From: Actinomycetota bacterium
GTDB taxonomy: Bacteria > Actinomycetota > Thermoleophilia > UBA2241
Length of the DNA stretch: 64,000 nucleotides
NCBI GenBank assembly: GCA_003132585.1
Contig: PKYG01000023.1
Coordinates: 11,841-75,840 of the forward strand
Reading direction: 5' to 3'
Shown here: piece after piece, positions 1-64,000 of the stretch
Numbering within the stretch: the first letter of the stretch is position 1
Layout of the letters: each line of letters begins with the position of its first letter
Notes under the pieces: generated by a model
Seen by the model: the letters and a program-made list of their open reading frames with translations, nothing else
The model's database searches: none
What the model was told of the DNA's origin: nothing
Position numbers and translations under genes: made by a program

Positions 1-822
1 GATCCACAACGCTCGCCCAACCTTGTACCGGTACTGCTGTACCACGACGTCACCAGAACGCCGGCCACCCGTGCCTTTCGGCGATTCGTTATCCCGCCGA
101 CGCTGTTCGCAGAACATCTGGCGGCCCTGAGGGAAGCCGGCTACGCGACGGGTCGTGTCTCTGAACTGTCGAGCACGCCTCGCACGCAACAGGTGGTCTT
201 TGTCACATTCGACGACGGATTTGCAGGCATCGTCGAGCACGCCCTGCCCGCCCTCGCGGGACAGGGCATGACGGCAACCCTTTACCTTCCGTCGGCATTC
301 GTCGGCGGCCGGGCCGCATGGCTTGCACCAGAAGGAGAGTCCGGCCGGTTGTTGCTCAGCTGGTCGGATGTGCAGGACGCTGTGGCGTCCGGCTTTGAGA
401 TCGGCAGTCACGGACAACGACACCTCGAACTCGACATGCTCAGCAGCTCCCGGCTCCAGCGGGAACTCGTAGGCAGTAAGCGCGTTCTGGAGGACAAGAC
501 GTCTTCAGCAGTAGGCTCACTGGCCTACCCCTTCGGCTACAACGACAACAGGGTCCGCTCAGCGACCCGGGCAGCCGGCTACGGCACCGCATGCGAGGTG
601 GGCTGGGGGTTGCACCCCAGAGGGCGTGATTCGTACCGCATTCGTCGCTTCCTTGTCGGTCCCGATGTTGCTGGCGACCGTCTTGCTGCCCTCCTAGCCG
701 AAGACAGGCCAACAGCCAGTCAACTCGTTCGTCGCTACAGCGGACCGGCGTGGAGATTGGCGCGACGAACGCGCTCGTCGTATGCCTCTTGCCAGCAAAC
801 TCGAACTCGCAGACATGACTAA
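1..822 (+). CDS. Polysaccharide deacetylase (NodB homology domain), 5'-partial; the reading frame is open from base 1
   Basis: Frame 1 is open from position 1 (…VLLYHDV…FVTFDDGF…), so the gene starts upstream of the window and the ATG at 193 is internal. TFDDG and the His motifs are typical of CE4 deacetylases. Confidence 0.8.
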   Translation, partial: DPQRSPNLVPVLLYHDVTRTPATRAFRRFVIPPTLFAEHLAALREAGYATGRVSELSSTPRTQQVVFVTFDDGFAGIVEHALPALAGQGMTATLYLPSAFVGGRAAWLAPEGESGRLLLSWSDVQDAVASGFEIGSHGQRHLELDMLSSSRLQRELVGSKRVLEDKTSSAVGSLAYPFGYNDNRVRSATRAAGYGTACEVGWGLHPRGRDSYRIRRFLVGPDVAGDRLAALLAEDRPTASQLVRRYSGPAWRLARRTRSSYASCQQTRTRRHD

Positions 823-2893
823 GGCAGGCCAGCCTCAATCGACGTCCGGCACGAACGTTGAAGTCGTCAGCGTCGTCATCTGCAGTCATCTACTCGCAAG
901 ATGGGACTGGCTGTGTGCAGCGATCGAGTCGGTCGAACGTCAGACCATCCCGGTGCGCGAGATCGTGGTGGTCATCGACGGGAACCGGGATCTCGCCAAG
1001 CTGGCCACGGAGCGCCTCTCCGCGACGTGCACCGTGCTGGTCCGTAACGAATGCGGTGGCCTGTCGGAGGCCAGAAACACCGGCTTGACCGCTGCCACCA
1101 CACCATTTGTCGCATTCTTCGATGACGACGCACTCGCGGACGAGCGCTGGCTCGAGCATTTGATGGAGCCACTCGTCGATCCCGACGTGATGGGTGTCGG
1201 TGGCCATTCCCTCCCCATCTGGGACCAGGGCGAGCCTGCGTGGTTCCCGCGCGAGTTGCTGTGGGTCGTTGGTTGCAGCTACGCTGGTCTCCCTCTCGAA
1301 GTCGGACCGGTTCGAAACGTGTTCGGCGGGTGCGCCGTCTACCGACGCGAGCTCTTCGACCTGTACGGCGGTTTTCGGTCTGACTTCGGTCGACACCGCA
1401 ATGACGCGGCGGGCTGCGAGGAGACGGAGTTCTGCTTGCGCGCTTCCTCCCGGAGGCCTGGTGGCAGGTTCATCTATGATCCACGGGCTATCATCCACCA
1501 CCATGTCCCCGCCAACCGTGCGACACTTGGCTACGTGGTCAAGCGCTCATTTGCAGACGGTCGCTCAAAGGCGGGGCTCGCAGCGCATGCTCGCGGCGCC
1601 GCCAGGTGGCAGTTGGCAACTGAGACTACCTACGCCCGCCAATACGTGGCGAGGGCGTTCTTCGCCGGTCTTCGGAGTGGCGCCAGGGGCGACTCCGCCG
1701 GTTTGGCTCGGTCGGCTGTGCTGGCCATGAGCATGCTGGCAGCCGCTTGCGGTTTGACATCTGGCGTCGCCTCAATGGTGATCGGCTCAAGCCGTCGACC
1801 AGGGGGGCTCCCGCCCTTCCGAGAACCCGGGATGCAGCGTGGTGAGGGTGAACCTGAAGCCCAGTCGCCAGCGATCGACGCGAGCCCCAGGCTACGCCAA
1901 GGCCCCACGCCATCCGGAAGTGACATGTCGGTCGTGATCTGTGCGTACACAGAGGACCGGTGGGACGACATCGTTGCCGCCGTGGAGTCGCTCCGGCGGC
2001 AGACCATGCGGCCCTCCGAGATCGTCCTGGTAATCGACCACAACGGGTCGTTGTTCGAGCGGGCTAAGCGGTTGCCGGGAATCGTCGCCGTCGAGAATAC
2101 CGGGGCGCAGGGTGCGTCCGGATCAAGGAACGCGGGCGCCGCCGCGGCCACCGGCTCGATCCTGGCATTCCTCGATGACGATGCGACGGCATGCCCTGAG
2201 TGGCTGGAGATGCTTTCGGGTTCGTATGGTGGGCCAGAAGTGGCCGGTGTTGGCGGCTGTATCGATCCTGAGTGGCCCTCCGAGGCTCCCGCATGGTTTC
2301 CCGAAGAGTTCAACTGGGTGGTTGGCTGCACGTTCCTGGGCATGCGCACGACCACTGGCCCGGTCAGGAACTTGATCGGGGCCAACATGTCGGTACGACG
2401 AGACGTATGGGAAGGCGTCGGCGGCTTTCGAGAAGGCTTTGGGAACGTCAAGACCGCGGGACACTCTAGCTGGGTCGGCGAGTCGAGAGCATCGACCGCC
2501 GAAGAGACGGAGTTCTGCATTCGCGTGAGCCAGGCGTTCCCGACCTTGCAGTGGATTCTTGAACCCCGGGCGCGGGTCCGTCATCGCGTGCCGAGCCACC
2601 GCAGCACTTTCCGGTACTTCCTGTCGAGGTCACGCGAGGAGGGTCTTGGCAAGGCGGTCTTGGTGTCTGCGGTCGGCAGAGAAAGCGCCCTGGTAGAAGA
2701 GATCTCCTACACGACCCACACTCTCCCCGCTGGGGTTGCGAGAGGCGTGCGAGGCGCCATAGTCGATCGCGACATCGATGGCCTGAGGCGCTCAGGCGCC
2801 ATCCTCGCGGGCTTCTCCATGGCCGTGGCCGGTTTCGTGCAACGGGGAGGGAGGACCCTCATGGGGCCGCGCAGGAAGCCCGCCGCTCACTAG
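782..2893 (+). CDS. Glycosyltransferase with two tandem GT2 (GT-A fold) domains
   Basis: Two paralogous halves: VVSVVICSH…IVVVIDGNRD…FFDDDA and MSVVICAY…IVLVIDHNGS…FLDDDA. Overlaps the deacetylase stop (alternative ATG at 815). The 3' end overlaps the convergent GH16 gene by 4 bp. Confidence 0.8.
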   Translation: MPLASKLELADMTKAGQPQSTSGTNVEVVSVVICSHLLARWDWLCAAIESVERQTIPVREIVVVIDGNRDLAKLATERLSATCTVLVRNECGGLSEARNTGLTAATTPFVAFFDDDALADERWLEHLMEPLVDPDVMGVGGHSLPIWDQGEPAWFPRELLWVVGCSYAGLPLEVGPVRNVFGGCAVYRRELFDLYGGFRSDFGRHRNDAAGCEETEFCLRASSRRPGGRFIYDPRAIIHHHVPANRATLGYVVKRSFADGRSKAGLAAHARGAARWQLATETTYARQYVARAFFAGLRSGARGDSAGLARSAVLAMSMLAAACGLTSGVASMVIGSSRRPGGLPPFREPGMQRGEGEPEAQSPAIDASPRLRQGPTPSGSDMSVVICAYTEDRWDDIVAAVESLRRQTMRPSEIVLVIDHNGSLFERAKRLPGIVAVENTGAQGASGSRNAGAAAATGSILAFLDDDATACPEWLEMLSGSYGGPEVAGVGGCIDPEWPSEAPAWFPEEFNWVVGCTFLGMRTTTGPVRNLIGANMSVRRDVWEGVGGFREGFGNVKTAGHSSWVGESRASTAEETEFCIRVSQAFPTLQWILEPRARVRHRVPSHRSTFRYFLSRSREEGLGKAVLVSAVGRESALVEEISYTTHTLPAGVARGVRGAIVDRDIDGLRRSGAILAGFSMAVAGFVQRGGRTLMGPRRKPAAH

Positions 2894-4737
2894 CCCCCTG
2901 CGGTGGTGTCGGGCGCGTAGACGACGACCCAATCGACGTACAGGTTGACATTCGCCGGCGTTGTCGCGTCGATGCCGTGCTCCCAGTTGCCGCTCGCCCA
3001 CGCCTGAGTCTGGATACACAACACCATCGGAATCGTGGACACGTAGGTGTTCGTGATTGTAGCCCAGTCGGTACCATCGAGTGTGTAGACCAGTCTGCCG
3101 GGCATCCACTCGACCCCGAGCGTGTGCCACTGAGTGAGATCGACCGGCACCTGGTTGTGAATCATGTGAGTCAGCGAGTCGGGAGTCCGGTAGTGCATCG
3201 TCGTGGTGACTGTCTGCTTGTCGCCCCCATTGTCCTCGCTGAAGTCAACCTCCGGCGGCCAAGTGTGGTCGGCTGGGACCAGCAGGATGGCGTGGGCCAC
3301 GCCCGTGCCTGCGTCGAAACGGAAGCGAACGAGGTACTTACCGTACGTCTGGCCAACCCTGGCCTGGATGCCACCGGTTGCCCACTTGTTGGCGTCAGCC
3401 GGATCGCTGTATCCCTTGATCACCAGTTCACCATCAGAGAGCGACACATGCTTCGGGTCGAACCAACCGGCTGGATCGCCTGCTGGCTGACCCGAGTACG
3501 CAAACCAATCACGAGAAGCCAGCGTCGACCCTACGAAATCATCCGCGAACACCTGGCGCCAGCCTGGTACCGGATCGGACGGCATGGGGATCCTCTGTGA
3601 CGCCGCGGTCACCGTGAATGTGTTGCTCTGGGCGGTCAGTTGCCAGACCGCCACCGTAGGGTCGGCCCGCCAGTACACGGCGATGCGGTAGCCGGCGCCC
3701 GCCGGCAGGCTGGTAGGCAGCTTCACAGGAACACTGAAGGCAGTCTGGCCGGCTTTCGGGGCCAGATCGGTAAGGGTGTACCACGTGCCGGCAGCGTCGA
3801 TCGCCGAGACGCGGAACTCGCCCGAGGCGAGGGCGTAGGCGACCCTCCAGGTGATGGTCGGGGGCGAGCCAGCCTGCCAGGTCTCGCCGCCGGACGGACT
3901 CGTGATCGAGATCTTTTGCGTCGCCGCGGTCACCGTGAAGGCCTTGCCCTTTGGGGTCAGCTGCCAGACTGGCACCGCCAGGTCGGCCCGCCAGTAGACA
4001 TAGATGCGGCACCCGGGGCCAAGCGGCAGGCTGGTGGGCAGAATCACGGAAACACTGTAGGCGGTCTTGCCGGCCGTCGGGGCAAGGTGGCTGAGCAGGT
4101 ACCACGTGCCGGCCCCGTCGACCGCCCAGATTCGGAACTCACCCGACGAGAGCGCGTTGGTGATCGTCCAGCTCACGGTCTGGCTCGAATCCGCCTGCCA
4201 GCTCTCGCCGCCGGCCGGGCTCGTGATCGCCATCTTCTCCGTCGCTGCGGTGACCGTGATGGTGTTGCTCTGGGCAGTCAGTTGCCAGACCGCCACCGTC
4301 GGGTCGGCCCGCCAGTAGACGTTGACGCTATAGCCGGCACCCGGCGGCAGGCTGGCGGGCAACGTGACGGGCACGCTGTAGGCGGTCTTGCCGGCCTTCG
4401 GGGTTAAGTAGGTCAGCGTGTACTTCTTGCCGGCCCCGTCAACGGCCCAGATGCGAAACTCGCCCGAGACGAGGGGGTTGGTAATCGTCCAGCTCACGGT
4501 GTGGCTCACGCACGCCTGCCAACTCTCTCCGCCAGCTGGGCTGGTGATTTGGATGACTGAGGGATCGGTGGTCACCACACGGTGATGAATGGTCATCACA
4601 CGGTGATGAATCCCGTGGTAGCCGCCAACGCCGCGATGCGCATAGACGCCGGCGGCACGGGCCGGCAGAGCAACTGCGCCCAGACTCGCGACGACCAGTC
4701 CCACCAACAGCAAGCGTGAAGTCCTCGGACGTTTCAT
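2890..4737 (-). CDS. Secreted GH16-like (concanavalin/laminarinase fold) glycoside hydrolase with three ~107-aa tandem beta-sandwich repeats
   Basis: Signal peptide MKRPRTSRLLLVGLVVASLGAVALPARAAG (start taken at Met12 of the ORF). Three repeats ITSPAGGESWQ…VYWRAD…FTVTAA. C-terminal domain with a GH16-like catalytic region (…PADHTWPPEVDFSEDNGGD…). Confidence 0.7.
   Translation of the reverse strand: MKRPRTSRLLLVGLVVASLGAVALPARAAGVYAHRGVGGYHGIHHRVMTIHHRVVTTDPSVIQITSPAGGESWQACVSHTVSWTITNPLVSGEFRIWAVDGAGKKYTLTYLTPKAGKTAYSVPVTLPASLPPGAGYSVNVYWRADPTVAVWQLTAQSNTITVTAATEKMAITSPAGGESWQADSSQTVSWTITNALSSGEFRIWAVDGAGTWYLLSHLAPTAGKTAYSVSVILPTSLPLGPGCRIYVYWRADLAVPVWQLTPKGKAFTVTAATQKISITSPSGGETWQAGSPPTITWRVAYALASGEFRVSAIDAAGTWYTLTDLAPKAGQTAFSVPVKLPTSLPAGAGYRIAVYWRADPTVAVWQLTAQSNTFTVTAASQRIPMPSDPVPGWRQVFADDFVGSTLASRDWFAYSGQPAGDPAGWFDPKHVSLSDGELVIKGYSDPADANKWATGGIQARVGQTYGKYLVRFRFDAGTGVAHAILLVPADHTWPPEVDFSEDNGGDKQTVTTTMHYRTPDSLTHMIHNQVPVDLTQWHTLGVEWMPGRLVYTLDGTDWATITNTYVSTIPMVLCIQTQAWASGNWEHGIDATTPANVNLYVDWVVVYAPDTTAGG
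3601..4560. repeat. 3 x 320-bp tandem coding repeat (~85% nt identity) inside the GH16-like gene; a 21-bp tandem duplication lies at 4573-4614
   Basis: Repeat units start at 3601, 3921 and 4241. caccacacggtgatgaatggt and catcacacggtgatgaatccc are adjacent (HHRVMTIHHRV in the protein). Confidence 0.85.
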
Positions 4738-4778
4738 ATCTCGAGTAATCGGCTCGACTCGCCGACTCATCCAGTGGA

Positions 4779-5396
4779 ATGCGTTGCCCGAGACGGCAAC
4801 CGGTCAACGGGTGCGGGTCGGCGGTGGATCGGCCGTCGGTCATGGGAGGAGAGCCACTCCCGTTTCAGCGGCCCTCAACAACGACCATTCCGCCCATCGA
4901 CCCGCACGACGTCGTGAGGCTTAGCGGCGAGGACTACGACCCCAACGCGTTCGGTTACCTGACCATCCAGTTCGACGGTACCGCGATGCACGTCACGGCC
5001 TACGCAGCGCAGCTCGGCGCGACGTCGATGCAATCGTTCGACAGTTTCGACGTGAGCAACCGAGAATCGAGTGTCCTGCCGACGCTCACTATCACGAGCC
5101 CGGCCGGCGGCGAGAACTGGCTGGCCGGTACCCCCCAGACCGTGAGCTGGACGCTCAGCAGCGCCCTCCCCTCTGGCCAGTTCCGGATCTACCTCGCAGA
5201 CGCTGCCGGCACGTGGTTCACGCTCAAGACCTTCACGGCGACGGCCGGCCAGACCGTCTACCCCGAGCCCGTGACCCTGCCGGCGACCATGACGCCGGGA
5301 TCCACCTGCCGCATCTGGGTCTACTGGCGGTCCGACCCCACGGTCAACACCTGGCAGCTCTCGGCCAAGAGCAACGCCTTCACGGTCGCCGCCTAG
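4779..5396 (+). CDS. Protein carrying one copy of the GH16-associated repeat domain; possible fragment or pseudogene (no signal peptide seen)
   Basis: ITSPAGGENWLAGTPQTVSWTLS…VYWRSDPTVNTWQLSAKSNAFTVAA is an inverted nucleotide copy (5090-5395) of the 320-bp repeat. The start codon is uncertain. Confidence 0.4.
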   Translation: MRCPRRQPVNGCGSAVDRPSVMGGEPLPFQRPSTTTIPPIDPHDVVRLSGEDYDPNAFGYLTIQFDGTAMHVTAYAAQLGATSMQSFDSFDVSNRESSVLPTLTITSPAGGENWLAGTPQTVSWTLSSALPSGQFRIYLADAAGTWFTLKTFTATAGQTVYPEPVTLPATMTPGSTCRIWVYWRSDPTVNTWQLSAKSNAFTVAA

Positions 5397-5610
5397 AGGG
5401 CACAGGGGACCGCTGCATAGCGCCGCCACGATTGCGTCTCAGGCCCCGGGAGCCTGCACCAGATGGTGTCAGACCAACGCTCGGCGACGACAGGTGGCAG
5501 TAGCCTGGTCCGGTGCTTTGGCCGCGCCCGCCAGCGCCGACCGGTGCCTCAGGGCAGCCCGTTTCAGAACCGTAGCCGCCAGGCTCGACACGATGCCGGC
5601 ATAGTCCCTG

Positions 5611-7047
5611 TCAGTTCCGCGCCCGGCGCTCCCACCGCGCCCGCGTCGCACGCCGCAAGCACCACGACAACAACTGAACGCCCTCGATGGCTGCCGCTGC
5701 CACCGACAGCACCAAGGGCAGACCGACAGCACCCCGCCGCACGAGCGGCGCTTGCCTTTGGTCGCGCGCCGGCTGTGCTCGTCGTTGGTGACGCACAACG
5801 TGATCGATCGGCTCTGCTCGTTCATCGGGCCACCGCCTCTGCATCCGTCGCGAACGCATGTATGCGAAGGGACCGGCGAGCATACCGCGCAGCTCCGTCC
5901 GAACCAGGGCGCGAGGATAGGTCGGGGTGCGAGCCGCGTGCTGGGCGGAGGCGGGATTAACCAACGAGCGCACCCACGCCGGCACCACCATCGCCATTCC
6001 AACAAGGTGCCACGGGTTTCGCAGGGTAATTGCCGTCAACATTGCAGTGAAACCGACGCCGTAGCCGTGCATTTGGCGCTGGAGCTCTGCGAGAGTCGCA
6101 CGATGGGTGTGGTAGACGACCGCACTGGGCTCGTACCCCACACAGTGGCCGCTGGTGAGCAGCTCCACGATCAACGCGAGGTCCTCTCCCCCGCAGGCTG
6201 GCGTCCCAATGCCAAGGGCCTCGTCGAACCCACCCATGCCCCGCAGCGCGGTAGCGCGGAATGCGATGTTCCAGCTGCCGCCACGTTCGCCCATCGCATA
6301 CAGCGAGACGAGCCGCTCGCTCCCGTCCTCAATCGAGCGATGCACAACCCAGAACCGCCCCCCAAGGAAGAACGCAAGCGGGAGGAAGCTCCGATCGGAT
6401 AGTCGCCTGGACTCCTCGAACCAGATCTGGGCGGGGGTCTCAAGCTCCCTCGGCACCGCCAAACCGGTCACGGCTGCGACGTCTGGCTGACGCCCGAGGC
6501 GCTCGCCAAGAGCGCGCAACCAGCCGGGATCGACTTCCACGTCGTCGTCGGTAAAGGCGACGATCTCCCCCCTCGCCACCGCCAAGCCACGATTGCGCGC
6601 CGCAGAGGCGCCGGGGCGTGGCTCGCGCACGACCATCGTTCGCGCGAGATCCTCGGCAGGTGAGCCGGCCGGGCGGTTGTCGACAACAATCACTTCATAG
6701 TCCGGATAGTCGAGCGCGGCGAGAGACTCAAGGCACCGGTGCAGCAGGACCGGTCGCGCGAAATTGGTGCAAACAACGACGCTGGCGGAAGCGAGCGCCG
6801 GCGCATCGTCTTGGCGCTCACGCGCCCATACTCCGCCGAACCGCTTGTGCAATTCGCGCTCGAGGTCATTCGCCGCGACACGTGTGCCGCGCAGAGGGAT
6901 CTGCACGCTGCCGAGCGGCAGACCAGCGCGACATGCCAGAATCCAGGCGCCCGCATAGGGTGGTGGCGCATCGCGCGTGCAGTCGAGGTCACTCAGCGCG
7001 CAGGCGACGTCGATGACTGCCACTCGAAGCGGACCTGGAGCGGTCAT
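5611..7047 (-). CDS. Glycosyltransferase family 2 with ~100-aa N-terminal domain
   Basis: ASVVVCTNFARPVLLHRCLESL…YEVIVVDNRPAGS…FTDDDVEVDPGWL. Start placed at MTAPGPLRVAVIDV by analogy with the paralog at 16517-17806. Confidence 0.7.
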   Translation of the reverse strand: MTAPGPLRVAVIDVACALSDLDCTRDAPPPYAGAWILACRAGLPLGSVQIPLRGTRVAANDLERELHKRFGGVWARERQDDAPALASASVVVCTNFARPVLLHRCLESLAALDYPDYEVIVVDNRPAGSPAEDLARTMVVREPRPGASAARNRGLAVARGEIVAFTDDDVEVDPGWLRALGERLGRQPDVAAVTGLAVPRELETPAQIWFEESRRLSDRSFLPLAFFLGGRFWVVHRSIEDGSERLVSLYAMGERGGSWNIAFRATALRGMGGFDEALGIGTPACGGEDLALIVELLTSGHCVGYEPSAVVYHTHRATLAELQRQMHGYGVGFTAMLTAITLRNPWHLVGMAMVVPAWVRSLVNPASAQHAARTPTYPRALVRTELRGMLAGPFAYMRSRRMQRRWPDERAEPIDHVVRHQRRAQPARDQRQAPLVRRGAVGLPLVLSVAAAAIEGVQLLSWCLRRATRARWERRARN

Positions 7048-7344
7048 CACTCGGCGAGTCCGTCGCGAATCGCGGTCGTTACCGTCGGCGATGGCAACCT
7101 GCCGTACGGAAGCACCCCGGCGCTCCGCTCGCACGAGCTGCGGGGTGCTCCTCGGGCTGCGCGTGATTGGCAGTCAGCAGGTGGCACCGGACGCAAGAGC
7201 GCGGCGCCGATGCCGTTTGGAGGACGAGCGAAACGTGAGAGACGTTCCCGTGTGAGTGCCGGCGTGTCAAGCGGAACCATTACGAGGGTCGCCTGGAGGG
7301 TCCGACTCCCACTGTAGAGGATGTCGCACTTAGCGGCCCGCTCC

Positions 7345-8268
7345 TCACTTGTGTATGCCACTGGCGAACCTTCCAGCGTTGACAAGTACACACACTCCCC
7401 ACCAGAGATTCATCAGCAGCGTCTTGAACGGTTGGCACCGTATGTTCTTCGCGAATGGTATGGCCAACACTAGAGGGAAATACGGAAACACAATCGTGAT
7501 CGGCGACATCAGGATGAAGAGCGGATACGCCAAGGTCACGAAATCGGCTCCCAGTAGCTTCTTCATAGTCCTCGGATGCTTCCTATAGATCCGCACGCGG
7601 GCTTCCGCATACCTCCATGATCTCCTCATCTGCGCGCTTAAACTGCCCCAGTCATGAACTACCACGGCGTCATTGACAAAGCGTATCCTGTATCCCTTCC
7701 CTACCGCTCTAACCGTGAAGTCGATATCAGAACCATAAAGAAACGACTCATCGAACATGCCTACCACGTCAAATACCTGTTTCTTTATGGCAATGTTGAT
7801 GGTGGGGGCATCATCGACGTATTCTCTGCCGCGATCTGATCTTGCTCTCCTTCTCGTGGTCCATATTTGATCCTCGGCTGACACCCCCAGGGCGGGACCG
7901 GCGGCCATGTTCTCAGCATCGTTGAGCAGTGGTCCGACAAGGTATGCGAGCCAACCAGCACACGGTACGCAGTTGGCGTCAATGAAGACCACGATACCGC
8001 CCTTAGCCTCGCGCACTCCGAGGTTCCTCTGCTGGGGAATTGTACTTCTCCTCGACGATGGCTGCACTTCACTGCGAAAGGGCACCCACACGGTGGAGTC
8101 CGTGTATCTGCGGGACAAGCCGGTGACGCGCGCGTCCGTAGATGAATCGACCACGATGAGCTCGACTGGCGCTCCGAATCTTGCTCGTTCTGCAAGCAGA
8201 GCGTCGATTGTAGTGCTCACCGCCAGATCGTTCTTCACAATAACAACGACGGAGACGCCGTCATCCAT
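7345..8268 (-). CDS. Glycosyltransferase family 2 (membrane-anchored C-terminus); GC lower than neighbours
   Basis: VSVVVIVKNDLAVS…ELIVVDSSTD…FIDANCVP, with a hydrophobic C-terminal segment. Confidence 0.75.
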   Translation of the reverse strand: MDDGVSVVVIVKNDLAVSTTIDALLAERARFGAPVELIVVDSSTDARVTGLSRRYTDSTVWVPFRSEVQPSSRRSTIPQQRNLGVREAKGGIVVFIDANCVPCAGWLAYLVGPLLNDAENMAAGPALGVSAEDQIWTTRRRARSDRGREYVDDAPTINIAIKKQVFDVVGMFDESFLYGSDIDFTVRAVGKGYRIRFVNDAVVVHDWGSLSAQMRRSWRYAEARVRIYRKHPRTMKKLLGADFVTLAYPLFILMSPITIVFPYFPLVLAIPFAKNIRCQPFKTLLMNLWWGVCVLVNAGRFASGIHK

Positions 8269-8351
8269 CGAGATGGCCCCCTCTTCCCAGCCGCTCGAGC
8301 TTCTTGCGCCGTACCTCCCAGACCCCCGATGGCCTCAGCAAACCGCACCGG

Positions 8352-9461
8352 TCACGGCGCACTTCCCGCTTGCGGCTGATGCGGACAGGCGGTCGCATGA
8401 TCGCAATGATCCTTTCCGGGCAGCGACAGGAATACGCGCTTCGCCGCACCGACGGTCTTCAGGAACGTATACCAGCCGACATACAGTGAGCGCCAGTACA
8501 GATACTCAGCATGACCCCAGACTCCCGACCCACCTGCGCCCAGCGAGTGGGCGAGTTCGGCGAACCGCTCCGCGAGATCGGGGAACGGGCGCCGTACGCG
8601 TCTCGAGGTGGCGCGGAAGTTGCCGACGGCCAACGCCCTTATCCGGGCCGGCGAGTGTCGCGCCAGCAGACCATCACGCTGCAACGTCGCGCCGTGCAGG
8701 AAGCATTCATATCCGACGCGCGAGACACGAACGTCGCTCACCCGCTGCTCGTGTCCACGACGAGCAGAAGCGAGCACCAAGGGGATAGCAGTGCCCCGGT
8801 CGGACGCCCCGAGCAGCCGGACCAGATAGTCGTAGTCCTGGAAGACCGCAAGCGACGCGTCCCAAGGCCCGACGCTGGCGACGATCGAACGGCGTACCGT
8901 GAACTGCACCGTGATTCCCCATATGTCGCCCTTGCAGAGTGCCTCGAACGGGGGCCACCCCGTCGAACGCGGGATGGGGGTGTGGAGCGTCTCACCGCAG
9001 ACGCCGCAGAAGCCAGTGAAGCCTGTGTAGACATAGTCGCAAGACGTCTGTCGGAACACCTCGACGACCCGCGATAGGCGGTCCTCGTGGAGCAAGTCGT
9101 CCGAATCGAGGAACTGGACGAACTCGCCATGTGACGCATCAAGCCCCGCGTTGCGGGCGACGCAGGCACCCGACCTCTTCTGTCTGAGGCAGCGAACCGT
9201 GAGCTCCGCGTCTCCGGCACGCTCGGCGATCCAGGCGGTGAGGACGTCCGGCGTCTCGTCCGTCGACCCGTCGTCGACAATCACGAGCTCTATGGGGCGA
9301 AACGTCTGCCGCGCGACGCTCTCGAGGGACTCGACGACGAGATCCGCGCGGTTGTATGTCGGGACGATGACGGTCACGAGACCCGACTGGAACGATTCCG
9401 GCATCCAACCAGCGGGGTTGCCCTGTGGATTTCGCCCGTCGCTGCCGTCGCGCATACACAC
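8352..9461 (-). CDS. Glycosyltransferase family 2
   Basis: VTVIVPTYNRADLVVESLESVARQTF…LVIVDDGSTDET…LDSDDLL. A GGAGA Shine-Dalgarno lies ~9 nt upstream of the ATG at 9461. Confidence 0.75.
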   Translation of the reverse strand: MCMRDGSDGRNPQGNPAGWMPESFQSGLVTVIVPTYNRADLVVESLESVARQTFRPIELVIVDDGSTDETPDVLTAWIAERAGDAELTVRCLRQKRSGACVARNAGLDASHGEFVQFLDSDDLLHEDRLSRVVEVFRQTSCDYVYTGFTGFCGVCGETLHTPIPRSTGWPPFEALCKGDIWGITVQFTVRRSIVASVGPWDASLAVFQDYDYLVRLLGASDRGTAIPLVLASARRGHEQRVSDVRVSRVGYECFLHGATLQRDGLLARHSPARIRALAVGNFRATSRRVRRPFPDLAERFAELAHSLGAGGSGVWGHAEYLYWRSLYVGWYTFLKTVGAAKRVFLSLPGKDHCDHATACPHQPQAGSAP

Positions 9462-9668
9462 GTCTCCAGAGAATCGGCCCCGTCGTCCGCGGGGACAACG
9501 GCTCGGCGTCGCGGATGCCAGTCACTTCAGGACTGTCATCCTTTCTGTTAGCCTAAACGACATGTCGTGGTATTGGCTATCTCCGGGGCGATTTGGGCCC
9601 AGCTGCACCGGCATGCCTCCCTGCCGGTCGGCGGTGCCACCAGTCTCAACTCCCGCTGGCCCCGAGCT

Positions 9669-10895
9669 GTGAGAGTCGCTTTCTTCCTCGAGGCCTTCCC
9701 GCGGGTGTCCGAGACGTTCATCCTTAGCCAGATAACCGGTCTCATCGACCGAGGAATCGAGGTAGACATCTACGCAGCCCGACCCGAACCGGGGACCCCG
9801 ACACACCCCGATGTGGGCCGGTACGATCTGCTGAGCCGTACGCACTACCACGACCGTCCGCCCGGCCACCCGGCACGGCGGCACCTGCGCACCCTGCAGC
9901 TCGTTGCGCAGAGGGTGTCAGCCCGTCCGGCTACAGCGCCCAAGCTCCTGAGACTGGCGCGGCGCGCGCCCGCAGACACACGGCTATCCCCGCTCTACGA
10001 CACGCACCCGACAGCGCCGCACCGGGAATACGACATCATCCACGCTCACTACGGCCGCCTCGGCACCCGAGCGGTCATGCTGCGCGAGCTTGGGTGGATG
10101 GCCGGCAAGATCGTCACGTCGTTCCATGCGTACGACATCTCCTCCTACGTACGTGTCCACGGCCCCGACGTCTACGAGCTGCTTTTCAGCAGAGGCGATC
10201 TCTTTCTCCCAATCAGCCTGTATGGGCAGCGCAAGCTCCTCGGACTGGGATGTCCGAGGGAGCGACTCGCTGTCCACCGCATGGGTGTCGATTGTCGCGA
10301 TCTTCCGTTTTGGCGTCCCAGGGAGACCGAAGGAGCGCGCACGAGATTCGTGGGCATCGGTCGGCTCGTCGAGAAGAAGGGCTTCGAATACCTCATCGAC
10401 GCCTTCGCCAAGTCGCGCGCCCGACTGCGCGCAACCCTCACACTGGTCGGTGACGGGCCGCTGCGCGATGCGCTCACGCAGCGGGTCGCGGCCCTCGAGC
10501 TCATCGGAAGCGTCCGTCTGATCGGCTGGCAGACACAGCCGGTCGTGCGTCAGCTCCTAGTTGACAGTGACGTCCTCGTAGCTCCAAGCGTGACGGCATT
10601 GAGCGGAGACGAGGAGGGCATCCCCGTGGCAATCATGGAAGCGATGGCCACGGGGCTGCCTGTGATAAGTACGCGCCATGCGGGAATCCCCGAACTGGTC
10701 AACGACGGCGTGTCTGGGCTACTGGTCCCAGAGCGCAACTGCGATGCCCTGGCCGCATGTCTTGACACTCTCCACGAGAACCGACATCTCTGGCCGGGCA
10801 TGGCTGCCGCCGGCAGGAAGATTGTTGAGAGAGAGCACGATGTCGACGCCCTCAACGACGAACTAGTGCGTCGGTACGAGCGCCTCGTGAAGTGA
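9669..10895 (+). CDS. Glycosyltransferase family 4 (GT-B)
   Basis: VRVAFFLEAFP N-terminus typical of GT4 (GTG start at 9669; the ORF track begins upstream at 9567). C-terminal EGIPVAIMEAMATGLPVISTRHAGIPELV motif. Confidence 0.75.
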   Translation: MRVAFFLEAFPRVSETFILSQITGLIDRGIEVDIYAARPEPGTPTHPDVGRYDLLSRTHYHDRPPGHPARRHLRTLQLVAQRVSARPATAPKLLRLARRAPADTRLSPLYDTHPTAPHREYDIIHAHYGRLGTRAVMLRELGWMAGKIVTSFHAYDISSYVRVHGPDVYELLFSRGDLFLPISLYGQRKLLGLGCPRERLAVHRMGVDCRDLPFWRPRETEGARTRFVGIGRLVEKKGFEYLIDAFAKSRARLRATLTLVGDGPLRDALTQRVAALELIGSVRLIGWQTQPVVRQLLVDSDVLVAPSVTALSGDEEGIPVAIMEAMATGLPVISTRHAGIPELVNDGVSGLLVPERNCDALAACLDTLHENRHLWPGMAAAGRKIVEREHDVDALNDELVRRYERLVK

Positions 10896-11022
10896 CCCAT
10901 TGCTTGGCGACATGCACGCTGCGGCGCGACGCCGCAGCTACAGCGCGGTGCCGGCTCATTCGTTCGATTGCCTCACCGGCCGGATCGGACGAGGGCCCAG
11001 TCCGGGAGAGCCGAATCGGCGG

Positions 11023-12330
11023 TTAGTCCCGTCCCGAGGCTCGCGCATCATGACGCTCACGGCGGACGGCTGCGCTGAGCGGCGAGACACACTGACGCAG
11101 TTTCGCTTTCTGACGCGGTAGCTCTTCATTGACTTGCACTCGCAACTTGGGGAGTTGCGAGACGAAGTTCTCGACAAGCGCCGCGAAGCGGCCAGGTTGA
11201 ATCGACTCGATGTCTGTGACCCACTCCGCGAAGCCCAACTCGTCGAAGACTTCGCGCGCCTTGAATTCATACGAGATCGGAAGCACGGGGGTTCCGGCCA
11301 GGAGAGACAAAATGCCTGCATGCAGTCGGGTTGCAATCGTGAAGTCGAATCGCCCGAGCATGCCGGCGAGATCTCTCGGGTCGTGGAAGCAGGAATCCAC
11401 CGTGGCGCCAGCTTGGACGTCATCGGGCACGGCGGACCAGATGGCGGAGGCCACCCTGGAGTCGTCCGTCCAGTAATCCGAAACGCCCTGGCACGTTGAG
11501 AGGAAGACGACGTCGGCTCCCCAGTGCCGTACAAGTGCAACGACAGCTGAGGCAATCGCCTCCATGAAGTCGGCCATGCCAGCAGAGTTCGGTTTCGTTG
11601 TGAAGTACGGCCACTCTCTCACGGACACAGCCACCCTCAACGCCATTGGGTCTCGGACATCCAAACTGTGCCCTTCGAGCTGCTCCCGCGGCCTGAGTCC
11701 GAACGCCGCGTCCGGAACCACGAGCATCCGCGGGTTGGCGGGAGCGAGCGCCGTGGCATGAGAGAACGAACGGGCGTCCCTCAGCAGCACGAGTTCGGCA
11801 CCGGACAGGCATTCCGCCATCTTGAGTCGATTCAAACGGCCGCTGAACGGACCCATCGACTGGGGCAACAACACGTATCTCTTGCCTAGTCTTGAGATCA
11901 CCTTCAACTCGAGAGACAGCCATTCGAGAGAGTAGTTCTCGACTAGGTACGTGCCACCGGTGAAGGCGACAAGGTCGGCCGTCTGGTATTCGAGGAGGTC
12001 GCGGATCTCTCTTCTGGATAGCAGCAGCCTGCTCATTCTGCGACCTCGTGACAGCCAGACGGCGACGCCAAACGCGTAACGCCGGCTGTTCAGTCGGCGA
12101 ATGAGGCCTCCGAGCACCGGGATGCCTTCCGGGCCGCGTTGGCCGTTCTTGGCGAGCCTGAGACGGAAGTCGTAGTCGGGGTAGTGTCGGTGCGCCGCAA
12201 TGGGGTGGGTGTCGAAGACGACTACCTGTAACGACGAACCCAAGGCTTCCCGAAGGAGCTCCTCCTCGGCAATGAGAATGGCAGCGTCACCTCCGTTGAG
12301 GGTCACGGTGCCGGTGATGATGACCTTCAT
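11023..12330 (-). CDS. Polysaccharide pyruvyl transferase (CsaB/WcaK-like)
   Basis: MKVIITGTVTLNGGDAAI… and overall PS_pyruv_trans architecture. The start abuts the stop of the upstream flippase. Confidence 0.65.
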   Translation of the reverse strand: MKVIITGTVTLNGGDAAILIAEEELLREALGSSLQVVVFDTHPIAAHRHYPDYDFRLRLAKNGQRGPEGIPVLGGLIRRLNSRRYAFGVAVWLSRGRRMSRLLLSRREIRDLLEYQTADLVAFTGGTYLVENYSLEWLSLELKVISRLGKRYVLLPQSMGPFSGRLNRLKMAECLSGAELVLLRDARSFSHATALAPANPRMLVVPDAAFGLRPREQLEGHSLDVRDPMALRVAVSVREWPYFTTKPNSAGMADFMEAIASAVVALVRHWGADVVFLSTCQGVSDYWTDDSRVASAIWSAVPDDVQAGATVDSCFHDPRDLAGMLGRFDFTIATRLHAGILSLLAGTPVLPISYEFKAREVFDELGFAEWVTDIESIQPGRFAALVENFVSQLPKLRVQVNEELPRQKAKLRQCVSPLSAAVRRERHDARASGRD

Positions 12331-13752
12331 TTAGGCTGACGCCTCCGCCCGTCGCCGCAGGAGGAGGCGAAGGTCGGCGACAGCCTCTTTGCCGATGCGA
12401 GTGAAGCGCAGTACCGGCAGCATGATTGCAGCCGTCACCGCCGCCGCAAGCGCGAGCCCCTCTACCTTCCCGACACCTGGGAGCGCGAAGCGCAGCAAAA
12501 CGATGGCGGCAAGCACAGCGAGTCCGATCAGCCACGGCCTCAGACTAGCTTGGAGTATGTCCTTGGCCGACACCGGGCCGCGGCGCCCGACGTACCAGAC
12601 CAGAAACGGGGTCCGAATCGCGAGACCCGAGATCGCGTACGCGGCCGCAACTCCAACGGGCCCGTGCGGCAGGCCGATGACGAACGACGCGACCGACATG
12701 GCCGATCCGATGAGGCCCCAGTGGAAGAACTCGCGCGTGCGATGCTGCGTTATGAACAGCCACCCGGTCGTGTTTGCGACGGGCTGGACCAGCGCCGCTA
12801 TGCCAAGCCAAGCGAAGATCGCGGCCGCACCGTGCCACTTGGGGCCCAGGACGATGGCGATGGTCCAGCCCGAGGTCGCGGTCAGGAACGCGACCAGGGG
12901 CGCGGTAATCAGCGTTAGCTTGCCGAGGACCTCTCGATACGCACGCCTATACCTGTCCGGCTCGTCCTGAAGCCGGCTCATGGCCGGCACTGCGACGGTC
13001 GCGGCGGGAGCGTTGATCTGTTGCAGAGGCATCATCAGGATGCTGTACGCCCTCGAGTAGAGGCCCAGCGGCCCTGCGCCCCAGCGCCAGCCGATGAGGA
13101 CGTTGTCCATGTTGCGCGCGAAGTAATTGACCGTGTTGAAACCCGTGAGGTAGCCACCAAACGCCAGCATCTCGCGAACGCCTGCGGCCCGTCGCGGGCG
13201 CCCGGGTCGCCAACTGCACGCCACCCAATATCCCGCCGTGGCCGCCGCAGCGGTCACGATCGACATTGCCACAAGCGCCCAGTAGCCGGTGCCGCACAGG
13301 GCCATTACGATCGCCACCGCGACGCTGATCGCCATTGAACTAACTTGAATCACCGTCAGCGCCAGGAAGCGCATCTGCCGTTGCAGCAGCGCGGCATGCT
13401 GCACACCGAGGCCATCGAAGAGGAACCCGATGGACATGACGGCGGTAATGAGGGTCAGCGCAGGTTCGCGATACAGCAGCGCCAACGCTGGGCCCAGGGC
13501 GGCCACCACGATCATGAGCACGCCGCTCACAGTCACATTGACCCAGAAGAGGAGGTTCACCTCGTCATGGGTCACCTGACGTTTCTGGACGGTGGCGGTA
13601 GACAAGCCAAGGTCCTTGAACAGGGCGAGAAACCCGGTAACGGCTGTCATCATGGCGATCAGACCGAACACGGATGGTGTGAGGAGCCTGGCCAGCACCA
13701 TGGTGGAGCCGACCTGCAGGCAGAGTATGGCGCCCTGCCCGATCAGCGTCAC
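12331..13752 (-). CDS. Wzx-like oligosaccharide flippase (MOP/PST superfamily); start uncertain
   Basis: LLTPSVFGLIAMMTAVTGFLALFKDLGLSTATVQKRQV… with 12+ TM segments. The upstream 180 codons of the ORF are Arg/Pro-rich and not protein-like, so a GTG at 13752 is proposed as the start. Confidence 0.65.
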   Translation of the reverse strand: MTLIGQGAILCLQVGSTMVLARLLTPSVFGLIAMMTAVTGFLALFKDLGLSTATVQKRQVTHDEVNLLFWVNVTVSGVLMIVVAALGPALALLYREPALTLITAVMSIGFLFDGLGVQHAALLQRQMRFLALTVIQVSSMAISVAVAIVMALCGTGYWALVAMSIVTAAAATAGYWVACSWRPGRPRRAAGVREMLAFGGYLTGFNTVNYFARNMDNVLIGWRWGAGPLGLYSRAYSILMMPLQQINAPAATVAVPAMSRLQDEPDRYRRAYREVLGKLTLITAPLVAFLTATSGWTIAIVLGPKWHGAAAIFAWLGIAALVQPVANTTGWLFITQHRTREFFHWGLIGSAMSVASFVIGLPHGPVGVAAAYAISGLAIRTPFLVWYVGRRGPVSAKDILQASLRPWLIGLAVLAAIVLLRFALPGVGKVEGLALAAAVTAAIMLPVLRFTRIGKEAVADLRLLLRRRAEASA

Positions 13753-14351
13753 GGCCCCGCCGCGGAGGGCTCTGCCTCTCAGGTCGTCGGCAAGATGAGC
13801 CGTGGCGAAGAAGTCGCCAGCGCGACTCGCATTCCTCAAGGCCGCAGTCCCCCTCCGAGTGCTAGTCAAAATCCAACCGCAGCCATTCCACAGCAGACCC
13901 GCACCGCAGCCAAGTCGCGGCGTCACGCTTGTGTCGGACAACAACGCCTTCAGCCGCCGAGGCAAGCACTCTTGGCGGCGCAACGACGGCTTGGAGGCGA
14001 CGCGCGCCCATAAGTACGCCGGTCCATTATGAGCTACCAAGACTCGATGTGGCAGATGGCCGTTTGGTCGGTTTGCGCATGCTAACACGTACCGGTTCAT
14101 GGGCAAGCTGGCCGGCGACCTCGTGACGCGCCCCGCGCCGAGCGGTCTCGGAATCCGCGCAGGGGTGGGTGCGACCATGGGGGGCGACGTGTAACGCTGC
14201 CAGAAAGACCCGCCACAACGAGGGCTGTCACCAGGGCGGCGGATCTGCGCCCTGTTGGCTGAGCCTTGATTCGATATGGGTTGCCCTAGGCGCAACCGGT
14301 CAAGGGCCGAAGGTCAAGGACTTCGCAACGCCCGTAGCGGTATGTACCTCG

Positions 14352-16088
14352 CTAGGTCACGTCCATGCGGTAGATCGTCACGTCAGGGTTCCTGTAGACG
14401 ACCGACCAGCCGGGCGCGGTCGGAATCTTGCGAACCAGGTCCTTGAATCCCGTCGGGTAGCCGTAGAAGTCGGACCAAGAGTACATGCCCAAGTTGACGA
14501 CCACATAGGCGCTGCGATGGCCGAGGCTGGCGACCCAGTCGTTCACCTCACTGAGCTTGCCTTCGTCCATCCAGGGATTTGACGTGATCTGGTAGTCGGC
14601 AGGCATGAACTGCACGTCGTAGGCGTTGTAGTCGAAGACAAACCCCACCGGGAAGTTCCTGGCTGGCAGCGCAATCAGCGAGCCATGCGGGACGTGGTCG
14701 TAGAGCCAGACGCTGGCCGCCAACTCATCCGGGGCGGTGCTGTCAACTTGGATCGGACCATACAGGCCCTGCAGACCGGCGAATAGCGCCACTGTGCACA
14801 CCACTCCGACGGAAAGCCAGCGCCGGAGCGGCGAGCGCAGCTCGTTCAGCTCCGAGGCGATCAGCAGAGCACACCACGGAGCAGAAAAGAGGTAGATCCG
14901 GTAGATCGCCTCGCCGCCGTAGTTCTGGACGAGTGCCAAGGCAAAGGGGCTGAAGGCTAGCACTGCCGGGATCATTACTCGCCCGAGCTCGCGGCGTCGG
15001 CGTGCGATCACCAACAGCGCGAGCGACCACATCGACACTGCGAGACCACGGCAGACCCACGCCGTCAGCGCTTCGGCGCCCTGGTAGTAGGCGCCCTTCA
15101 CACCCGATGCGTTCGACACGGGGTTGACACTGCTGACCAGCCCGAAGTTCTCCGCGACGAAGCTGAACCGCGGGGCCAGGTAGGCCGCAGCGATAGCCGC
15201 TAGCAGAAGCCAAACCCAACGCGGTCGAACCAGGCCGAGCAGGGTGAGCGCTCCCACACCCGCAAGGGCCATGTACGGTGTCAGCTGATGCGCAGCGACG
15301 ACGGAGAAGAAGATTGCGGCAACCAGTGCGACCGCAAGAAGTCGGTGCCTCGGCTTGGTCTCAGACGGGGCTTCGAGCCCCGCGAGCAGCCACGCACGGA
15401 GCCGAGCTACCCTTCCGCGCGACTCCGGTGCCGCCGGAGGCGCGCGTAACCAGCGCAGGAGGATCACCACGATGCCGAGCCACAGCAGGTAGCCAAACGC
15501 CTGCGGCGACAGGTAGTCCTGCCCGATCCAGCTGATGAGACCGACGTAAATCAGGACTGCGATGAAGGCCACGCGGCGCTCCCGCACCAGCTGGCAGAAG
15601 ATGCCCAGCACCAGCAGCGCATCAGCCAGCTCGAATGCCAGTGGCGACCACGCAGCAAACGAGAGCGGACCTACGTGCCCGAGCGCGCTCACGCCGGCGA
15701 CTCCCGCAAAGAACGCCGGCCATCGCTGATAGATATTCGACGGCTCGGTTACGCGTCCGTAGTGGCCGAGAGACTGCGCGACCCCGATGTGCTTGTACGT
15801 CCACGCGTACTCGGGGGTGCCGCCGTAGATGATAGGCGCAGCAGTGTAGATCGCGACAATCAAGACAACGAGGCAAGCCACGAGCAGCCATTCACGCGGC
15901 TTGGGCCGCACTAGTTCGATCAGGAACGCGGCCAGCAACGCTGCCAGGCCGAGGGGGAACCAAATCGGCGCGCTTGCAAGCAGTCCGTACGAGTGAATCG
16001 CAAGCGGCGAGAGTTGGCTGAGAGCGTACGCCCAGGCGGCGAGTCCGAGGGCCAGCAACGCGAGCGGCGCCATGCTGCGACGTGTCAT
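14352..16088 (-). CDS. Polytopic membrane protein with C-terminal extracytoplasmic domain (candidate polymerase or GT-C-like enzyme of the glycopolymer pathway)
   Basis: At least 12 hydrophobic helices followed by a soluble C-terminal ~150 aa. Start taken at MTRRSMAPLALLALG (ATG 16088), which overlaps the stop of the upstream small gene (ATGA). Confidence 0.55.
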   Translation of the reverse strand: MTRRSMAPLALLALGLAAWAYALSQLSPLAIHSYGLLASAPIWFPLGLAALLAAFLIELVRPKPREWLLVACLVVLIVAIYTAAPIIYGGTPEYAWTYKHIGVAQSLGHYGRVTEPSNIYQRWPAFFAGVAGVSALGHVGPLSFAAWSPLAFELADALLVLGIFCQLVRERRVAFIAVLIYVGLISWIGQDYLSPQAFGYLLWLGIVVILLRWLRAPPAAPESRGRVARLRAWLLAGLEAPSETKPRHRLLAVALVAAIFFSVVAAHQLTPYMALAGVGALTLLGLVRPRWVWLLLAAIAAAYLAPRFSFVAENFGLVSSVNPVSNASGVKGAYYQGAEALTAWVCRGLAVSMWSLALLVIARRRRELGRVMIPAVLAFSPFALALVQNYGGEAIYRIYLFSAPWCALLIASELNELRSPLRRWLSVGVVCTVALFAGLQGLYGPIQVDSTAPDELAASVWLYDHVPHGSLIALPARNFPVGFVFDYNAYDVQFMPADYQITSNPWMDEGKLSEVNDWVASLGHRSAYVVVNLGMYSWSDFYGYPTGFKDLVRKIPTAPGWSVVYRNPDVTIYRMDVT

Positions 16089-16462
16089 CGGTGGACCCTC
16101 CGCGTGAGCCTCGCGAGACACGAGGCCAGGCCCACACCGGCGAGCGCAAGAAGTGCCTGTGGATGCCACGCGGCCGCCCAGATCATGATTGCGCTCCCAA
16201 GCGCGAACACGGCCAGGCTTACAACGAGCGTTAACCCGGCCTGAGCAAAGCCCTCGCCACTGTCGACCCAGCACATGACGGCAGCGCCTGCGGGCACGCA
16301 AGCCAACACGAGCGCACCCACCAACGCCGAACCATGCCAGGAGGGAGCCAGCACGAGGGCCGTAGCCAACACGCTCGCCACGATGCCGGCATACGCCGTC
16401 ACTTCCGTGCGCGATCTTCTCACGACAGCCTCGATCGAGGCACGCCACAACGAGCTTGGCAT
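16085..16462 (-). CDS. Small 4-TM membrane protein, translationally coupled to the polymerase-like gene
   Basis: 125 aa with four hydrophobic segments. The stop codon overlaps the ATG of the downstream gene. Confidence 0.4.
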   Translation of the reverse strand: MPSSLWRASIEAVVRRSRTEVTAYAGIVASVLATALVLAPSWHGSALVGALVLACVPAGAAVMCWVDSGEGFAQAGLTLVVSLAVFALGSAIMIWAAAWHPQALLALAGVGLASCLARLTRRVHR

Positions 16463-16516
16463 GTCCCGCCGTCTGCGGTCACGACCGCGCCCCAGTCGAC
16501 GCCCACGTGACGCCGC

Positions 16517-17806
16517 TCACATGTCCGCCCGTTTCATGCGACCCACCTGGAGTCGTGCCGCGGCATACATGAACGGACCTTGGAGCAGCCCAATGCGATT
16601 CGCTCGCAGAAGCTCACGCGGAAAGTCCTCGTCGAGCTCACGTGAGCGGCGGCCGTGGCGAGAGAACTGGTCACGCACCGCCTGACGGCTGAGGCGCAGC
16701 AACTCGGGGGCGCAGCTTGGCTGGCGCACGAGCATGGCTGTGTAGTAGGCACCGAGCCCACGGCCGTATCCTAGCAACACTCGGCGCATGGCTGCGTATT
16801 CGCGCCGGTGGCGATGGCGCACGATCGCGGACGGCTGGTAGACGATGGTCCCTCCGGCGAGCAACAGCGTACTCAGCGCCGCTGTGTCCTCGCCGCCAAG
16901 CGTTGGAGTGCCGGCGCCGAGCGCACAGTCGAAGCCGCCAATCCGCTCCAGCGCGTCGCGGCGGAACGCCATGTTGCCGCCGGAGCCCCACGGCGGTAGC
17001 GGATACAGCGGGCTCTGCAGGTGCGCGGTGGCCGGCGAGAACACAGCACGGCTGAAGCCGCGGCCCCTTCGAACGCCGGAGTACTGCTCATACCAGCTCT
17101 GGCTCTGGGTCTCAAGCTCCTCCGGAATGATGATCCCGGTGACCGCGCCGGCATTGGGAACCTCGACGAACCCGCGAGCCACTTCGACCGCCCACCAACG
17201 GTCGCAGAGCGCGTCGTCGTCCACGTAGGCGACGATCTCGCCGCTTGAGGCCTCGATGGCGCGATTGCGCGCCCATGACAGCCCGGGGTGCGGCTCCGTC
17301 ACGTAGTCGATCTCGCGCTCGCGCGCGAGTTCGGCAACGAGCCGTTGGGAGCGCAAATCCGAAGGGGCGTTGTCGACGACGAGGACCTGCAGGCGACCGT
17401 AGTCTTGCACGCTCAGGCTATCGAGGATCAACGCTAGTGCCTCAGGGCGGTCGCGGGTGCATACGGCGACTGTGATTGTGGGACCCTCGCAGAGCGCTAG
17501 CGCCCGGCCCTGGAGAAAGCGAGGGATTTGTGGTGGGCGCAGACCGGCGGTCGGCAGTTCGCCGGTCCAGGTTAGCCCGGACTCCTCAATTCGCTCGCGC
17601 AGCTGCGGCTCAAGCTCGCGCACCATCGCTGCCGCCAGCTCGTGCGGTTCAAGACCCTGGGCCGACAGTCGCTCGGACAGCATGCCAATCGGCTCGCCGA
17701 ACACACGTACCAGTACCAAGGCCTGCGCTCCGTCACGCGCCGCAGCAATTCTCGGAATGCCCGCGGCGACGTCACAATCAGCGACCACCCCGACGCTCGG
17801 CGTCAT
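16517..17806 (-). CDS. Glycosyltransferase family 2 with ~100-aa N-terminal domain (paralog of 5611-7047)
   Basis: ITVAVCTRDRPEALALILDSLSVQDYGRLQVLVVDNAPSD…YVDDDA. Start at MTPSVGVVADCDV (ATG 17806); the upstream ORF extension is not protein-like. Confidence 0.7.
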   Translation of the reverse strand: MTPSVGVVADCDVAAGIPRIAAARDGAQALVLVRVFGEPIGMLSERLSAQGLEPHELAAAMVRELEPQLRERIEESGLTWTGELPTAGLRPPQIPRFLQGRALALCEGPTITVAVCTRDRPEALALILDSLSVQDYGRLQVLVVDNAPSDLRSQRLVAELAREREIDYVTEPHPGLSWARNRAIEASSGEIVAYVDDDALCDRWWAVEVARGFVEVPNAGAVTGIIIPEELETQSQSWYEQYSGVRRGRGFSRAVFSPATAHLQSPLYPLPPWGSGGNMAFRRDALERIGGFDCALGAGTPTLGGEDTAALSTLLLAGGTIVYQPSAIVRHRHRREYAAMRRVLLGYGRGLGAYYTAMLVRQPSCAPELLRLSRQAVRDQFSRHGRRSRELDEDFPRELLRANRIGLLQGPFMYAAARLQVGRMKRADM

Positions 17807-18229
17807 GCGCTCAGGGCCCGTCACGTCGCACCGTTCCAGCGAATCCTCTCGGCCACGTTCTTTCCCTTCGTTGTCACTCCGTATGGACCCGCCTGTGTCG
17901 ATGCCCTGTGGGCAGCCATTAATGACAATAAGCGAGATGAGGACAAAGAGCATCCCGCCGAGGTCGGCAAACGAACGAGAACGATCCGGCAGCCACGATA
18001 CCGTTCTCAGAGCCGGCGACGCAAGGAAGCAGCGCGTGCGCCAAGCCCCTCACGTTGTGAATGACCCGACTGTCGCGCGGGGTGAGGGAAGGTTAGGATG
18101 AATGCCGACCCGGGGTGAGAGCCTTCGGGCGGTCTGGCCCAGTCTCGGGATCTCAGGACGAAGCCACGCGTCTGTGCCGGACGGCCCATGCGAGTCGTCT
18201 TGACGTGTTCGTCAGAAGGCAGGAACTGA

Positions 18230-19111
18230 ATGTTGCTGATTGCGAGGCTGCGGTCCGACCATCCATTCGGCGCCGTGCCACTTAGCTACGTCGAATCAGA
18301 TGGTACGTTCAACCTGGAGGGCGTAGGCCAGATCACCGCGGGCAAGGTGCTCGACCTGGAGAATCGCCGGCAGCTCGTGTGGGGCGTAGATGAGGCCATT
18401 CGTGAACGGGTGCTGGCGTCGGCGGGCGCGCGTATTCGAAAAGATCGAGATGGCGCGAAGCGCGCCGCCGCAGCTCACGCAGTAGCTCACGCAGTCGCCG
18501 TCGTTGCCGGCGCCGTCCCCGACGCGGGCGGGGCGGGCACCAGACCACCCGGCGTGCCACCCACGCCGACGAAGTTTGACGTACCGGGTGCGATCACTCA
18601 CGAAGGAGGCCGCATCGTCTGGAGTGAGTCCGCGGTGGCGGAGCCGGGACTTGACCAGACTCCGGGGCAGGCGCCACCTCGGCGCCGTCGCCTCTGGGTT
18701 TCGGCGATTGTCGCAATAGCCTGCGTCGCGGCTGTCGCATACGGCCTCCTCTCCTTGGGTCAAGTCATCCACTGGCCGGCCGTGTCCGGCGCAGCCCAGA
18801 CCACTCACTACACCGAGCTGTACTTCACCAGTCCGGCGACGCTGCCGACTGAGCTGAGCGCGCGCAAACCGAACCTCATCAGCTTCACCATCTTCAATCG
18901 CGAAGGCCACACACGCGTGTATCAGTACCTCGTCACGGTGGCCGGCCCGCGTGCATCGTCGGTCGTCGAACGCGGGTCCGTCGGCATCAAGGACCATGCG
19001 GGAGCAGTCAGAATCGTCAAAGTGGTCCCGCCTGGGAGTCACGGGACGTACCTGGTCACCGTGACCATCACCGATCCCCTGCAGACGATCCACTTCACCG
19101 CGCACTGGTGA
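18230..19111 (+). CDS. Hypothetical membrane-anchored protein (single TM plus beta-rich C-terminal domain)
   Basis: TM segment LWVSAIVAIACVAAVAYGLLSL followed by a TELYFTSPATLP…YLVTVTITDP domain. No family assigned. Confidence 0.4.
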   Translation: MLLIARLRSDHPFGAVPLSYVESDGTFNLEGVGQITAGKVLDLENRRQLVWGVDEAIRERVLASAGARIRKDRDGAKRAAAAHAVAHAVAVVAGAVPDAGGAGTRPPGVPPTPTKFDVPGAITHEGGRIVWSESAVAEPGLDQTPGQAPPRRRRLWVSAIVAIACVAAVAYGLLSLGQVIHWPAVSGAAQTTHYTELYFTSPATLPTELSARKPNLISFTIFNREGHTRVYQYLVTVAGPRASSVVERGSVGIKDHAGAVRIVKVVPPGSHGTYLVTVTITDPLQTIHFTAHW

Positions 19112-19142
19112 TGGCGAGTTCCAGGGAGCGGAGAGCGGCGGG

Positions 19143-20462
19143 ATGAGCCGGCAAGACTCGGGGACGCCGCCCCGGAAGTGGACAGCGCCTGCTCCTCGTC
19201 GTCTCGCCCGTGATCCGCTGCTTCGTAACTCCTTCTTCCTGACTCTGAACGCCGGGACGCAGGCCGCAGTCAGCTTCGTCTTCTGGCTTCTCAACTCCCA
19301 CCTGTACTCGGCCGGCCAACTCGGCACGGCCACGACCCTGCTCTCGGGTGCCGTCACCATCTCCTGGGTCAGCCTGTTTGGCTTCAACAGCACGTTCATT
19401 CGGTTCCTGCCCGCCTCTCGGCAGCCAAACGAAGAGATCAACACGGGCCTGCTGATGGTTTTCTCCACCGGACTCGTCGCCGCCGTCCTGTACGTCGTGA
19501 TTGTCCCGTTGTTGGTCCCCAGGCTGGGGCTCGTCCGCGAATCGTTCTCCTTCGCGGCCGGGTTCATCGTTCTGACGGCCTTCATGGGCGTCAATCTCGT
19601 GACCGACAGCGTCTTCATCGCCTTCCGCAAGGCGCAGTACAACGTCCTGGTCGACGGAGCCATCCAGGGCGCGGTGAAGCTGGTTCTCCCCGTCCTCTTG
19701 GTCGGTCTAGGGGCGTACGGAGTATTCATGTCGGCGGGACTTGCAGCGGTCGTGGCGGTGGCTGCGAGCATTGTGTTCATGATGCAGATCGTCGACTACA
19801 GACCCAGGCTGCGAGTGTCCCCCGGCGCCTTGAGGCGAACGTGGGACTACTCTGCGGCAAACTATGGGGCAAATCTCCTCGCCCTCTGCCCAGCCCTCGC
19901 CATTCCTCTGATCGTCCTGGACATACGAGGGCCTCGCCAGGCGGCCTTCTACTTCGTTGCCTACCAGGTCGCCAACCTCTTGTTCGCCCTTGGCTGGGCT
20001 GTGTCGTCTTCCTTCTTCGCCGAGGGCTCACACGAGGGCTCCGACCTTGCCTCTCTTCTTCGTCGCTCAGCGAAGGTCATTGCTCTCGTCTGCATACCCT
20101 GCGGGATCTTCGTCGCTGCGACAGGCCACTGGATCCTCCTCCTGTTCGGGCTCGCATATAGTGTGGGTGGAACATCCACGCTGGCCATTCTCGCCTTGTC
20201 GACGCCACTGGTAGCCCTCAGCTCGATGGCGATGACCGTGCTCAGGATCACGAAGCAGCTCCGCGCGTTGGTCCTCTCCACAGCTGTGTATGCAGCGGTC
20301 ATTGTGAGCCTGGCGCTGCTGGGCGCGGGACACGGCCTGCCGTGGGTGGCCACAGCCTACGTAGTCGGAACCACCGCGGCAGGCCTTCTGGCCGCCGGGC
20401 TCGCCGCGATTCGCTTGCGTGGCGACTCCGCGCCGCGTGACGTGCGCCCGGTCCCAAGGTGA
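19143..20462 (+). CDS. Polysaccharide transporter/flippase (PST family, Wzx-like)
   Basis: N-terminal NSFFLTLNAGTQAAVSFVFWLLNSHLYSAGQLG motif typical of PST flippases; 12+ TM. Confidence 0.7.
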   Translation: MSRQDSGTPPRKWTAPAPRRLARDPLLRNSFFLTLNAGTQAAVSFVFWLLNSHLYSAGQLGTATTLLSGAVTISWVSLFGFNSTFIRFLPASRQPNEEINTGLLMVFSTGLVAAVLYVVIVPLLVPRLGLVRESFSFAAGFIVLTAFMGVNLVTDSVFIAFRKAQYNVLVDGAIQGAVKLVLPVLLVGLGAYGVFMSAGLAAVVAVAASIVFMMQIVDYRPRLRVSPGALRRTWDYSAANYGANLLALCPALAIPLIVLDIRGPRQAAFYFVAYQVANLLFALGWAVSSSFFAEGSHEGSDLASLLRRSAKVIALVCIPCGIFVAATGHWILLLFGLAYSVGGTSTLAILALSTPLVALSSMAMTVLRITKQLRALVLSTAVYAAVIVSLALLGAGHGLPWVATAYVVGTTAAGLLAAGLAAIRLRGDSAPRDVRPVPR

Positions 20463-20537
20463 CCGCCGGTTCTCGCAGGGGACGAGTCCTCGCACCATCG
20501 TTGGAACCGTGCGCGGACAGGCGGTAGTGTCAGAGGC

Positions 20538-21830
20538 ATGATGAGCCTTCGCAGGAGCCGGCTGGCCCGAGCGGCGGTGCAACGCATAGGTGCCGCCAGA
20601 GCTGTCCTTCCTCTCAGGATCGCAGAGCTGCCGCTGCGTTTCGTTGTGAGGAGCGTCGTTTCCCGATGCCCGCGGGACCCATCCCTCCTCGTCTTTGGCG
20701 CATCGTCGGACCGTTTCGCCGATAACCCCGCCTATCTGTTCCTCCACCTGTCACGAGCATCCTCTTCTTTGCGATGCGTGTGGATAACCGACTCCAGGGA
20801 GCTTGTGCGGCGACTGCGCGAGAACGGCTTCGCCGCCGAGTTGCGCTGGTCGGGACCCGGTCTTTGGGTATGCGCGCGTGCCGGATGGTTCGTCGTCGGT
20901 GAGTATGTCTCCGACATCAACCGCTGGCTTCACGACGGAGCGGCGCTCTTCAACCTCTGGCACGGCATACCCCTCAAGACCATCGAGCGTGACATCAAGT
21001 CGGGGCCTTTGGCGTTCATGTTTCGAGAGGATTGGCCGTGGTCGCTCATGTTCGCCGTCTTCAAGGACGAGAGGCGGCGACCGGATGTCCTCCTCTCAAC
21101 GTCGGAGTTCGTCTCAGAGCGCTGCTTCTCGTCGGCATTCGGTGTCGGGACCGAGCGCTGCCTGAATGTCGGCTACCCCAGGAACGATCACTTCTTCAGC
21201 CGGCCCGACGCCCCGCCCAGCGACGTGTTGATAGCGGACAGGGCGGTCTGGGACCGGCTCAAGGCTGCCAGATTCGTCGTTGGGTACTTCCCAACCTGGC
21301 GAGACGACGACTCACGCTTCATCGGGCCCGATGGGCTCTCGCTCGACCGCCTGGCGGGTGCCGTGAGCGCGCAGGGCGGGCTGCTCGTGTTCAAGCCGCA
21401 CTTCGACATGGCACAGGAGATACCTGAATCCGACGCAATGGTCGTGCTGGACCGAAACGACGATCTCAGCGCATACCTCCACCTGTGCTCTGTTCTCATC
21501 ACCGACTACTCGTCAGTGGCCCTTGATTTCATGCTCCTTGACCGGCCGATCCTCTACTACGTTCCCGATCTCGATGAGTACCACAGCGCACGAGGCCTGT
21601 ACTTCACTCCCGAGGAGATGATGCCTGGGCCGCTCCTCAGGTCGCCAGAGGAACTCTACAGGGCCATCGAAAGCATTGGACCCGACCAGCCGCCCGACCC
21701 GCGGGCTTTCGAGCTGCGTGCCCGATTGTGGGACGGCTACGACGGACACGCGGCAGCTCACATACAGAGGTTCCTGGAGCACAGAAGTGGGGCGGCACAC
21801 GAGCCGCCGTCTGGTGGTGCGGTCGACTAG
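20538..21830 (+). CDS. CDP-glycerol glycerophosphotransferase (TagB/TagF family)
   Basis: LWHGIPLKTIERDI…GYFPTWRDD…DYSSVALDFMLLDRPILYYVPDLDEY matches the Glyphos_transf family. Confidence 0.75.
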   Translation: MMSLRRSRLARAAVQRIGAARAVLPLRIAELPLRFVVRSVVSRCPRDPSLLVFGASSDRFADNPAYLFLHLSRASSSLRCVWITDSRELVRRLRENGFAAELRWSGPGLWVCARAGWFVVGEYVSDINRWLHDGAALFNLWHGIPLKTIERDIKSGPLAFMFREDWPWSLMFAVFKDERRRPDVLLSTSEFVSERCFSSAFGVGTERCLNVGYPRNDHFFSRPDAPPSDVLIADRAVWDRLKAARFVVGYFPTWRDDDSRFIGPDGLSLDRLAGAVSAQGGLLVFKPHFDMAQEIPESDAMVVLDRNDDLSAYLHLCSVLITDYSSVALDFMLLDRPILYYVPDLDEYHSARGLYFTPEEMMPGPLLRSPEELYRAIESIGPDQPPDPRAFELRARLWDGYDGHAAAHIQRFLEHRSGAAHEPPSGGAVD

Positions 21831-22282
21831 GCTGACGGGGACTCGTCGTCCCGAGCGCTGTCGCTTGCTTCTTGCTGACCGTCAGGCCGTCTGCTTCGCA
21901 GGTGAACATTCTTCTTGATCTCCGTCGTGGAGATCTCTGGAGTCCTGGGAAGATAGACGACCTGGCAATGGTCCTTCAGGAAGTCGAACTCGCCCTTCCA
22001 GTCGTCTCCAATGACGAAGACGTCGACATGGTAGGTCTCGACATCCTCGATCTTCTGCTCCCAGCACGTCTCAGGGATGACCAGATCGACGTACCTAACG
22101 GCTTCAAGCAGTTCCTTTCGCTCTTCGTACGTGAAGAAGCACTGCTTACCCTTCAACTTGCTGAAGCCCTCAGTTGACAGGCCGACGATCAGGTACTGCC
22201 CCATGCTTCTCGCGCGCCGCAGAAGACTGATGTGGCCATAGTGCAGCAGGTCAAAAGATCCGTAGGTGATGACACGTTTCAC
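21827..22282 (-). CDS. tagD: Glycerol-3-phosphate cytidylyltransferase
   Basis: VKRVITYGSFDLLHYGHISLLRRARSMG…VDVFVIGDDWKGEFDF. GTG start at 22282 with an AAGGGGGA Shine-Dalgarno. GC lower than the surrounding genes. Confidence 0.85.
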   Translation of the reverse strand: MKRVITYGSFDLLHYGHISLLRRARSMGQYLIVGLSTEGFSKLKGKQCFFTYEERKELLEAVRYVDLVIPETCWEQKIEDVETYHVDVFVIGDDWKGEFDFLKDHCQVVYLPRTPEISTTEIKKNVHLRSRRPDGQQEASDSARDDESPSA

Positions 22283-22556
22283 CGATCCCCCTTGTGCGCT
22301 TCTCACTCCCTGAGGGTCGCTCAGCGACCCACACCTGTCAGCCTTCCCGGGATGACTTCTCTTCTACTCAGTGGGCGCTGGGCTCCGCGCCACCGCCATG
22401 CTTATCGCCAGCACGGCTGAGCTTACTCCGCAAGCTCACATGCGCACCAGCGGCAGTCAGCATCGGCAACTCGTCGGCTGCAGACCGACCTTCTACGGGA
22501 TTCTGGAGTTGCCCCGGTTTCGTGGACAGTTCTCGGCTAGCAATGCTAGCCCCTCA

Positions 22557-22630
22557 TGAGCTGGTCGGCGATCCTCGGGCCGACAACCATAACCTCAGGG
22601 TGGACCGATTTCGGGGGACAGGTCAGTCCG
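22557..22630. repeat. Copy X of the Q module of the multi-copy intergenic element family (see findings)
   Basis: ctggtcggcgatcctcgggccgacaaccataacctcagggtggaccgatttcggggg; related to 35890-35960, 58200-58286 and 53121-53150. Confidence 0.6.
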
Positions 22631-22886
22631 CGTCGATCAACTCGGCGAGCTGATTCACGAGTATCACCGAACAGCAGCGTCAGTCGGGATAAACGCACCC
22701 CTCACCGTGGTTCACGCGTCAAGTGACCTGACGCCATTCGTTCGTCCACCGTCTCTAGGAGCATCAACATACACCCGCAGCCCGCCCCAGACCGGTTAGA
22801 GTTGACACCGCACGGTGTGTCGCCACTCGCGAGCGACTTTTTGGCGTGCCCGTGGCGGCGCACTTCAAGATGACGGGAGACATGCG

Positions 22887-24131
22887 ATGATCACGATCGG
22901 CGCAGCGCTGGACGCCGTGCTTGCCTCGGCTCGCCCCCTGGGTGCAGAGGAGGTGCCGCTTGTCGAGGCCCTGGATCGCGTCGTGAGCGAGACTGTGACG
23001 TCTCCCACCGACCTGCCCCCGTTCACCAACTCGGCGATGGACGGGTACGCGGTGCGCGGCGAAGACCTGACCGGCGACCGGCAGTCGCTGCGTGTGATCG
23101 CCGAGATCCCTGCTGGCTCGGTCTCCGTCGCGCACGTTGGCGCCGGCCAGGCCGCGAAGATCATGACCGGCGCGCCGCTGCCCGCAGGCTCAGACACGGT
23201 GGTCCCTGTGGAACTGACCGAGCCGGCCTCTCACGCAGTCACGGTCGGCAGCAGCGTCGTCATCGGAGGCTCTGTCACCGCCGGCGCCAACGTGCGCCGT
23301 CGCGGAGAGGACTTGTCGAGCGGGGCGACCCTGTTGGCGCCGGGCCGCGTGCTCGGCCCGGCCGATCTGGGTCTGCTGGCAGCCGTCGGTCTGGCGACCG
23401 TGCGCGTCTCGAAGCGGCCTCGCGTCGCAATCCTCGCCACCGGCAGCGAACTGGTCGCCGTCGGGGAGCCACTCGGTCCGGGGCAGATTCGCGACGCCAA
23501 CTCGATCACGGCGTGCGGACAGGTCCTTCGGGCGGGAGGTCAGCCGCGGCTGCTCGGCATCGCACGAGACGATCGCGAGGACACGTGCCGGATGCTCGCG
23601 CAGGCTCTCGAAGCCGACGTCGTGGTCTCCTCCGGCGGTGTGTCGGTGGGGGAGTTCGATCTCGTCAAGGAGATGCTCGAGGAGCTCGGGGTCGACCGCC
23701 GCTTCTGGGGAGTCAAGGTCAAGCCCGGCTGGCCGCTCACCTTCGGCGTCAAAGGGGACACCCTGGTCTATGGGGTGCCGGGCAACCCGGTCGCCGCCAT
23801 GGTGTCCTTCGAGCTCTTCATCCGCCCGGCCATTCTGAAGCTACAGGGCCGCAGCGACGTCTATCGCCCGTGTGTCGACGCTGCCGCCGCAGAGCGCATC
23901 AAGCCGACCAAGCAGCGCGTCGAGCTCCCTCGCTGCCGCCTCATCCGCGGGGCAGGCGGGTGGACGTTTGCGAGGACCGGCCCGCAGGGTTCGGGGGCGC
24001 TCCGGTCGATGACACTCGCAGATGGGCTGGCGCTGGTTCCGGCCGGCTACCCCGGGAGCGAGTCTGGAGCCACGTTCCCGATCATGCTGCTCGACGGCAC
24101 CAGCAACGTGCGTCCACCGTTCCCCGAATGA
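22887..24131 (+). CDS. moeA: Molybdopterin molybdotransferase
   Basis: MITIGAALDAV…LPPFTNSAMDGYAVRGEDL… is MoeA/gephyrin-E-like over its full length. The ATG at 22887 is preferred over the ORF-track start at 22815. Confidence 0.85.
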   Translation: MITIGAALDAVLASARPLGAEEVPLVEALDRVVSETVTSPTDLPPFTNSAMDGYAVRGEDLTGDRQSLRVIAEIPAGSVSVAHVGAGQAAKIMTGAPLPAGSDTVVPVELTEPASHAVTVGSSVVIGGSVTAGANVRRRGEDLSSGATLLAPGRVLGPADLGLLAAVGLATVRVSKRPRVAILATGSELVAVGEPLGPGQIRDANSITACGQVLRAGGQPRLLGIARDDREDTCRMLAQALEADVVVSSGGVSVGEFDLVKEMLEELGVDRRFWGVKVKPGWPLTFGVKGDTLVYGVPGNPVAAMVSFELFIRPAILKLQGRSDVYRPCVDAAAAERIKPTKQRVELPRCRLIRGAGGWTFARTGPQGSGALRSMTLADGLALVPAGYPGSESGATFPIMLLDGTSNVRPPFPE

Positions 24132-24181
24132 GCTGAATGGGATCGGGGGCACGGCGTGCGGCGCTGCCGCGCGACCGGCGC

Positions 24182-25237
24182 TCAGCGCGCCGATGCCGCC
24201 GCGCCGCTCGCCGCCCGCGGCCGCGCCGGGAGCGGGAACGACCCGGGCTCCGCCACCAGCGCCGCCAGTGGGCACGCCTCGGCGCAGAGGCCACAGCCGG
24301 TGCATCTGGCGCCATCGACTTCGAGACTGCCCCCGTCCAGCCTGAGAGCCTCGTGCGGGCAGTAACGCACGCAGAGGCCGCACGCGTTACATTCGGCGCT
24401 CACCGCCACGGTGCCGAGGGGCAGCGACTCGGGAAGTGTCACCGGACCGGCTTCCGTCCCCTTGGCGAGCACGGACAGATCGCCGAGCAGCCAGACTCGC
24501 GTGGCCGGCGGCGGTGCCTGGCGATGCAGCTCGGCAACGGCGCGCTTCTGCGGGGCGATCGCCTCCGCCGCCGTGCGACGGAGGCCACGAGCGACGTAGG
24601 AGAAGAGGCCGCGCCGCGAGACCGACAACGCGTCCGACACTGCCTGCGGCGCGGAGCTGGGCACGCTGCCGCGGGTGATGATGGCATCCGCCCCCAGAAC
24701 TGACAGCGTCTCCGCGACGGTTTCGGTCGTGGCGTCGACCGCTGCGCCGGCCACCGCGTCGGCGCACGTGCCGCACTCGCCACTCAGGAGGCCGATCGTC
24801 ACGATGCCCAACGAGGCCGCCGCGATCAGGTCTGCCGCCGAGATCCCCCCGAGACATGGGACGACGATGACGTCGCGGACCGTGCCGTCATCGTCGTCCG
24901 CGCCCATGCCGACGCCGGCGTGGCGGCAGGCAAAACGGATCGTCCGCATGCACCCTGCCGCCACCTCCTGCAGGCGCTCCCGCAGAGCGGCGCTGCGCGC
25001 GACAAACGAGAGCGCCCCCGTCTTGCACACGGCCGCACAGGCGCCGCACGAGGTACAACGCTGTGGTTCGACCTGGAGCCATGTGGCGGACGTGATCGCC
25101 GCCGTGGGACAGACGTCGAGGCAGAGCCGGCACGAGCTGCCGCGGTATCGTGTGGCCACGCACAGCGGCGGTGCCACATCGGGCAAACGCAGGTCGAAAG
25201 CCCTCAGACCGGCGTCGACGAGGTTCAGACGGTCCAT
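24182..25237 (-). CDS. Multi-cluster [4Fe-4S] ferredoxin-type protein (electron-transfer partner of the Mo enzyme)
   Basis: Four or more CxxCxxCxxxCP motifs (CTSCGACAAVCKTG, CNACGLCVRYCP, CTGCGLCAEACP…). Start at MDRLNLVD (25237), 14 bp from the upstream gene stop. Confidence 0.65.
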   Translation of the reverse strand: MDRLNLVDAGLRAFDLRLPDVAPPLCVATRYRGSSCRLCLDVCPTAAITSATWLQVEPQRCTSCGACAAVCKTGALSFVARSAALRERLQEVAAGCMRTIRFACRHAGVGMGADDDDGTVRDVIVVPCLGGISAADLIAAASLGIVTIGLLSGECGTCADAVAGAAVDATTETVAETLSVLGADAIITRGSVPSSAPQAVSDALSVSRRGLFSYVARGLRRTAAEAIAPQKRAVAELHRQAPPPATRVWLLGDLSVLAKGTEAGPVTLPESLPLGTVAVSAECNACGLCVRYCPHEALRLDGGSLEVDGARCTGCGLCAEACPLAALVAEPGSFPLPARPRAASGAAASAR

Positions 25238-25250
25238 GCCGCGACGACCC

Positions 25251-26033
25251 CTAGCCTGCCGCATCCCCGTCGTCGGCGAGGCTTCCCTCCCCGAGCTCCA
25301 CGGACAGATGCGCGACGAGCAGATCGGACAGCGCCCGATAAAGCCCGCTCGTGGTGGCGGCCCCCACAGCCGCCGCGAACTCGGGCAGCCACAGGCCGGC
25401 GTGTTCGCGCAGGAACGCATCGAGCGCGCGACGCAGGCGCAGCGCCTCGTCGGTCGCCCCCTCGTCCCACGCGTCTTCTTCGCGGCGACACAGGGAGAAG
25501 AGAAACTCGAGCTCGATGGTGACGTGGTCGGGAAGCTCGCCCAGCTCCGCAACGGGAGCGGCGCCCTCGGCCGCGTAGGCGGTGGTGGCGAACGCCGCCG
25601 CCGCCCGATTCAGACGGCTCGGGCGCCGTGGGTCGGCATCGAGGTACTGCGATGCATAGCAGCGCACGGCCGGCGTTCCCGGTCCCGTGAACAGGCGTGC
25701 ATGCTCGACTCGCAGGTCACGCAGTGCAACAGCAGGATCGGCGTCGACCATCGCCGAGCCGGTCTGCGACAGGGCCTGGAACGCGGTCTCGTAGACAGCG
25801 GCATCGTCGCCGAGCCACGCGACTGCTGCGCGCAGACCGTCGTGCAGCTCACCGCTACGGAGTGCCTCGCAGTATGCCGGCGTGGGGTCCCCGAGGCCGA
25901 GGGCAAGAGCCTGATACACGGCGCCCCGGCGTGCGCACACGTCGGCCAGCCGCGCGGCCGGCTCGCCTTCCGGCGCGCCGGCCGCGCGGCCTAACGTCTG
26001 GCCGTGCGTGTCGCTCGGGTCGCCTTTGGTCAC
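25251..26033 (-). CDS. TorD/DmsD-family redox-enzyme maturation chaperone (C-terminal 260 codons of the 490-codon ORF)
   Basis: …YQALALGLGDPTPAYCEALR…LRVEHARLFTGPG…HVTIELEFLFSL… The GTG start at 26033 overlaps the NrfD stop (GTGA). The upstream part of the ORF overlaps nrfD in another frame. Confidence 0.55.
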   Translation of the reverse strand: MTKGDPSDTHGQTLGRAAGAPEGEPAARLADVCARRGAVYQALALGLGDPTPAYCEALRSGELHDGLRAAVAWLGDDAAVYETAFQALSQTGSAMVDADPAVALRDLRVEHARLFTGPGTPAVRCYASQYLDADPRRPSRLNRAAAAFATTAYAAEGAAPVAELGELPDHVTIELEFLFSLCRREEDAWDEGATDEALRLRRALDAFLREHAGLWLPEFAAAVGAATTSGLYRALSDLLVAHLSVELGEGSLADDGDAAG

Positions 26034-27288
26034 GTCGGCGACTTCTCCTTGAGCGGCAGGTACTTGATCGCCAGCGTGAACAGCAGGGCCGACAGCCCGA
26101 CGATGCCGAGCACGACCAGGAACTCCCACACCGATGGGAAGTAGACGCTGCTGGTGGCAAACGACGAACCGTTGGCTTGAGGCGTGCCCAGCGGCGTCCC
26201 GGGCGGCAGCGTTATGGGGTCCTTGCCCAAGCCGATCACGATGAGGTTGGCGCGGTGCACGAAGATGCCGATCAGCGCCAGCACCGACGCGGTCACTACG
26301 AACCGGGGCTGGCGTCGCAACGCGGCGCGGGCCATGAGGACGAAGGGAATCACCAGGCCGACGACGATCTCGACGCCGAAGCCCGGTGCGTAGCGCCCGG
26401 TGAACAGCTGGTGCACGGCATCGGTGGGGATGCCGGGGTAGTAGCCGGCGAGGACCTCGCAGAGCACGAGGAAGGCCTCGACCGCCAGGAAGACGGCGAG
26501 CAGGCCGCCCAGAAAGCCGCCCAGCTCGTCGCCGAACGAGACCCGGCCGCTGCGACGCACGATGAACGCCAGGATCGTCACCAAAGCGAGGCCCGAGACG
26601 AGTGCGGAGCTGATGAACAGCGGCGGCATGATCGCCGAATACCAGAAGCCGCGCGAGATCTGCAGGCCGAAGATCCAGGCGGTGATCGAGTGCACCAGTA
26701 CCGCCGCCGGCAACGCGATCCACGCCAGGGTGTACGTCAGATGGTGATCGTGAGCGCGAGCCTTGTCACTCGTATCCTTGGTCCCGAGCGCCATCCAGCT
26801 GCCGCGCGCGGCCAGGTCGCGTCTCATGTAGAGCCACAGGTAGAGCAACGAGAGCACCAGGTAGACCAGAATGACGGTGAGGTCCCAGATCATCGGCGAC
26901 AGCCAGTGCGGATGAAAGAAGAGGTTGTAGATCCGCCCGGCATGCCCCAAGTCGGGGATGATCAGGAGCGCCGCAGTGGCGATCGTCACCGTGGCCTCGA
27001 CAACGGCCAGGCGCACGATCGGCGTGAAGCGCTCGACGTTGAACAAACGCCCGGCCGAAGCCACGATGAGCCCGCCGGCAGACAGACCGACGAAGAACAT
27101 GAACGTGATGATGTAAACGCCCCAGATGACGTTGTCTCTCATGTGCGTGATCTGCAGCCCATGGATCATCTGGTAGATCCAGACGGCGAAACCGATGAGG
27201 ATCAGCGCGATGAGCACGCCGATCCACACCGTCATCGTGCGCGATCCACGAGCGGGGGCGGCAAGCGTGCTGTCTGTAGTGACGGTGC
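26030..27288 (-). CDS. NrfD/PsrC-type polysulfide-reductase-like integral membrane anchor subunit
   Basis: 8-10 TM helices; MTVWIGVLIALILIGFAVWIYQM…RDNVIWGVYIITFMFFVGLSAGG is typical of NrfD/PsrC. Start is GTG at 27288 (overlapping the upstream stop) or ATG at 27235. Confidence 0.8.
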
Positions 27289-27993
27289 TCACAGCGCACC
27301 TCCCACGGTGTTCGGACCTTGGCGGATGAGATAGTGCAGACTCGGCTTGGTCCCGCGCTCGGGGAAGACAACGTAGGACGGCCGGTCGCGAAGCAGGATC
27401 GACACCTTGCTGTTGGGGTCGTCGAGGTCGCCGAAGACGCGCGCCCCGGTGGGGCAGGCAACGACACAGCGCGGCAAGAGGCCGTCCGATGTGCGTTGCA
27501 CACAGAAGGTGCACTTCTCAACGACGCCCTTGGGCCGGGCCGGCGTCTCGCCGACGACAGTGACGCTCGCCGGCGGCTCCTGTACGGGCGCCCGCCAGTT
27601 GAACACGCGGTTGTCGTAGGGACAGGCCACCATGCAGTAGCGGCAGCCGATGCAGCGGTCGTAGTTCACGTTGACGATACCGTTGGGCATCTTGTAGGTC
27701 GCCTGCGTCGGGCAGGCCTTGACGCAAGGCGGATTGTCGCAGTGGAAGCAGTTGGTGGACTGATACGACATGGTCAGGGCGGGGAAGGTACCCGCGGGCA
27801 CGTCCATGGCGTCCCCGCCGACGGTCAGCACACGCAGCCAGTAGAGCCCGATGCCGACGTCCTGTTGCTCTTTGCATGCCACGGCACAACTCCAGCAACC
27901 GATGCACCTGTCTTGATCGACGACCATCCCCAGGCGCGTGGCTTTCTGCAGCGCCGGGTCGGGGACATCGATTCCAACATAGGACGTACTCAT
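27289..27993 (-). CDS. 4Fe-4S subunit of molybdopterin oxidoreductase (PsrB/DmsB/NrfC-like)
   Basis: CIGCWSCAVACK…, CFHCDNPPCVKACP…, CIGCRYCMVACP…, CTFCVQR…CVVACP (four FeS cluster motifs). Confidence 0.85.
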   Translation of the reverse strand: MSTSYVGIDVPDPALQKATRLGMVVDQDRCIGCWSCAVACKEQQDVGIGLYWLRVLTVGGDAMDVPAGTFPALTMSYQSTNCFHCDNPPCVKACPTQATYKMPNGIVNVNYDRCIGCRYCMVACPYDNRVFNWRAPVQEPPASVTVVGETPARPKGVVEKCTFCVQRTSDGLLPRCVVACPTGARVFGDLDDPNSKVSILLRDRPSYVVFPERGTKPSLHYLIRQGPNTVGGAL

Positions 27994-28045
27994 CGCTCGC
28001 CCCCTTTCTTCAGGCCCGCTCTCTCAGAGACTCCGGTCATCGTCG

Positions 28046-30577
28046 TCACGCCCCTTCCACCTGCACGAGGCAGTCGTAGTAGGCGGCGTTGGACGGGAAG
28101 TTGGGGATCACCGACTGGGCCGGGTTCGCGAGCTGGTGCGTCAGGTTGTTGGGATGACCCTCGACGTACTGCTTCACCGCGTTGCTGTCCCAGCCGCCCT
28201 GGTAACAGTTGACCACACCCGGCTTGATCGCCTCGGTCAGCTTAGCGTGGACCTTCATCTCACCGCGGTCGTTGAACACCCTGACCACCTGACCCTCAGC
28301 GACGCCGCGCGCCTGCGCGTCGCTGGGGTTGATCTCGAGGAAGCCCTGCCCGTTGGCCGTCACCTCATTCAGCCACGGCAGGTCGCAGTACTGCGAGTGC
28401 GTGCGGAACTTGGTGTGGGTCGACAGGAACGTCAGCGGATACTTTCCGGCCAACACGTTGTTGGGTGACGCCTCGATCGGCTCCTTGTAGTCGCAGACCT
28501 CCTGCCCGTAGGGCACGAGCATCTCGACGTAGAACTCGATCTTGCCGGACTTGGTCGGGAACTCCTTGTTGAAGAACGGGACGTACGGCACCGTCGGCAT
28601 GTTGAGGTGCGGGGCGCCGCTGACGAGCTGCCCCCACTTGAGTCCGGCCACGGTGGCGTCGGCATGCGCCGGGTCGCCGATGTGGAGCATCTCCTTGAGA
28701 TACTCGTCGGGGGTCTTGTTGAAGTACTGACCGACGCCCATCTTCTGCGCGACCATGCTCACCCCATCAAGATCCGACTTCGACTCCCACAACGGCTTGA
28801 CCACCGTCGGCATGTACTGGAGGTAAAAGCTGTTGGACGAGAGCAGATCGGTCTTCTCCATGTAAGTGCACGCCGGCAGCACCACGTCGGCGAGGTCGGC
28901 GGTGGCCGACATCACGTAGTCGGACACCACGAGGAAGTCCAGCGACTTGAGCGCCTTGATGACCGTGTTGCGGTCGGACATCTGCTGGGCGTAGTTGTCG
29001 ACCATGAACCAGGCGGCGCGTAGCGGGTGCGGCTTGTTCGTGAGCATGGCTTCGCAGGCCTGCATCGGCTGCATGACGGTGAACATGGTGGTGCCCGCGG
29101 GAGCCCACCAGCCGGGAAGGTCGAACGCCAGGGTCGTGAGTCCTCCGGCGAAAGTGGTCACGCCGCCGCCGTGCTCGCCGATGTTGCCGGTCAACGCCTG
29201 CAGGGTCAGCATCGCCTGCATGGTGAGGTCGCCGTGATACCAGTGGGAGAGGGCAAAACCGGCGCGGATGCCGACCGGATGAGTCGTGCCCCAGAGTTTG
29301 GCCAGCGCGACGATGTCGGTGGCCGCGATGTCGGTGAGCGACGCGGTGTATTCCGGCGTGTACTTGGCGACGGCGTCGGCGAGCACCTGGAACGCCGTCG
29401 GGGCTTTGAGCCCGCCGGCCGCAAACGTGCCGAGCAGCTGCGGCCGGCGAGCGCCCTTGGCCGCCGCGAGCTTGCCGCCGGCGGTGGCGACGACGTAGTC
29501 GTTGCCACCGAGACCGACATCCTTCGTGCGTAGCCACTTCTTGGTCTTCGGATTCACAAGGTAGGGCGCGACCGTGTACTGCTGCAGGTAGGTCGTGTCG
29601 TAGAGCCGCTGCTGGATAATGTAGTTGATCACCGCATCGGCGAGGGCGGCGTCGGTGCCCGGCCGGATAGGCAGCCACGCGTCGGAGCCGGCCGAGGTCG
29701 CCGTATAGCGGGGGTCGATGCTGACGACGGTGGCACCCTGCGCCTGCGCGTCCTTGATGACGCGCCAATCGGGGATCGATGTCTCAGCGACGTTGTTGGC
29801 CCAGAGCACGATCACCTTGGAGGAAAGGAAGTCGGTGGACTCGTGACCGTCGAAGAAGCCGCCACCGTTGCTCGGGTTGGCCGGGTCGACAAGCACGTAA
29901 TTCCAGCCGGCCGGGGTGGAGCTGTCGCCCTCGTTGTCGCCTTCGAAGTCGCCGGCCACGGCGCCGATCGCGCTGGCGAAGCGGAAGCCCACGCCGACAA
30001 CCCCTTCGAGAACGCTCAACGAGCCCGTGTACGGCGCGATCCACACCGAGTCCTTGCCGTACTTGGTCTGCACCTTTTTCAGGTTGTCGGCGATCATCGT
30101 GCTCGCCTCGTCCCAGCTGATCCGCTGCCACTGGCCCGAGCCGCGCTCTCCGACCCGCTTGTACGGGTACTTGATGCGCTCGGCGCTGTAGAGGTTCTCG
30201 AGCTGCGCCACGCCGCGCAGGCAGATGCGCGGCGGATACGACTGGGGGATCGACCGTCCGTCGATCGTCGTCTTGTCGTACGGCGCCCCCTCGACCAGCT
30301 TCACCTTGCCGTCGGCGACATGCACGAGATGACCGCAGGCGCCGTCGCAGTTATTGGAGTGTCCGGTGCGGATCAGCTGCTCGGGTACGGTTGGGGCGGC
30401 CGCATCGGCCCGCTGCAGCCCGCCGAGGAAGAGATCGTCGGCAGCGCCTCCCAGGGCCGCCGCGGCTCCGGCCGTCGCGACGCTGCCGATCAGGAACTTG
30501 CGGCGGTTGAAACGCCTGCCGCCCGGCGCGTCCTCCCCTCGCCCAGCGACGTTCGTCACATCGACTTCGTCCGTCAT
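28046..30577 (-). CDS. Tat-exported molybdopterin (bis-MGD) oxidoreductase catalytic subunit, PsrA/PhsA/TtrA-like
   Basis: Twin-arginine signal GRRFNRRKFLIGSVATAGAAA. FS0 motif H-x3-C-x3-C (HSNNCDGACGH). Molybdopterin oxidoreductase and dinucleotide-binding domains. ATG at 30577 is preceded by GGAGGAGG; an in-frame ATG 48 nt upstream is an alternative start. Confidence 0.85.
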   Translation of the reverse strand: MTDEVDVTNVAGRGEDAPGGRRFNRRKFLIGSVATAGAAAALGGAADDLFLGGLQRADAAAPTVPEQLIRTGHSNNCDGACGHLVHVADGKVKLVEGAPYDKTTIDGRSIPQSYPPRICLRGVAQLENLYSAERIKYPYKRVGERGSGQWQRISWDEASTMIADNLKKVQTKYGKDSVWIAPYTGSLSVLEGVVGVGFRFASAIGAVAGDFEGDNEGDSSTPAGWNYVLVDPANPSNGGGFFDGHESTDFLSSKVIVLWANNVAETSIPDWRVIKDAQAQGATVVSIDPRYTATSAGSDAWLPIRPGTDAALADAVINYIIQQRLYDTTYLQQYTVAPYLVNPKTKKWLRTKDVGLGGNDYVVATAGGKLAAAKGARRPQLLGTFAAGGLKAPTAFQVLADAVAKYTPEYTASLTDIAATDIVALAKLWGTTHPVGIRAGFALSHWYHGDLTMQAMLTLQALTGNIGEHGGGVTTFAGGLTTLAFDLPGWWAPAGTTMFTVMQPMQACEAMLTNKPHPLRAAWFMVDNYAQQMSDRNTVIKALKSLDFLVVSDYVMSATADLADVVLPACTYMEKTDLLSSNSFYLQYMPTVVKPLWESKSDLDGVSMVAQKMGVGQYFNKTPDEYLKEMLHIGDPAHADATVAGLKWGQLVSGAPHLNMPTVPYVPFFNKEFPTKSGKIEFYVEMLVPYGQEVCDYKEPIEASPNNVLAGKYPLTFLSTHTKFRTHSQYCDLPWLNEVTANGQGFLEINPSDAQARGVAEGQVVRVFNDRGEMKVHAKLTEAIKPGVVNCYQGGWDSNAVKQYVEGHPNNLTHQLANPAQSVIPNFPSNAAYYDCLVQVEGA

Positions 30578-30658
30578 GTGTCGCCTCCTCCGTATGCTCC
30601 GCACCACTGCAGCGGCGGGCGACATGGGTCGCTGCGCCGGCCGTGCGGGTCCTGCGCT

Positions 30659-30764
30659 CCTTTCCGAGCACGGGGAGGCCTGAGCGTTTCCGGTCAGGCC
30701 CACGGCGACACCTGGTGAGGGTGTCGCCCCACGGTCTGTCCGTGGTACGGCCGGCCGCCCGTAG
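30659..30764 (-). promoter_or_regulatory. Copy A of a ~105-nt structured leader RNA element (sense on the minus strand, in the 5' UTR of the Mo-enzyme operon); a sigma70-like promoter lies at ~30822-30850
   Basis: Reverse complement is ~85% identical to 31017-31118. Internal hairpins carry compensatory changes between copies. On the minus strand, -35 TTGCCA and -10 TACGAT lie upstream. Confidence 0.55.
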
Positions 30765-31016
30765 CGATCTGCTGCCGTAGGGCGACGGGCTCGGAGGTGG
30801 ACACCGAGCTGACGCCTCCATCGTAGCATCGACCTCCTGCGTGGCAAGGCCGCTTGCAGGCCCATGCGGCGTCGCTGCAGGTTCACTTGACCAAAGTCAA
30901 GTTGGCGCCGCGGCGTGAGGGTGCATGGTCATCGTTGTCAGCTCCCACCTCCGGTGGTAGCGTCGTCACGCCATACAATGGCGGATTCTCCAAGCCCCGG
31001 GTCCTACGGCTCTCAG

Positions 31017-31118
31017 CTACGGACCCCGGGCCGTACCACGGACAGACCGTGGGGCGTCGCTGGTGGCGACGTCGTGGGCCCGGCCGGAAACGACCGGACC
31101 TCCCCGTGCTTGGAAAGG
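31017..31118 (+). promoter_or_regulatory. Copy B of the same leader RNA element, immediately upstream of and including the SD of the molybdate transporter gene; candidate riboswitch
   Basis: CUACGG…CCACGGACAGACCGUGG…GCGUCGCUGGUGGCGACGU…GGCCCGGCCGGAAACGACCGGACCUCCCCGUGCUUGGAAAGGAG followed by the GTG start. TACAAT at 30974-30979. Confidence 0.55.
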
Positions 31119-31130
31119 AGAGTGGTCCGC

Positions 31131-32504
31131 GTGGCGGAGCCTTGGGCTCGCGTCACCCATCGCGACGAGCCACCCGCTCGACGACGGGTCGGCGGCGGCT
31201 CGTTGGCACAGGCGATTCGCTTCAACCGCTTCGAGCTCGCCGGCAGTATCGCCGACGTCGGTCTGATGGTCCCGCTGGCGTGCGGCGTCGCCGTCGCCAG
31301 CGGGGCCAACCTGGCCGTCATCTTCGCCTGCGTGGCGGCCAGCTACGCCGCCGTCGCCCTCGCTTTCCGGGCGCCCGTGCCGGTGCAGCCCATGAAGGTC
31401 ATGGCCGCCACGGTCATCGCCCTGCGACTCTCGCCCACCGTGGTCGGGATCGCAGGCGTTGAGATCGGGCTGGTGTTCCTTGTGCTCGCGCTCACGCCCG
31501 CCATGCGCGTGCTCGCGCGCCTGTTCCCGGCCGCGGTGATTCGCGGCATCCAGCTCGCGATCGGCCTGCTGCTGATAAAGAGCGCCATCCGCATGGCCAA
31601 CACGCCCAAGGCACTGCCGGGGAGCGCCCAGGGCATCCACGTGGGGAGTGTCACCGTATGGGCCGGCGTGGTGCTCGCCGCGGTCATCGGCCTGATCATG
31701 CTGATCCACCGGGGACGCGGACGCGTGCCCCTCGGCCTGCTGGTGCTCGCCGCGGGCGCGATCGTCGGCCTCGTCGCCCTGACGCTGGGCGTGGGCCACG
31801 TGGCTTCGGTCTCGGGAGTCTCCAGGAACGCGATCGTGCACCTACCCTCCGCCGGCGACGCCTGGGTGGCTTTCGTCGTCCTCGTCCTTCCCCAGCTTCC
31901 CCTGTCGCTCGGCAACGCCGTCTACGCCACCGAGGACGCGATGCAGCACTACTACAGCGATCAGGCGGCTCGGGTCACCCCGAGGAACCTCGGGGTGAGC
32001 ATGGGGGTGATCAACCTGGTCTGCGGAGCGCTCTCGGGCATGCCTCTCTGCCACGGCTCCTCCGGTGCGACCGCCGCCTACCGCTTCGGCGGGCGCACAG
32101 CGGGAACGACGCTGCTCGCCGGGGCATTCTACGCGCTGCTGGCGGTGGCCGTGGTCTTCCATGCGTCGCCACTCCTCGTGCCCGGCGCGGTCCTAGCGGG
32201 GCTCCTGCTCTTCGTCGGCATCGAGCACAGCCTGCTGGTGGCCGACCTGCGCTCGCTCGACGCGGTGGCGAGCGCCGCCGTGATCGGCGTCGCGACCCTC
32301 CTCACCGGGAACATGACCATTGGCTTCCTGCTGGGATGGGCGTGCTATGCGGCGCTGCGGCGGACGCCGTTGCGCCGCGTGCCGGTCCGCTGGCCGCGCC
32401 TGACGGCGTGGCTGGCGCCGCGACCGCAGGTCGCGGCGGCAGGACTGGCAGCCAGCGCCACTGCCGTGGCACCGCTCGCGCCGGCGGGCGGCGAGCGTCA
32501 GTAG
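31131..32504 (+). CDS. MOT1-family molybdate transporter (MFS_MOT1 / sulfate-permease-like)
   Basis: PVQPMKVMAATVIAL and SGMPLCHGSSGATAAY match the two MOT1 signature motifs (PxQPMK, CHGxGG). ~10 TM. GTG 31131 (or 31122) with AAGGAG upstream; the ORF-track start at 30915 overlaps the leader element. Confidence 0.6.
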   Translation: MAEPWARVTHRDEPPARRRVGGGSLAQAIRFNRFELAGSIADVGLMVPLACGVAVASGANLAVIFACVAASYAAVALAFRAPVPVQPMKVMAATVIALRLSPTVVGIAGVEIGLVFLVLALTPAMRVLARLFPAAVIRGIQLAIGLLLIKSAIRMANTPKALPGSAQGIHVGSVTVWAGVVLAAVIGLIMLIHRGRGRVPLGLLVLAAGAIVGLVALTLGVGHVASVSGVSRNAIVHLPSAGDAWVAFVVLVLPQLPLSLGNAVYATEDAMQHYYSDQAARVTPRNLGVSMGVINLVCGALSGMPLCHGSSGATAAYRFGGRTAGTTLLAGAFYALLAVAVVFHASPLLVPGAVLAGLLLFVGIEHSLLVADLRSLDAVASAAVIGVATLLTGNMTIGFLLGWACYAALRRTPLRRVPVRWPRLTAWLAPRPQVAAAGLAASATAVAPLAPAGGERQ

Positions 32505-33007
32505 CGGCGCAAGAGGTCGAGGCGCTCGGCGAGGAAGCCCGCGAGGCGCGCCGCCTCGCCGAGCCCGAAGACGTTCTCGTGCACCAGGTCCGCATCGGTC
32601 ACCAGCGCGAGCGCCTCGCCGGGCGCGCGGAGCGGCTGCTGGTGGCCGGCGGCCCGGCGGAAGACCTCCACCTTGTGCGGAGCCTGCAGCTTGTGGCCCT
32701 CGACCACGACGATGTCGAAGCCTGTGAAGAAACGCAGGACCAGGTCGGCGAGTTTCGCCTCACGATCGAGGCGGGCGACAAACGCGAGCTTGTCAGGCGA
32801 GTCGACCAGGTAGGCCTCGGCTCCCGCCTGCTCCATCCGCCAGGAGTCCTTGCCGGGCACGTCGACGTCGAAGCGGTGGGCGTCGTGCTTGACGGCCCCC
32901 ACGCGCAGCCCGAGGGCGCGGAGCTCGGGGATGAGCGCCTCAAGCAGGGTCGTCTTGCCGCTGTCGCTCTTGCCGACCACGCAGACCACAGCCGGACGCC
33001 GCACAAC
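32498..33007 (-). CDS. mobB: Molybdopterin-guanine dinucleotide biosynthesis adapter protein
   Basis: VVCVVGKSDSGKTTLLEALIPELRALGLRVGAVKHDAHRFDVDVPGKDSWR… (P-loop MobB). GTG start ~33007; convergent overlap with the 3' end of the MOT1 gene. Confidence 0.7.
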   Translation of the reverse strand, partial: VVRRPAVVCVVGKSDSGKTTLLEALIPELRALGLRVGAVKHDAHRFDVDVPGKDSWRMEQAGAEAYLVDSPDKLAFVARLDREAKLADLVLRFFTGFDIVVVEGHKLQAPHKVEVFRRAAGHQQPLRAPGEALALVTDADLVHENVFGLGEAARLAGFLAERLDLLRRY

Positions 33008-33066
33008 GCCGTCCCGTCCCTCGCTCTCCAGCCGCCGCCGCGCTTCCTCGAGGTCGGCGGGCGTGT

Positions 33067-33516
33067 TCAGGCTGAAGAAGAGCGCTGCCGAGGCGAACGG
33101 CACCTCGGCCACGCGCACTTCTCGGTAACCGGCAGCCCGACGTCCACGTCGCCGAACGCCTCGACGACCTCCTTGACCGCCGCACGCTCGGTGAACGCCA
33201 TGTCGGCGGCGAGCACGAAGATCGGCTCGCCGAAATGGGCGAGCGCGCTGACGATCCCCGCCAGCGGCGACCCCGGCGTCTCGTCGTAGACGACCTCGAA
33301 GCCCGAGGGAATCAGATCGGGCGATGCGCCGGCACGCAGCGAGACGGCAAGCCTCGGGAACACCTCGCGCAAGATGGTGGCGTTCCGCTCGATCAGCGTC
33401 GTTCCGCCGAGCATCTGCGTACGCTTGTCGAACCCCATTCTCCGCGCCTCGCCGCCGGCGAGCAGGACCCCGGTTGCGACCCGTCGACGTGGCGCTTGTC
33501 CAGTAGGCATCATCTC
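33067..33516 (-). pseudogene. mobA: Molybdenum cofactor guanylyltransferase, disrupted (internal deletion plus frameshift); the C-terminal motif continues in the mobB frame
   Basis: Frame A: MPTGQAPRRRVATGVLLAGGEARRMGFDKR…DVDVGLPVTE then nonsense and a stop at 33067. Frame B from ~33115: …YREVRVAEVPFASAALFFSLNTPADLEEA (MobA C-terminal motif) running into mobB. About 35 residues expected between the two segments are absent. Confidence 0.6.
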
Positions 33517-33540
33517 GGCCCGATCGTACCCCACATCCGG

Positions 33541-33885
33541 TTGACCTGCCCCCATCCATCGGTCCACTTCCGATGATAGTGCGAGAGCCGGTCCCTGTGT
33601 GAGGACGGCAGGTTGGTCCGACTGCTGGACGTTCCCGTGTCGTGCTCTGCCGTCAGAAAGTCCGGATTTGCAGCGGCTTCTGTCGTCTCGCCGACGCCGA
33701 GCCGACGTCGGCGGCGCAGTACCTCACCAACTGCAGCGATTCACAAGGCCATTGAACCTGACTCGAGGCGCCAACGCTGATGAAGCAGGCATCTGGAGAT
33801 TCAAGGTCGGTCGAGATCATCGTCTGAGCCCAGAAGAGGCCGCCGAGGAACTGCTGGGTGCCCTCGGCGGCCTCTCTTTCGGTCG
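33541..33885. repeat. Copy 1 (diverged, full length) of a ~350-nt multi-copy intergenic element (P1 + degenerate M/Q modules)
   Basis: 33575-33715 is ~80% identical to 35650-35790, with compensatory hairpin changes (GGTCC…GGAC versus GACC…GGTC). Entirely intergenic between mobA and the GGDEF gene. Confidence 0.6.
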
Positions 33886-33886
33886 T

Positions 33887-35539
33887 TCAGAACTCGCACA
33901 CCACGACCTGGTTCTTTCCTCTGCGCTTGGCGTCGTACATTGCGGCGTCGGCTGCGGACACTAGTCCCTCGGCATCGACGAAGAGAGGCGGTGATGCCGA
34001 CACTCCCACCGACACGGTGATTCGTTCGGGCATCCCCAGTTCGGCCGACCGTAGCCGAGTAGTTTCCTCTATCTCCTTGCGAATGCGCTCGCCGACACCG
34101 GCTGCTCCATCCGTCGTGGGCCCAGGTCCCGGGCGTGATTCGGCCACCTGCGGCAGCAGGCGGCTCGCCTCATGAACCAACCGGCTGCCACACTCGCGAC
34201 CTCCGTCGATGGGTGTATCCGGCAAGATGATCGCGAACTCCTCGCCTCCGTACCGTGCGGGAATGTCGATGTCGCAACGCAAGTGGGTCTGCAGGAGCTG
34301 CGCAACCGCGCGCAGAGCTTGGTCTCCGGTTTGGTGACCGTGGCGATCGTTGAAACGCTTGAAGTCGTCGATGTCCACCATGAGCAGAGAAAGTGAAGAC
34401 CCGTAGCGTCGTGACCTAGCCACCTCCTCGCGTAGACGTCGGTAGAAGAACCTGTGGTTGTAGAGCCCGGTGAGTCCGTCGGTGATTGCCTCCGACTCGA
34501 GTAACGCATAAAGCTTCGCGTTTTCCATGGCGGCAGCAGTGAGCTCGCCCACGGCGCAAACAAGATCGATCTCAGTCTTGGAGTACCGGCGCTCCACGCA
34601 TGTTTCGGCCAGGACTATCATGCCGAGAGCCTGCCCCTTGAATACGAGGGGGATCTCAAGCCGACTCTTCTCGCCGGGTTGGAGTTTGCACGACCTCATG
34701 CCGGCCACCGGCGCGGGATCAGGCACCTTGTCGGCGGCAATGACGCCCTCTCGCACCACGGCCTGTTCACAGGGATGGTCGGCCAGCGCGATGACACCCG
34801 CAGGACGGCGCACCTTCTTTGCTCCCGATTCATGGGAGGCACGCCGCACCAGCGAGTCCGAGCTTCTGTCATAGGCGTAGACGGTGCAGCGCGAGGCGCC
34901 GAGAGCCGACGCTGCCTTTGCCGTCATCACGCCCAAGGTGCCGACGATATCCACCGGCGACGTCAGAGCCCGGCCTGCGTCGGCTAGTGTGCCCAAGTGC
35001 CGGTTCTGCTCCTCCAGCCGCCGGAACGCGTGCGCGTTGTTGATGGCGATCGCCGCCTGCACGGCGAGCTGCCCGAAGAGTGTGCGCTCGGCCGGCGTGA
35101 AGCGCCTCAGCGCGCGCGTCTCCACGAGGCCGAGCACGCCGATGACGCGATCGCCGTAGACGAGCGGCGTGTCGATCGTGGTCTGGAAGCCCCACTTGTC
35201 GAAGGACGCGCGGTCTATGGGCGGCAGGTCGGGGTCGTCGCTGTGCAGCTCGACGGTCCGCCGGCCCTCGACGACGGCGAGCATATTGTCCCAGTCGTCG
35301 AGCTCGGCGGTGTCCCCCACGGCGTCGCCGTACGGGTTCTTCTCGGCGGCGCACCAGGTGGCCACGAAGGTCATGTGCCGCGCGCCCGGCTCGTACTCCC
35401 AGATGTCGCATGAGAAGACGCCCATAGCCTCACCGATCTGGCGAGCGACCGTGGCCAGGATATCTTCTGCGGCGAGGCTCGATGCCAGCGTGGCGCTGAC
35501 TTCGGCGAGGATGCTCTGTGGAGGTCTCCGCGTGACCAT
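33887..35539 (-). CDS. GAF-GAF-GGDEF diguanylate cyclase
   Basis: Two GAF domains followed by GLTGLYNHRFF…LLMVDIDDFKRFNDRHGHQTGDQAL…RYGGEEFAIILP (GGEEF active site). Confidence 0.85.
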   Translation of the reverse strand: MVTRRPPQSILAEVSATLASSLAAEDILATVARQIGEAMGVFSCDIWEYEPGARHMTFVATWCAAEKNPYGDAVGDTAELDDWDNMLAVVEGRRTVELHSDDPDLPPIDRASFDKWGFQTTIDTPLVYGDRVIGVLGLVETRALRRFTPAERTLFGQLAVQAAIAINNAHAFRRLEEQNRHLGTLADAGRALTSPVDIVGTLGVMTAKAASALGASRCTVYAYDRSSDSLVRRASHESGAKKVRRPAGVIALADHPCEQAVVREGVIAADKVPDPAPVAGMRSCKLQPGEKSRLEIPLVFKGQALGMIVLAETCVERRYSKTEIDLVCAVGELTAAAMENAKLYALLESEAITDGLTGLYNHRFFYRRLREEVARSRRYGSSLSLLMVDIDDFKRFNDRHGHQTGDQALRAVAQLLQTHLRCDIDIPARYGGEEFAIILPDTPIDGGRECGSRLVHEASRLLPQVAESRPGPGPTTDGAAGVGERIRKEIEETTRLRSAELGMPERITVSVGVSASPPLFVDAEGLVSAADAAMYDAKRRGKNQVVVCEF

Positions 35540-35610
35540 GGGGTCACACTACCACCTGATGCACCGCGACCGTGCCGTGTGCTAAGGCGCGCTTGACCGC
35601 ATCACGTGGT

Positions 35611-35980
35611 GATCTGACCCCATTCGTTGGTCCGATTCTCATGCTAGTGCGAGCGTCGGTCGCCGTGTGAGGACGGCAGGTTGGACCGTTTGCTGGAGGT
35701 CTTGGGGGAACCTCTCGCCTCTGAAGTGCTGGAGGTCTTGTTCTTGTGTCTGGCCGTCAGAAAGCCAAGACTTGCAGCGACTGCTGTCGTCTCGCCGACG
35801 CGAAGCCGACGTGTGCTGCTGTGAAGACCCCCAGCAGCCAACGTGAGGGCGCCGACACATGCCGACGCCACCAGGGGCCGTACAGCGCTACAGAGCGTAC
35901 GTGAGCTGGTCGGCGATCTTCGATCCGAAAACCATAACCTCAACCTGGATCGATTTCAGGGGTGCGGGTCAACGGTACCC
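35611..35980. repeat. Copy Y (most complete: P1 + M + Q) of the multi-copy intergenic element, between the GGDEF gene and the integrase
   Basis: Shares P1 with 33575-33715 and M+Q with 58111-58286; Q also matches 22557-22630. Contains an internal 13-nt tandem duplication (gctggaggtcttg x2). Confidence 0.6.
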
Positions 35981-36004
35981 CTCCCAGTGATGAGGAGGTC
36001 GACC

Positions 36005-37246
36005 ATGCGCGGCCACATCCGCAAGCGCGGCAAACAAGGCTACGAGTACATCATCGACATCGGTCCCCACCCCGCCCAGCGCTGCCAGAGTTGCAGCAAG
36101 CGCTTCTGGGTGGAGCGGCGACCGAAACGCAGCTGTCCCCGATGCGGCGGTGAGCTCTCCGAGGTCGAGGAGCGTCGGCGCGAGACCAAGGCCGGCTTTC
36201 GCACGCTGACCGAGGCGCAGCAGGCGATGAGCAAGGCGCTCACGGCGGTCGCAGAGCAGCGCCACGTGATCGCCACGCCCGTCAGCGTAGCTGAGTTTCT
36301 CATCGACGTCTGGCTGCCGGCGATCATGCCCACCGTCAGGCCGACGACTCATGCCGGCTATCGCAGCGCCTGTTTGCGCCACGTCTGCCCCCGCCTCGGG
36401 CAGGTGAAGCTGCAGCGCTTAGACGGCGCGATGCTCAACTCACTCTATGCGCATCTCTCAAAAGCAGGCGGCATCCGCCGCGAAGGCGGCCTGGCGCCGC
36501 GCAGCGTGGCCCTCGTGCACCGCACCCTGCACCGCGCCCTCGCGGACGCCGTGCGCTGGGGCTATCTTCCCTACAGCACAGCCGATAGAGCCGACCCGCC
36601 GCGGCAGACGGGCCTCGAGCGTGAGCTGCCCGTCTGGTCTGAGGAGCAGTTGCACAGCTTTCTCGATAGTGTGCGCGAGGAGCGCCTCTACCCGCTGTGG
36701 CGCTTTCTCTCGATGACCGGCTGCCGGCGCGGTGAGGCCTTAGGGCTGCAATGGCGTGATCTCGACATGGAGAGTTCCCGCGTTGCCATCCGCCGAGCAC
36801 TGATCCCGATCGATGGCAAGCTGCTTGTCTCGGAGCCGAAGACAAAACGTGGGCGCCGGCTGATCGCCCTCGATCAAGAGACCTTGGCGGTCTTGCGCGA
36901 ACAAGCCGCCTGCCAGCTCTCCGAGGAGCGCCTCTGGGGTGAGGGCTGGGTGTCCTCGGGCTACGTCTTTACCAAGGAGAGCGGCGAGCCGCTGCACCCC
37001 GAGCGGATCAGCGCCCTCTTTGGTCGCCTGGTGCGCCGGGCGTGTTTGCCCAAGATCCCCCTGCATGGCCTCAGACACACCTATGCCAGCCTCGCGCTCG
37101 CCAAGGGCGTCAATCCGCTGATCGTCTCCCGCCGGCTGGGGCACTCGACGGTGGCCTTTACCTTGGACGTCTACTCACACGTCCTGCCACAGGTCGATGC
37201 CGAGGCGGCGGAGCTGATCGCCGGCATCTCCCCACGCCTCAGCTGA
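36005..37246 (+). CDS. Tyrosine-type site-specific recombinase/integrase (phage-integrase family)
   Basis: C-terminal LHGLRHTYASLALAKGVNPLIVSRRLGHSTVAFTLDVYSHV (R-H-R-Y catalytic region). ATG 36005 with a GAGGAGG Shine-Dalgarno; the ORF-track start at 35843 lies within the repeat element. Confidence 0.85.
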   Translation: MRGHIRKRGKQGYEYIIDIGPHPAQRCQSCSKRFWVERRPKRSCPRCGGELSEVEERRRETKAGFRTLTEAQQAMSKALTAVAEQRHVIATPVSVAEFLIDVWLPAIMPTVRPTTHAGYRSACLRHVCPRLGQVKLQRLDGAMLNSLYAHLSKAGGIRREGGLAPRSVALVHRTLHRALADAVRWGYLPYSTADRADPPRQTGLERELPVWSEEQLHSFLDSVREERLYPLWRFLSMTGCRRGEALGLQWRDLDMESSRVAIRRALIPIDGKLLVSEPKTKRGRRLIALDQETLAVLREQAACQLSEERLWGEGWVSSGYVFTKESGEPLHPERISALFGRLVRRACLPKIPLHGLRHTYASLALAKGVNPLIVSRRLGHSTVAFTLDVYSHVLPQVDAEAAELIAGISPRLS

Positions 37247-37729
37247 CTCCGGCTTCCCACACGCAAGTCACGCTCGATCAAGATCGACTCCTCGTGCCCG
37301 CGTTGCGCGCTCGACGCTTGTGTCAGTGCGCTCAGAAACCTGCGTCATTTGCAGGGGGAAATCAGCTCGATGTCGGCGGAATGGTGACCGCTCACGCCTG
37401 AGCGCGGCGCGGAGGCGCCATTCGTCGCGCCATCCGGTCCGGGAGTTATGCGCGATTTGCAGGCGAAACGGTGGTGGCGGGGGACAGAATTGAACTGTCG
37501 ACACCATGATTTTCAGCCGTCACAGACCGTGCCTGCGGTGCCCGTCTAGCCTCCACACAGCCCCATACAGTGCCACTATTTCCACTGTTTCACATGGGCA
37601 TGTTGGCAAGAATGTTGGCAAGGAAGGAGTAGAACCAGGCAGCCGGTAGCAGCCGTAGACAGGACATTGAAACCGCAGAGGGGCCCGCTCGAGCGATCGG
37701 CGGGCTCCTCTGCATTTGTCACCTTTGAC

Positions 37730-38110
37730 ACCGCTTCGTCGCCCTCTCCGGTTGACCGCCAACGACGTGCTCTGGGTGCTGGCCGATCTCTTCTTGGAGT
37801 ACGGCATCCCCGAGCACATCCGCTCCGACAACGGGCCCGAGTTCGTCGCCAAGGCGGTGCGGGGTTGGCTCTCGCCGAGCTGGGGGTCACCACCCTGTTC
37901 ATCGAGCCCGGCTCGCCTTGGGAGAACCGCTACGTCGAGTCGTTCAACGGCAAGCTCAGAGATGAGCTTCTCAACGGCGAGATCTTCTACACGCTCAAGG
38001 AAGCTCAGATCCTGGTCGCCAACTGGCGGCGGCTCTACAACGGCCTGCGCCCGCACAGCTCGCTGGGACAACGCCCGCCGGCGCCCGAGACGATCGTCTG
38101 GCCGGGCTTC
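37730..38110 (+). pseudogene. IS3-family transposase remnant (rve integrase-core C-terminus, N-truncated and frameshifted)
   Basis: HIRSDNGPEFVAKAV in one frame, then IEPGSPWENRYVESFNGKLRDELLNGEIFYTLKEAQILVANWRRLYNGLRPHSSLG in another frame. No N-terminal HTH or DDE N-part. Confidence 0.55.
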
Positions 38111-38419
38111 TCGCTTGCAGACTTCGGCCCCCCGTCGCCTACACGGGAGGTAGCCCTGGGACTGATATGGAGCAGCATCTGTCAAGCGGCCGACGTCGAA
38201 CCGCCCGCACTCGCTGAGGCGGGGTTGGAGTGGATTACCGGAGGACGCCGCGGTGAGCGCGCCGGGCTGCGATAGCGACGCGCGGTCAGTCTGATATGCG
38301 CGGGTTTGGCTATCCGCATGACCGTCTCTGCGTCGGGAGCGGCGCTGCTCTAACGGCGAGCGTGGCCCTCTCAGAGGGCTGCTCATAGTCCCATCGCGCA
38401 TGCTCCTCGCGCTGGCGGC

Positions 38420-39700
38420 CCAGCGCACTCGCCGCGGCGTCCTTGAGGTCGCAGCCTTCAGGCGTCCATCGTCGCCAGACTCCAGCACCAGCCGGCCAGA
38501 TCGCGGGCCACGGCCACGGCGGCCACCGTGGAGCGCTTGCCGCGGGCATCGAAGGCAGCCCAGCGTCGCTGCAGGCGCCGCCCCGCGGTCTCGGCGCGCA
38601 CGCGCACCACGGCCGGCTGCCCCTCGCGGCGGCCCGCCAGCTCGCGGCTCGCACGCGAGGCCGGCCGCCGCTGCTGCCAGGCGGCCTCGACCAGCAGGCG
38701 CCGGGCGTGGCCGTTGCCGGTCTTGGTGATCGCTCCCTGGCGGCGGCGCTCACCGGAGGAGGACTCGCTGGGGGTGAGCCCCAGGTAGGCGCCGATCGAG
38801 CGCCCGTCGAAGCGCTGCCAGTCGCCGATCTCGGCGGCCAGCCCGAAGGCGGTCAGGGTGGAGACGCCACGCAGACACGAAAGGCGACCGACCGTCGCCG
38901 CCCAGGGCTGCTTGGCGGCTTCCTCGCAGATCGCCACATCGAGGGCGTCGCGGCGCGCCCGCACGCTCTCGACGGCGGCCACGGCCTCCCCGTAGGCGAG
39001 GGCCAGGCCGCGCATCTCGAAGCGCTGGCTGGCGAGCCAGCGCTCATGCGCCTGCATCCAGGCGCTGCCCTCCCAGACGAGGCCCTGGCGCAGGAGCAGC
39101 TTGGAGAGTCGGTGGCGGGCGCGCATGAGGTCGGAGCGCGCGTCCTCGCGGGCGCGCACGAGGTCACGGGCGGCTTCCTCCTCCAGGCTCGGCACGCGCA
39201 CCGCGACGAGCTCGTCGAGGCGCAGCAGCTTCGCCAGCCGGAGGGCGTCGCGGCGGTCGGTCTTGACGCGCTCGCCGGGGGCGCGGGCGATGCGCGAGGG
39301 GGCGGCCACCAGGCAGGGGATCCGCGCCGCCTCGCAGGCGCGCGCCAGGCCGAAGCCGGTGGGCCCCGCCTCGTAGGCGACGGAGACGGACTCGCCCTGG
39401 GCGCGCAGCCAGGGCAGAAGCTCGGCGGTGCGCGCCGGGGCGCTGCAGATCCTCACCTCGCCGGTACCTGCGTTGAGCATCGCGGCCGCGACCGACCGTG
39501 CGTGCACATCGAGACCGATGAACGTAAGCTCACTCATGCGGCGCCTCCCCGTAAATGCGGCTCTGCCACCACCCGGTGTGGCGGCAACCCGCGCCAACTT
39601 ACGTGGCGGGGCGCCGCGCCGCCACATACGGTCTAACATAAGAAGTGGACCAATGAATGGGGTCTGGTCAGTACGAGCTACAAACAGCCTTGGACGCCAA
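38420..39700 (-). mobile_element. IS110-family insertion sequence (boundaries approximate)
   Basis: Single transposase gene, no obvious terminal inverted repeats (typical of IS110). Sits between the IS3 remnant and the VWA gene. Confidence 0.5.
38458..39537 (-). CDS. IS110-family transposase (DEDD)
   Basis: MSELTFIGLDVHARSVAAAML…YEAGPTGFGLAR… N-terminal DEDD domain; C-terminal …GLTPSESSSGERRRQGAITKTGNGHARRLLVEAAW… Start at ATG 39537. Confidence 0.85.
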   Translation of the reverse strand: MSELTFIGLDVHARSVAAAMLNAGTGEVRICSAPARTAELLPWLRAQGESVSVAYEAGPTGFGLARACEAARIPCLVAAPSRIARAPGERVKTDRRDALRLAKLLRLDELVAVRVPSLEEEAARDLVRAREDARSDLMRARHRLSKLLLRQGLVWEGSAWMQAHERWLASQRFEMRGLALAYGEAVAAVESVRARRDALDVAICEEAAKQPWAATVGRLSCLRGVSTLTAFGLAAEIGDWQRFDGRSIGAYLGLTPSESSSGERRRQGAITKTGNGHARRLLVEAAWQQRRPASRASRELAGRREGQPAVVRVRAETAGRRLQRRWAAFDARGKRSTVAAVAVARDLAGWCWSLATMDA

Positions 39701-39717
39701 GGAGAAACCGGAACCGG

Positions 39718-42414
39718 CTACGCCGTGAGGTTGCCGTAGATGCCGGGCAGCTTGGTGGGCAGCGAGGCGACGTTCTGGATGACCGTGTACCTGGCTGCTC
39801 CGAATAGCTCCCTCAGGTAGTCGGGCCCTTCGGGGTCGACCGTGATACAGAACGTGGCCAATCCTTTGTTCCGCGCCTCGTACAGCGCCATCCTCACGTC
39901 CTCGGTGGCATACGTCATGTTCCCGTAGCCCATATCGTAAGGCCGCCCGTCACTGAGCAGTATCAGCAGCTTGTCGTGAGCCGGCTGGCGTGAGAGGCGG
40001 TCTGCGGCGTGCCGGAGAGCGGCTCCCAGGCGAGTGTAGGCGTGAGGTTCGATGGCCCCGATGCGCCGGGCCACGTTCTCGTCGAACTCGTCCTCGAAGT
40101 CCTTGATGACCCGCAGATCGACGCGATGCCGCCCCTGGCTGGTAAAGCCCAGGATGGCGTAGCGGTCATCGAGCTGCTCGACGGCTTGGGCCAGGAGAAC
40201 GAGGCCCTGTTTCTCGACGTCGATCACGCGGCGATCATCCTCGACCGGCGCCTCCGTCGAGTCGCTCATATCGAGAAGAAAGAGGACCGCGAAGTCCCGG
40301 AGCTTCTTGTCGTGACGGATGAAGACCTTGTCCGTTAGAGGAGCCCCGGCCGCGCGATCGGCCAGAGCTTCTACCAGGGCATCCAGGTCGAGCTCGTCTC
40401 CGTCCGGTTGCCGGAAATAGCGGGCAATGCGCTCGCGACGCAGGCGCTCGAACTGCCGGCGTATGAGCAGGACCTCCCCGCGGTACTGCTCGAGCGTGCG
40501 CTGGACGAAGGAGGAATCTCCCTCGGGTATCTGCCGGCACCGGACCGTACACCAGCGGATCCGGTAGTCGTTGGCCTCGTGATCCCACTCGTCATAGTGG
40601 TAGACCTCGCATTCCGGGAGAAGCTCCTCTCCGGGCTCCTGCTCGAGAATTACGAGGTCGCACCTGGAGTCCGGGAGGTCTCCGAGCGGCACCTCCCCCT
40701 CGGGCATGTCGCTCACCTGTAGAGGTTCGGTCATACCCGAATCGCTCGCATTCAAGCTCTCAATAAGACCAGCGTCATTCGGGTCCAGGCTAGGGGGAGG
40801 GCTGTACCTCTCCCCGGCGGGGACCGCCGCCGCGGCCGGCTCGTCTCCTACCCCAGTCGCCCCCGCCCCGGCCAAGGCCAAGCCGGCCGAGAAGTGGTCG
40901 TGAAAGGGCGGGTACGGCACCTCGGCAAACGCGAAGTCCCTCAGCCGGCCGTATGCAAACCATTCGGGCGCGATCAACTCGAACAGCCGCGCCGAGGCGC
41001 TGAAGGACTGCGCGGGGCTCGCGCCTTCCTCGGTGAGGGGCCGCATCACTTCCTCGATCTTCGCGAGCAGCGCCTCGTTTTCAAGTATGCGAATTCCGAA
41101 GGGAAGAACGGCGAGCTGGGCGCGGAGAGCCGGTGGGGTGACCGGCTCCCGGCGCCCAGGCCTTTGCAGGTAGTCCGCATACACCTGGCGCAGCAGTAGC
41201 TCGGCGTCCTGACGAAGCCCGGGAAGGACCTCAAAAAGCGCGGCGTCGATGCGGTAGTCCTCCGAGGCCATGAGCAGGAAACGGCGGACCGCGGCCTCCT
41301 CGGATGTCGCCCCGGGCGTATCCAGCTCGCCGGAGCCGTTCCCCAGAAGCTGTCTCACGAGCGACCGCCCCTCGAAGCTGCCGAACCGCTGGTGGGCAGC
41401 GGCATGAATGCCGGTGAGCTTGTACATTCGCGCCGGGCTGAGACCGCGGGCGCCCAGGGTGGGGCGCAGATAGAGAGTCCGGCTGTCGTTGAGGGCGGCC
41501 ACCTCGGAGGGTACCGAAGTAGGCTCGAGGAGGTCGAACATGCTTCGAACCTCCACCGGGCGCCCGAGAAAAGCTTCCAGAACTACGCTTACTCGTGGTT
41601 GAAGGGCGGAGAACGAGGTTCCTCGAGAAAAGGCCTGCACCACCTCGTGGCTCTTCTTGGAGTTGTAGGACATATAGAGCACGAGGCCCTCGTCCGGCAA
41701 GCCGGCAGCGAGGCCTTCCTCGGCCCATTCCCGGATTTGGGCGACGCTCAGCGTACCGAGAAGCGCGGGCAGCATCTGAAAGAAGCCCTTGGTGGCCTGC
41801 CGGGATCTCTCGGCTATCCGGCTGCCGATTTGGGCCAAGGCCGCCAGATCACGAGGCTGTAGCGACGGCGCGCTTTGGGCCACTGATTGCAGAAAACCGT
41901 GTGCCGCCCACCAATCAGCGCCGGCCAAGGCCACGGCCTCCGCGTGCCACGTCCGGAGGAAAGCCAGGTTTCTGCCGGCCAGGACCAGGGGCGCGTACTC
42001 CAGGAAAGTCTCGGCCAGATTTGCTTTGCTGGCTATTCTCAGAGCATAGTCCGTCACCTCGACAGCGGTTTCACGGTCCATCGAGGCCAGATAGCATAAC
42101 TGGGCCAGGTAAGCACCGGCCAGGTGCGCCGAGTGAGCCATGAAAACCCGAACGGCCTCGTGAACCGGTTCGCGCAGGTCTGGGTGCTCACTCAGGCAGG
42201 CCAGCCCTTCCAACGCCGGCAGGAGAATGCCCTCCTTGTCCCGCCAGGTCTGGGCACTGACGAGCTCGGCCAGCTCGGTCCACAAGGCCAGGTCGGGGGA
42301 CTCGAGCGCCTGAAGCTCAGCCAGGTGCCGTTCCGCGAAGGCGAGCGAGTGCCCCCCCAGGCCGCTGAGCAGCGAAGGCAGGAGCCGGGACCCACTTGTC
42401 GGAAGGTCGCTCAC
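39718..42414 (-). CDS. Large VWA-domain protein, CbbO/NorD/CoxE-like partner of the MoxR-type ATPase
   Basis: ~600-aa helical N-region plus C-terminal VWA: [18 protein letters not shown]…[12 protein letters not shown]… (MIDAS). The start overlaps the upstream stop (ATGA). Confidence 0.75.
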
Positions 42415-43244
42415 CCCGCAAATACGGTCTCAACCAGCTCGTCCATTGTGGCCAGCATCTCCTCGTCGTCACTGAGCGGGCGCGTGACCGCCACCCGGAC
42501 AGCTGAGCGCGGGGTAAGCCCGCGTTGAATCAGCCGGCCGGCGTTGACCAGAAGGCGAGTCGAAGCCCCCTCTTCCAAGCCGTGGTCCTTCAAATTCCTC
42601 AGCTGGTGGGCCAGCTCGACGAGCTGCACCGACATCTTCTCGGGAACGTCTGTCTCCGAGCGGACTATCTCCGCCTCGAGCTCCCTCTCCGGGTAGTCGA
42701 ACTCGAGAGCGACAAAACGCTGGCGCGTCGAGGGCTTCAGATCCTTGAGAATGCTCTGATAGCCCGGGTTGAAGGAGATGACGAGCACGAAGTCCTCGTG
42801 CGCGGAAAGGAAGCTTCCCCGCTTCTCCAGGGGCAGAATGCGCCTATCGTCCGCCAGAGGATGGATGATGACGATAGTGTCTTTCCTCGCTTCGACAAAC
42901 TCGTCCAGGTAGCAAACCGCCCCCCGCCTGACCGCCGTGGTCAGCGGCCCGTCCATCCAGACGGTTTCCCCGCCGACGAAGAGGTAGCGCCCGACCAGGT
43001 CCGAGGCGGTTAGATCTTCGTGGCAGGCAACGGTTATGAGGGGCAAGCTCAACCGATGAGCCATATACTCGAGAAAACGGGTCTTCCCGCTGCCCGTAGG
43101 CCCCTTGAGCATGACAGGGAGCTTCAGGGCATGAGCCTTCTCGAAGAGCTCTACCTCCTCCCCAAGGGGTCGGTAGAAGGGCTCCCGGATGATTCGGTAG
43201 TCCTCGAGGCTCCCGTCTCTTCCGTATTCCGTCGCCTCTCGCAT
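42411..43244 (-). CDS. CbbQ/NorQ/NirQ-family (MoxR-class) AAA+ ATPase
   Basis: [48 protein letters not shown]…[13 protein letters not shown]… (Walker A/B, CbbQ-type N-terminus). Confidence 0.85.
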
Positions 43245-43349
43245 TTGCGCTCATCACTCCTACGGGTCGAACAGCATGCGCCCTGAGTAGCCCAATGGTG
43301 CTCCTGTGGGTGTCCCGGCGTGGTGGTGTTCCGCCGCGGGTCCTGGGTG

Positions 43350-44162
43350 TCAGTGGTGATGAGCCCCGGAGTGTCCTGCCGCTCCCGCAACCTGGTGAGC
43401 CGGTGGCTCTTCCGCAAACGCGCCATCGTAGTCTGAGCCCACAACCTCCGCCTCGCCGATCACCAGGCGCGCAACATTAGGCCAGCCTTCCGGGTCGGCA
43501 CCGCCTGCCCCGTAGCCGACCGCCTCCGACCTCAGAGCGGGCAAGACGGCCACCTGCCGGCCCAACGCCGTCACCAGGGCGGCGCCCGTGGGTGTGGTCA
43601 GCTCGCGCCGCGGCCCCCGCGCGTGGAATGTCCAGCCGGTCAACAAGCGCAAGGTGGCCGGGGCCGGCACAGGGAGGAGGCCATGAGCACAGCGCACGGT
43701 TCCACTGCCGACGTTTACCGAACCGACCAGCAGCTGGCGCACCTCCAGGCTATGGAGCCCGAAGACGGTTCCGGCGATGTCCGCCAGCGCGTCGGCCGCG
43801 CCCACCTCGTGGAAGTGCACCTGGCGAGGATCCACGCCGTGCACCGCCGCCTCGGCCTCGGCGAGGCGCAGAAAGACGGCGATTGCGCGGCTCTTCACCT
43901 CGTCGGGTAGGGCGCTCGCCTCCAACAGACCGACGATGTCCGCGAGATGACGGTGCTCACGCTGCTCGGGGTAGGTGACCTTGACGCTCGTGGCGCCGAT
44001 TCCATTCCTCCGCTCGCTGTCGGCCTTTACCTCCAAGCCCTCCACCCCGAGGCAGTCTAGGGCACCCTGAAGATCCGTTAAGGCAAGGCCAGCATCGATC
44101 AGAGCCCCGAGGAACATGTCGCCGCTTATGCCGCTGAAGGGGTCCAGCCAACCTATCCTCAT
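43350..44162 (-). CDS. larC: Nickel-pincer nucleotide cofactor Ni-insertion protein, N-terminal (LarC1/DUF111) part only; the CTP-binding LarC2 domain is absent
   Basis: MRIGWLDPFSGISGDMFLGALIDAGL… typical LarC start; His-rich C-terminal tail (HSGAHHH). 270 aa, versus ~420 aa for full LarC. Confidence 0.7.
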   Translation of the reverse strand: MRIGWLDPFSGISGDMFLGALIDAGLALTDLQGALDCLGVEGLEVKADSERRNGIGATSVKVTYPEQREHRHLADIVGLLEASALPDEVKSRAIAVFLRLAEAEAAVHGVDPRQVHFHEVGAADALADIAGTVFGLHSLEVRQLLVGSVNVGSGTVRCAHGLLPVPAPATLRLLTGWTFHARGPRRELTTPTGAALVTALGRQVAVLPALRSEAVGYGAGGADPEGWPNVARLVIGEAEVVGSDYDGAFAEEPPAHQVAGAAGHSGAHHH

Positions 44163-44250
44163 GAGACCATGTCTCCCATCCTCACGCCGCTGGCTACCAT
44201 GCTGCTGGTTCCGTGGCCAATGGGGTGCGAGAACGCATAAAAGCGCCGCT

Positions 44251-45069
44251 CTAAGCGCCCGTATCGACCATGCTGTCCAGCTCCTTCTCGAAGGGTCCTT
44301 GCTGGGCGCGTGCCCCCCTCACCGCCATCTGGTTGATCATATTGGCCTGGTAGCCGGCGCCGAAGCCGTTGTCGATGTTCACCACCGACAGGCCCGGGGA
44401 GCAAGAGTTGAGCATCGAGAGCAGCGCGGCGATGCCCTCCAGGTGGATCCCGTAGCCCACGCTAGTCGGCAGGCCGATTACCGGGCAGCTGACGAGACCG
44501 CCGATGACGCTGGCCAGGGCGCCCTCCATGCCCGCCACGGCGACAATGGCGTTGGCTTGCCCAAGCACCTCGCTCTTGCTCAGCAGCCGGTGGATCCCTG
44601 CTACGCCGATGTCGTAGAGCCGCTCGACTCGACTGCCGGAGGCCTCGGCGGTCAAGGCCGCCTCTTCGGCAACCGGGATATCAGACGTTCCGCCCGTGGC
44701 GACACAGACCAGACCGACGAGCGGAAGCTCGGCAGGGTTGAGCACGGCAAGTGATGCTTCCCGGTGGATCCGGTGTGGTAGTTCGCTCGCCGCAAGCGCA
44801 TCGAGCACCTCGGGCCGCGCCCGCGTGGCCAGCACATTCGTGTGCCCGTAGGCAACCATCCGCCGGGCGATCTCCACTACCTGCTCCACAGTCTTGCCGG
44901 CGCAGTAGATCGCTTCTCCGTAGCCCCGCCGGAGAGTGCGGTCGTGATCTATATGGGCAAAGCCCAGCTCCTCACCAGGCAGCCTGGTTAGCTGGCGGAG
45001 TGCCCCTTCGAGACCGATCCGCCCCTCCCGGACACCCTCGAGCAGGCAGCGAAGCTTCTCGGCGTTCAT
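44251..45069 (-). CDS. larB: Pyridinium-3,5-biscarboxylic acid mononucleotide synthase (PurE-like), NPN cofactor biosynthesis
   Basis: …GLVCVATGGTSDIPVAEEAAL…VAGMEGALASVIGGL… PurE-like fold with LarB-type N-extension. ATG 45069 overlaps the larE stop (ATGA). Confidence 0.8.
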   Translation of the reverse strand: MNAEKLRCLLEGVREGRIGLEGALRQLTRLPGEELGFAHIDHDRTLRRGYGEAIYCAGKTVEQVVEIARRMVAYGHTNVLATRARPEVLDALAASELPHRIHREASLAVLNPAELPLVGLVCVATGGTSDIPVAEEAALTAEASGSRVERLYDIGVAGIHRLLSKSEVLGQANAIVAVAGMEGALASVIGGLVSCPVIGLPTSVGYGIHLEGIAALLSMLNSCSPGLSVVNIDNGFGAGYQANMINQMAVRGARAQQGPFEKELDSMVDTGA

Positions 45070-45914
45070 TGGAGCACACTCGGCAGCCCCGCCTGGGGAA
45101 CCTCGTTCATGCTGCCTGTCCGGTAGCCTTCGAGGTCGAAGGCGGCATAGACGAAGCCAGCCTCCTTGATGACGGCAACGACCGCCTCGGCCACCTCGAG
45201 GAGGTGGGCGAAGTCCGCGGGCAGCACCTCGAGCCGGGCGACCTCGCCATGGTAGCGAAGGCGCAGCTGTGAAAAACCGAGGTCCCTCAGCCTTTCCTCC
45301 GCCCGCCCGACCCGCGCGACGCGCTCCCGAGTGATAGCTGTCCCATACGGAAACCGGGAGGAGAGACAAGCAGACGAGGACTTGTTCCAGGTGGGGAGCT
45401 TCAACCACCTGGAGAGCTGCCGGATGTCCTGCTTGGTCAGCCCGGCCTCACGCAGCGGGCTGCGCACCCCGCGCTCCAGGGCCGCCTGCTTGCCCGGCCG
45501 GTGATCTCCCTCGTCATCCAGGTTGGACCCGTCCAGCACCCAGGGCAGCCCCTCTTGGGCGGCCGTCTGGGCCAGCCGCCGGAAGAGCTCCTTCTTGCAG
45601 AAGTAGCAGCGGTTCCGGGGGTTCTCCCGGAATTCGGGTAGATCGAGCTCCTCGGAGATGATGAAGCGGTGGTGCACGCCGAGCTGCTCGGCGACGGCGG
45701 CGGCGCCCTCCGCCTCCCGTCGTGGATAGGTCTCGGAAAGAGCGGTGACCGCGAGCACACGTTCGGCCAGCGCCTCCCTGGCAGCCGCCACGAGGAAGGT
45801 GGAGTCAACCCCACCGGAGAAAGCAACGACAACCCCTTCTAAGGGCCTCAGTAGCTGCTGCAGACTCTCCCACTTCACCGCATCCGCTTCTGATATCGGG
45901 TTCAGTAAGACCAC
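45066..45914 (-). CDS. larE: ATP-dependent sacrificial sulfur transferase (PP-loop ATPase), NPN cofactor biosynthesis
   Basis: VVAFSGGVDSTFLVAAARE (PP-loop SGGxDS)…CYFCKKELF…CLSSRFPYGT. Confidence 0.85.
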   Translation of the reverse strand: MVLLNPISEADAVKWESLQQLLRPLEGVVVAFSGGVDSTFLVAAAREALAERVLAVTALSETYPRREAEGAAAVAEQLGVHHRFIISEELDLPEFRENPRNRCYFCKKELFRRLAQTAAQEGLPWVLDGSNLDDEGDHRPGKQAALERGVRSPLREAGLTKQDIRQLSRWLKLPTWNKSSSACLSSRFPYGTAITRERVARVGRAEERLRDLGFSQLRLRYHGEVARLEVLPADFAHLLEVAEAVVAVIKEAGFVYAAFDLEGYRTGSMNEVPQAGLPSVLQ

Positions 45915-46036
45915 AAGAGACCCCTGACTTTTTGCATACTACAGTTCACAGCGCAAAGAAGGTACTGATGGACTGCAAGGACCAGAGAAACCCTGGTCCT
46001 TGCTGACCATCACCGAGACGGACAGGGCAGAACTAA

Positions 46037-47119
46037 TTACCTGCCTGGATGCGTCATATGCTTTGTGGCCGCCGCGGCAGCCGCCCTGGTCTTCTCGACG
46101 TCGATCGGCTTGAGCCCGATCATCTCCCGATAATCGTTTCCGGTTGCTACCTTTCGGCCCATCAGCTCCGCCATCGTCTTGAAGGCCAGGAACGTCTCCG
46201 CATTGTCTTCGATACGGTCGTCCTTATGGGGCCACTTGAAGACACTGTCTTCTTTGCCTACGCGAATGTGCAAACCGAGGCAAAGAGCTAGGGTAGCCAG
46301 ATAGCTCGAGGCACGACCAGCCGCACAGACGGCGATGATGGCCTCATCGTCGATGTCCTTGATTGCTCCCACCAGATGCATGAGGCCGTACACCATCTGC
46401 CGCGGGTTCTGCATCGGACTCCCACCAGGCAAGGTCGGGAGAATCAGGAAGAAATAGGGCTTCTCAAGCAGACCTGTCTTAATCAGGTAGCGGTCAGCGT
46501 TGTCGATGTCGCCGTCGCTGTAAACCGCTATCTGGCACTTGACCCCGCGCTCCTGACAAATCCTGGTTTTCTCGATCATCACGTGAGGCGGCTTTGCGAA
46601 CAACGTGTCCCCGCAATAGGTGGCCGTGGTGTTTATCGGTGTAACCTCGAGGTGACCAGCGTCCAGCAATTGTATCATCTTATCCCACTCGCCCGTCTGC
46701 ATGGGCACCACGCAACCGTCGTACACGACCTCCGGGAACTTCTCTCTCAAAGGAGGCAAGTACCGGTTGTACATCGACGGGTCTAGCACATTGTAGCCGT
46801 TCTCATCCCGAAAATGGATATGGACCGTAGGCGCGCCCGCGCTTGCGCATGCCTCAGCGGAAGCCATGATCTCTTCAGGCAGCACGTGATGAAAGGGGTT
46901 AGTGCGAGGGCTATAGAACGCGCCGGTGATCGCGGATGATATCACGACCTTATCCGGGATATCCCACGGGGGCTGCACGACAACATCGCCATACAAGCTG
47001 GTTATCGGGTCCGTGACCTCGGGAAGCCCGTACGGCTTCCAGATGGCCATGAATTCCTCTTTCTTCTTATACTCCTCGATCAGCTCCCAGTTCACTCTAT
47101 CCTTGGTCATCGTCTTCAA
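46037..47119 (-). CDS. BKACE-family (DUF849, 3-keto-5-aminohexanoate cleavage enzyme-like) TIM-barrel enzyme; GC lower than flanks
   Basis: …SAITGAFYSPRTNPFHHV…APTVHIHFRDENGYNVLDP… matches BKACE hallmarks. Confidence 0.65.
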   Translation of the reverse strand: MKTMTKDRVNWELIEEYKKKEEFMAIWKPYGLPEVTDPITSLYGDVVVQPPWDIPDKVVISSAITGAFYSPRTNPFHHVLPEEIMASAEACASAGAPTVHIHFRDENGYNVLDPSMYNRYLPPLREKFPEVVYDGCVVPMQTGEWDKMIQLLDAGHLEVTPINTTATYCGDTLFAKPPHVMIEKTRICQERGVKCQIAVYSDGDIDNADRYLIKTGLLEKPYFFLILPTLPGGSPMQNPRQMVYGLMHLVGAIKDIDDEAIIAVCAAGRASSYLATLALCLGLHIRVGKEDSVFKWPHKDDRIEDNAETFLAFKTMAELMGRKVATGNDYREMIGLKPIDVEKTRAAAAAATKHMTHPGR

Positions 47120-47226
47120 CCTCCTCTATTGAGCGGCCAGACACGGCCACTGCAACTAAAGGGCGCGACGATGGCTGGCGTGGTGCCGGCCAAGCCGGCC
47201 TCCATCGCGCCCTCCGCTTACAGGGG

Positions 47227-48717
47227 CTACTTCACAGTTCTCTTCTTCTCCGGCTCCGGCATGCTCTTCTCAGAATGAGCGTAGTTGTCCAAAGATGCCT
47301 CGACCCAGTCGGTGGGCTTGTTGGCCGCCATCTCGTCCGCGCCGTAGTAGACGGTGCAGCCGTCCACGAAGGCCTTCATGTCCTGCCTCTGCTCGCGGCG
47401 CGCGATGGCGTCCTCCAGCTTTGCCTGATCGGTCACGTCCGGGATGCACCAGAGGTTCGACATATCGGCCAGGAGCACGTCCGGCGCCTCATAAACAGTG
47501 CCGGCCGCCTCGGCCTCATGGTGATAGCACACGGTATAACCGTAGCCGGGACAGTTCGAGATCTTGACAACCGACTTGGCTTTGTTGACCTTGTCCATGA
47601 AGCCCTCCAGCTGGTGGCTGGGCGAGGACGCGCATTTCCCGATCAACCACACCTCGTCATAGTCGCTCAGGTCCTCGCCAATCATGGCCCTCGCCCCCAC
47701 GATAAGCGCGTACTTCTTGTCGGGCCCCACGAAGGGGGGCAGAGTGTTGAGGGCCCACCAGCAGCCCTGGCAAGCGCCGCCGTAGAACTCCTTGACGTTC
47801 GGCCATCTGCTGATGTACTGGCCGAAAGGCCTCTTGAAGGGGAAGAGGGCCTCGCTAATGGGCGTGCCGAGAACATCTATCTCGTCCAGATCGCCCGTGC
47901 CGAGGCCATCCTTGTGGGCCATTTGCGTGGCCGGGATCTCCAGAGGATGCATGCCCATGACCGCACAGGAGACGGCGTCAAAAGCCACGACGTCCGAGGA
48001 GGCGATGATCACACCGGGATTCACCACCAGGCCCGCGTGCGGGCCGGAGCCCTCCATGCCGTACACGCCGTCGAGCACGTTGAGCTTGAGCTTGGCGCCC
48101 AGAACCTTGGCCACGTCGGTGCAGGCCGCGCCCATGTCCATCTTGTTCTTGTGGAAGAAGGTGCGGTGGCTGTTGTGGAACGCCCCGACCCAGGACTTCA
48201 ATCCCAGCGTGGCCGTTTGCACCAGGTTGCACTTCATCTTCGGGACGTTGATGACCACGTCGGCCTCGACCAGAGACTTGGGGAGGCGGATCTTCCCGAA
48301 CGCCCGGCCGTTCGGTACATCGTATTCCGGAAAGTCGTCGTTCTCCCAGTTGACTACCTCGTCTGCGCCCCCTCTTTCGGCGGCTTCCTTCAGGCCGGTC
48401 ACCCTCCAAGCCAGCTCAGGATCGCAGTGCCAGCCGGTCTGCTCCCCGACCTTTACGTAAGCACCCGTTTCCTTTGCCACTCGCACGACAGCTTCCAGGA
48501 CAGCGGGGTGGGTCGTCTCCGCCTCGTCCGGATGGGACGCATAAATCAGGTTGGGCTTGATCATGACCACGTCGCCCTTTCCACAGAACTGCGCCATCCC
48601 GCCCAGCAGATCTATGGCTTCGCGTACCGCTTTCTCCGCGTCAACGTATTCCTTTGCCTTAGTGATCGCGACCTTGCTCTTAGTCTGTAGAGCTGGTCTC
48701 TCGACGATTCTACGCAT
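47227..48717 (-). CDS. DUF362-family protein (function unknown); candidate client enzyme of the Lar system
   Basis: …LLGGMAQFCGKGDVVMIKPNLIYASHPDEAETTHPAVLEAVV… (DUF362 signature IKPN). Confidence 0.6.
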   Translation of the reverse strand: MRRIVERPALQTKSKVAITKAKEYVDAEKAVREAIDLLGGMAQFCGKGDVVMIKPNLIYASHPDEAETTHPAVLEAVVRVAKETGAYVKVGEQTGWHCDPELAWRVTGLKEAAERGGADEVVNWENDDFPEYDVPNGRAFGKIRLPKSLVEADVVINVPKMKCNLVQTATLGLKSWVGAFHNSHRTFFHKNKMDMGAACTDVAKVLGAKLKLNVLDGVYGMEGSGPHAGLVVNPGVIIASSDVVAFDAVSCAVMGMHPLEIPATQMAHKDGLGTGDLDEIDVLGTPISEALFPFKRPFGQYISRWPNVKEFYGGACQGCWWALNTLPPFVGPDKKYALIVGARAMIGEDLSDYDEVWLIGKCASSPSHQLEGFMDKVNKAKSVVKISNCPGYGYTVCYHHEAEAAGTVYEAPDVLLADMSNLWCIPDVTDQAKLEDAIARREQRQDMKAFVDGCTVYYGADEMAANKPTDWVEASLDNYAHSEKSMPEPEKKRTVK

Positions 48718-48840
48718 GCTCGTTCCCCTCTCTTGTCATTTGCTGACGGACGGCTGACTCTGGCGTCCCGCTAGCTGGTTGTTAGGGCAATCCCCCCTTT
48801 CCCGTCCGCGGCGCGGCGGACGGTCCTATGCGACGAGGTC

Positions 48841-49395
48841 CTATTCCGCCGCGGCGGATTTGTCACGGACTATCCTGGGGAAGGTGATGGTCACGTTGAA
48901 CCATCCGAGGAACGCCCCGATGTACCCCGCCACCAGCACCCAGAGGAAGCTAACCCACGGCTGGGCGTAAATGCTGTGCGTGGCCGGATAGCTGGCCGTG
49001 AAGTAGACGCCCAGCGACAAGGACACTCCATTGAAGACCGCAAGCGATCCGTCCCACAAGAACTTGCTGTACCTCAAGAGGTACACGAGAATTCCCATCC
49101 ACACGGCCAGCGAGATGTACAGCGCCATGTTCTTCGGGAGATGCGGCGCCAGAAGCACGGTCATGTACAAGGACAGTGCCGTCAGGACCGCACCATACGC
49201 GTAACAAGGGATTATGATTCGAAGGGCGCTCGCCTTGGCACCAAAAGTGAAGTACTCGGCCCACACGATGAACGATGCCCAGAGCGGGATGTTGTATCTA
49301 CCCAAGTACAGGCTCAGCGGGAGGGCGACCACGATCGTAATTGAAACAGCTAGCCAGAGGGGGATGGTTTCCTTCGTTGTTGTGGGAGTTACCAT
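48841..49395 (-). CDS. Integral membrane protein (5-6 TM), first gene of the lar-containing operon
   Basis: 184 aa, highly hydrophobic, no family assigned (possibly transporter S-component-like). Confidence 0.5.
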   Translation of the reverse strand: MVTPTTTKETIPLWLAVSITIVVALPLSLYLGRYNIPLWASFIVWAEYFTFGAKASALRIIIPCYAYGAVLTALSLYMTVLLAPHLPKNMALYISLAVWMGILVYLLRYSKFLWDGSLAVFNGVSLSLGVYFTASYPATHSIYAQPWVSFLWVLVAGYIGAFLGWFNVTITFPRIVRDKSAAAE

Positions 49396-49699
49396 TGTGA
49401 GAGTGCACCTCCAAATTGCCTACGATGTTTCCTCGATGGGTGACAGCACGACGGAAGCTGATATCCTGCTCATTGCTTTCTCTCCGTTGCCGCTCCTCCC
49501 AGTAAGTAATTCGTATTCCCACACTCAGCTGCTTGGTTCTCTCCTTTCTTTGACGTGGTTATTTGTTCTCATGTCGGGTGTGCAGGTTGCGATCTCATGG
49601 TAGAAACCAGTCTTGCGCAGACCACAGCCCCATCCAGTACCCAGACATCTCCGCCTCGAGTGTTGAAGTTGCCGACCTGCCGCTTTAGCGTTGCTCTAC

Positions 49700-49730
49700 A
49701 AGTACTAACATTATAGGAGGCACTTTACCA
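49700..49730 (-). promoter_or_regulatory. Putative sigma70-type promoter (-10 TATAAT) for the minus-strand lar-containing operon, giving a ~300-nt leader
   Basis: Minus-strand sequence …cctcctataatgttagtac… within an AT-richer 850-bp divergent intergenic region. Confidence 0.3.
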
Positions 49731-50243
49731 GTTTACATAAAAGGCCGGCCTATGTCACCAGTGATTCTGAGGTTTCTCCTTCCTCATCTCCTCGGTTTCC
49801 CCGCCGCGAAGAACCAGACCCCAGCTACGCTTCCATTCGCACTCTACGTGAACCCCCTTGGGAGTCCGGTGCACGTTGGGGTCCGACCGGGGAGAGACGC
49901 TGCTATCTGTCAAACGGCCTTCTTGTTGACGCTCGTTTCCGTCACTTGGCCGAGGCTCCTCGCGCAGTCGTCTTTCGCCTAGCCGTTGCTTTGGACTGAC
50001 CAAACAACTGAATTCAAGCACACGCCATATGAAAGTGCAATAGTGATTGATGTTTCCTCTCGGACACTGTCCAACCGCCGTCTTACCCTTGCAATTGCAG
50101 CCAAACTTCGGCAGCAATGGCGGTTAGCCGGATGGCGACCGGGTTGACTCTTGCGCCGGGGCGCTCAGGGTGTTTCAATGCGTCCAGGCCACTGGACTGA
50201 CCGATGGTTGCAGTGGATCGACCATAGGAGAGAAGGGAAGTAG

Positions 50244-50834
50244 GTGATGGCTCACGAGCTTACGGACGCCTTCTCAGACGCCTTGAGAGCCTGTGGTGGC
50301 TCTGCCATGGTCGTCTCTGCTCACGGGCTGGCTGACGCTGTGGCCGAGGTAGTCGACCAAGAGCGAGTTGTTCTGGTCACTCCTGACCTTCTAGGCCTTG
50401 CCGAAAGCCTGCGCCAGAAGGGCATCGACGCGAGAGTGGGCTCATCACAACACTCACTTTCCGCAACCGCGGTCTCCCTGCCGTCGGCGAATCTGGATGA
50501 GGTCAGCTCCATTTTCTGTCGAGCAGAATGTGGTATCACCGGTGCTTTGCTAGGGATCTCAGCTTCCGGCACGGTCGCAATCGACACTCAGCACGGAAAT
50601 GCCGGGCTGTTGTCGTGTCTCCCGCCCCACCACGTCGCGATCCTGCGCGAGGGTGCCATCCAGAAGACGCTGGAAGGTGCGTTGGAGACACTGGCCCCAC
50701 AACCCGGTGTCCGGGACTGTCGGTTCGTGTTGGTCACCGGCCCTTCGCGAACGTCGGACATTGAGATGATGTCAGTACTGGGTGTCCACGGACCTCTGAA
50801 GCTCGATGTGATCATTGTTCGGGAGGATGCCTGA
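50244..50834 (+). CDS. lutC: Lactate utilization protein C (LUD/DUF162 domain), short form
   Basis: MMAHELTDAFSDALRACGGSAMVVSAHGLADAVAEVV…; SD-like sequence upstream. Confidence 0.65.
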   Translation: MMAHELTDAFSDALRACGGSAMVVSAHGLADAVAEVVDQERVVLVTPDLLGLAESLRQKGIDARVGSSQHSLSATAVSLPSANLDEVSSIFCRAECGITGALLGISASGTVAIDTQHGNAGLLSCLPPHHVAILREGAIQKTLEGALETLAPQPGVRDCRFVLVTGPSRTSDIEMMSVLGVHGPLKLDVIIVREDA

Positions 50835-53028
50835 CGTGGCCGAAACCGGGCATCGACTGATGCAGCGTGAAATCAGCCTGGCGCTTGCGGATCCGACCCT
50901 GCGCACGGCCCTCAAGCGGGCTATGGCTATCCTCTATCAGCGTCGCGAGTCGGCATTCGCCAGCATCGACTACGAGGCGCTGCGTTCACGCGCGCATGCC
51001 ATCAAGGAGGCAGCGATAGCCCGCAATGCCGAACTCCTCGTCGAGCTCGAGCAGCGTGTCTTGACCGCCGGCGGGCATTTCTTCCTGGCACAGTCTGCTG
51101 AGGATGCTCGCCAGTACATCGCCAACCTGGCGCGCAACAAAGGTGTGCAGCTCGTGGTGAAGTCTAAGTCGATGACCTCAGAAGAGATAGACGTGAATCA
51201 TGCCTTGGAGCAGCTGGGCATCGAGGTAGTCGAGACAGACCTTGGTGAGCGCATTATCCAGCTCGCTGGCGAGCACCCGAGCCACCTGATCGTGCCGGCG
51301 ATCCACAAGTCCAAAGAGGAAATCGTCCAGATCTTCGCCGAGAACATGGACGTCCCAAACCCGCCCTCTGACGCCGAGGGCCTCACACTCTTGATGAGAC
51401 GGGACTTGCGGCAACGGTTCATCACCGCTGATATGGGAATCACGGGGGCCAATTTCGTGGTGGCCGAGACAGGCACGGTCGTGCTCGTGGAGAACGAGGG
51501 GAACATCCGTCTCACCACGGAGCTGCCACCGGTACACGTGGCCGTTGTGGGTCTTGAGAAGATCATCCCGCGGTTCGCCGATCTTGCCACGCTGCTTGAA
51601 CTCCTCCCACGGAGCGCTACGGGTCAGCTCCTTACCGCCTACGTTTCGTTCATTTCCGGTGTCGCCTCCAGCGAGATTCTGGACACCGGGCGGGCCACCC
51701 AGATGCGCGAACGTGAGTTCCATCTGGTGATCCTCGACAACGGGCGCCGAGCCGCAGCCCGGGACCCGGAACTCCGGGAGTTGCTTTACTGCATCCGCTG
51801 CGGGGCTTGCCTCAACGCATGCGCCCCATATCGGAACGTCGGTGGCCACGTGTACGGCGTCCATCCGTACCCCGGCGGTATCGGCTGCGCCTGGGCCTAC
51901 ATTACGAGCGGGCACGCCGAGGCGAAGCAGATAAACGGCCTGTGCACTACGTGCTCCCGCTGTACTGAGGTCTGCCCCACGAAAGTGGACATCCCGTGGC
52001 TAAACACGGTCATCAAGCAGCGCAACAACCAAGAGTTCGGAGCTGGGTTTCGCCAGCGAGTCTTCGCACGGGCCGATCTCATGGGGGCGGCATTCAGCCC
52101 AGTAGCTCCTGTCGCCAATGTAGGGCTTCGCACAATGCCGGCGCGCTGGTCATTTGCCTTGATGGGAATCGACCCAGAGAAGCGCTTGCCCAGATACGAA
52201 CGCGAGACTTTCACGAACTGGTATCGGCACCGGCACTCTGTTTCTGTTGGCCAGTCGCACCGCAGGGTGGTGCTCTTCGTGGACTGCTTCATGAACCACA
52301 ATCTGCCCCAGGTAGGCAAAGCTGCGGTTCAGGTTCTAGAAGCGGCAGGGGTCGAGATTGCAGTAGTGCACAATTCCTGTTGTGGTCGTCCCGCCATGAG
52401 TCAAGGCCTGCTGGAGGTGCCCCGGCGCTGGGCGCAACAGAACCTAGACAAGCTCGGTCACCTGGTGGAAGAGGGCTACGATGTTGTCTGCGTCGAACCC
52501 TCGTGCTTGTCGGCCCTGCGCGACGACTACCGCCGGCTCCTAGAGCAGACTCCTTCGGCCTCTGATCCTCGACTGCATCTGCTTGAAGAACACAGCTACG
52601 ACTTCGCCGAATACATCGTGAACGGTGTGCGCGATGGATCGCTCTCGCTGAGGCTGACCCCGGTGCATTCCGCCTTTGTCGTCCATGGGCACTGCCACCA
52701 GAAAAGCATCGGCATTGGTTCTGCACCCGCCGAGGCGCTCCGCCTCATCCCGGACGTGACGGTACACGAGGTCGATGCTCTCTGCTGCGGCATGGTTGGT
52801 TCCTTCGGCTACAAGCAGGAGTACTCGGATTTGTCGCGGGCTATTGGGGAGGAGCTCTTCGAGCAGCTTCGAGCCCATGGCGGAGAGATCGTAGCCTGCG
52901 GCATATCCTGCCGCTCTCAGATCGAGCAGGGCCTGGGACGCCGCGTCTTCCACCCGGCTGAGATTCTCAGTCGGGCACTTCGGCCGCCGCTATCGGGCAG
53001 TAACATCGGGGGTGGTACAGCCTCGTAG
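50815..53028 (+). CDS. lutB: LutB-LutA fusion: iron-sulfur L-lactate oxidase subunit (LUD domain plus 2x[4Fe-4S]) fused to a CCG-domain (LutA/GlpC-like) module
   Basis: N-terminal LUD domain; CIRCGACLNACAPY and CTTCSRCTEVCPTKVD ferredoxin motifs. Two C-terminal CCG cysteine-rich repeats (…VVCVEPSCLSAL…; …ALCCGMVGSFGY…). Confidence 0.8.
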   Translation: MFGRMPDVAETGHRLMQREISLALADPTLRTALKRAMAILYQRRESAFASIDYEALRSRAHAIKEAAIARNAELLVELEQRVLTAGGHFFLAQSAEDARQYIANLARNKGVQLVVKSKSMTSEEIDVNHALEQLGIEVVETDLGERIIQLAGEHPSHLIVPAIHKSKEEIVQIFAENMDVPNPPSDAEGLTLLMRRDLRQRFITADMGITGANFVVAETGTVVLVENEGNIRLTTELPPVHVAVVGLEKIIPRFADLATLLELLPRSATGQLLTAYVSFISGVASSEILDTGRATQMREREFHLVILDNGRRAAARDPELRELLYCIRCGACLNACAPYRNVGGHVYGVHPYPGGIGCAWAYITSGHAEAKQINGLCTTCSRCTEVCPTKVDIPWLNTVIKQRNNQEFGAGFRQRVFARADLMGAAFSPVAPVANVGLRTMPARWSFALMGIDPEKRLPRYERETFTNWYRHRHSVSVGQSHRRVVLFVDCFMNHNLPQVGKAAVQVLEAAGVEIAVVHNSCCGRPAMSQGLLEVPRRWAQQNLDKLGHLVEEGYDVVCVEPSCLSALRDDYRRLLEQTPSASDPRLHLLEEHSYDFAEYIVNGVRDGSLSLRLTPVHSAFVVHGHCHQKSIGIGSAPAEALRLIPDVTVHEVDALCCGMVGSFGYKQEYSDLSRAIGEELFEQLRAHGGEIVACGISCRSQIEQGLGRRVFHPAEILSRALRPPLSGSNIGGGTAS

Positions 53029-53439
53029 TTGGTGTCCCCGCCTATGAGGAGACGGGCAGGCAAGTAGTCCGGTGGAGCACCACGAATGCCCCACCGCCGG
53101 CCGTGACAATTGCATTGAGCGAGGCGATCCTCGGGCCTCAGCGGACCCCACGGGGAGACCAGCAAAACGGTCTAGTGCTCAGTCCAGACCGGGAACACGC
53201 CGATGAAGGCCTCGGCCCAGCGTCGCACTCCGGTCGGCGAAACCGCGCCCACCGAGGCATGACTCCGCGGCATCCAAGTCGTTGACCCGGCTTCAACCAT
53301 TCTGAGAACGGTCCGCCATTACGGTTACACGCACTTGTCTCGCAAGTGGCGTGCACCTATCATGAGGCAAGGAACCGCCCATGCGCGACAGACAACACCG
53401 GACGGCTGGGCAACCAAACGATGCATGTAGGAGATGAGT

Positions 53440-54282
53440 ATGTCGCAGCTGCTTCTGAGAAGACTGGGTGATTCTGGCGCCGACGATGGGAGAACCACAT
53501 CGGAGAGGATTGCTGCCCTCATCAGAGAGCAGATCAACTTGGGGGCCCTGAGGCCAGGGGACCGCATGCCGGCCGAAAGGGCTCTCGCCGAGCAGCTGGG
53601 CGTCGCTCGCTCGGTCGTTCGGGAGGCCTTGAAGGAGCTGCGTGCACAGGGTTTCCTCGCCTCCGGCAGAGGTCGGCAGGGCACGATCGTTGCGACCCCC
53701 CGTGATGCAAGCATCGGCCGACGCCTGGGTGAACTCCTGGAGTCCGGGGCCGCTCCGCTTGTCGACCTGTACGAGCTGCGCATGGGTCTTGAGGTCCAGG
53801 CAGCGGCTCTCGCAGCCTGGCGCCGCATTCCGGACGATATTGCCGCCCTTGACAACATCCTTGCAGCAATGGAAGCAACCCCGGACAAGCGGCGCAGCGC
53901 AGAGCTCGACGCTGCTTTCCATGGCGCCGTTGCCCAGGCGGCGCACAACGTGTTCTACCTACACGTGACGGCGGAGTTGGTCGGGCTGCTCCAGGAGAAC
54001 ATCCCGACTATCCTCGACGTTCTTTATGCGGATGCCTCGAGTTCGAACCAGTTGCTCATCCAGCACCAAGCCATCACTACGGCCATACGGAACCGAGACG
54101 TGGAGGGTGCTCGCCGAACAATGACTGTCCACTTGGGCTGGGTAGTGCAAGAGCTCCACCGTCTGCTCAGTCCGCAGCCTATGCCCGGTGCAACTGCAGC
54201 GCCGCCGACCGAAGGGCACGGGAGCCCGGCTGCGGAATGGGAGCTGGCAGTGGTGCCGACGCCACCATCCCTTGGGCTCTGA
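53440..54282 (+). CDS. GntR-family (FadR/FCD subfamily, LutR-like) transcriptional regulator
   Basis: wHTH ERIAALIREQINLGALRPGDRMPAERALAEQLGVARSVVREALKELRAQG plus a C-terminal FCD domain. TAGGAG Shine-Dalgarno 6 nt before ATG 53440. Confidence 0.75.
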   Translation: MSQLLLRRLGDSGADDGRTTSERIAALIREQINLGALRPGDRMPAERALAEQLGVARSVVREALKELRAQGFLASGRGRQGTIVATPRDASIGRRLGELLESGAAPLVDLYELRMGLEVQAAALAAWRRIPDDIAALDNILAAMEATPDKRRSAELDAAFHGAVAQAAHNVFYLHVTAELVGLLQENIPTILDVLYADASSSNQLLIQHQAITTAIRNRDVEGARRTMTVHLGWVVQELHRLLSPQPMPGATAAPPTEGHGSPAAEWELAVVPTPPSLGL

Positions 54283-54790
54283 GGGCCTTTCCGACAACGC
54301 TTGGGATCTGCACACCGAGGGGGGTGAGTACGATGGGCTCGAGACCGACGGCGTCTCGAGTCCTGGGGGACCCGCAGCATGTGCGAGCACACGGCCGACA
54401 GGCAGTGCTCGCGGCCCTGAGCACCCAAGCCAGCCTTTGCCAGGAGGAGCGGCCCCCTCTCCTCCGTCCACCCGGGCCACCACAAGACCCCTGTGCTGGT
54501 CCGGGTGGACCTCAACGGCATGGCGCTAGCTGCGAGGGTCTGACAGCCAGCCACAGGGGCTGGGCCGGCTATGATTCTCGGGCCCCCAGGCAGGCCAGCC
54601 CCACTCGTCGTCATCTTCCCGGGGTCGCGGCGGTCAAGCAGTCTCGCCACTCTCGAGACAGGACCAAACAAAGCCGAAGAGGCCCCGAATCGGTGGCGAG
54701 TAAGAACGGCCTCGTCGCGACGCGGTTGAAGGTCACGACTCCAATGGGTCTCCTCTGCTCTACGTCAGTTCCCCTGGACTCAAGCGCCCC

Positions 54791-55399
54791 ATGATCACGC
54801 CCCGCATTCTTGCCGAGCTGGCGGCCATCGTGGGGGATGCGAACATCGTCTGCGCCGAGACGCTGCTGCACGCTTACGAGTACGACGCGTACATGCTTGA
54901 GAGTGCCCGTCCCGATGCCGTTGTCTTCGTTTGCTCGGTAGAGGAGGTTGCCTCTGTTGCCAAGGTGGCTCAGAGAGCAAGCATTCCCCTGATCCCCAGG
55001 GGTTCTGGCACAAACCTGAGCGGCGGGACCTTGGCCGTGCGGGGCGGCATCGTGATCGAACTGGCGCGCATGAATCGCGTCCTCGAGATCGATGTGCCCA
55101 ATCGCACGGTGCTGGTGGAAGCAGGTGTTTTCAATGCAGATGTCTCCGTCGCGATCAACGATCTCGGCTTCTACTACGCGCCCGACCCAGCAAGCGGCAA
55201 GGCCTGCACGATTGGTGGCAACATCGCTGAGGGAGCCGGTGGCCCCCATTCCTTCAAGTACGGCGTGACCGCCAACCGCGTCCTCGGCGCCGAAGTCGTG
55301 CTTCCAGACGGAGAAGTGGTATGGCTGGGCGGCAAGGGTTGCGACGCTCTAGGCTACGACGTGCTCGGGCTGTTCATCGGCAGTGAGGGCACCCTGGGT
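54791..55399 (+). pseudogene. FAD-linked oxidase (GlcD / D-lactate dehydrogenase-like) N-terminal fragment; truncated right after the GSEGTLG motif
   Basis: FAD_binding_4 domain (…VVFVCSVEEVASVAKVAQRASIPLIPRGSGTNLSGG…LFIGSEGTLG) then non-protein-like sequence. The ORF continues only as an antisense artefact across the lipoprotein gene. Confidence 0.55.
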
Positions 55400-55516
55400 G
55401 ATCGGACGGCCGTCGACGGCGCAGTTGGTGAAGTGCACCGGTTCGAAGTCGGCGAAGCCAATACCGTGCGACATTTGTGCCTCGACGATGATCTCGGCCG
55501 AGTCGCACTTGGCAGC

Positions 55517-56431
55517 TCAGCTGGTCTTGACGATCGAGAAGCTCTCGCCTTGAGTCCCATCGACCAGCGTGAGCTTGAAGCGGTGGCCTCCGAGGCTTGT
55601 GACGGTAGCAGTGACCGTGTCCCCGGCGTTGACCACCATGTCCTGCGGGCCATCGAGCGTGCTGGCCGTGTGGATCGTGACCGGCGGCTTAGGGAACATC
55701 TCGTACCAAGCCACGTAGCTTTCCCCCAGGATGCAACGGATGCCAGTCTGTTCGACCGTGTTGCTTCCCGGGACCTTGCCGTCGAGACCCACCCAGATAG
55801 AGACGCGCCGCGCGGTAGTCCCGTTCACGTGGAGCTGCGGTACCGTCCACGTTGCGGTGACTCTCGTGAACCGCCGACCGATAGCACAGTAGCCGGCCCA
55901 GTTGAACTGAAAGACGTAGGCGGAGTAGGCCTTGTCGGCACTCTGCACGCGCTGCACCGCCCTGTTGTAAGCCGGGAGGTCCTTGTTCCAGGCCGCCGCG
56001 TTGTAGGCGAGTGCGTCCTTGTGCAGACGATCCTCGTAGCTCACCTCATACCTCACGCGAGAGGCGTACTTGCTAGCGAGCCTCCACTGCTTGGAGCCGT
56101 CGTTCTTCGGCTGAATGGCGCGAGCCCTCCGAAGGTCGTCAAGGGCTGCCCTGTGCCGCGTCGTGTACGCGCCGAAGTTGTGAGAGTAGTCGGCTAAAGA
56201 TTCATTGTAGGCGTGCTGGCGGGCGCGACTAATCATGGTGACGTACTTCGAAATCGCGGGCGATACGGTCACGCTGGGATCAACGATCTTCCTTATTGTG
56301 GGCGGCGGGGGCAGGGGCGGCGGCGGGGCAGGCAGCTTGCTGCCACATCCGGTGGCAACAGTTGCGCACAGCACTAGGAGCAGGCAAACAGGAACGATGG
56401 CAATACGTGTACTGGTCCCCCAGCCTTTCAT
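55517..56431 (-). CDS. Secreted lipoprotein with C-terminal peptidase G1 (eqolisin)-like / concanavalin-like beta-sandwich domain
   Basis: Lipobox LLVLCATVATGC; Pro-rich linker; C-terminal WTVPQL…SIWVGLDG… resembles the G1 peptidase WVGIDG motif (tentative). Confidence 0.5.
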   Translation of the reverse strand: MKGWGTSTRIAIVPVCLLLVLCATVATGCGSKLPAPPPPLPPPPTIRKIVDPSVTVSPAISKYVTMISRARQHAYNESLADYSHNFGAYTTRHRAALDDLRRARAIQPKNDGSKQWRLASKYASRVRYEVSYEDRLHKDALAYNAAAWNKDLPAYNRAVQRVQSADKAYSAYVFQFNWAGYCAIGRRFTRVTATWTVPQLHVNGTTARRVSIWVGLDGKVPGSNTVEQTGIRCILGESYVAWYEMFPKPPVTIHTASTLDGPQDMVVNAGDTVTATVTSLGGHRFKLTLVDGTQGESFSIVKTS

Positions 56432-56683
56432 GGTCCCCCGGTAGACGAGGAGAGTCTACAGCCGGCTTGGGGCCGAAACTAAGGAGAATGTCACGCCCGG
56501 GCGACTGTCTTTGTGTGACCGGCGCGCTCCGGCAGCGTAGCCGGCCCCCAGAGTTGACCGGCCACCGTCTCGGGGACTTCGCTCACACGCACAGAACGTC
56601 CGGTCGCTGGCGACCGTATGCGAGCCCTGGTCAGCCGGCGAGGGTGACGAAGGCGCGGCGCGGGTGACAATGCCGATGCCGCT

Positions 56684-57931
56684 CTAGGTGGGTGGCTTGC
56701 AGACGCTGCAGGGCCGGTAACCCTCTGCCTTGGCCTTGCTCAGGCGGATGGCGATCTTGCTCTTGGAGAGGTAGCGACAGCCAGCGCGGTGGTAGCACTC
56801 ACCGGTGGCGGTGATGTAGACGATCGGATCGCCGCTGCTCGAGCTGGTCGTGCCGCCGCCAGACGAACCGCTTCCGGCCGAGACCGGCTTCGAGGAGCGT
56901 GTGAAAGACCACGTGACCGCACCCGAGGCCGCGAATCGCACCGTGATCGTGCCGTCTCTCTGCGTCGTGTAGGTGCGCACCCCGTGGGCGTGCAGGCGGG
57001 CGAGGGTGGCCGGTGACGGGTGACCGTAGGGGTTCGGACCGACGGAGATGACGGCGTACTGCGGCCGTGTCTGAGAGAGGAAGCTGTCGCCGGTCGAGTA
57101 GGCGGAGCCGTGGTGGGCGACCTTGAGCAGGTAGAGCGGCGGGCCGCGGGCGCAGATTGAGCCGACGGCGGCCTCGTTGGGGCCCGTGCAGTCGCCGGTG
57201 AGCAGCACCTCTTTGCCGTCGATCTTGAGCAGAAGGACGATGCTGTCGGCGTTCAGGTCTGGCGCCATGTAGGTGTCCGGGCTGAGCCCCTGGGCGACGA
57301 GCGCGCCGAAGTGCAGCCGCTGCCCGCGATAGGCGTGGCTGACCTTCGCACCGACGGAGTGCAGCGCAGACATCAGACGTGCATAGCAGGCGGTGGTTGC
57401 CGTGGCATCACTGTAGGCAAGGCGCGGCCGGTAGCGTTGCACGATGCTCACGAGGTCGCCGATGTGGTCTTCGTGGGGATGGGTGACCACGAGCGTGTCG
57501 AGGCGTGAGATGCCGAGGGAGGAGAGTTCGCCGGCGATCGCCGCGTCGTTGCCGGCGCTGCCGCCGTCGATCAGACCCGCCCAGGAGCCGGCCTTGATGA
57601 CGATGCCGTCGCCCTGACCGACGTCGACGAACGCGAGCGTGACACTGCCGCCACCCGTGGCTTTGGTCGGCGCCGCCGTCTTTGCCGGCTTCGGCTTGGC
57701 AGAGGGCTTTGTCGCCGGCTTCGCGCTGCGCGCGGGCGTTGCCTTGGCACGGGGCCCTGCGGCGCTCGGAGTGACAGCATTGCTCCCACAGCTCGCCAGG
57801 AGCGCGGACAGCAGAAAGGCGACGAGCAGAGCGCGCAGACAGCGCCAGAGAATAGGCAGCGGTTTGGCTACGCGCTGCTCGCAGCGTGCAAGTCCTTGAG
57901 AAGAGCGCGACACTTTCCCGAAAACTCCCAA
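56684..57931 (-). CDS. Secreted MBL-fold metallo-hydrolase (ComEC/Rec2-related lactamase_B domain) with a C-terminal Cys/His motif
   Basis: Lipoprotein-type signal (LLSALLASCGS). …FVDVGQGDGIVIK…LVVTHPHEDHIGDL…, C-terminal CYHRAGCRY…CSVCKP. Confidence 0.7.
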   Translation of the reverse strand: MGVFGKVSRSSQGLARCEQRVAKPLPILWRCLRALLVAFLLSALLASCGSNAVTPSAAGPRAKATPARSAKPATKPSAKPKPAKTAAPTKATGGGSVTLAFVDVGQGDGIVIKAGSWAGLIDGGSAGNDAAIAGELSSLGISRLDTLVVTHPHEDHIGDLVSIVQRYRPRLAYSDATATTACYARLMSALHSVGAKVSHAYRGQRLHFGALVAQGLSPDTYMAPDLNADSIVLLLKIDGKEVLLTGDCTGPNEAAVGSICARGPPLYLLKVAHHGSAYSTGDSFLSQTRPQYAVISVGPNPYGHPSPATLARLHAHGVRTYTTQRDGTITVRFAASGAVTWSFTRSSKPVSAGSGSSGGGTTSSSSGDPIVYITATGECYHRAGCRYLSKSKIAIRLSKAKAEGYRPCSVCKPPT

Positions 57932-58110
57932 AGCTCCCCCGTGGCGAGATCCGGTGCCTCGCCTTGGACACCACCCACATTGTCACCCTATCAGGATTGT
58001 GGAACGGATCTCGGAGCGGGTGGAGTGTGCACAGGTCTATGAATCGTGTGCTGGTGCGAATCCGAGCCTAGGAACGGCCTCTGCCACGCAGATGCCACCC
58101 ACCGTGCTCC

Positions 58111-58286
58111 CGACCAGAAACCGGCGCGACACCTGAGGGTGACGCACGCTGGCCTCGAACATCGGCCGCCAAGCGCCGACGCCACGAGAGGCCGTACAGC
58201 GCGTCAGAGCGTGGTGCGTCAGCTGTCCGGCGATCCTCGGGCTGAGAACGACCACCTCAAGGTGGACCGATCTCCTGGGCTCGGCC
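58111..58286. repeat. Copy Z (M + Q modules, 5'-diverged) of the multi-copy intergenic element
   Basis: …gccgacgccacgagaggccgtacagcgcgtcagagcgt…ctgtccggcgatcctcgggctgagaacgaccacctcaaggtggaccgatctcctggg; ~75% identical to 35850-35960. Confidence 0.6.
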
Positions 58287-58301
58287 ACGGCCTCGCCCCC
58301 G

Positions 58302-61300
58302 CTACACCGCCAGCGCCTCTCCCCTGATCTGCTCGTACACCTGCTTGAGCAGGTGCCGGCTAACCGCCCCGCGGAACTCCTTGTCGTCGAGGAACTTGGC
58401 AGTGATCGCCTCGTTCTGGTCCATGCGATCGATGAACAGTCCCTCCAGCGCCTTGTCGAAGACGAGCTTGAACGCCTCGATCTCGTTGGCGACGGCCGCT
58501 TGCTGCAGCTTTTCGTCGGCGATCGCCTCCTCGCGGATTTGACTGAAGAAGAGCTCGTCGGCTTCAGTGAACGACGTGCCGAACCGCTCATTGATGATCT
58601 CGATGAGCTTCGAGAGCTCGACCTTCTCGTCCTCGACCAGGCCGGTGCCGACCTCGGTCGGTCCATCGACCACGCCGCCTGCGCCCTTGGTCAGCTCAAT
58701 CTGCCCCTCACTGATCTTCTGCAAGCGGTAGTACTTGAGCGCGACCTCGTCGTCGAAGTGATACTGCGGGCCGGTCCCTCGCCGCGGCAGCTTGGGGATG
58801 AGGAAGCGCACGAACGTGTAGAGCTTCTCTAAGTCCGTGTCGCCGTAGGGAATCACCTGTGAGAGGAAGGCATAGAGATTGCGGAAGGCAACGAGCTTGC
58901 CGCGGAACTCCTCGCACTCCTCCTCCCCGTGTTCGCCGGCACGGCGCTCGACAAACCGCTGCACGGCCTTGTCGAGCCAGGCGTTGAGCTTGGCGTGGTC
59001 GGCGGGCGTCTGCTCGCTCTTCGGCTGGAAGAACACGCTGCAGAAGCCCTCGACCTCGTCGAGGTAGTAGATCTGGGCGTCGTTCAGCTCGGTCTGCAGC
59101 GCGTAGAGCTGCTCCGGTGTGGCCTGCTCGCCGACGGCGGTGACCTCGTAATAGGGCTGGAACGAGCGCAAGATCTCCTCGCGCTCGTTGACGAAGTCCA
59201 GGACGAAGGTGTCCTCCTTACCGGGGGCGGTGCGGTTAAGCCGGGAGAGCGTCTGCACTGCCTGCACGCCGGAGAGGCGCTTGTCGACGTACATCGTGTG
59301 CAACAGCGGCTGGTCGAAGCCGGTCTGGTACTTCTCGGCGACAAGCAGGAGCTGGTAGTCGTCGCCGGCGAACTTCTCCGGCAGCGCCCTCTCCTTGATG
59401 CCGAGGTTCATGCCTACCTCGGTGTAGGCCTTGCTGGGCAGGTTGGGGTCGAACACCTCGCCTGAGAAGGCGACGAGCGTCTTGATGTCTGAGTAGCCCT
59501 TCTCTGCGATCTGCCGGTCGAACTCCTGCTTGTAGCGCACGGCGTGGAGCCGCGAGCTCGTCACCACCATCGCCTTGGCCCGACCGCCGATCTTGTGCCT
59601 AGTGTGCTGGCGAAAATGCTCGAGCATCACCTCGGTCTTCTGCGCGATGTTGTGAGGGTGCAGGCTCATGAAACGCGCCAGCGCCTTGGCCGCCTTCTTC
59701 TTTTCGACCTCGGGGTCGTCTTCGGCCGACTTGATCAGCCCGTAGTAGGTCTTGTAGGTCGTGTACTGGGCAAGCACGTCTAAGATGAAGCCCTCCTCGA
59801 TCGCCTGGCGCATGCTGTAGAGGTGGAAGGGCACAGGCTTGCCGTCGACGCCGGGACGCCCGAAGACTTCGAGCGTCTTGTACTTCGGTGTCGCCGTGAA
59901 GCCGAAGAAGCTCAGGTTGGGCTGACGGCCGCGGGCGGCCATCGCCCTGATGACCTCCTCCTGGTAGTCATCGAGGCCATCGTCGGCGGCCTCCTCGGCC
60001 GCTTGCTCGGCGAGGTGCGCTCCGGCGAGCACTGTCTTCATCGTGGCGGCGCTCTCGCCACTCTGCGAGCTGTGCGCCTCATCGACGATCACGGCGTAGC
60101 GGCGCTTGGCGAGCTCGCCGATCTTCTCGGTGACGAAGGGGAACTTCTGCAGCGTCGTGATGATGATCGCGGTGCCAGCCTCGAGCGCCTCGGCGAGCTG
60201 GGTCGAGTTCTCGTCGATCTTTTCCACCACGCCCTGCTTGTGTTCGAACTGGTAGATCGTGTCCTGGAGCTGCTTGTCGAGGACGCGGCGGTCGGTGACC
60301 ACGACGACGCTGTCGAATACCTTCTCGTCGTCGACTGAGTGCAGGCTCGCCAGGCGATGCGCGAGCCAGGCGATCGAGTTGCTCTTGCCGCTGCCCGCCG
60401 AGTGCTGGATCAGGTAGTTCTCACCGGCGCCCTTAGCGCGGGCGTCGGCCTCCGCTTTGCGCACGCAGTCGAGCTGGTGGTAGCGCGGGAAGATCATCGT
60501 TTCACGACGTACCGTCTTGCCGCCGAGCTTCTTCTCATCGACCTGCAGATGGAGGAAGCGCGCGAGGATGTCCATCAGGCTGTCGCGCGCCAGCACCTGC
60601 TCCCACAGGTAAGCCGTCTTGTAGCCGTCGGGGTTCACGGGGTTGCCGGCGGCCGTGCCGTCGCCCTTGTTGAAGGGCAGGAAGCTGGTCCCTTTCAGGG
60701 CCAGCTTCGTCGCCGTGTAGACCTCGTCGGGGTCGATGGCGAAGTGCACCAGCGTGCGCAGCTTGAAGCGGAAGATCGTTTCGCCGGGGTCGCGGTCGCT
60801 CTTGTACTGCCACACAGCGTCGCGCCAGGTCTGGCCGCTTATCGGGTTCTTGAGCTCGGCGGTAACGATCGTCAGACCGTTGAGGCTCAGGACGAGGTCA
60901 ATCGAGTTCTCGTTGGCGAGGCTGTACTTGAGCTGGCGCGTGACCGTGAGGCGGTTCGACTCGTAGAGCGCCTGCGTCTCGGGGTTCATGCCGTGAGCGG
61001 GGGCGAAGTAGGCGAGGTGGAGCTGCTTGCCGTAGCATTTGAAACCGTGACGGAGCACGTCGAGGGAACCGCGCGCCGCGAGAGCGCCAAGAAGGTTGTC
61101 GAGGACGGTGGCCTCGGTCTGCTCGCCGAGGAGCGCCTCGAGCTTGGCCCACGTCTTGGGCTGCGAGGCACGCAGGAAGTTGAACAACTCGCCGCGGTCG
61201 AGGGCAAGCTCACGGTCGAAGTCTGCGGGATTGCCTTTGAGGTAGCCGCCACGGGTGAGCAGGCTCTCTTCGATGGCGATCTCGAAGGCAATCTCCTTGT

Positions 61301-61313
61301 GGTCGACCGGCAT
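58302..61313 (-). CDS. hsdR: Type I restriction endonuclease R subunit
   Basis: N-terminal HsdR_N (MPVDHKEIAFEIAIEESLL…), SF2 helicase motifs (…VVTDRRVLDKQ…, …VIVDEAHSSQSG…), C-terminal helical domain; 1003 aa. Confidence 0.9.
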   Translation of the reverse strand: MPVDHKEIAFEIAIEESLLTRGGYLKGNPADFDRELALDRGELFNFLRASQPKTWAKLEALLGEQTEATVLDNLLGALAARGSLDVLRHGFKCYGKQLHLAYFAPAHGMNPETQALYESNRLTVTRQLKYSLANENSIDLVLSLNGLTIVTAELKNPISGQTWRDAVWQYKSDRDPGETIFRFKLRTLVHFAIDPDEVYTATKLALKGTSFLPFNKGDGTAAGNPVNPDGYKTAYLWEQVLARDSLMDILARFLHLQVDEKKLGGKTVRRETMIFPRYHQLDCVRKAEADARAKGAGENYLIQHSAGSGKSNSIAWLAHRLASLHSVDDEKVFDSVVVVTDRRVLDKQLQDTIYQFEHKQGVVEKIDENSTQLAEALEAGTAIIITTLQKFPFVTEKIGELAKRRYAVIVDEAHSSQSGESAATMKTVLAGAHLAEQAAEEAADDGLDDYQEEVIRAMAARGRQPNLSFFGFTATPKYKTLEVFGRPGVDGKPVPFHLYSMRQAIEEGFILDVLAQYTTYKTYYGLIKSAEDDPEVEKKKAAKALARFMSLHPHNIAQKTEVMLEHFRQHTRHKIGGRAKAMVVTSSRLHAVRYKQEFDRQIAEKGYSDIKTLVAFSGEVFDPNLPSKAYTEVGMNLGIKERALPEKFAGDDYQLLLVAEKYQTGFDQPLLHTMYVDKRLSGVQAVQTLSRLNRTAPGKEDTFVLDFVNEREEILRSFQPYYEVTAVGEQATPEQLYALQTELNDAQIYYLDEVEGFCSVFFQPKSEQTPADHAKLNAWLDKAVQRFVERRAGEHGEEECEEFRGKLVAFRNLYAFLSQVIPYGDTDLEKLYTFVRFLIPKLPRRGTGPQYHFDDEVALKYYRLQKISEGQIELTKGAGGVVDGPTEVGTGLVEDEKVELSKLIEIINERFGTSFTEADELFFSQIREEAIADEKLQQAAVANEIEAFKLVFDKALEGLFIDRMDQNEAITAKFLDDKEFRGAVSRHLLKQVYEQIRGEALAV

Positions 61314-62623
61314 CAGCTCGCCTCCTTCGCGCTCTCGCGTACGTCAAACTGGCCGGTGACGGCGGCGGTGACGAGGGCGGTGCGATACTCATGAAACAGG
61401 GATGACGCTCTCCGGATTTCATTGGTGAGGCTGTCTATCCTTGCTGTCTCGGCGTCGAGATGCGCGGCAATGGCTAGCTGCTCTTCGCGGGGAGGTATCG
61501 CCACCTGCAGGCCCCGTGTGTCCTTCTGGTCAAGCCCCGGCACGGCCGACTTCCCAGATTCGGCGGCAGTAATGCCAGCAGACAGCGAGAGCAGAAGCCA
61601 GTACACGAATCGAGGCTCGTTTCCCCAGAAGTCCCGAACGTAGAGTGCGGTGTTGTGCGGCCAAAATGCTGAGTCCAGCCAGTACACAGACCCGATGGAC
61701 CCATATCGACCGGTTACGACTCCAGGGGGTTCCACCGGCCCCACGGAATGCGAGTCCACGATGCCACCAGATGACACAACGGGAAAGTCACCGGGTTCTC
61801 GTTCATCGGCGGGCAGGTCGAATCCGCGCTGCAGCGAGGCCACTTTGCCAAATGACCGCACATTGTAGTGGGCTGGTATGCGTCCCAGCGTCTGGATGCC
61901 CGAGTCTCTCATCGGCACGTCGAGGTCGAGGCCCTTGGTCACGGCGTGACTGATGAGAGCGGCACGCTTCTCCTGCAGCAGCTCAACCAGGCGCTGCTTC
62001 TTCGCCACCAGCGCGTCAATCTTCTCCGTCTCGCGGTCGAGGAAATCGGCGATTGCAGATTGTTCCGACACAGGCGGTAGCATCACGTTGAGTTGCTTCA
62101 CAATCGCAGAGTTGAGGCCAGCCATGATTGAACCCTTGGACTCGGCCACAACTTGAGTCCGGATGTACTCGGCCTCATGAAGGACCGTAGCGCCAAACCC
62201 AGACTGGAGAAGCTTCTGATTGACGCGCAGCCTCAACAAATGCGAGTCCATTATGCCGACGGGCGCATCAGCAGGCACGACCGCGCATCGGCCGGCGGTG
62301 CCCATCATCGTCAGAAGGACATCCCCGGGCGCCACTGTGTATGCGGAGAAGTCCTTGAGCCGATCGAATCCCAGAAAGCGTCGGGCGAAGGAGAAGTCGC
62401 AGCTGAGCACGTTTTCCTGGCCGTAGATGGGCACTCCGCTCTCAGCTAGAGAATCGAGGCGCAGTTCGCTGCCGAAGGGACCAATCTTGATGCCCTCTTG
62501 GCCCGGCTTGAGCAGCCTTTTCAAAGGGCTGATTGTCCATCCCGAGGGCAGCCGCTCCCCCGCAAGCCTTCTTGTCGCCATTGCATCACGAATAGGAGCG
62601 TCGGCGGCGGCCCTGAGCATCAC
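61313..62623 (-). CDS. hsdS: Type I restriction-modification specificity subunit (two target-recognition domains)
   Basis: Two Methylase_S TRDs with conserved spacer helices. Overlaps hsdM (ATGA) and abuts hsdR. Confidence 0.85.
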   Translation of the reverse strand: MMLRAAADAPIRDAMATRRLAGERLPSGWTISPLKRLLKPGQEGIKIGPFGSELRLDSLAESGVPIYGQENVLSCDFSFARRFLGFDRLKDFSAYTVAPGDVLLTMMGTAGRCAVVPADAPVGIMDSHLLRLRVNQKLLQSGFGATVLHEAEYIRTQVVAESKGSIMAGLNSAIVKQLNVMLPPVSEQSAIADFLDRETEKIDALVAKKQRLVELLQEKRAALISHAVTKGLDLDVPMRDSGIQTLGRIPAHYNVRSFGKVASLQRGFDLPADEREPGDFPVVSSGGIVDSHSVGPVEPPGVVTGRYGSIGSVYWLDSAFWPHNTALYVRDFWGNEPRFVYWLLLSLSAGITAAESGKSAVPGLDQKDTRGLQVAIPPREEQLAIAAHLDAETARIDSLTNEIRRASSLFHEYRTALVTAAVTGQFDVRESAKEAS

Positions 62624-64000
62624 ACAGTCTCCCGCCTGCTTGAGCTCCCCGCATTGCTCCTAAGTGCATCCAAGATCTCGGCCTCTAATGCCTTGATGTC
62701 GGCCTCTATGTCCTTGAGCGGCCGCGGCGGCACATACTTGTAGAAGTAGCGGTTGAAGTTGATCTCGTAACCCACCTTGGTCTTGGCCTCGTCAACCCAG
62801 GCGTCGGGCACGTAGGGCAGCACCTCGCGCACCATGTACTCTCCGATGTCCTCGCCGAGAGGGACGTTCTCGGTGTCGCGCAGCTCAGGGTCCGGCTCGG
62901 AGTTGCCCTTGGCATCGAGACAGACTGAGGCCGTCTCGTGGCGCTCTGAGAGCGTAGTCAAGACGGCCTTCTTCAATGGAACATCGAGCTTGAGGCCGGC
63001 GACCTCGGCGGCGCTCGCGAGCGCCGCCTCGAACGCTTGCCTGTCCGTGAACGGCTCGCCGGGCACACCGCGCAGCATCGCGAGCACAGCACCTTGGTCG
63101 GCGACCTTCTGCCAAGCCATCGCCGCCTGCAGCCGCTCGAGCCGCTCCTTGCTTGCCTGGAAGTTCAGCCGCAGCGGCCGCTCCACCGTGATCTTGCGGT
63201 AGCCGAGATACTCGTTGGCGAAGATCTTGCAGTGCTCGCCGTCGGCGAACTCGCCGTAGATGCGTGTGATCTCGGCGATGTGCTCATCGCTCAGCTCGTT
63301 GCGCTTGTTGCCGAGACTCTTGCGCATCTTCTGGCTGAAACCCGTCGCATCGATGAGCTGCACCTTGCCCTGGCGCTCAGGACGCTTGCGGTTGGTCACG
63401 ATCCAGAAGTACGTGCTGATGCCGGTGTTGTAGAAGAGCTGGTCGGGCAGCGCGGCAACGGCCTCGAGCCAGTCATTCTCGATGATCCAGCGGCGGATGT
63501 TGCTCTCGCCCGAACCGGCGTCGCCCGTAAACAGCGGCGAGCCGTTGAAGACGATCGCCAGCCGTGAACCCTCGGGCTTCATCTTGCTGATCATGTGCTG
63601 CAGGAAGAGGAACGAGCCGTCGTTGATTCGCGGCAGACCGGCGCCGAAGCGGCCGTCGAAGCCGAGCGAGTCAGCCTCGTCACGGATGAAGTGCTCCTGC
63701 GGCTTCCATTCCACCCCGAATGGCGGGTTGGCAAGCAGGTAGTCGAAGCGCGCGCCGGCATGGCCGTCGTTGGTGAAGCTGTCGCCGAACTTCACGTTCT
63801 CGAGGTTCTGACCCTTCATCATCAGGTCGCTGCCACAGATCGCGTACGACTCGGGGTTGTACTCCTGACCGAAGCACTCGAGGCGCGCCTGCGGGTTGAG
63901 CTCGCGCAGGTAGTCCTCAGCCACCGAAAGCATGCCGCCCGTGCCACACGCGGGGTCACACAGAGTGCGCACGATCCCGGGCTTAACGAGGACCTCGGTG
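62620..64000 (-). CDS. hsdM: Type I restriction-modification N6-adenine DNA methyltransferase, N-terminus lies beyond the window end
   Basis: Motif I …LCDPACGTGGML…, motif IV …NPPFG…. The reading frame stays open to position 64000 (…TEVLVKPGIVRTLCDP…). Confidence 0.9.
   Translation of the reverse strand, partial: TEVLVKPGIVRTLCDPACGTGGMLSVAEDYLRELNPQARLECFGQEYNPESYAICGSDLMMKGQNLENVKFGDSFTNDGHAGARFDYLLANPPFGVEWKPQEHFIRDEADSLGFDGRFGAGLPRINDGSFLFLQHMISKMKPEGSRLAIVFNGSPLFTGDAGSGESNIRRWIIENDWLEAVAALPDQLFYNTGISTYFWIVTNRKRPERQGKVQLIDATGFSQKMRKSLGNKRNELSDEHIAEITRIYGEFADGEHCKIFANEYLGYRKITVERPLRLNFQASKERLERLQAAMAWQKVADQGAVLAMLRGVPGEPFTDRQAFEAALASAAEVAGLKLDVPLKKAVLTTLSERHETASVCLDAKGNSEPDPELRDTENVPLGEDIGEYMVREVLPYVPDAWVDEAKTKVGYEINFNRYFYKYVPPRPLKDIEADIKALEAEILDALRSNAGSSSRRETV

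Follow-up and report, generated by a model that had tools for sequence, protein, structure and literature searches.

Diverged intergenic repeats of an actinomycetotal contig as probable miniature and one-ended remnants of an IS3-family insertion sequence

Results

Alignment, motif, and profile searches of a 64-kb stretch of DNA (the window, by which we mean the whole stretch analyzed) showed that its dispersed intergenic repeats share their ends with an IS3-family insertion sequence (IS), and the repeats are very probably MITE-like derivatives of such an element that have lost autonomy, together with relics that retain a single end. The approximately 26-nt motif at their ends is the inverted repeat (IR) of an IS3-family insertion sequence; one copy, Y, is MITE-like and apparently carries an internal deletion, whereas three others, A, X, and Z, are one-ended fragments, each truncated on one side. 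A first-pass annotation had divided the repeats into modules P1, M, and Q and had proposed three explanations: an undescribed cis-regulatory or small-RNA family, a MITE-like mobile repeat, and an integrase target. The second of these was essentially right, and the parent can now be named as an IS3-family element. The copies considered in the window are as follows.

22557..22625, minus strand: copy A, left-end fragment comprising the left repeat (IRL, 22625-22600) and the leader, the "Q core" of the first-pass annotation
22724..22749, minus strand: solo right-end inverted repeat matching the IR pattern with 2 mismatches, newly found
33542..33715, minus strand: copy X, right-end fragment in which P1 consists of the right repeat (IRR) and about 150 nt, with the inner side truncated at 33715
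35610..35975, minus strand: copy Y, 366-nt complete miniature element with no transposase
53123..53137, no strand assigned: 15-nt exact match to Q, not counted as a family member
58152..58287, minus strand: copy Z, left-end fragment with a degenerate IRL (58287-58262) followed by Q and M, truncated before P1

Copies of the repeat

Four of the five repeat sites originally listed are real; the fifth, at 53121-53150, had been taken for a Q fragment and amounts to the exact 15-mer at 53123-53137, a chance-level match (BLAST E about 0.4) with dissimilar flanks. The Q core recurs at 22557-22617, 35902-35962, and 58219-58279 (80 to 85% identity), P1 is common to 33542-33715 and 35610-35819 (75 to 80% identity with an indel), and M is common to 35851-35898 and 58165-58212 (83% identity), while the pairing of Y and Z through M and Q is borne out by an alignment over 120 nt at 74%. 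Identities of 74 to 85% agree with the old age that had been ascribed to the copies, and every copy is intergenic, as had been stated, by open reading frames and Pfam. A "13-nt tandem duplication" in Y proved to consist of two directly repeated 14-nt units, at 35691-35704 and at 35727-35740, spaced 36 nt apart.

Aligned on the minus strand, Y runs in the order IRL (35975-35950), Q, M, P1, and IRR (35635-35610); its ORF gave no Pfam match, and tblastn with OrfA and OrfB found nothing in it. Exact IR matches were found in X (33542-33567) and, on the minus strand, in A (22600-22625), which is 85% identical to Y, 81% to Z, and 84% to the IRL regions of two metagenome loci (L066 and L082). The IR of Z was recovered by the motif search with 3 mismatches and is supported by alignment. 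Over 26 nt, the solo repeat at 22724-22749 matches the IRR of the metagenomic element L105 at 92% identity; the motif tally gives its orientation as (+).

Terminal motif and parent element

The start of P1 and the end of Q are the same approximately 26-nt motif, TGAYCNGNCCCC….RTYGGTCCAC, aligned in inverted orientation relative to each other, a relationship overlooked in the first reading. A pattern search of the window found this motif, common to all copies, in both orientations, with six matches at no more than 3 mismatches in 64 kb, where chance would give 0.11; two of them, at 22724-22749 and 39645-39670, had not been listed before. In Y (35610-35975) the motif stands at both ends as terminal inverted repeats. 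In addition to the six termini of the 64-kb window, the sister-strain contigs L004 and L131 hold four further copies.

IS3-family elements carry orfA and orfB with a programmed frameshift, encode a DDE ("rve") transposase, and have ends of the form 5′-TG…CA-3′. Complete copies of the repeat have the ends TGACC… and …GGTCA, which are imperfect repeats of this form, and the relatives, the window pseudogene described below, and a plasmid homolog point to a parent with orfA and orfB and a DDE (rve) transposase. A metagenome scan with the end motif returned at least 120 contigs; in 47 of these the motif lies directly beside a homologous rve transposase gene, on its 3′ side, and five metagenome elements of 1,210 to 1,266 bp contain orfA, orfB, and both repeats. 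A 363-position nhmmer profile built from the window copies and related miniature copies matches the autonomous elements solely at positions 2 to 57 and in the last 50 to 60 nt, and the ends of Y match those of autonomous IS3 elements in the same kind of search. Because the motif adjoins IS3 transposase genes and the profile matches only the extreme IS ends, Q (with M) is assigned to the left end and P1 to the right end. In L128 and L067 a Q-type left end is followed by a Shine-Dalgarno sequence and the start of orfA, and the P1 homolog in L093 gave a tblastn match to the C-terminal part of the window OrfB pseudogene product (fragment residues 87 to 136).

The miniature form also occurs elsewhere. 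An unrelated metagenome contig, L062, holds a full-length 377-nt homolog (6353-6729; 77% identity to Y over 226 nt) and one partial copy, and Q-type ends were found in Thermoleophilia and Actinomycetota MAGs and in one Cand. Cryosericum assembly. On an Afipia plasmid, a protein annotated by PGAP as "IS3 family transposase" is 70% identical to the OrfB of L105, the closest intact relative of the window pseudogene, and the terminal repeats are similar. A plasmid BLAST search with Y in distant mode gave no match, a viral contig scan with the repeat motif gave none, and neither did a GTDB genome scan with the miniature-internal pattern CTGNCGNNTCGCCGACNCNNAGCCGACGT, in a set that does not include the window's own genome. 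A tagD protein look-up for strain comparison returned no record.

An IS3 pseudogene interrupted by an IS110-family element

The motif at 39645-39670 belongs to a remnant that retains part of a transposase gene. The features concerned are as follows.

37752..38175, plus strand: 3′ part of an IS3-family orfB (rve/rve_3), a 5′-truncated and frameshifted pseudogene
38176..39632, minus strand: IS110-family element (transposase 38458-39537), outside the repeat family
39633..39670, plus strand: IRR and last bases of the same IS3 copy, with an exact IR match on the minus strand at 39645-39670

The orfB pseudogene matches Pfam rve_3 (4e-26), and NCBIfam favors IS3 (1e-29) over IS481 (2e-22). It shares 77 to 80% protein identity with residues 213 to 349 of L105 OrfB (tblastn) and 75% nucleotide identity with L105 over 376 nt, while 39633-39670 is 92.5% identical to L105 positions 1202 to 1241. 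It is separated from its IRR because an IS110-family element was inserted in the right end; once that element is taken out, the pseudogene lies directly upstream of the 39.6-kb motif, and the sequence joined in silico matches positions 268 to 363 of the miniature-element profile (E 1.5e-13). The IS110-family transposase was identified by Pfam DEDD_Tnp_IS110 and Transposase_20 and by NCBIfam NF033542 (3e-61), under the name RNA-guided transposase. Its element lies about 38 nt inside the IS3 right end, with the dinucleotide CT on both flanks (GGGA-CT-GATATGG … ACGGT-CT-AACATAAG), in this one instance. Neither the pseudogene nor the IS110 element beside the 39.6-kb copy had been noticed in the first reading. 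Membership of the IS481 family was rejected, since the relatives have both orfA and orfB and the NCBIfam score is higher for IS3. No intact cognate IS was found within the 64-kb window.

Discussion

Anatomy and mobility

Our results suggest how the modules may have arisen. The parent was probably an element of approximately 1.2 to 1.27 kb with orfA, orfB, and imperfect terminal inverted repeats of approximately 26 to 30 nt (TGACC.G.CCCC….ATCGGTCCAC). Module Q represents the left repeat and the untranslated leader, the start of M still resembles the first codons of orfA (a short likeness, judged by eye), and P1 consists of the right repeat and the degenerate last approximately 150 nt of orfB; Y retains both ends and appears to have lost the transposase genes. 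Origin by simple internal deletion is only partly shown, because most of the middle approximately 200 nt (the rest of M and the inner part of P1) had no significant similarity to orfA or orfB by tblastn or profile search. At 366 nt, Y lies below the size limit of approximately 500 bp for a MITE and has no transposase gene, and its terminal repeats match the ends of autonomous ISs.

Judging from the IS3 family, movement would require cognate OrfAB supplied in trans and binding both terminal repeats, and transposition would probably follow a copy-out/paste-in route via a circular intermediate. With identities of just 74 to 85% and no cognate transposase gene in the window other than a pseudogene, the copies are most likely immobile fossils. 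A check for target-site duplications, suggested in the first-pass annotation, found none at Y (flanks CGT and CCA), and none was found at the L062 copy L062a (CAC and GGT). This comparison discriminates weakly because five autonomous relatives likewise have none in these assemblies, where metagenome assembly may have scrambled the flanks. As no clean empty site was found among the strain contigs compared, we infer past mobility of the copies rather than demonstrate it.

Possible outward transcription and the regulatory RNA proposal

Among present-day effects of the copies, transcription may pass out through the right end of an element and enter a gene beginning 29 to 125 nt downstream. A possible, if unlikely, further reading is co-option, in which the miniature element would serve as a portable promoter or leader that reads outward and drives mobA, the GGDEF gene, and others. 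In four independent right-end copies, the IRR lies 29 to 125 nt upstream of a co-directional start codon: X faces mobA (its tip about 29 nt upstream of the likely start, ATG 33513), Y faces the GGDEF gene, L062a faces an ADH gene, and the L004 copy faces a TIR-domain gene. This spacing leaves little room for a separate promoter; transcription would begin within the element or pass through it. A scan of 33450-36050 for a promoter consensus found no sites.

The same arrangement might be taken to mean that the modules are a structured cis-regulatory leader or small RNA controlling the minus-strand genes tagD, mobA, the GGDEF gene, and the MBL gene, a proposal that we consider very improbable. All four main window copies do lie upstream of, and co-directional with, a minus-strand gene, so that the upstream position described in the first-pass annotation is real for these; it does not extend to L131a, L131b, and the 39.6-kb IS3 remnant, which face no co-directional start, and the genes downstream are unrelated in function. 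A short left-end hairpin (ATCGGTCC…GGACCGAT) is conserved, with 79% of cells pairing against 9 to 48% when the partner is slid, but its covariation is indistinguishable from that of shuffles, and the autonomous ISs carry the same hairpin. For the P1 helices, one of which had been described as compensatory, no both-side changes and no compensatory pairs were found at homologous columns in six P1 copies, and pairing, at 59% of cells, does not exceed that of shuffles (182 of 500). Rfam 15 gave no match at gathering or E-value thresholds, sensitive mode included; folding z-scores of -1.4 and -2.3 were unremarkable, and the predicted pairs to a large extent join terminal repeat to terminal repeat. 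The conserved parts are transposon ends, homologous to those of ISs, with transposase-coding remnants among them.

Integrase, island, and chance

We give hardly any credence to a reading in which Y and Z serve as attL and attR of an island at 36 to 58 kb, integrated by the adjacent tyrosine integrase with this repeat as its target. The two copies are direct repeats on either side of this region, and the integrase start (36005) is 30 nt from Y. They are, however, IS-derived units with 74% identity and a longest common exact word of 13 nt; Y is intact, with terminal repeats at both ends and no split site, and Z has a repeat at its one preserved end. Copies A and X fall beyond the limits of the island as proposed. 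The integrase gene is followed, about 230 nt downstream, by a tRNA 3′-end fragment (37472-37499) that makes a more conventional att remnant, and the sister-strain contigs retain Z with its flanking genes and Y with the integrase, yet differ elsewhere. A tRNA or tmRNA target was considered and rejected: ARAGORN found none in the window, and the tRNA 3′ fragment near the integrase is unrepeated. Similarity by chance or through low-complexity GC-rich sequence, which fits site 53123-53137 alone (its E of about 0.4), has a negligible probability overall; at the other four sites it is refuted by BLAST E values of 1e-11 to 1e-20, by the motif tally (6 against 0.11), and by homologs in independent assemblies.

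Strain rearrangements and significance

At present the copies probably provide dispersed homology for recombination, for strain-specific breakpoints lie within or close to them: the sister-strain contigs diverge from the window inside the P1 of X (33649) and at 56556, and they carry extra copies near breakpoints, although the L004 and L131 differences could be assembly chimeras at repeats. The copies are ordinary selfish DNA that marks gene-order differences between related strains; they fall together with rearrangement breakpoints at the strain level, and an IS110-family element has inserted into one parent copy. All of these features are typical of mobile-element biology and would not surprise a specialist. 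The main value of the analysis is a correction, in that a seeming RNA family is transposon debris, which averts a false RNA annotation and keeps an island boundary from being misplaced. The analysis also describes a previously uncatalogued IS3-derived miniature element, present in MAGs of uncultured Actinomycetota and Thermoleophilia type and in a Cand. Cryosericum assembly.

Comparison with known systems

Some IS110-family elements use repeats, or the ends of other mobile elements, as insertion sites: IS4321/IS5075 enter Tn21-family terminal repeats, and IS621 enters REP sequences. Like these, the IS110 element here sits in the end of another element; it is a single case, so target specificity is putative, and the IS/MITE family might conceivably offer its right end as a programmed landing site to the neighboring IS110-family recombinase.

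The IS3-family ISs, on the Afipia carboxidovorans plasmid pHCG3B (NC_017536) and in the metagenomic loci L067, L078, L120, L121, and L114, have the same terminal motif (TGAyC.G.CCCC…GGTCC) and share the left-end leader hairpin with the window copies, and their right end overlaps the orfB stop codon. They encode a transposase, whereas A, X, Y, and Z do not; they measure about 1.25 kb against the 366 nt of Y; and, in contrast to them, the sole coding remnant here is truncated and frameshifted and has another IS inserted in it.

Comparable bacterial repeats include the Correia, RUP, and ERIC-type elements. Unlike bacterial MITEs, the elements described here showed no target-site duplications and most window copies are one-ended; mobility is read here from sequence, and Y is longer than many MITEs and keeps recognizable bits of the parent coding ends. 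MITEPsy1 is a MITE derived from ISPsy2, and MITEs depend on a transposase in trans, with specificity residing in the terminal repeats (PMC3189936). The elements of the window resemble MITEPsy1 and other bacterial MITEs in their small size, their lack of a transposase, and their parent-IS terminal inverted repeats, as well as in their multiple diverged intergenic copies and their occurrence in more than one lineage.

Repeat copies and their shared ends

Our results make it very likely that the dispersed repeats are an IS3-derived, MITE-like family accompanied by relics of IS ends. Copy anatomy, homology to IS3 ends, the lack of a transposase gene, and dispersal in several lineages were established here, and among the hypotheses of the first-pass annotation it was the MITE-like mobile repeat that proved right. 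The copies, all on the minus strand, are designated A (22557-22625), X (33542-33715), Y (35610-35975), and Z (58152-58287). The modules P1, M, and Q that had been described as shared were recovered by a mechanical search for repeats and by self-BLAST of the window: the Q core lies at 22557-22617, 35902-35962, and 58219-58279 (80-85% identity), P1 is common to 33542-33715 and 35610-35819 (75-80%), and M is common to 35851-35898 and 58165-58212 (83%), while Y and Z are 74% identical across a 120-nt alignment. With identities of 74-85%, the copies are old. A proposed fifth site, 53121-53150, was not counted: it has only an exact 15-mer in common with Q, its flanks are dissimilar, and E is ~0.4. 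At 53119-53137, the 9-nt loop of the Q hairpin (GTCGGC-GATCCTCGG-GCCGAC) recurs on a different stem in a perfect small hairpin (GAGGC-GATCCTCGG-GCCTC), a likeness statistically indistinguishable from chance. The duplication reported within Y exists, not as a 13-nt tandem but as a 14-nt direct repeat (35691 and 35727, 36 nt apart). Elsewhere, at 3601-4533, a 321-bp unit occurs in three tandem copies of 76-77% identity, probably a repeated protein domain within a gene.

ORF lists and Pfam bore out both the intergenic location of all copies and the flanking genes named earlier, the pairs being cytidylyltransferase/MoeA, MobA/MobB and GAF-GGDEF, GGDEF/tyrosine integrase, and MBL/HsdR. Overlooked until now was that, in alignment, the start of P1 and the end of Q are one ~26-nt sequence in opposite orientations. 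A scan of both strands with the terminal pattern TGAYCNGNCCCCNNNNRTYGGTCCAC (≤3 mismatches) gave 6 matches in the window versus 0.11 expected from shuffles:

22600-22625, minus strand, terminal-pattern match
22724-22749, plus strand, terminal-pattern match, new site
33542-33567, plus strand, terminal-pattern match
35610-35635, plus strand, terminal-pattern match
39645-39670, minus strand, terminal-pattern match, new site
58262-58287, minus strand, terminal-pattern match

With this start of P1 at one end and this end of Q at the other, Y (366 nt) has terminal inverted repeats.

An interrupted IS3 copy in the window

The terminal-repeat copy at 39.6 kb adjoins an IS110-family element, on the far side of which lies a transposase pseudogene:

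37752-38175, plus strand, rve/rve_3 transposase pseudogene, C-terminal ~137 residues spread over two frames
38176-39632, minus strand, IS110-family element, inserted into the IS3 copy ~38 nt in from its right end
38458-39537, minus strand, IS110-family transposase (Pfam DEDD_Tnp_IS110 and Transposase_20; NCBIfam NF033542, 3e-61)

NCBIfam scored the pseudogene better as IS3 (1e-29) than as IS481 (2e-22), and when the IS110 element was deleted in silico, the pseudogene and the repeat at 39633-39670 joined as one contiguous IS3 right end. The junctions read GGGA-CT-GATATGG … ACGGT-CT-AACATAAG, with a CT dinucleotide at both, and intact relatives have GGGACTAACATA at the insertion position; the equivalent position is present in X and Y. 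NCBIfam names the IS110-family element "RNA-guided transposase," and the ~280-nt noncoding stretch after its transposase gene, which has CTGATATG (about 38290), identical to the sequence at the 38175 junction, may encode a putative guide RNA.

Modules as ends of an autonomous IS

A motif scan found the terminal motif in at least 120 metagenome contigs. Among the matches listed, it often lay 60-120 nt from the end of a contig, where repeats, which break assemblies, would be expected to fall; it stood just 3' of a homolog of the window's transposase fragment in at least 47 loci (the best homolog, in L105, being 78% identical over 136 residues); and complete elements of 1210-1266 bp occurred at at least 5 loci. 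Each complete element has orfA (MPKKRYRPEEII…YYRWRKEYGG…), a frameshifted orfB, and both repeats (TGACCTGCCCCCC…GGTCC/GGACC…GGGGGCAGGTCA).

An nhmmer profile of 363 positions, built from ten miniature copies, matched these autonomous elements at their termini only: profile positions 3-56 correspond to IS positions 2-57, and positions 302-363 to its final 50-60 nt. The IS3 remnant in the window was likewise matched, by positions 268-363 (E 1.5e-13). In contigs L128 and L067, a Shine-Dalgarno sequence and then the orfA start come after Q-type left ends, and the P1 copy of L093 has a tblastn match to residues 87-136, the C-terminal part, of the OrfB fragment in the window. Together, these observations identify Q(+M) as the left end and P1 as the right end. 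Of the P1 forms, the long one (L004, L093, L027, and L062a, a 377-nt element) is the older. The beginning of M (…GTAGCGCTGTACGGCCCC) looks similar, as judged by eye only, to AAGCGCTACCGCCCC, which codes for KRYRP; most of the middle ~200 nt of the miniature element matches neither orfA nor orfB significantly. Y retains both ends and by sequence appears to have lost its interior by deletion; A, X, and Z are one-ended fragments.

Just inside the left terminal repeat lies a 7- to 8-bp inverted repeat, ATCGGTCC…GGACCGAT (e.g., 35955-35922, minus strand, and L067:3265-3305), conserved in miniature and autonomous copies alike; this hairpin belongs to the IS, not to host genes. It pairs in 79% of cells versus 9-48% in slid controls and shows a matched G-C to A-T change in Y, with covariation not above shuffles. 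It could serve to bind the transposase or to keep transcription from reading through. From established IS3-family biology, mobilization would require OrfAB in trans, and transposition would proceed copy-out/paste-in via a circle joining both repeats. No target-site duplications were seen at miniature or autonomous copies, and no empty site was found.

Alternative readings

The copies had also been read as an undescribed family of regulatory RNAs, leaders or sRNAs, on the strength of a long-range P1 helix enclosing a compensatory hairpin. This reading is not supported. Rfam, including sensitive scans, had no relevant match at any of the four sites; its only hits in the window were two divergent Moco riboswitches (RF01055; 30657-30796, minus strand, and 30976-31136, plus strand; 48 and 58 bits) with a molybdopterin oxidoreductase operon on one side and a MOT1-type transporter gene on the other. 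Folding of Y gave z = -1.4 (plus strand) and -2.3 (minus strand), with much of the predicted pairing joining the two terminal repeats. Across six P1 copies, the proposed helices paired in 59% of cells, 182 of 500 shuffles did equally well or better, and no pair was changed on both sides; the "compensated" stem of Y takes a partner shifted by 3 nt. MAFFT places the long forms 1 nt off at the 5' strand, and after correction by eye GACGG/CCGTC is invariant, hence uninformative. Genes start 29-125 nt downstream of right ends, which might promote their transcription; a sigma-70 consensus scan for a promoter, covering 33450-36050, returned 0 sites. The right-end tip of X and the likely mobA start (MMPTGQ…GVLLAGGEARRMG, ATG 33513) are only ~29 nt apart (region 33510-33567); the public contig's automatic call starts later, at 33438, losing the N terminus of the NTP_transf_3 domain.

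That Y and Z are integrase targets bounding a 36- to 58-kb island is likewise not supported, given that their longest common exact word is 13 nt, Y is intact with terminal repeats at both ends, A and X fall outside the island, and a tRNA 3' fragment near the integrase is a more conventional att remnant:

36005-37246, tyrosine integrase gene
37472-37505 (also given as 37472-37499), minus strand, tRNA 3' fragment (T arm GACAG-TTCAATT-CTGTC, acceptor strand, CCA)

The fragment, ~230 nt beyond the integrase stop, is unique in the window, which has no complete tRNA, and was probably left as an att remnant by an integrative element that is now decayed.

Spread of the family

In an unrelated metagenome, contig L062 carries the 377-nt element with both repeats, 77% identical to Y across 226 nt, and, on the far side of an ADH gene, a partial second copy. 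Sister-strain contigs (sample ERZ27254147) hold four further copies:

L004 5935-6158, sister-strain copy
L004 6917-7003, sister-strain copy
L131 9523-9790, sister-strain copy
L131 ~10000-10052, sister-strain copy

These contigs are 99.6-99.9% identical to the window up to divergence points inside the P1 of X (33649) and at 56556, just past the MBL gene; in the stretches compared (L004:5935-6160 and L131:8760-10100), the new flanks are a CAP12/TIR-domain gene and further miniature copies. The divergence fits strain-level rearrangement by recombination at dispersed repeats, or assembly chimeras. The GTDB representative genomes with Q-type ends are two Thermoleophilia MAGs, one Actinomycetota MAG, and one "Candidatus Cryosericum" assembly; a pattern from the interior of the miniature element had 0 matches there, so the window's own genome lies outside that set. 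A protein 70% identical to the L105 OrfB on the Afipia carboxidovorans plasmid NC_017536 is annotated as "IS3 family transposase," and the ends of its element are similar.

Follow-up and report, generated by a model that had tools for sequence, protein, structure and literature searches.

Two divergent Moco riboswitches between a MOT1-family transporter gene and a molybdopterin oxidoreductase operon in an Actinomycetota contig

We analyzed a 64-kb stretch of an Actinomycetota contig (the window) in which two transcription units point away from a shared intergenic region. On the plus strand, a gene with a GTG start (31131..32504) encodes a putative molybdate transporter of 457 amino acids that belongs to the MOT1 family (PF16983, MFS_MOT1; 112.7 bits against a Pfam cut-off of 30); no NCBIfam model matches this protein at E ≤ 1e-10. 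On the minus strand, the gene that starts with ATG at 30577 (28046..30577) encodes the 843 amino acid catalytic subunit of a Tat-exported molybdopterin oxidoreductase of the bis-MGD type (Pfam: Molybdopterin, Molydop_binding), which carries an RRxFL Tat motif. Behind it, on the same strand and likewise identified by Pfam, are genes for a 4Fe-4S subunit (27289-27993), an NrfD-type membrane subunit (26030-27292), a NarJ/TorD-like chaperone (about 25251-26033) and a polyferredoxin (24182-25552); no NCBIfam equivalog cut-off is reached in this operon. Both gene starts agree with a preliminary description of the locus and were also called, independently, on a metagenome contig of identical sequence (L082).

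A covariance-model scan finds just two Rfam matches in all 64 kb, and both are to RF01055, the Moco riboswitch. The transporter copy lies on the plus strand at 30976-31136 (58.1 bits, E-value 2.4e-11) and is full-length (model positions 1-135); the oxidoreductase copy lies on the minus strand at 30796-30657 (48.1 bits, E-value 2e-08) and is a local match (model positions 13-119). The gathering score of the family is 36 bits, and the E-values are computed for the 64-kb window. Within the transporter gene, a mir-598 match far below threshold (26 bits; gathering score 69) was set aside as chance. The preliminary description had proposed a Moco-type riboswitch before both the Mo-enzyme operon and MOT1, each copy being sense-oriented relative to the gene whose 5' leader it occupies, and had named the RF01055 scan beforehand as the test. 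The proposal is borne out: both copies score above the gathering threshold on the matching strands, and the Pfam context agrees.

The inverted repeat on which that proposal was built is real, but its dimensions have to be corrected. In addition to the arms at 30657-30712/31065-31120 (56 nt, 82% complementary) and 30725-30765/31016-31056 (41 nt, 90%), there is a third arm pair at 30774-30796/30988-31010 (23 nt, 78%) that had been overlooked, so that the unit is approximately 140 nt long rather than 105 and the spacer between the units approximately 190 bp rather than 250. The part missed is the 5' third of each element, with the 5' strands of P1 and P2. It is also misleading to call the RNA duplicated. 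In an alignment of 81 sequences, each copy is absent from the ten closest relatives of the other: the plus-strand copy is closest to L081 (96%), followed by riboswitches with a modA-like downstream gene where this was checked, and the nearest relative of the minus-strand copy is L193 (89%), which is of the oxidoreductase type. Since the closest relatives differ, we reject the idea that the arms arose by a recent local duplication or have undergone gene conversion; two family members have been placed divergently. Judged from sequence and model, the inverted repeat is a pair of members of the already known Moco riboswitch class, of the P3-containing type.

Both copies have the RF01055 architecture of P1, P2, P4 and P5 plus P3, the same five stems as in the Moco RNA motif (Weinberg 2007; Regulski 2008, PMC2408646) exemplified by the E. 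coli moaA leader. In the transporter copy, the 5' strand of P1 is UUCUCC (30986..30991, core CUCC 30988-30991; family model). P2 (30994..31031) consists of P2a (30994-31004/31021-31031) and P2b (31008-31011/31015-31018), and P4 (31076..31101) carries a GAAA tetraloop at 31087-31090; model and covariation agree on both. Between them, folding and covariation define the hairpins P3a (CCACGG-ACAGA-CCGUGG, 31036..31052) and P3b (GCGUCGC...GCGACGU, 31054..31072). In the model, P5 (31102..31113) pairs CC 31102-31103 with GG 31112-31113 and has the conserved loop CCGUGCUU; model and folding place the 3' strand of P1, GGAGAG, at 31117..31122. The oxidoreductase copy occupies 30657..30802 on the minus strand, i.e., the Rfam match plus the 5' strand GUCC (30802-30799) of an extended P1. 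Its P1 (30796-30793/30660-30657) and P5 (30675-30674/30665-30664) are placed by the model, P2 (30790-30750) and P4 (30701-30676, GAAA at 30690-30687) by model and covariation, and P3a (30745-30729) and P3b (30727-30705) by covariation.

The check on covariation with homologs, which had also been suggested, supports P1 to P4. When 81 relatives are aligned with MAFFT, blind to structure, base pairing is kept in 91.4% of cells and 24 pairs are changed on both sides, which none of 500 shuffles reaches; slid controls leave 30-50% of cells paired. The extended P1, P2, P3a, P3b and P4 all hold pairs changed on both sides; the core P1 and P5 are nearly invariant and hence uninformative for covariation. 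P3 is where the RNAs depart from the family model: inserts of 39 and 43 nt take the place of 13 nt and form two hairpins. The pair 68-78 of P3a is UA in 55 sequences and CG in 26, with no mismatch in any of the 81, and the P3a loop ACAGA is near-invariant. P3b is hypervariable and all seven of its pairs change on both sides. The two helices earlier said to be preserved by compensatory substitutions are real and correspond to P3b (GCGUCGC/GCGACGU in one copy, GCGACAC/GUGUCGC in the other) and P4 (GGGCCCGG/CCGGACC in one, GGGCCUGA/UCAGGCC in the other); both covary across the relatives. By this alignment, the two-hairpin P3 defines a subtype of the Moco riboswitch. The bulge of P2 (CCUACG...UACGG) is a variant of the 11-nt receptor CCUAAG...UAUGG, whose canonical form is found in relatives such as L003; it is tetraloop-receptor-like and a candidate partner of the GAAA on P4. 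The GAAA of P4 with a receptor in P2, the 3' end of the form ...CCUCC...GGAAAGGAG and the presence of P3 are shared with the RF01055 class, as is the position before genes for molybdate transport, Moco synthesis and Moco-using enzymes.

In the transporter copy, the Shine-Dalgarno sequence (SD) GGAG at 31117-31120 is part of the 3' strand of P1 and lies 10 nt ahead of the GTG start. This is the RBS-in-P1 OFF platform of the class, as in E. coli moaA (PMC2408646). Among the relatives listed, ATG, GTG or TTG mostly follows GGAAAGGAG by approximately 5-9 nt; the clear exception is the oxidoreductase-type leaders. An SD embedded in the 3' end of this copy had been recognized earlier, but its partner in the family model is the CUCC in the 5' strand of P1 and not the internal CCUCC (31098-31102), which forms the end of P4 plus P5. 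Binding of Moco would close P1 and hide the SD, and less of the MOT1 molybdate transporter would be made. By its layout, the transporter copy is a canonical translational OFF switch, and a terminator scan finds no intrinsic terminator in either leader.

The region between the copies contains candidate promoters for both directions. On the plus strand, transcription directed by the -10-like box TACAAT (30974..30979) would be expected to begin near 30984-30986, exactly where P1 starts. Of the two -10 boxes that had been proposed, this one is present as described but is not called by the promoter scan, because a -35 match is absent, and the position reads TACCCT in the 85%-identical relative L081. 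The other is recovered by the scan as TTGCCA-16-TACGAT (30820..30847, minus strand), a putative promoter of the oxidoreductase operon; a TANNNT box lies 18-24 nt upstream of P1 in eight of ten orthologous oxidoreductase leaders. Midway between the riboswitches is a perfect palindrome, ACTTGAC-CAAA-GTCAAGT (30885..30902), which occurs once in 64 kb and is a candidate FNR/CRP-type operator. Its box TTGACCAAAGTCAA, with the core TTGAC-N4-GTCAA at 30887-30900, is kept 94-98 nt from P1 in nine orthologous loci, and in L106/L153 the spacing is consistent with a position of about -42 relative to the predicted transcription starts. No CRP/FNR-type regulator (cNMP-binding/HTH_Crp) is found among about 40 ORFs of the window. 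The arrangement resembles that of E. coli moaABCDE, where FNR, ModE and a Moco riboswitch act together (PMC2408646), in having an FNR/CRP-type site (TTGA-N6-TCAA) upstream of a Moco riboswitch. It differs in that the box is TTGAC-N4-GTCAA and would serve a Mo-enzyme operon, possibly also the divergent transporter.

The oxidoreductase copy is built differently. The GGAG of its P1 is not the SD of the gene, and no ATG, GTG or TTG follows for 31 nt. Instead there is a 65-nt hairpin-forming spacer and then a second SD. The spacer (30599..30656) contains the 3' strand GGAC of the extended P1 (30652-30649) and an imperfect GC-rich hairpin (30648-30599), and the true SD, GGAGGAGG (30584..30591), lies 66 nt downstream of the P1 GGAG. 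Neither platform of the class, RBS in P1 or intrinsic terminator, was found in this copy, and a leader of this kind, in which the GGAG is no SD, the spacer forms a hairpin and a later SD is complementary to the core, is not described for RF01055. A leader peptide or alternative start after the proximal GGAG was considered and rejected, as there is no usable codon and the ACG (30644) does not share the frame of the gene. A proximal in-frame start exists in only three of 11 orthologous leaders, where classical SD-in-P1 control of a longer form of the protein may operate. Just after the proximal GGAG, the ACG of the window is ATG in L106/L153 and L197, and in L151/L177 a GTG comes two bases later. 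All 11 independent oxidoreductase leaders share the order of aptamer, spacer (63-87 nt from the P1 GGAG to the ATG), second SD and conserved ATG. The spacer hairpin is weak in the window, with a z-score of -0.8, and the z-score is at or below about -2 in nine of the 11 orthologs.

How might such a leader work? The SD region GAGCAUACGGAGGAGGC (30583..30599) is predicted to form a duplex with the 3' core of the aptamer, GCCUCCCCGUGCUC (30679-30666). In the proposed alternative pairing, its part GAGCAUAC (30599-30592) pairs with the core at 30673-30666, and the stretch 30592-30584 is also complementary to the 5' strand of P1 at 30800-30792. The predicted energy of the duplex between core and SD region is -25.7 kcal/mol in the window, and each of the 11 orthologous leaders falls within the range of -18.8 to -26.5 kcal/mol, although complementarity of CCUCC to GGAGG is partly trivial. 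The translation-initiation regions of the oxidoreductase genes are more complementary to the core than are 42 control regions (-23.8 versus -17.6 kcal/mol), and two orthologs that have no riboswitch lack this complementarity (-10 to -20 kcal/mol). Cognate pairs of core and SD region are favored over non-cognate pairs with a permutation p-value of 0.023, which is inflated because the sequences are related. The initiation region of the NrfD gene is approximately as complementary to the aptamer core as that of the oxidoreductase itself, and covariation of the 5' strand of P1 with the distal SD is not significant (permutation p-value = 0.11). In unconstrained minimum free energy (MFE) folds, the SD is paired with CCUCC strands of the aptamer in nine of ten leaders. 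When P1 is forced, its accessibility rises in nine of ten, from 0.03-0.36 to 0.40-0.92, values that vary with the RNA ends chosen. P1 occupancy in silico proved too sensitive to these ends and was discarded as a discriminator of ON and OFF control, and a palindromic GGCCGGCC pairing between spacer and aptamer, seen in the MFE fold of the window, was discarded since it is absent from the predicted fold of L193.

Ligand-activated control of translation is known from other riboswitches. In the add adenine riboswitch of Vibrio vulnificus, for example, ligand binding frees a sequestered SD. We propose something similar here. Without Moco, the SD region would pair with the 3' core of the aptamer and the 5' strand of P1, and translation would be blocked; with Moco, the aptamer would be locked and the SD freed, and the Moco-dependent enzyme would be made. 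As in add, a strand of the aptamer would pair with the SD as long as no ligand is present, and binding would release it. Unlike in add, the aptamer class and ligand are others, a 65-nt spacer hairpin intervenes, and the direction of control is read from complementarity and folding. The layout conserved in 11 orthologous leaders suggests a Moco-activated ON switch. We put a probability of roughly 0.85 on the overall reading of the locus as two separate, divergent Moco riboswitches that share a promoter region of approximately 190 bp, the transporter copy being an OFF switch and the oxidoreductase copy most likely an ON switch. Our more specific proposal is tentative, and we would not be surprised to see it revised: that the oxidoreductase copy and the ten orthologous leaders represent an undescribed ON platform, in which the GGAG of P1 is a decoy and the CCUCCYCGUGC core sequesters the SD, brought near by the spacer hairpin, for as long as the aptamer is not locked by Moco.

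Could the oxidoreductase copy be an OFF switch after all, acting by Rho-dependent termination, by a terminator that the spacer hairpin forms without a U tract, or by a P1-stacked helix of the 5' leader with the initiation region? All platforms of the class in the founding paper are OFF switches, with the RBS in P1 or an intrinsic terminator (PMC2408646), and a moa leader from mycobacteria has been suggested to involve an interplay of riboswitch and Rho (PMC13650167). A stable GC-rich hairpin directly follows the aptamer in all 11 leaders, and in the P1-forced fold of the window leader a part of the 5' leader still contacts the SD (accessibility only 0.40). However, no U tract follows the spacer hairpins of the orthologous leaders or occurs in the spacer of the window, and the terminator scan came back empty. 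No conserved CCUCC-like anti-SD was seen on reading the spacers of the orthologous leaders, and on this ground we rejected an OFF design of the thiM type, in which the spacer would supply the anti-SD. Repression of a Moco-dependent enzyme when Moco is plentiful would also make little physiological sense. We regard OFF control of this copy as rather unlikely.

It is improbable that the oxidoreductase copy is a decaying relic that has lost an adjacent start codon and with it its regulation. The ACG in place of the ATG or nearby GTG of the orthologs mentioned above would fit such decay, as would the lower and local Rfam score, and in L081 and L196 the oxidoreductase riboswitch has been destroyed by IS elements and the downstream gene kept. 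Against this, compensatory changes maintain every helix of the aptamer among orthologs with a protein identity of 70-89%, and the spacer and second SD are retained in every one of the 11 leaders despite a diverged spacer sequence.

Still less probable is that the aptamers sense a tungsten cofactor (Tuco/Wco) or a precursor of Moco. The Rfam family spans Mo and W variants, and specificity is not readable from sequence alone. In the founding study, P3-containing RNAs were associated with Moco-related genes only and P3-less RNAs with tungsten metabolism (PMC2408646); both copies have P3. The regulon, moreover, consists of MOT1, modA-like, mobA/B and molybdopterin oxidoreductase genes and adjoins moeA and mobB. 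From P3 and this regulon we infer that the ligand of both copies is Moco, for which direct binding was not shown in the founding paper of the class, the cofactor being unstable (PMC2408646).

In about 120 Thermoleophilia-like loci, a riboswitch of the same subtype is found before MOT1, modA or an orthologous oxidoreductase gene. It is found upstream of MOT1 in six of six Thermoleophilia-type loci and upstream of six of nine oxidoreductase orthologs, with a seventh cut by an IS element. In 110 metagenome loci retrieved with the P3a pattern, it precedes MOT1 (about 46), modA-like SBP_bac_11, mobA/B or the orthologous oxidoreductase (7). A MITE or other repetitive element, a protein-binding inverted repeat or a cruciform, which a long imperfect intergenic inverted repeat and the transposases nearby in relatives might bring to mind, can be dismissed: the 64-kb window has just two copies and each of the 110 loci has one, the downstream gene, where identifiable, is Mo-related in nearly all, the element is kept upstream of orthologs, and both copies are RF01055 members outside each other's ten closest relatives, with covariation that tracks RNA helices within the arms. 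In other phyla, Chloroflexota and Desulfobacterota among them, a Moco riboswitch was seen near none of the MOT1 homologs at 37 loci, a count that excludes the Calditrichota locus L057, where the arrangement of Moco riboswitch and MOT1 is present. In Caldithrix abyssi, the annotation of a bacterial MOT1 homolog as a molybdate transporter has already drawn on the pairing of a Moco riboswitch with PF16983 (PMC5317091). The riboswitch there lies approximately 1.1 kb upstream, before a moa/moe operon that includes the transporter gene (PMC5317091); here and in approximately 50 Thermoleophilia-type loci it lies directly before the transporter gene, with the SD inside P1.

The identification itself is of little consequence, since any Rfam-based annotation would label both copies and there is precedent for each of the gene associations; members of the class are already on record from Actinobacteria and before Moco-using oxidoreductases (PMC2408646). 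The approximately 50 independent loci with the SD in P1 lend regulon-based support to a role in molybdenum uptake for the MOT1 homologs of Thermoleophilia-type Actinomycetota. The two-hairpin P3 subtype could aid structural work on the class, whose structure was still listed as unknown in a 2024 review (PMC11672702). Ligand-activated control is not described for the Moco riboswitch class in the searchable literature, and a candidate ligand-activated member before a Moco-dependent enzyme is concrete and testable. The palindrome together with a riboswitch would combine an anaerobiosis-type signal with cofactor sensing. If the oxidoreductase copy is indeed an ON switch, this one divergent region, with its shared FNR/CRP-like operator, would respond to a single ligand by shutting down molybdate import and turning on a Moco-dependent respiratory enzyme.

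An imperfect inverted repeat precedes both a molybdoenzyme operon and a MOT1 transporter gene, as the preliminary description had reported. Two arm pairs, 30657-30712/31065-31120 and 30725-30765/31016-31056, are 82% and 90% complementary, and a third (30774-30796/30988-31010, 78%) falls outside the coordinates given there. Each repeat unit is about 140 nt long with about 190 bp between the two, not the 105 nt and 250 bp first proposed. The same description had suggested a Moco-type riboswitch and a search against RF01055, the molybdenum/tungsten cofactor riboswitch aptamer; the search is positive on both strands. Scanned at gathering threshold (a score of 36 for RF01055), the whole window gives exactly two Rfam matches, both to this family: 30976-31136 on the plus strand (58.1 bits, full model) and 30796-30657 on the minus strand (48.1 bits, model positions 13-119). 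Relaxing the threshold over 30300-31500 brings in just one further match, to mir-598 (31257-31322) inside the transporter coding region, which we take as chance (26 bits against a gathering score of 69; E = 0.007). The two elements are new members of a known riboswitch class, which had previously been reported from Actinobacteria and in front of genes for transport, biosynthesis, and Moco-using enzymes (PMC2408646). Tandem copies are also known (PMC9481103).

The minus-strand gene (28046-30577) is identified by Pfam as a molybdopterin oxidoreductase, and its product carries an RRxFL Tat motif. It is followed by genes for a 4Fe-4S subunit, an NrfD-type membrane subunit, a NarJ/TorD-like chaperone, and a polyferredoxin; the catalytic subunit reaches no NCBIfam equivalog cut-off. 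The plus-strand gene (31131-32504) matches Pfam MFS_MOT1, and genes for MoeA (22815-24131) and MobB (32498-33559) flank the molybdenum cluster. An identical JGI metagenome contig (L082) has the same gene calls with the same starts, and the MAGs that hold protein relatives carry Thermoleophilia or Actinomycetota labels. Elsewhere in the window, 0.8-22 kb is taken up by a large cluster of glycosyltransferase and polysaccharide-synthesis genes. Three mobile-element genes at 35843-39639 (tyrosine integrase, 35843-37246; rve integrase fragment, 37667-38275; IS110-family transposase, 38458-39639), directly after a GAF-GGDEF gene bordering the molybdenum cluster, may mark the boundary of a mobile element. 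Genes related to a nickel-pincer cofactor and to lactate may be gathered at 39718-53028, where we find a CbbQ/NorQ AAA+ and VWA pair (39718-43244), a LarC-like protein for nickel insertion (43350-44162), a PP-loop ATPase (45066-45914) that is possibly LarE-like, BKACE, DUF362, and one LUD/CCG lactate-utilisation-type protein (50815-53028). A type I restriction-modification system (R subunit, S subunit, N6 methylase; 58302-63972) lies at the right end.

We collected related riboswitches from MOT1 loci in genomes (L001-L005, L081), from a metagenome scan with the signature of the P3a hairpin (110 loci, L083-L192), and from oxidoreductase orthologs (L193-L200), and aligned 81 distinct copies with MAFFT without structure input. 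The family structure pairs 91.4% of the cells of this alignment, against 30-50% for slid controls, and 24 pairs are changed on both sides; the observed values were reached in none of 500 shuffles. The P3 region measures 39 and 43 nt in the window copies versus 13 in the RF01055 model, and holds two hairpins, P3a and P3b, rather than one (31036-31072 and 30745-30705). P3a reads CCAYGG-ACAGA-CCRUGG. One of its pairs is U-A in 55 copies and C-G in 26 with no mismatch, under a search pattern that tolerated mismatches, and the second base of the ACAGA loop is that loop's sole variable position. P3b is hypervariable in sequence and always paired, with all seven pairs covarying. The compensatory helices named in the preliminary description are P3b and P4. 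The internal CCUCC that it took to sequester the Shine-Dalgarno (SD) sequence is, in the model, the end of P4 plus P5; this role was wrongly assigned because the 5' third of each element (P1 5' strand CUCC and P2 5' strand) had been missed. Both window copies have a GAAA tetraloop and a receptor-like P2 bulge. In the founding paper on the class, having a P3 distinguishes Moco-type from tungsten-type RNAs (PMC2408646). No description of the Thermoleophilia subtype was found in the searchable literature, whose incomplete coverage makes this weak evidence.

In the transporter copy, P1 pairs UUCUCC (30986-30991) with GGAGAG (31117-31122), GGAG (31117-31120) forming the 3' strand, and the gene starts at GTG 31131; the minimum free energy fold matches the family structure. 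Most relatives of this proximal type have a start codon within about 5-9 nt after GGAAAGGAG. The layout is that of the OFF design with the RBS in P1, for which there is genetic evidence from E. coli moaA (PMC2408646). A Moco riboswitch has been published in front of a PF16983 transporter in Caldithrix abyssi (PMC5317091), and Calditrichota locus L057 likewise has one in front of MOT1; none was found at 37 MOT1 loci of other phyla. Other riboswitches occur near MOT1 homologs (L024:2039-2107, L072:373-437, L077:8495-8572): fluoride riboswitches within a few kb in one Desulfacinum and one Gemmatimonadaceae MAG, and a c-di-GMP-I-GGC riboswitch 3' of the homolog in an Actinomycetota MAG.

A repeat family is excluded by the single riboswitch copy at each related locus and by the identified downstream genes, which are nearly always molybdenum-related. 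The element precedes MOT1 at about 46 of the 110 metagenome loci, the orthologous oxidoreductase at seven, and modA-like SBP_bac_11 lipoproteins at most others; at a few it is followed by mobA/B, an MFS_1 gene, or an NTPase, and a few of the ORFs behind it lack a Pfam match. Local duplication is also excluded, since in the 81-sequence alignment the ten closest relatives of each window copy do not include the other. The transporter copy is nearest to that of L081 (96%) and next mainly to modA-associated copies, while the oxidoreductase copy groups with the oxidoreductase-type L193 (89%).

The oxidoreductase copy has an intact aptamer and a platform unlike the rest of the class. No ATG, GTG, or TTG occurs for 31 nt past the P1 GGAG (30660-30657). 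There follow, on the minus strand, an extended-P1 strand GGAC (30652-30649), an imperfect spacer hairpin (30648-30599), and the gene's own SD, GGAGGAGG (30591-30584), then ATG 30577; a terminator scan of this leader found none. RF01055 is present at the same place in six of nine orthologous operons. In a seventh (L196) the 5' third is gone through insertion of an rve-type IS (L196:1691-2761), which left the spacer, second SD, and operon in place. All 11 independent leaders share 63-87 nt from P1 GGAG to ATG, a second SD, and a conserved ATG. Their spacers diverge in sequence and form a stable hairpin in nine (z-score at or below about -2), the window scoring just -0.8. Three orthologous leaders (L153, same as L106; L151, same as L177; L197) have an in-frame ATG or GTG 12-13 nt past the proximal GGAG, which would put 23-25 extra residues before the conserved start; the window has an out-of-frame ACG (30644-30642) where L106/L153 and L197 carry ATG. 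The proximal start codons could be left over from SD-in-P1 control or be an alternative to it.

We lean towards an ON switch for this copy, Moco raising expression, with a probability of roughly 0.4. When folded without constraints, nine of ten leaders pair the distal SD with an aptamer CCUCC strand, which is the P1 5' strand for the window, L193, and L194 and the 3' core CCUCCYCGUGC for six others (in L153 the SD pairs inside the spacer). Forcing P1 raises SD accessibility in nine of ten, and both results point to ON. The predicted window duplex of GCCUCCCCGUGCUC (30679-30666) with GAGCAUACGGAGGAGGC (30599-30583) has -25.7 kcal/mol, and across the 11 leaders, without exception, the equivalent core/SD-region duplexes lie between -18.8 and -26.5 kcal/mol. 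Cognate duplexes are slightly better than non-cognate ones (permutation p = 0.023, inflated by the relatedness of the sequences). Complementarity to the core is higher for oxidoreductase initiation regions than for 42 control initiation regions of the same loci, and the two riboswitch-less orthologs lack it. No conserved anti-SD was seen on reading the spacers. We also count for ON the sensible physiology of making a Moco enzyme only when Moco is present. Some form of OFF switch is somewhat less likely, and the remaining probability goes to an unresolved or non-functional platform. The ON reading is limited by CCUCC/GGAGG pairing being partly trivial, by fold outcomes that vary with the chosen RNA ends, and, as to specificity, by the NrfD initiation region, whose complementarity to the core roughly equals that of the oxidoreductase's own. 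The NrfD region includes CCACGGGAGGUGCGCUGUGAG (27292-27330, with equivalent sites in L193-L200); the end of the Fe-S subunit gene overlaps this region and probably constrains it. Covariation between the 5' strand and the SD was not found (p = 0.11; related sequences). An ON-type Moco platform was not found described in the searchable literature either, again weak evidence given incomplete coverage.

The divergent riboswitches have a perfect palindrome midway between them, ACTTGAC-CAAA-GTCAAGT (30885-30902), at distances of 94 and 97 nt from their P1 strands. TTGAC-N4-GTCAA occurs once in the window, which is not significant alone. The same box lies 94-98 nt 5' of P1 in nine loci (eight oxidoreductase-type leaders and L081), 86 nt in L197 and 53 nt in L106/L153, and also precedes the riboswitch-less ortholog L199. 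By its sequence, the box resembles FNR/CRP-family sites (TTGA-N6-TCAA) and is a candidate operator. The layout recalls E. coli moaA, which is under FNR-plus-riboswitch control; no FNR/CRP-family regulator gene was found in the window. A TANNNT box lies 18-24 nt 5' of P1 in eight of ten oxidoreductase leaders and supports the predicted minus-strand promoter. L081, whose MOT1 is 85% identical, retains the box and the predicted oxidoreductase promoter, and of the second riboswitch it keeps the P1 5' strand; the divergent arrangement is therefore ancestral to the window and L081 lineages. At L081:7130-7240 a DDE transposase truncates the oxidoreductase-type riboswitch after that strand, and the MOT1 riboswitch beside it is intact. 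The points that merit experiment are the non-canonical platform on the oxidoreductase side and the conserved candidate operator, and these alone.

Follow-up and report, generated by a model that had tools for sequence, protein, structure and literature searches.

Which element carries the lar and lut genes of this Actinomycetota bacterium, and where are its ends? The sequence that we analysed is a stretch of 64,000 nt (GCA_003132585.1 PKYG01000023.1:11841-75840), referred to here as the window. An initial annotation had placed these genes, tentatively, in an island lying between two related repeats, elements Y and Z. Every feature it listed is found where it had been placed, and the integrase, IS genes, pseudogenes and uneven composition of the region bear out its picture of a horizontally mobile, repeatedly rearranged mosaic island. 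Its proposed boundaries, on the other hand, do not stand; the true ends appear to be a 45-nt tRNA repeat (37472-37516), to the right of the integrase gene that had been noticed beside Y, and a tRNA-Phe gene beyond the window. We consider it very probable that the lar and lut genes lie within a genomic island of ~31 kb that a phage-type tyrosine integrase inserted into the 3' end of the tRNA-Phe gene, spanning 37.5-68.5 kb in the orientation of the window (the right limit lies beyond the window and is given in extended coordinates).

The 45-nt repeat lies on the minus strand and reproduces the 3' part of tRNA-Phe(GAA) exactly, starting in the anticodon loop and running to CCA. It occurs once in the window, where no chance matches would be expected, and it has the same orientation as the tRNA gene; sequence identity with the tRNA breaks off in the anticodon loop and the core finishes precisely at CCA. 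The intact tRNA-Phe(GAA) gene is found on the source scaffold at ~68488-68563 in extended coordinates, ~4.5 kb past the end of the window, and forms the right end of the island. Adjoining it is a second integrase gene, int2 (~67021-68262, extended coordinates; 413 aa), whose stop codon lies 225 nt from the tRNA 3' end. On sequence grounds the repeat is thus probably the att direct repeat of the distal side, at which the lar/lut island ends on the left, and int2 adjoining the tRNA, together with this distal repeat, makes the pattern classically associated with islands integrated at tRNA genes. The right end being the tRNA-Phe gene, the type I RM operon on the minus strand at 58302-64000 (hsdR 58302-61313, hsdS 61313-62620 and hsdM from 62620 past the window end), correctly recognised after Z but originally placed after the end of the island, falls inside it. 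Beyond hsdM there follow a 210-aa gene, a gene for a HEC-01-like ATPase, int2 and tRNA-Phe.

tRNA-linked genomic islands and integrative elements with P4- or phage-type tyrosine integrases are a known class that includes tandem arrays at a single tRNA gene. The island described here resembles them in having an integrase gene adjoining the 3' end of an intact tRNA gene, a direct repeat of the 3' portion of the tRNA at its far end, defence and metabolic cargo together with IS elements and pseudogenes, and a second related integrase and repeat, as in tandem accretion. It differs from them in that no excisionase, replication or transfer genes, and no empty site or verified circular form, were recognised or recovered here.

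The integrase gene noticed in the initial annotation, int1, begins, as described there, directly beside Y (33 bp from it); its CDS (36005-37246) matches Pfam Phage_integrase, has a 413-aa gene call and, with its flanks, makes up a plus-strand unit at 35972-37516. Aligned with temperate-phage integrases, the integrase matches over its full length at ~30% identity. An integron was also considered and rejected: with the integron integrase models the score is 32 bits, where the cutoff is 265, and the intergenic repeats are IS-type elements. The units of int1 and int2 share 94.8% DNA identity over 1545 bp (95% for the proteins), and each has an intact ORF of 413 aa. The gene int1 is not the integrase of this island, as had been supposed: it lies outside, across the 45-nt repeat, and it is int2, beside the tRNA gene, that belongs to the island. 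Since int1 stands just outside the left repeat and is arranged as int2 is (stop codon, then 225 nt, then the 3' sequence of the tRNA), the best reading makes it the tRNA-proximal end of an earlier island that lies in tandem with the present one. An earlier, related island would have been present first, and the present one would then have entered the tRNA-Phe gene that the earlier island had regenerated, giving a tandem array. This order of integration, like the activity of the integrases, is something we infer, unlike the gene content, the repeat, the tRNA gene, int2 and the strain contexts, which can be observed directly. The putative older island has no far end in the window, where no third tRNA repeat was found.

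It is possible, if unlikely, that no tandem integration took place, and that the integrase gene and the tRNA 3' end were instead segmentally duplicated in place or by gene conversion, the DNA between the copies being ordinary chromosome that homologous recombination, mediated by IS and MITE elements, has rearranged. Within copies that are otherwise 5% diverged, a 491-bp tract (36912-37402) is identical in the two integrase units, which points to ongoing gene conversion or homologous recombination, and one contig (L109) joins the tRNA-proximal to the distal end through a crossover within this tract common to both integrase genes. The resulting junction is the only one that resembles that of an excised circle, yet it could be due to homologous recombination or be an assembly chimera, and the crossover is not in the tRNA core. 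Duplication would also fit the rearrangement breakpoints, one within a MITE copy and the other within a homologous gene (see below), and the finding that, while both halves of the island occur in alternative contexts, the contigs carrying int1 or int2 include no clean empty site or precise attB (int1-tRNA-trkA, or flank joined straight to tRNA). Against it, the succession of integrase gene, 225 nt and 45-nt core up to CCA, with identity breaking in the anticodon loop, is the exact geometry of integration at a tRNA, and the stretch enclosed by the repeats carries what islands typically carry (defence genes, IS elements and pseudogenes). We thus favour tandem integration at tRNA-Phe.

Elements Y and Z had been put forward as candidate boundaries, with the reservation that they are too diverged to be a simple attL and attR. 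The reservation was well founded. Both appear to belong to a dispersed MITE-like family whose terminal inverted repeats are of the IS3 type, as do two further elements, X and W, all of which we take from their sequences to be remnants and not att sites. Y (35610-35971, plus strand) is complete at ~362 bp, its L-type repeat occupying 35610-35633 and its R-type repeat 35947-35971; Z (58165-58288, plus strand), present as had been noted, is only the R-type half of such an element. X (22557-22626, plus strand) is an R-type end whose terminal repeat, GGACCGATTTCGGGGGACAGGTCA, comes last, and a separate L-type terminal repeat lies near it at 22724-22747. W, the fourth copy (33542-33715, plus strand), has an L-type terminal repeat and ~170 nt of interior, and an inverted L-type, IS3-like terminal repeat of 38 nt (39633-39670, minus strand) abuts an IS110 element, 48 nt downstream of the stop codon of the VWA gene. 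Family copies, 67-85% alike, are thus found at 22.6, 22.7, 33.5 and 39.65 kb, as well as on other contigs, one of which (L107) has a 70-bp mini-element whose 26-nt terminal inverted repeats show 88% complementarity. The terminal motifs are found four and three times against ~0 expected, none of 100 shuffles attained the observed repeat counts, and L-type and R-type ends agree at 17 of 24 positions.

These elements share with IS3-family IS elements and MITEs their terminal inverted repeats of ~25 nt, which open with TGA and close with TCA, ends that we take to be like those of the IS3/IS407 type; like IS3-derived MITEs they are 70-360 bp long, have no coding capacity, occur as many diverged intergenic copies and have an IS3-family transposase remnant nearby. 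They differ in that no 3-4 bp target-site duplication was found: the flanks of Y (TGG and ACG) differ, as do those of the other copies. The nearby IS3 remnant has only the terminal repeat in common with X, W, Y and Z. That Y and Z could nonetheless bound a single island (~35.9 to ~58.2 kb), as diverged attL and attR with int1 as recombinase, seems to us highly improbable. They do share ~120 nt, directly oriented and 74% identical, and the integrase gene begins 33 bp past Y; yet there is like sequence in X and there are parts of Y in W, at 22.7 and at 39.65 kb, copies also lie in unrelated flanks on other contigs, the elements finish in IS3-like inverted repeats, the exact 45-nt repeat and the tRNA gene are far better att candidates, and the strain breakpoints map to W and the MBL gene, not to Y or Z. 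Rather than as att sites, X, W, Y and Z appear to serve as substrates for homologous recombination.

Independent assemblies speak to both the integrity of the locus and its rearrangement. One JGI contig of 33.6 kb runs from a GGDEF gene through int1 to int2, and other contigs agree at 100% with the window over 23.9-64 kb, in assemblies from at least five samples. Sample ERZ27254147, another metagenome, contains a block identical to 33684-56809 between unrelated flanks, of which one carries a TIR-domain gene and hydrogenase-like genes and the other an MBL allele (~10% of positions differ from the window copy) followed by a Fic gene. Another contig of that sample has the order tRNA-int2-RM-Z-MBL, then MITE copies and a sigma-70 gene, and has no lar or lut genes. 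W is one breakpoint, since contig L014 departs from the window there and identity stops at 33649-33684; the other is the 3' end of the MBL gene (56720-56810), the crossover between two alternative strain contexts. We find it scarcely credible that the arrangement is an assembly artefact, with chimeric joins made at repeats in a mixed-strain metagenome. Contigs do break at IS110 and within the integrase in several samples, and L109 is possibly chimeric, but the agreement among samples, the presence of both integrases on one contig and the divergence of the MITE copies, too great to mislead an assembler, all argue against it.

Read from the tRNA gene, the interior of the island is a patchwork: a defence half (HEC-01-like ATPase and type I RM), an MBL hydrolase together with a pair of truncated genes that abut, a lactate-oxidation module (GntR-lutC-lutBA), a series on the minus strand (DUF1097, DUF362, BKACE, LarE, LarB, LarC1, CbbQ and VWA) and, at the distal end, an IS3 remnant with a nested IS110. 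The frameshifted, truncated IS3 transposase and the intact IS110 element of the initial annotation are both recovered: the former (37761-38273, plus strand) retains only the last ~110 aa (NF033516, E 6e-29, profile positions 259-366 of 369), in two frames (37761-37874 and 37877-38273) with the frameshift between 37874 and 37877, and the latter encodes an IS110-family transposase (38458-39537, minus strand; NF033542, 207 bits, cutoff 140) in an element of ~38.29-39.63 kb, between the IS3 remnant and the 38-nt IS3-type terminal repeat. The low GC seen by eye at 46.0-50.2 kb is likewise real (0.545-0.618 over 46-50 kb against ~0.65 elsewhere). Composition taken more widely gives a mixed answer: segments range from 54% to 70% GC and the tetranucleotide correlation falls over 38-50 kb, but the mean GC of the island, 63.4%, differs only slightly from the 65.5% of the DNA to its left. 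The MBL-fold hydrolase (56684-57913, minus strand) is ComEC C-terminal-like. As had been described, the glcD-like gene (54791-55399, plus strand) is cut after GSEGTLG, exactly at 55399, leaving only its FAD_binding_4 domain; the supposed insertion of a lipoprotein gene at this point does not hold, since that gene is a peptidase A4/G1-like lipoprotein pseudogene (55400-56431, minus strand) with an in-frame TGA at 55517-55519, itself truncated at profile position 167 of 206 with its 3' end cut at the same junction. Thus 55399/55400 is where two truncated genes abut, with no clean insertion.

The lar, AAA+ and VWA genes together span 39718-45914 on the minus strand, as had been seen, and belong to a longer series on that strand whose first gene encodes a DUF1097 membrane protein (48841-49395). 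LarE (45066-45914; TIGR00268, 323 bits against a cutoff of 150) and LarB (44251-45069; NF033503, 268 bits against 175) exceed their NCBIfam equivalog cutoffs. The nickel insertion protein (43350-44162, 270 aa) is the conserved LarC1-only form, with a His-rich tail; its LarC1 domain aligns with M. thermoacetica LarC over residues 1-237 of the latter, and a search of 72.6 kb with 60 LarC C-terminal domains and their HMM gave no match to the CTP-binding LarC2. Neither Pfam (PF09861, among the ORFs) nor tblastn with two LarA sequences found a LarA, and the lar genes are therefore not attributable to lactate racemisation. Compared with the LarABCE lactate racemase and nickel-pincer system (PMC7583248, PMC13510736), the island thus has LarB, LarE and LarC1 and differs in being without LarA and LarC2 and in having, at the place expected for the user enzyme, a DUF362 protein (47227-48717, 496 aa) with a predicted LarA-like fold, which we regard as a candidate user of the nickel-pincer cofactor. 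Between it and LarE lies the gene for a BKACE-family (beta-keto acid cleavage) enzyme (46037-47110).

Downstream of the lar genes are a CbbQ/NorQ-type MoxR AAA+ ATPase (42411-43244; CbbQ_C domain, CbbQ E 2e-100, NorQ E 2e-94) and, overlapping it by 4 nt, an 898-aa VWA protein (39718-42414) of a rare family. The C-terminal 300 aa of the latter resemble NorD (E 8e-48 against the C-terminal half of NorD) and conserve the MIDAS motif DMSDS; no relative is known for its 600-aa N-terminal region. The pairing of a MoxR AAA+ protein bearing CbbQ_C with a VWA/MIDAS partner is that of NorQ/NorD and CbbQ/CbbO (PMC9976466, PMC13036017, PMC4660213), but there are no cNOR or rubisco genes in the window, and it is Lar genes that adjoin the pair here, whereas homologous loci have CobW GTPases, URO-D-like proteins and, in some, LarA. 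Where the downstream DNA of homologous CbbQ-VWA loci is available, CobW-x172-CobW-URO-D comes next; this is absent here, and the pair is severed from its usual CobW/URO-D partners at an IS junction.

Lastly, the lutC, lutBA and gntR genes reported in the initial annotation are present over 50247-54282 on the plus strand: a LutC-like protein with a LUD domain (50247-50834), a LutB-LutA fusion of the LdhH-like type (50836-53028; E 1.4e-170) and a GntR/FCD regulator (53440-54282). The LutA (CCG), LutB (LUD and 4Fe-4S) and LutC (LUD) modules are all found, with LutB and LutA fused, and the genes are consistent with lactate oxidation; since the fusion scores 569 bits with the LdhH model, under its curated cutoff of 800, their substrate specificity is not established. 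Of the lactate metabolism first proposed as the cargo, then, the lut part fits and the lar part, without LarA, does not. Among 185,579 species genomes there was no close reference genome, the best LutBA match being 62% identical and having only lutC-lutBA in common. As an element the island is of an ordinary type; its cargo is mildly unusual.

The lar and lut genes in this stretch are carried by a genomic island at a tRNA-Phe gene, a structure of a well-known kind that here forms part of a tandem, decayed array. We reached the DNA past the end of the window via hsdS, and found there, in order, hsdM, a gene for a 210-aa protein, a HEC-01-like ATPase gene, an integrase gene (int2, 413 aa), a tRNA-Phe(GAA) gene called by ARAGORN, trkA, a permease gene and an H+-pyrophosphatase gene. 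Window positions 35972-37516, which include the tyrosine integrase gene int1 (36005-37246, plus strand), match the int2 unit at 94.8% identity; the two integrases are both intact and 95% identical as proteins, and the similarity between the units stops within the tRNA. Positions 37472-37516 reproduce the 3'-terminal 45 nt of tRNA-Phe without a mismatch, starting in the anticodon loop and finishing with CCA; this repeat and the tRNA gene are identically oriented, and the spacing to the respective integrase stop codon is equal. No further copy of the repeat was found in the window. Integration at the 3' end of a tRNA gene places the integrase beside the regenerated tRNA at one end of the inserted DNA and a partial tRNA repeat at the far end. 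The repeat, tRNA and integrase are laid out here in just this manner, and therefore the lar/lut island extends from 37517 to ~68487 (in coordinates continued past 64,000), roughly 31 kb, with the restriction-modification (RM) operon inside it and int2 as its integrase. The initial annotation had placed a mosaic island at 35611-58300, with int1 beside the repeat Y and the repeats Y and Z as candidate ends. That interpretation is partly supported, with the boundaries corrected: the integrase closest by does not delimit the island, nor do the closest repeats.

Lying on the far side of the 45-nt repeat, int1 is best interpreted as the end, next to the tRNA, of a related island that integrated earlier, in which case two islands would stand in tandem; no trace of the older island's far end was found in the window. 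Both integrases align over their full length with temperate-phage integrases at ~30% identity. A tract of 491 bp (36912-37402) is identical in int1 and int2 while the remainder differs at ~5% of positions, a pattern suggestive of gene conversion between these genes. The type I RM operon and int2 are separated by a HEC-01-like/AbiL-like ATPase (PADLOC E 9e-56) with its 210-aa partner (positions 5934-7791 of metagenome contig L106, ~64.8-66.7 kb in extended coordinates). These genes adjoin the RM operon, and the tRNA-proximal half of the island can therefore be described as a defence module.

Gene identities were obtained from Pfam and NCBIfam scans, in which all the genes named in the initial annotation were present. 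A GAF-GGDEF protein (33887-35539, minus strand) is encoded to the left of int1. Inside the island, an IS3-family transposase remnant (37761-38273, plus strand; the last ~110 aa, with one frameshift) and an intact IS110 transposase gene (38458-39537, minus strand) are followed by a minus-strand cluster encoding a VWA protein (39718-42414), a CbbQ/NorQ AAA+ ATPase (42411-43244), LarC (43350-44162), LarB (44251-45069), LarE (45066-45914), a BKACE-family enzyme (46037-47110), a DUF362 protein (47227-48717) and a DUF1097 membrane protein (48841-49395). The plus-strand lut module consists of genes for LutC (50247-50834), an LdhH-like LutB-LutA fusion (50836-53028) and a GntR/FCD regulator (53440-54282); it fits lactate or hydroxy-acid oxidation, with an LdhH score that falls under the curated cutoff. 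Further along are a glcD-like fragment (54791-55399, plus strand) that ends exactly after GSEGTLG, an MBL hydrolase gene (56684-57913, minus strand) and the minus-strand hsdR, hsdS and hsdM genes (58302 onward). There is indeed a gene at 55517-56431, where a lipoprotein had been proposed, but it is a peptidase A4/G1-like pseudogene, whose Pfam match grows from positions 2-124 to 2-167 of the 206 profile positions when an in-frame TGA is read through. The read-through match halts at the junction with the glcD fragment, and two truncated genes therefore abut at 55399/55400. Exact protein matches locate the window on a metagenome scaffold of 214.6 kb (ENA ERZ28664350 scaffold_5), beginning near scaffold position 3747. 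Window GC is ~65%, and the dip seen by eye at 46-50 kb is genuine (0.545-0.618). Composition is heterogeneous: segment GC ranges between 54% and 70%, and tetranucleotide correlation falls over 38-50 kb; the mean GC of the island differs little from that of its surroundings.

The arrangement is not an assembly artefact, since 23.9-64 kb is reproduced at 100% identity by independent assemblies from several samples and one JGI contig of 33.6 kb spans the region from the GGDEF gene and int1 through int2. Two other arrangements occur in ERZ27254147. The first contains a block identical to window 33684-56809, flanked on the left by a variant copy of the repeat W, followed by a TIR-domain gene and hydrogenase-like genes, and on the right by an MBL allele with differences from the window copy at ~10% of positions, then a Z copy that has diverged and a Fic gene. 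The second runs tRNA-Phe-int2-HEC-RM-Z-MBL and is identical to the window down to ~56720, past which it carries MITE copies and a sigma-70 gene, without lar or lut genes. The window looks like a recombinant of these two arrangements, with probable joints inside W and within the MBL gene near its 3' end. Such a block, at 100% identity beside an MBL gene diverged by ~10%, points to a recent transfer, or to recombination, between diverged backgrounds. We note that contig L109 (JGI 3300050139, Ga0500033_002045, 1-8620) joins HEC-int2 to the IS3 remnant-IS110-VWA segment, which is the arrangement expected of an excised circle or a tandem duplication. The point at which it passes from int2-type into int1-type sequence lies within the common 491-bp tract, not in the tRNA core, and L109 may be an assembly chimera or a product of homologous recombination. 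Among the contigs carrying int1 or int2, none showed a precise empty site. There is no close reference genome for the locus, and the empty-site search in species genomes with LutBA yielded just one relative, an Actinomycetota MAG whose LutBA is 62% identical and which has only lutC-lutBA in common.

The repeats Y and Z of the initial annotation are members of a larger set that includes X and W. Y (35610-35971) is composite, its left part resembling W (33542-33715) and its right part Z (58165-58288) and X (22557-22626), and a terminal motif of ~24 nt closes each part. Copies of the L-type motif, TGAYCTGNCCCCATYCRTYGGTCC, are located on the plus strand at 22724, 33542 and 35610 and on the minus strand at 39670-39647; a related R-type motif, read likewise, forms the right-hand end of each of X, Y and Z. 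None of 100 shuffles reached the observed counts of the L-type terminal motif (n=4) or of the conserved interior core of the R part (GGCGATC...ACCTCA; n=3). Contig L107, from another sample, contains a 70-bp mini-MITE (17307-17378) made up of just the two ends, with 26-nt arms that are 88% complementary, which indicates that the element family is dispersed beyond the island; this copy adjoins a sigma-70 gene. X, W, Y and Z are MITE-like derivatives whose terminal inverted repeats are of the IS3 type, and we take these repeats to resemble IS3/IS407-type ends. No target-site duplications were found at the MITE-like copies.

Other readings of these repeats were rejected. An integron-like arrangement, with Y as attI, W as attC and cassettes to the left of the integrase, is at odds with an integrase that is not IntI-like and with the IS-type terminal inverted repeats. 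The R part of X, Y and Z might be taken for a leader peptide or gene start (a Shine-Dalgarno sequence and ATG, 'MVVGPRIADQL'), but the ORFs end after 14-15 codons and the substitutions have no third-codon-position bias. Against a composite transposon bounded by W and Z or by Y and Z, the target-site duplications do not match, and the variant contig departs from the window within W instead of beyond it. An inverted L-type copy of 38 nt (39633-39670) abuts the IS110 element, which has the IS3 transposase remnant on its other side, suggesting insertion of IS110 into an IS3-type element, immediately inward of its terminus; the position of IS110 next to this terminal repeat may reflect a target preference for IS ends. 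Upstream of the IS110 transposase there is merely ~95 nt of GC-rich hairpin-forming sequence before the terminal repeat (39538-39670).

The left third of the window (782-22306), which ends at X, holds a cell-wall polysaccharide/teichoic-acid-like cluster with genes for GT2 and GT4 glycosyltransferases, a flippase, a pyruvyl transferase and TagF-like and TagD-like proteins. A GH16/Kre9-domain gene contains three tandem 321-nt repeats of 76% identity (3584-4525), inverted copies of which occur in the neighbouring ORF 4779-5396 (5086-5392). An Rfam scan detected only two Moco riboswitches and no match in X, W, Y or Z. The riboswitches are divergent (30657-30796, minus; 30976-31136, plus), share inverted-repeat similarity and lie one upstream of a molybdopterin oxidoreductase operon and the other upstream of an MFS_MOT1 molybdate transporter gene.

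The lar set falls short of a lactate racemase system, and LarA was not detected, either by Pfam scans or in tblastn searches with LarA queries. LarC is present as LarC1 only, matching residues 1-237 of M. thermoacetica LarC and ending at the interdomain linker (the roles of the LarC domains are described in PMC13510736); no LarC2 coding potential was found in 72.6 kb. The ~48 nearest LarC1 homologues (55-89% identity) are all 216-314 aa long, and full-length LarCs are at most 54% identical. The stand-alone form is thus conserved, and the uniformly short closest homologues rule out local truncation of a full LarC. The adjacent CbbQ/VWA pair is NorQ/NorD-like and belongs to a rare family, in whose loci the pair is followed by CobW-x172-CobW and then, where the contig reaches, a URO-D-like gene. 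LarA precedes the pair in three of these loci, and the closest VWA homologues lie beside LarA. The pair in the window is without the CobW-x172-CobW/URO-D partners, and the VWA stop codon is followed 48 nt later by an IS end; the lar-CbbQ-VWA adjacency may therefore itself be a recombination joint. The idea that CbbQ-VWA is a dedicated Lar chaperone is weakened by the family-wide conserved neighbours, which are CobW and URO-D-like genes. We found no paper connecting LarA or LarC with MoxR, NorQ or CobW. A derivation of the glcD fragment from the GlcDF-LarA-CbbQ-VWA arrangement of relatives was rejected, as identity is only 32% and no LarA, CobW or URO-D remnants are present.

The confident model of the DUF362 protein (pLDDT 94) has LarA-family nickel-pincer enzymes as all of its top 18 PDB matches; a sequence-level PDB search with the DUF362 profile gave no match. 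DUF362 and the LarA N-terminal domain belong to the same Pfam clan (PMC11770544). Invariant Lys174 was aligned with the LarA tether lysine by hhalign (a weak match, E 0.17, not significant alone), and invariant His189 lies 15 residues past it, the spacing in LarA being 16; the two residues resemble the tether lysine and nickel-binding histidine of LarA. Two Thermoleophilia-like loci combine DUF362 proteins with LarE, LarB, LarC1 and a MoxR ATPase. The DUF362 protein is a candidate for a new type of nickel-pincer enzyme, and we found no paper tying DUF362 to the nickel-pincer cofactor. A fuller reading, which we consider rather unlikely, is that the minus-strand cluster represents an undescribed branch of nickel-pincer biochemistry with a LarA-fold DUF362 enzyme class, a cofactor made via LarB, LarE and LarC1 without the CTP-binding LarC2, and possibly a metal-insertion chaperone of the NorQ/NorD AAA+/VWA type.

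As an island, the locus is routine: it is a further case in which integrative elements lie in tandem and decay at a tRNA gene, the host being an uncultured bacterium of high GC content from soil or peat, probably a member of the Actinomycetota. It also illustrates the reshuffling of islands of this kind among co-existing strains by scattered MITE copies and paralogous genes. The decisive boundary features are easily overlooked, the tRNA fragment being too short for a tRNA finder and the tRNA gene lying outside the window. Its boundaries have been corrected, and its nickel-cofactor cargo is mildly unusual. That cargo is more interesting than the island: a nickel-pincer cofactor pathway that lacks LarA as well as LarC2 and is accompanied by a DUF362 protein resembling LarA provides a testable lead toward new nickel-pincer enzymes.

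Follow-up and report, generated by a model that had tools for sequence, protein, structure and literature searches.

Which enzyme is served by a cofactor operon, for nickel-pincer nucleotide (NPN), that carries no canonical larA? The question is raised by eight genes on the minus strand, between positions 39,718 and 49,395 of a 64-kb stretch of DNA (the window), and profile matches bear out the identities that an earlier sequence-only reading had given them. In the direction of transcription they encode a DUF1097 inner-membrane protein (48,841–49,395; 184 aa; Pfam PF06496, E = 3.6e-9), a DUF362 protein (47,227–48,717; 496 aa; PF04015, E = 2e-44), a beta-keto acid cleavage enzyme (BKACE; 46,037–47,110; 357 aa; PF05853, E = 7e-44), the ATP-dependent sulfur insertase LarE of the [4Fe-4S] type (45,066–45,914), the NaAD carboxylase/hydrolase LarB (44,251–45,069; 272 aa), a LarC1-only nickel insertion protein (43,350–44,162; 270 aa; PF01969 and TIGR00299), a CbbQ/NorQ-type MoxR-class AAA+ ATPase (42,411–43,244; 277 aa; AAA_5 and CbbQ_C), and a NorD-like VWA protein (39,718–42,414; 898 aa; Pfam VWA match). 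We judge it somewhat more probable than otherwise that the locus forms a single transcription unit devoted to a non-canonical NPN enzyme system in which DUF362 is the client and the AAA+/VWA pair acts on this LarA-fold enzyme.

The larE and larB genes overlap by ATGA, as had been proposed, and cbbQ and vwa overlap by GTGA, both read directly in the sequence. The non-overlapping genes lie 88–123 nt apart (105 nt between larC1 and cbbQ), somewhat looser than the short gaps also claimed. Judged from the overlaps, larB is translationally coupled to larE and vwa to cbbQ. The unit is bracketed by a promoter-like site (GTGACA, a 17-nt spacer and TAAACT; 49,730–49,758, minus strand; consensus scan) and a terminator-like hairpin directly 3′ of the VWA stop codon (39,688–39,702, minus strand), both of which are consensus matches and weak evidence. 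A leader of ~335 nt separates the promoter-like site from the DUF1097 gene, and Rfam returned no match in the leader or the intergenic regions. The downstream border is an IS110-family transposase (38,458–39,639, minus strand; Pfam DEDD_Tnp_IS110/Transposase_20) of 74–76% GC, followed directly by an rve fragment and an integrase (Pfam). GC content also steps at ~46.0 kb, from 57% in the BKACE gene to 63–67% in the lar block. The GC step and the flanking insertion elements suggest a recent joining of the operon from two halves. They favor a mosaic in which larE-larB-larC1-cbbQ-vwa serves a canonical LarA or another client encoded elsewhere, for example a URO-D-family protein, and DUF1097-DUF362-BKACE was inserted upstream by horizontal transfer, so that DUF362 would not use NPN. 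We regard this origin as unlikely; the placement of all eight genes on one strand between a single promoter-like and terminator-like pair speaks against it, as does evidence from other genomes described below.

The cofactor genes have a distinctive composition. LarE scores 323 bits against TIGR00268 (cut-off 150 bits) and has an SGGVDS PP-loop and just three cysteines (C103, C106, and C183); a CXXC-C motif marks the [4Fe-4S] class of LarE (PMC9283937). LarB scores 268 bits against NF033503 (cut-off 175 bits). LarC1 covers positions 2–238 of the 375-position Ni_insertion model (PF01969), scores 199.6 bits against TIGR00299, ceases to align with full-length LarCs by blastp at about residue 240, and ends in a His-rich tail (...GHSGAHHH). 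Four LarC2 domains used as tblastn queries gave no match anywhere in the 64 kb, in agreement with the proposal that this LarC lacks LarC2. LarC1-only genes occur in four loci, namely this operon and L004, L019, and L090. LarC2 catalyzes CMPylation of the mononucleotide and LarC1 inserts nickel, as described with P2TAD as an intermediate mimic (PMC13510736). Since CMPylation precedes nickel insertion by LarC1, a LarC1-only system may metallate a dinucleotide that retains AMP. The product would be NPAD, the adenine-dinucleotide form of the pincer cofactor, which exists and is used by ornithine cyclodeaminase according to PMC13524815, which cites Desguin 2025. The division of labor between LarC2 and LarC1 and the recurrence of LarC1-only genes favor this route, which is compatible with DUF362 as the client. 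We nevertheless consider it improbable, because LarB is a standard equivalog with no sign of a lost hydrolase step and LarC2 may be encoded beyond the window.

An hmmsearch with a LarA profile gave no match in the window, and Pfam detected no Lar_N domain in the other 40 ORFs. The description of the locus as LarA-less is thus correct only for DUF2088-type LarA; DUF362 is itself a distant LarA relative that shares Pfam clan CL0471 with the LarA N-terminal domain (PMC11770544). The DUF362 protein has the LarA fold, and its best 18 Foldseek matches all belong to the LarA family. Alignment with LarA places Lys174, His189, and His97 of DUF362 on Lys184, His200, and His108. Two independent hhalign runs gave an identical register (GWH97 with GFH108, N164 with H174, K174 with K184, and H189 with H200), although both alignments are statistically weak (E = 0.096 and 0.019) and hmmsearch with DUF362 against the PDB did not recover LarA. 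It is thus motif register together with fold that underlies the residue equivalence. By this alignment, the predicted key residues of DUF362 are Lys174 as the tethering lysine, His189 as the nickel ligand, His97 as one catalytic histidine, and Asn164 in place of the second catalytic histidine of LarA (His174). The same exchange occurs in NPN-loaded LarA structures, and LarA group 17 (LarA_Bw and LarA_Sp; PDB 9Q3J and 9Q3K) likewise has a single catalytic histidine with an asparagine replacing the second. The group 17 proteins differ in that they are DUF2088 proteins that assemble into octamers, are proposed to function in carbohydrate metabolism, and lack a four-cysteine site and BKACE or AAA+/VWA partners. 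Lys174 and His189 are invariant across 52 DUF362 sequences, and equally in the 18 distant DUF362 sequences of alignment A1, typical ferredoxin-fused members among them. This invariance in distant proteins, together with the lack of lar linkage at typical DUF362 loci, means that the two residues may serve another function.

Linkage between DUF362 and lar genes was surveyed in neighborhoods anchored on DUF362, a design that carries ascertainment bias, and lar genes were counted if they shared the strand and lay no more than 10 kb away. They were present at 3 of 13 loci of the operon's own clade (clade A) and 12 of 29 loci of its sister clade (clade B), and at none of 48 typical DUF362 loci or 52 control loci anchored on VWA. 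LarA profile searches found no canonical LarA at any Lar-positive DUF362 locus. The linked taxa of the two clades include Acetobacterium, Erysipelothrix, and metagenome-assembled genomes assigned to Christensenellales, Chloroflexi/Chloroflexota, Anaerolineae, Thermotaleaceae, Firmicutes, and a 'delta proteobacterium'. The DUF362-lar linkage has thus appeared independently in taxa that are unrelated and in differing gene settings. In L036 the order is a MIP channel gene, DUF362, and larE-larB-larC, which we take to mirror the classical larA...larD operon. In clade-B loci DUF362 is separated from the lar genes by an SDR gene, whose product could be the client there. The 10 clade-A loci lacking lar genes in the 10-kb neighborhood fit the mosaic origin; the recurrent linkage, always away from LarA, and the LarA fold with aligned Lys and His in DUF362 argue against it.

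These results single out DUF362 as the best candidate NPN client, as the sequence-only reading had supposed, and this uncharacterized LarA-fold protein probably adds to the known users of the rare nickel-pincer cofactor. The premise that LarA-family enzymes are the only characterized clients is out of date, given NphT, an NPN enzyme with the TIM-barrel fold of aldo-keto reductases (PMC13524815), and ornithine cyclodeaminase. Both are non-LarA clients found beside larB/E/C in LarA-less clusters and set a precedent for use of the cofactor beyond LarA. Their folds (TIM barrel and OCD) are unrelated to LarA, whereas DUF362 is a sister family of it. The operon resembles Lactiplantibacillus plantarum larA-larBCDE (LarA, PDB 5HUQ) in the clustering of LarB, LarE, and LarC1 genes with a LarA-fold enzyme whose Lys, nickel-ligand His, and one catalytic His align. 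It differs in that the enzyme is PF04015 rather than DUF2088/Lar_N and has no detectable match to LarA profiles, LarC lacks LarC2, LarE is of the [4Fe-4S] rather than the sacrificial type, and AAA+/VWA and BKACE genes are added.

A further feature of DUF362 is a four-cysteine site (Cys316, Cys319, Cys362, and Cys389), conserved in 33 of 34 subfamily members, that probably holds an Fe-S cluster or zinc. One clade-A DUF362 (P0105) is fused to an FAD/Fe-S reductase comprising Fer4_20 and Pyr_redox_2 domains, and in L008, L012, and L096 DUF362 has ferredoxin and reductase genes as neighbors. The conserved cysteines, the reductase fusion, and the ferredoxin neighbors suggest that DUF362 is a redox enzyme. 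In contrast to LarA, these features point to net redox chemistry rather than racemization.

The AAA+ ATPase matches CsoCbbQ (PDB 5C3C, E = 2e-100) and NorQ (PDB 9QHD, E = 2e-94) and has the Walker A motif GPTGSGKT. Residues 597/607 to 896/897 of the VWA protein match NorD (E = 8e-48), and this C-terminal region of 300 aa carries the MIDAS motif D715xS717xS719. The coupled gene pair therefore resembles NorQ/NorD and CbbQ/CbbO. NorQ/NorD inserts FeB into nitric oxide reductase, and CbbQ/CbbO is a Rubisco activase. No nor or Rubisco family was among the best 25 of 50 Pfam families listed for the other ORFs of the window. The VWA protein differs from NorD and CbbO in its N-terminal 600 aa, which are peculiar to a small family of its own that has 16 full-length homologues with invariant motifs. 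The partners of the pair in other genomes also differ. Canonical larA adjoins its orthologues in every locus with available upstream sequence, the pair lying directly downstream of LarA in L097/L099 and L100, and a distant AAA+/VWA pair lies near LarA in L134. As their most constant partners the orthologues have cobW, x172, and a URO-D-family gene (at least 10 loci), none of which the window contains; the IS110 transposase occupies the position of cobW-x172-cobW′-URO-D in orthologous loci (cf. L097–L105). The native client of the pair may therefore be something else, and its association elsewhere with canonical LarA and cobW/URO-D rather than DUF362 is a further point for the mosaic origin. 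On the other side, a separate MoxR/VWA lineage adjoins BKACE-DUF362 in three other taxa (L004, L006, and L013). These pairs are mutually orthologous (52–69% and 35–63% identity) and only 22–31% identical to the pair in the window. In general terms, the proposed tie of an AAA+/VWA pair to this system is upheld by both lineages.

A more specific proposal was that the pair replaces LarC2. LarC1, CbbQ, and VWA would then form an ATP-driven nickel insertase, comparable to the BchI/D/H and CobS/T/N magnesium and cobalt chelatases or to NorQD, in place of the CTP-dependent LarC2. The window has the gene order larC1-cbbQ-vwa and L004 has larC1-M42-moxR-vwa, each with a LarC that lacks LarC2, which is consistent with this, and L008, the sole clade-A locus with a full-length LarC, has no AAA+/VWA pair. 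NorQD and CobST are metal-insertion motors, and genes for the metallochaperone CobW follow the orthologous pairs. Several observations make such an insertase doubtful. MoxR/VWA accompanies BKACE-DUF362 with no lar gene within 10 kb in L006 and L013, LarC1-only genes occur with no AAA+/VWA nearby in L019 and L090, and the pair adjoins LarA, not LarC, in L097, L099, L100, and L134. It is likewise cobW and a URO-D-family gene, rather than LarC, that the CbbQ/VWA orthologues have as their most constant companions. The association of LarC1-only genes with AAA+/VWA is marginal (2 of 4 against 0 of ~11). Replacement of LarC2 is thus not supported, and the presence of MoxR/VWA with BKACE-DUF362 in two taxa that lack nearby lar genes argues that the chaperone tracks the enzyme.

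BKACE matches the Kce structure 2Y7D (E = 4e-25), with the zinc/catalytic HxH and ED motifs aligned. Its orthologues adjoin DUF362 in L004, L006, and L013; the BKACE in L010 is more distant. Because NphT provides a TIM-barrel precedent and the gene lies within the operon, BKACE, a TIM barrel like NphT, could be the nickel-pincer client instead of DUF362. We consider this highly improbable, since BKACE retains the Kce-type motifs, has no kinship with LarA, and is missing from the Lar-positive L008 and all of clade B. Kce/BKACE enzymes pair with a beta-hydroxyacid dehydrogenase in lysine fermentation and carnitine degradation. An oxidoreductase-like partner could supply the beta-keto acid here too, but a LarA-fold DUF362 takes the place of the NAD-dependent dehydrogenase. 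The DUF1097 protein has about six hydrophobic segments in its translation and an orthologue in L004 (5e-34), and is a candidate transporter for the pathway.

With DUF362 as the client, LarB, [4Fe-4S]-type LarE, and LarC1-only LarC would build the cofactor, which DUF362 would hold through the Lys174 tether and the His189 nickel ligand. We infer that DUF362 abstracts or delivers hydride at a hydroxy or keto acid and that electrons exit through the cysteine site, which in DUF362 relatives is tied to ferredoxin and FAD/NAD(P)H reductase modules. BKACE would cleave the resulting beta-keto acid with acetyl-CoA, and DUF1097 probably carries substrate or product through the membrane. The CbbQ/NorD-type pair may insert the cofactor or metal or restore access to an active site that has become inactivated, in the manner of NorQD and CbbQO. 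The neighbors from which lactate had been deduced as the substrate, LUD-domain (lutC and lutB/A-like), GntR/FCD, and FAD_binding_4 genes, are present near the operon (Pfam). The deduction itself is not supported, as the lut/glcD context is confined to contigs of this organism (L001–L003); its sole echo outside comes from L097 and L134, where GlcD-Fe-S genes adjoin LarA.

The operon is made up of eight minus-strand genes whose identities are supported by profile matches. A DUF1097 membrane protein (48841-49395, 184 aa; PF06496, E = 3.6e-9) is followed by the DUF362 protein (47227-48717, 496 aa), which belongs to its family by a PF04015 match (E = 2e-44) of 152.5 bits against a cut-off of 24 spanning model positions 1-199 of 200. 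The BKACE enzyme (46037-47110, 357 aa; PF05853, E = 7e-44, 150.6 bits) aligns its HIH and KED motifs with the HLH and FED motifs of Kce. LarE (45066-45914, 282 aa) scores 323 bits against a cut-off of 150 with TIGR00268 and contains the PP-loop SGGVDS, and LarB (44251-45069, 272 aa) covers the whole NF033503 model at 268.1 bits against a cut-off of 175. These genes are followed by a LarC that consists of the LarC1 part only (43350-44162, 270 aa), a CbbQ/NorQ ATPase (42411-43244, 277 aa) and a VWA protein (39718-42414, 898 aa). The larE/larB overlap is ATGA, the cbbQ/vwa overlap is GTGA, and 88-123 nt separate the remaining genes. The operon is flanked by a promoter-like site at 49758-49730 and by a terminator-like hairpin at 39702-39688, both consensus matches only, and all eight genes were also found on several metagenome contigs from the same organism. 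These results bear out the genes described in the sequence-only reading; its interpretation of them is supported only in part. Rfam searches of the 335-nt leader and the 850-nt intergenic region returned no match even at E ≤ 1, and a riboswitch there was rejected on this result. The sole ORF in the 850-nt gap between the operon and the divergent lutC-like gene (49396-50243) is 120 aa long and has no Pfam match.

LarE has only three cysteines, C103xxC106 and C183, in a CXXC-C arrangement. This motif marks the catalytic [4Fe-4S] LarE type described for the Thermotoga enzyme (PMC9283937), and the window LarE is predicted from it to be of that type.

The operon had been described as LarA-less. Canonical LarA is indeed absent from the window by hmmsearch with the LarA profile, and a Pfam scan of the other 40 ORFs was concordant, but the operon does encode a protein of the LarA type, as judged by clan and predicted fold, in the form of DUF362. 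Pfam clan CL0471 includes both DUF362 and the N-terminal domain of LarA, and DUF362, the sister family of LarA, has served the LarA field solely as an outgroup (PMC11770544). The DUF362 protein had no significant sequence match to the LarA or Lar_N profiles, with Pfam returning only PF04015, and a DUF362 profile searched against the PDB did not reach LarA, making comparison by fold and by HMM-HMM alignment necessary. The AlphaFold model, for which 52 homologues were used, was confident (pLDDT 95.7), and the best 18 Foldseek matches to this model were all LarA-family chains, which gives the modelled protein the LarA fold. The sole NCBIfam match of the protein is to the Npun_F2552 family (E = 5e-32, below the cut-off), whose name comes from a gene of a cyanobacterium; larB, larC and larE have been reported from cyanobacteria without larA (PMC11796402).

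Two hhalign runs of DUF362 against LarA gave statistically weak E-values (0.096 and 0.019) in an identical register. In this weak alignment, GWH97 of the window protein pairs with GFH108 of Lactobacillus plantarum LarA (catalytic His), PKMKCN164 with IESH174 (second catalytic His), GLK174 with GGRK184 (cofactor tether) and FH189 with NH200 (nickel ligand). Among 52 DUF362 sequences, K174 and H189 do not vary, their pairing with LarA Lys184 and His200 depending on the weak alignment, and we infer that K174, H189, H97 and N164 cluster in space. The two catalytic histidines of LarA are not both present in DUF362: H97 aligns to His108 and Asn164 replaces His174. Asn also occupies the His174 position in the LarA 'group 17' enzymes, which are proven to bind the cofactor (PMC12611868). 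One Lar-linked DUF362 sub-clade (loci L033, L036, L037, L042, L043 and L044, mostly from Chloroflexi-type MAGs) has Ala at the position aligned to the LarA tether Lys, so the cofactor, if bound there at all, would be held non-covalently.

The linkage between DUF362 and lar genes was surveyed in 80 genomic DUF362 loci and further metagenomic loci, whose ORFs were searched with the window proteins. The survey was anchored on DUF362, and lar genes were scored within 10 kb on the same strand. Three clades were resolved. Clade A, to which the window protein belongs (motif QTGWH...PKMKTN), has lar genes in 3 of 13 loci: the window, L004 and L008. Clade B (Acetobacterium, Erysipelothrix, Christensenellales, Chloroflexi and others; motif NPSLGMHVGR...PKMKVH) has them in 12 of 29, and clade C, the typical ferredoxin-fused DUF362 (motif PKLKTH), in 0 of 48. 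No LarA-profile match was detected in any Lar-positive locus, and lar biosynthesis genes were found in 0 of 52 control loci anchored on VWA relatives. At E ≤ 1e-3 the window protein retrieves 7,097 DUF362 clusters at 50% identity; its own subfamily is rare, with about three full-length clusters (50% identity) matching over the whole protein. A tblastn search of plasmids with DUF362 returned four remote matches only and was uninformative. Several clade-B loci (L036, 8721-16075; L038, 322-5546; L019, 8669-12535; L032, 9977-18992) carry, between DUF362 and larE/B/C, an LplA/LplB-like gene of the lipoyl-ligase fold and an SDR gene, and some of them also contain a ketoacyl synthase gene or an AMP-binding and carrier-protein gene. 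The gene order in L036 is MIP channel, DUF362, LplA-like, SDR, LarE, LarB and LarC. The SDR gene product is an alternative candidate for the cofactor client in clade-B loci.

The composition of the operon bears on whether DUF362 is a bystander. At the larE/BKACE boundary, near 46.0 kb, GC content falls from about 65% to 57%: the lar-cbbQ-vwa block is at 63-67%, BKACE at 57%, DUF362 at 61-63% and DUF1097 at about 54-60%. Mobile-element genes lie immediately downstream, where an IS110 transposase gene of unusually high GC (38200-39640, 74-76%) abuts the operon end. The GC step together with the IS110 element suggests that the operon is a recent mosaic and favors the bystander explanation, but these signs are judged not to outweigh the linkage of DUF362 to lar genes, which recurs independently.

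The window LarC contains the LarC1 nickel-insertion domain (TIGR00299, 199.6 bits against a cut-off of 90; PF01969, E = 9.5e-83). As first noted from the sequence, it lacks LarC2: the Pfam match ends at model position 238 of 375, the protein tail is His-rich with no LarC2 CTP-binding domain, and tblastn with four LarC2 domains found no match in the 64 kb. LarC2 performs substrate CMPylation and LarC1 nickel insertion according to the 2026 LarC structure paper (PMC13510736). This division of labor leaves three possibilities for a LarC1-only system: LarC2 is encoded elsewhere, there is another activation route, or a dinucleotide is metallated by the LarC1-only protein to give an adenine-dinucleotide cofactor. 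An adenine-dinucleotide pincer cofactor was reported in 2025, as cited in PMC13524815.

The two genes that follow larC encode a putative chaperone pair. The ATPase is a member of the CbbQ/NorQ MoxR-class AAA+ proteins (AAA_5 and CbbQ_C domains; 2e-100 to CsoCbbQ and 2e-94 to NorQ), and the VWA protein is of the CbbO/NorD type, its gene adjoining that of the ATPase and its final 300 residues matching NorD (E = 8e-48) with a DxSxS MIDAS motif. Class I ATP-dependent chelatases combine an AAA+ and a VWA protein with a large substrate subunit, but the profile matches of the operon genes include no CobN/BchH-like substrate-binding domain. Neither a CobN/BchH-like domain nor the CbbO/NorD clients Rubisco and norCB were among the best 25 of 50 Pfam families in the window's other 40 ORFs. 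The family-specific N-terminal region of the VWA protein has an invariant HxxxH (H337 and H341; residues 337-341) and a P-Y-P-P-F-H-D-H motif (residues 500-507), which may form a metal-binding site.

The sequence-only reading proposed that this pair replaces LarC2. Both clade-A LarC1-only loci do have an AAA+/VWA pair, but LarC1-only genes also occur in L019 and L090 with no AAA+/VWA genes nearby, and L006 and L013 have a MoxR/VWA pair with no lar gene within 10 kb. The pair in these last two loci, a MoxR (AAA_3) protein with a CoxE-like VWA protein, accompanies BKACE-DUF362 there and in L004, which indicates that the chaperone tracks the enzyme module. The L004, L006 and L013 pairs are orthologous (52-69% and 35-63% mutual identity) and only 22-31% identical to the CbbQ/NorD-type pair of the window; two distinct chaperone lineages therefore appear, from these sequences, to have been recruited to the BKACE-DUF362 module. 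A 70% identical M42-family peptidase gene lies directly upstream of the MoxR/VWA pair in L004 (15259-16353) and L006 (12003-13058) and is missing from the window and L013.

Full-length orthologues of the window VWA protein are few (16 homologues, part of them from Thermoleophilia). Wherever upstream sequence exists, in L097/L099 and L100, the orthologues of the window pair are directly downstream of a canonical larA that is preceded by a GlcD-Fe-S dehydrogenase gene and encodes a protein retaining all lactate-racemase residues. In L134, a distant AAA+/VWA pair is near LarA and GlcD-Fe-S genes. The commonest partners of the window-pair orthologues, in at least 10 loci, are nevertheless cobW, a URO-D-family gene and a gene for a 172-aa protein of unknown function. 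With the pair, they make up the conserved order cbbQ-vwa-cobW-(172-aa unknown)-cobW'-URO-D-family gene, a module present in L097 (4600-15578), L099, L100, L098/L104, L101, L103, L105, L108, L113 and L120; no description of this module was found in the literature. None of the three partners is in the window, where the IS110 element follows the VWA gene instead. The tracking of the enzyme module, the LarA neighbors and the LarC1-only loci without a pair favor a role in maturation or repair of a LarA-fold enzyme over LarC2 replacement.

Four cysteines of the DUF362 protein (C316, C319, C362 and C389, window numbering) are conserved in clades A and B (33 of 34 subfamily members). P0105, a 1003-aa clade-A representative with 53% full-length identity to the window protein, is fused to a Fer4_20 and Pyr_redox_2 NAD(P)H/FAD/Fe-S reductase module, and in L008, L012 and L096 DUF362 is flanked by genes for ferredoxin and reductase. 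The clusters that hold these ferredoxin/reductase-linked loci are anaerobic and catabolic, with thiolase/DUF35, AFOR, old-yellow-enzyme and CoA-transferase genes. The cysteines, the fusion, the redox neighbors and the catabolic setting together suggest that DUF362 of clades A and B functions as a net oxidoreductase and not as a racemase. Orthologous BKACE genes accompany DUF362 in the window, L004, L006 and L013, a more distant BKACE is present in L010, and the window BKACE has intact catalytic motifs. In the simplest pathway, DUF362 would produce a beta-keto acid that BKACE would cleave with acetyl-CoA. Lactate, the type of substrate first proposed from the adjacent lut and glcD genes, was rejected because the lut/glcD/GntR neighbors are limited to this organism's own contigs (L001-L003) and occur in no other DUF362 locus.

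The operon is a novel form of LarA-type system with a candidate enzyme and a candidate chaperone. Genomes with larB, larE and larC but no larA are about 15% of the total (PMC11796402). The statement that LarA proteins are the only characterized clients is out of date, since NphT and an ornithine cyclodeaminase are known users according to PMC13524815, the latter cited there; these two, from 2025 and 2026, were the only non-LarA users found. No paper was found that ties DUF362 or a MoxR, VWA or CobW system to the nickel-pincer cofactor, lar genes to CbbQ, or lactate racemase to MoxR, NorQ, CbbQ, CobW or VWA proteins. A tentative reading, to which we give somewhat less than even weight, is that DUF362, at least in the two Lar-linked clades, constitutes a second, unrecognized nickel-pincer branch. 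Its cofactor would be coupled to an Fe-S electron-transfer site for net redox chemistry instead of racemization, and it would depend on dedicated MoxR-class AAA+/VWA chaperones, possibly together with CTP-independent nickel insertion through LarC1 alone or with a dinucleotide cofactor. If true, pincer use by some DUF362 members would assign a cofactor to a large, uncharacterized family that has long been a domain of unknown function, pincer chemistry would extend to ferredoxin-linked redox reactions and anaerobic catabolism, and the pair would be the first accessory ATPase for pincer-enzyme maturation or repair. The operon supplies every gene for a direct heterologous test of the candidate system.

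Elsewhere in the window, genes at positions 1-28000, several of them for glycosyltransferases, make up a large cluster for polysaccharide biosynthesis. At 30657-30796 (minus strand) and 30976-31136 (plus strand) are two molybdenum-cofactor riboswitches (RF01055, 48 and 58 bits) in back-to-back orientation; the divergent genes on either side of them include a molybdopterin oxidoreductase gene and MoeA-like genes. A minus-strand ORF at 58305-61343 encodes a SWI2/SNF2-type ATPase whose counterpart on the source contig has HsdR-type Pfam domains, and an N-6 DNA methylase match is present among the Pfam results for the window ORFs.
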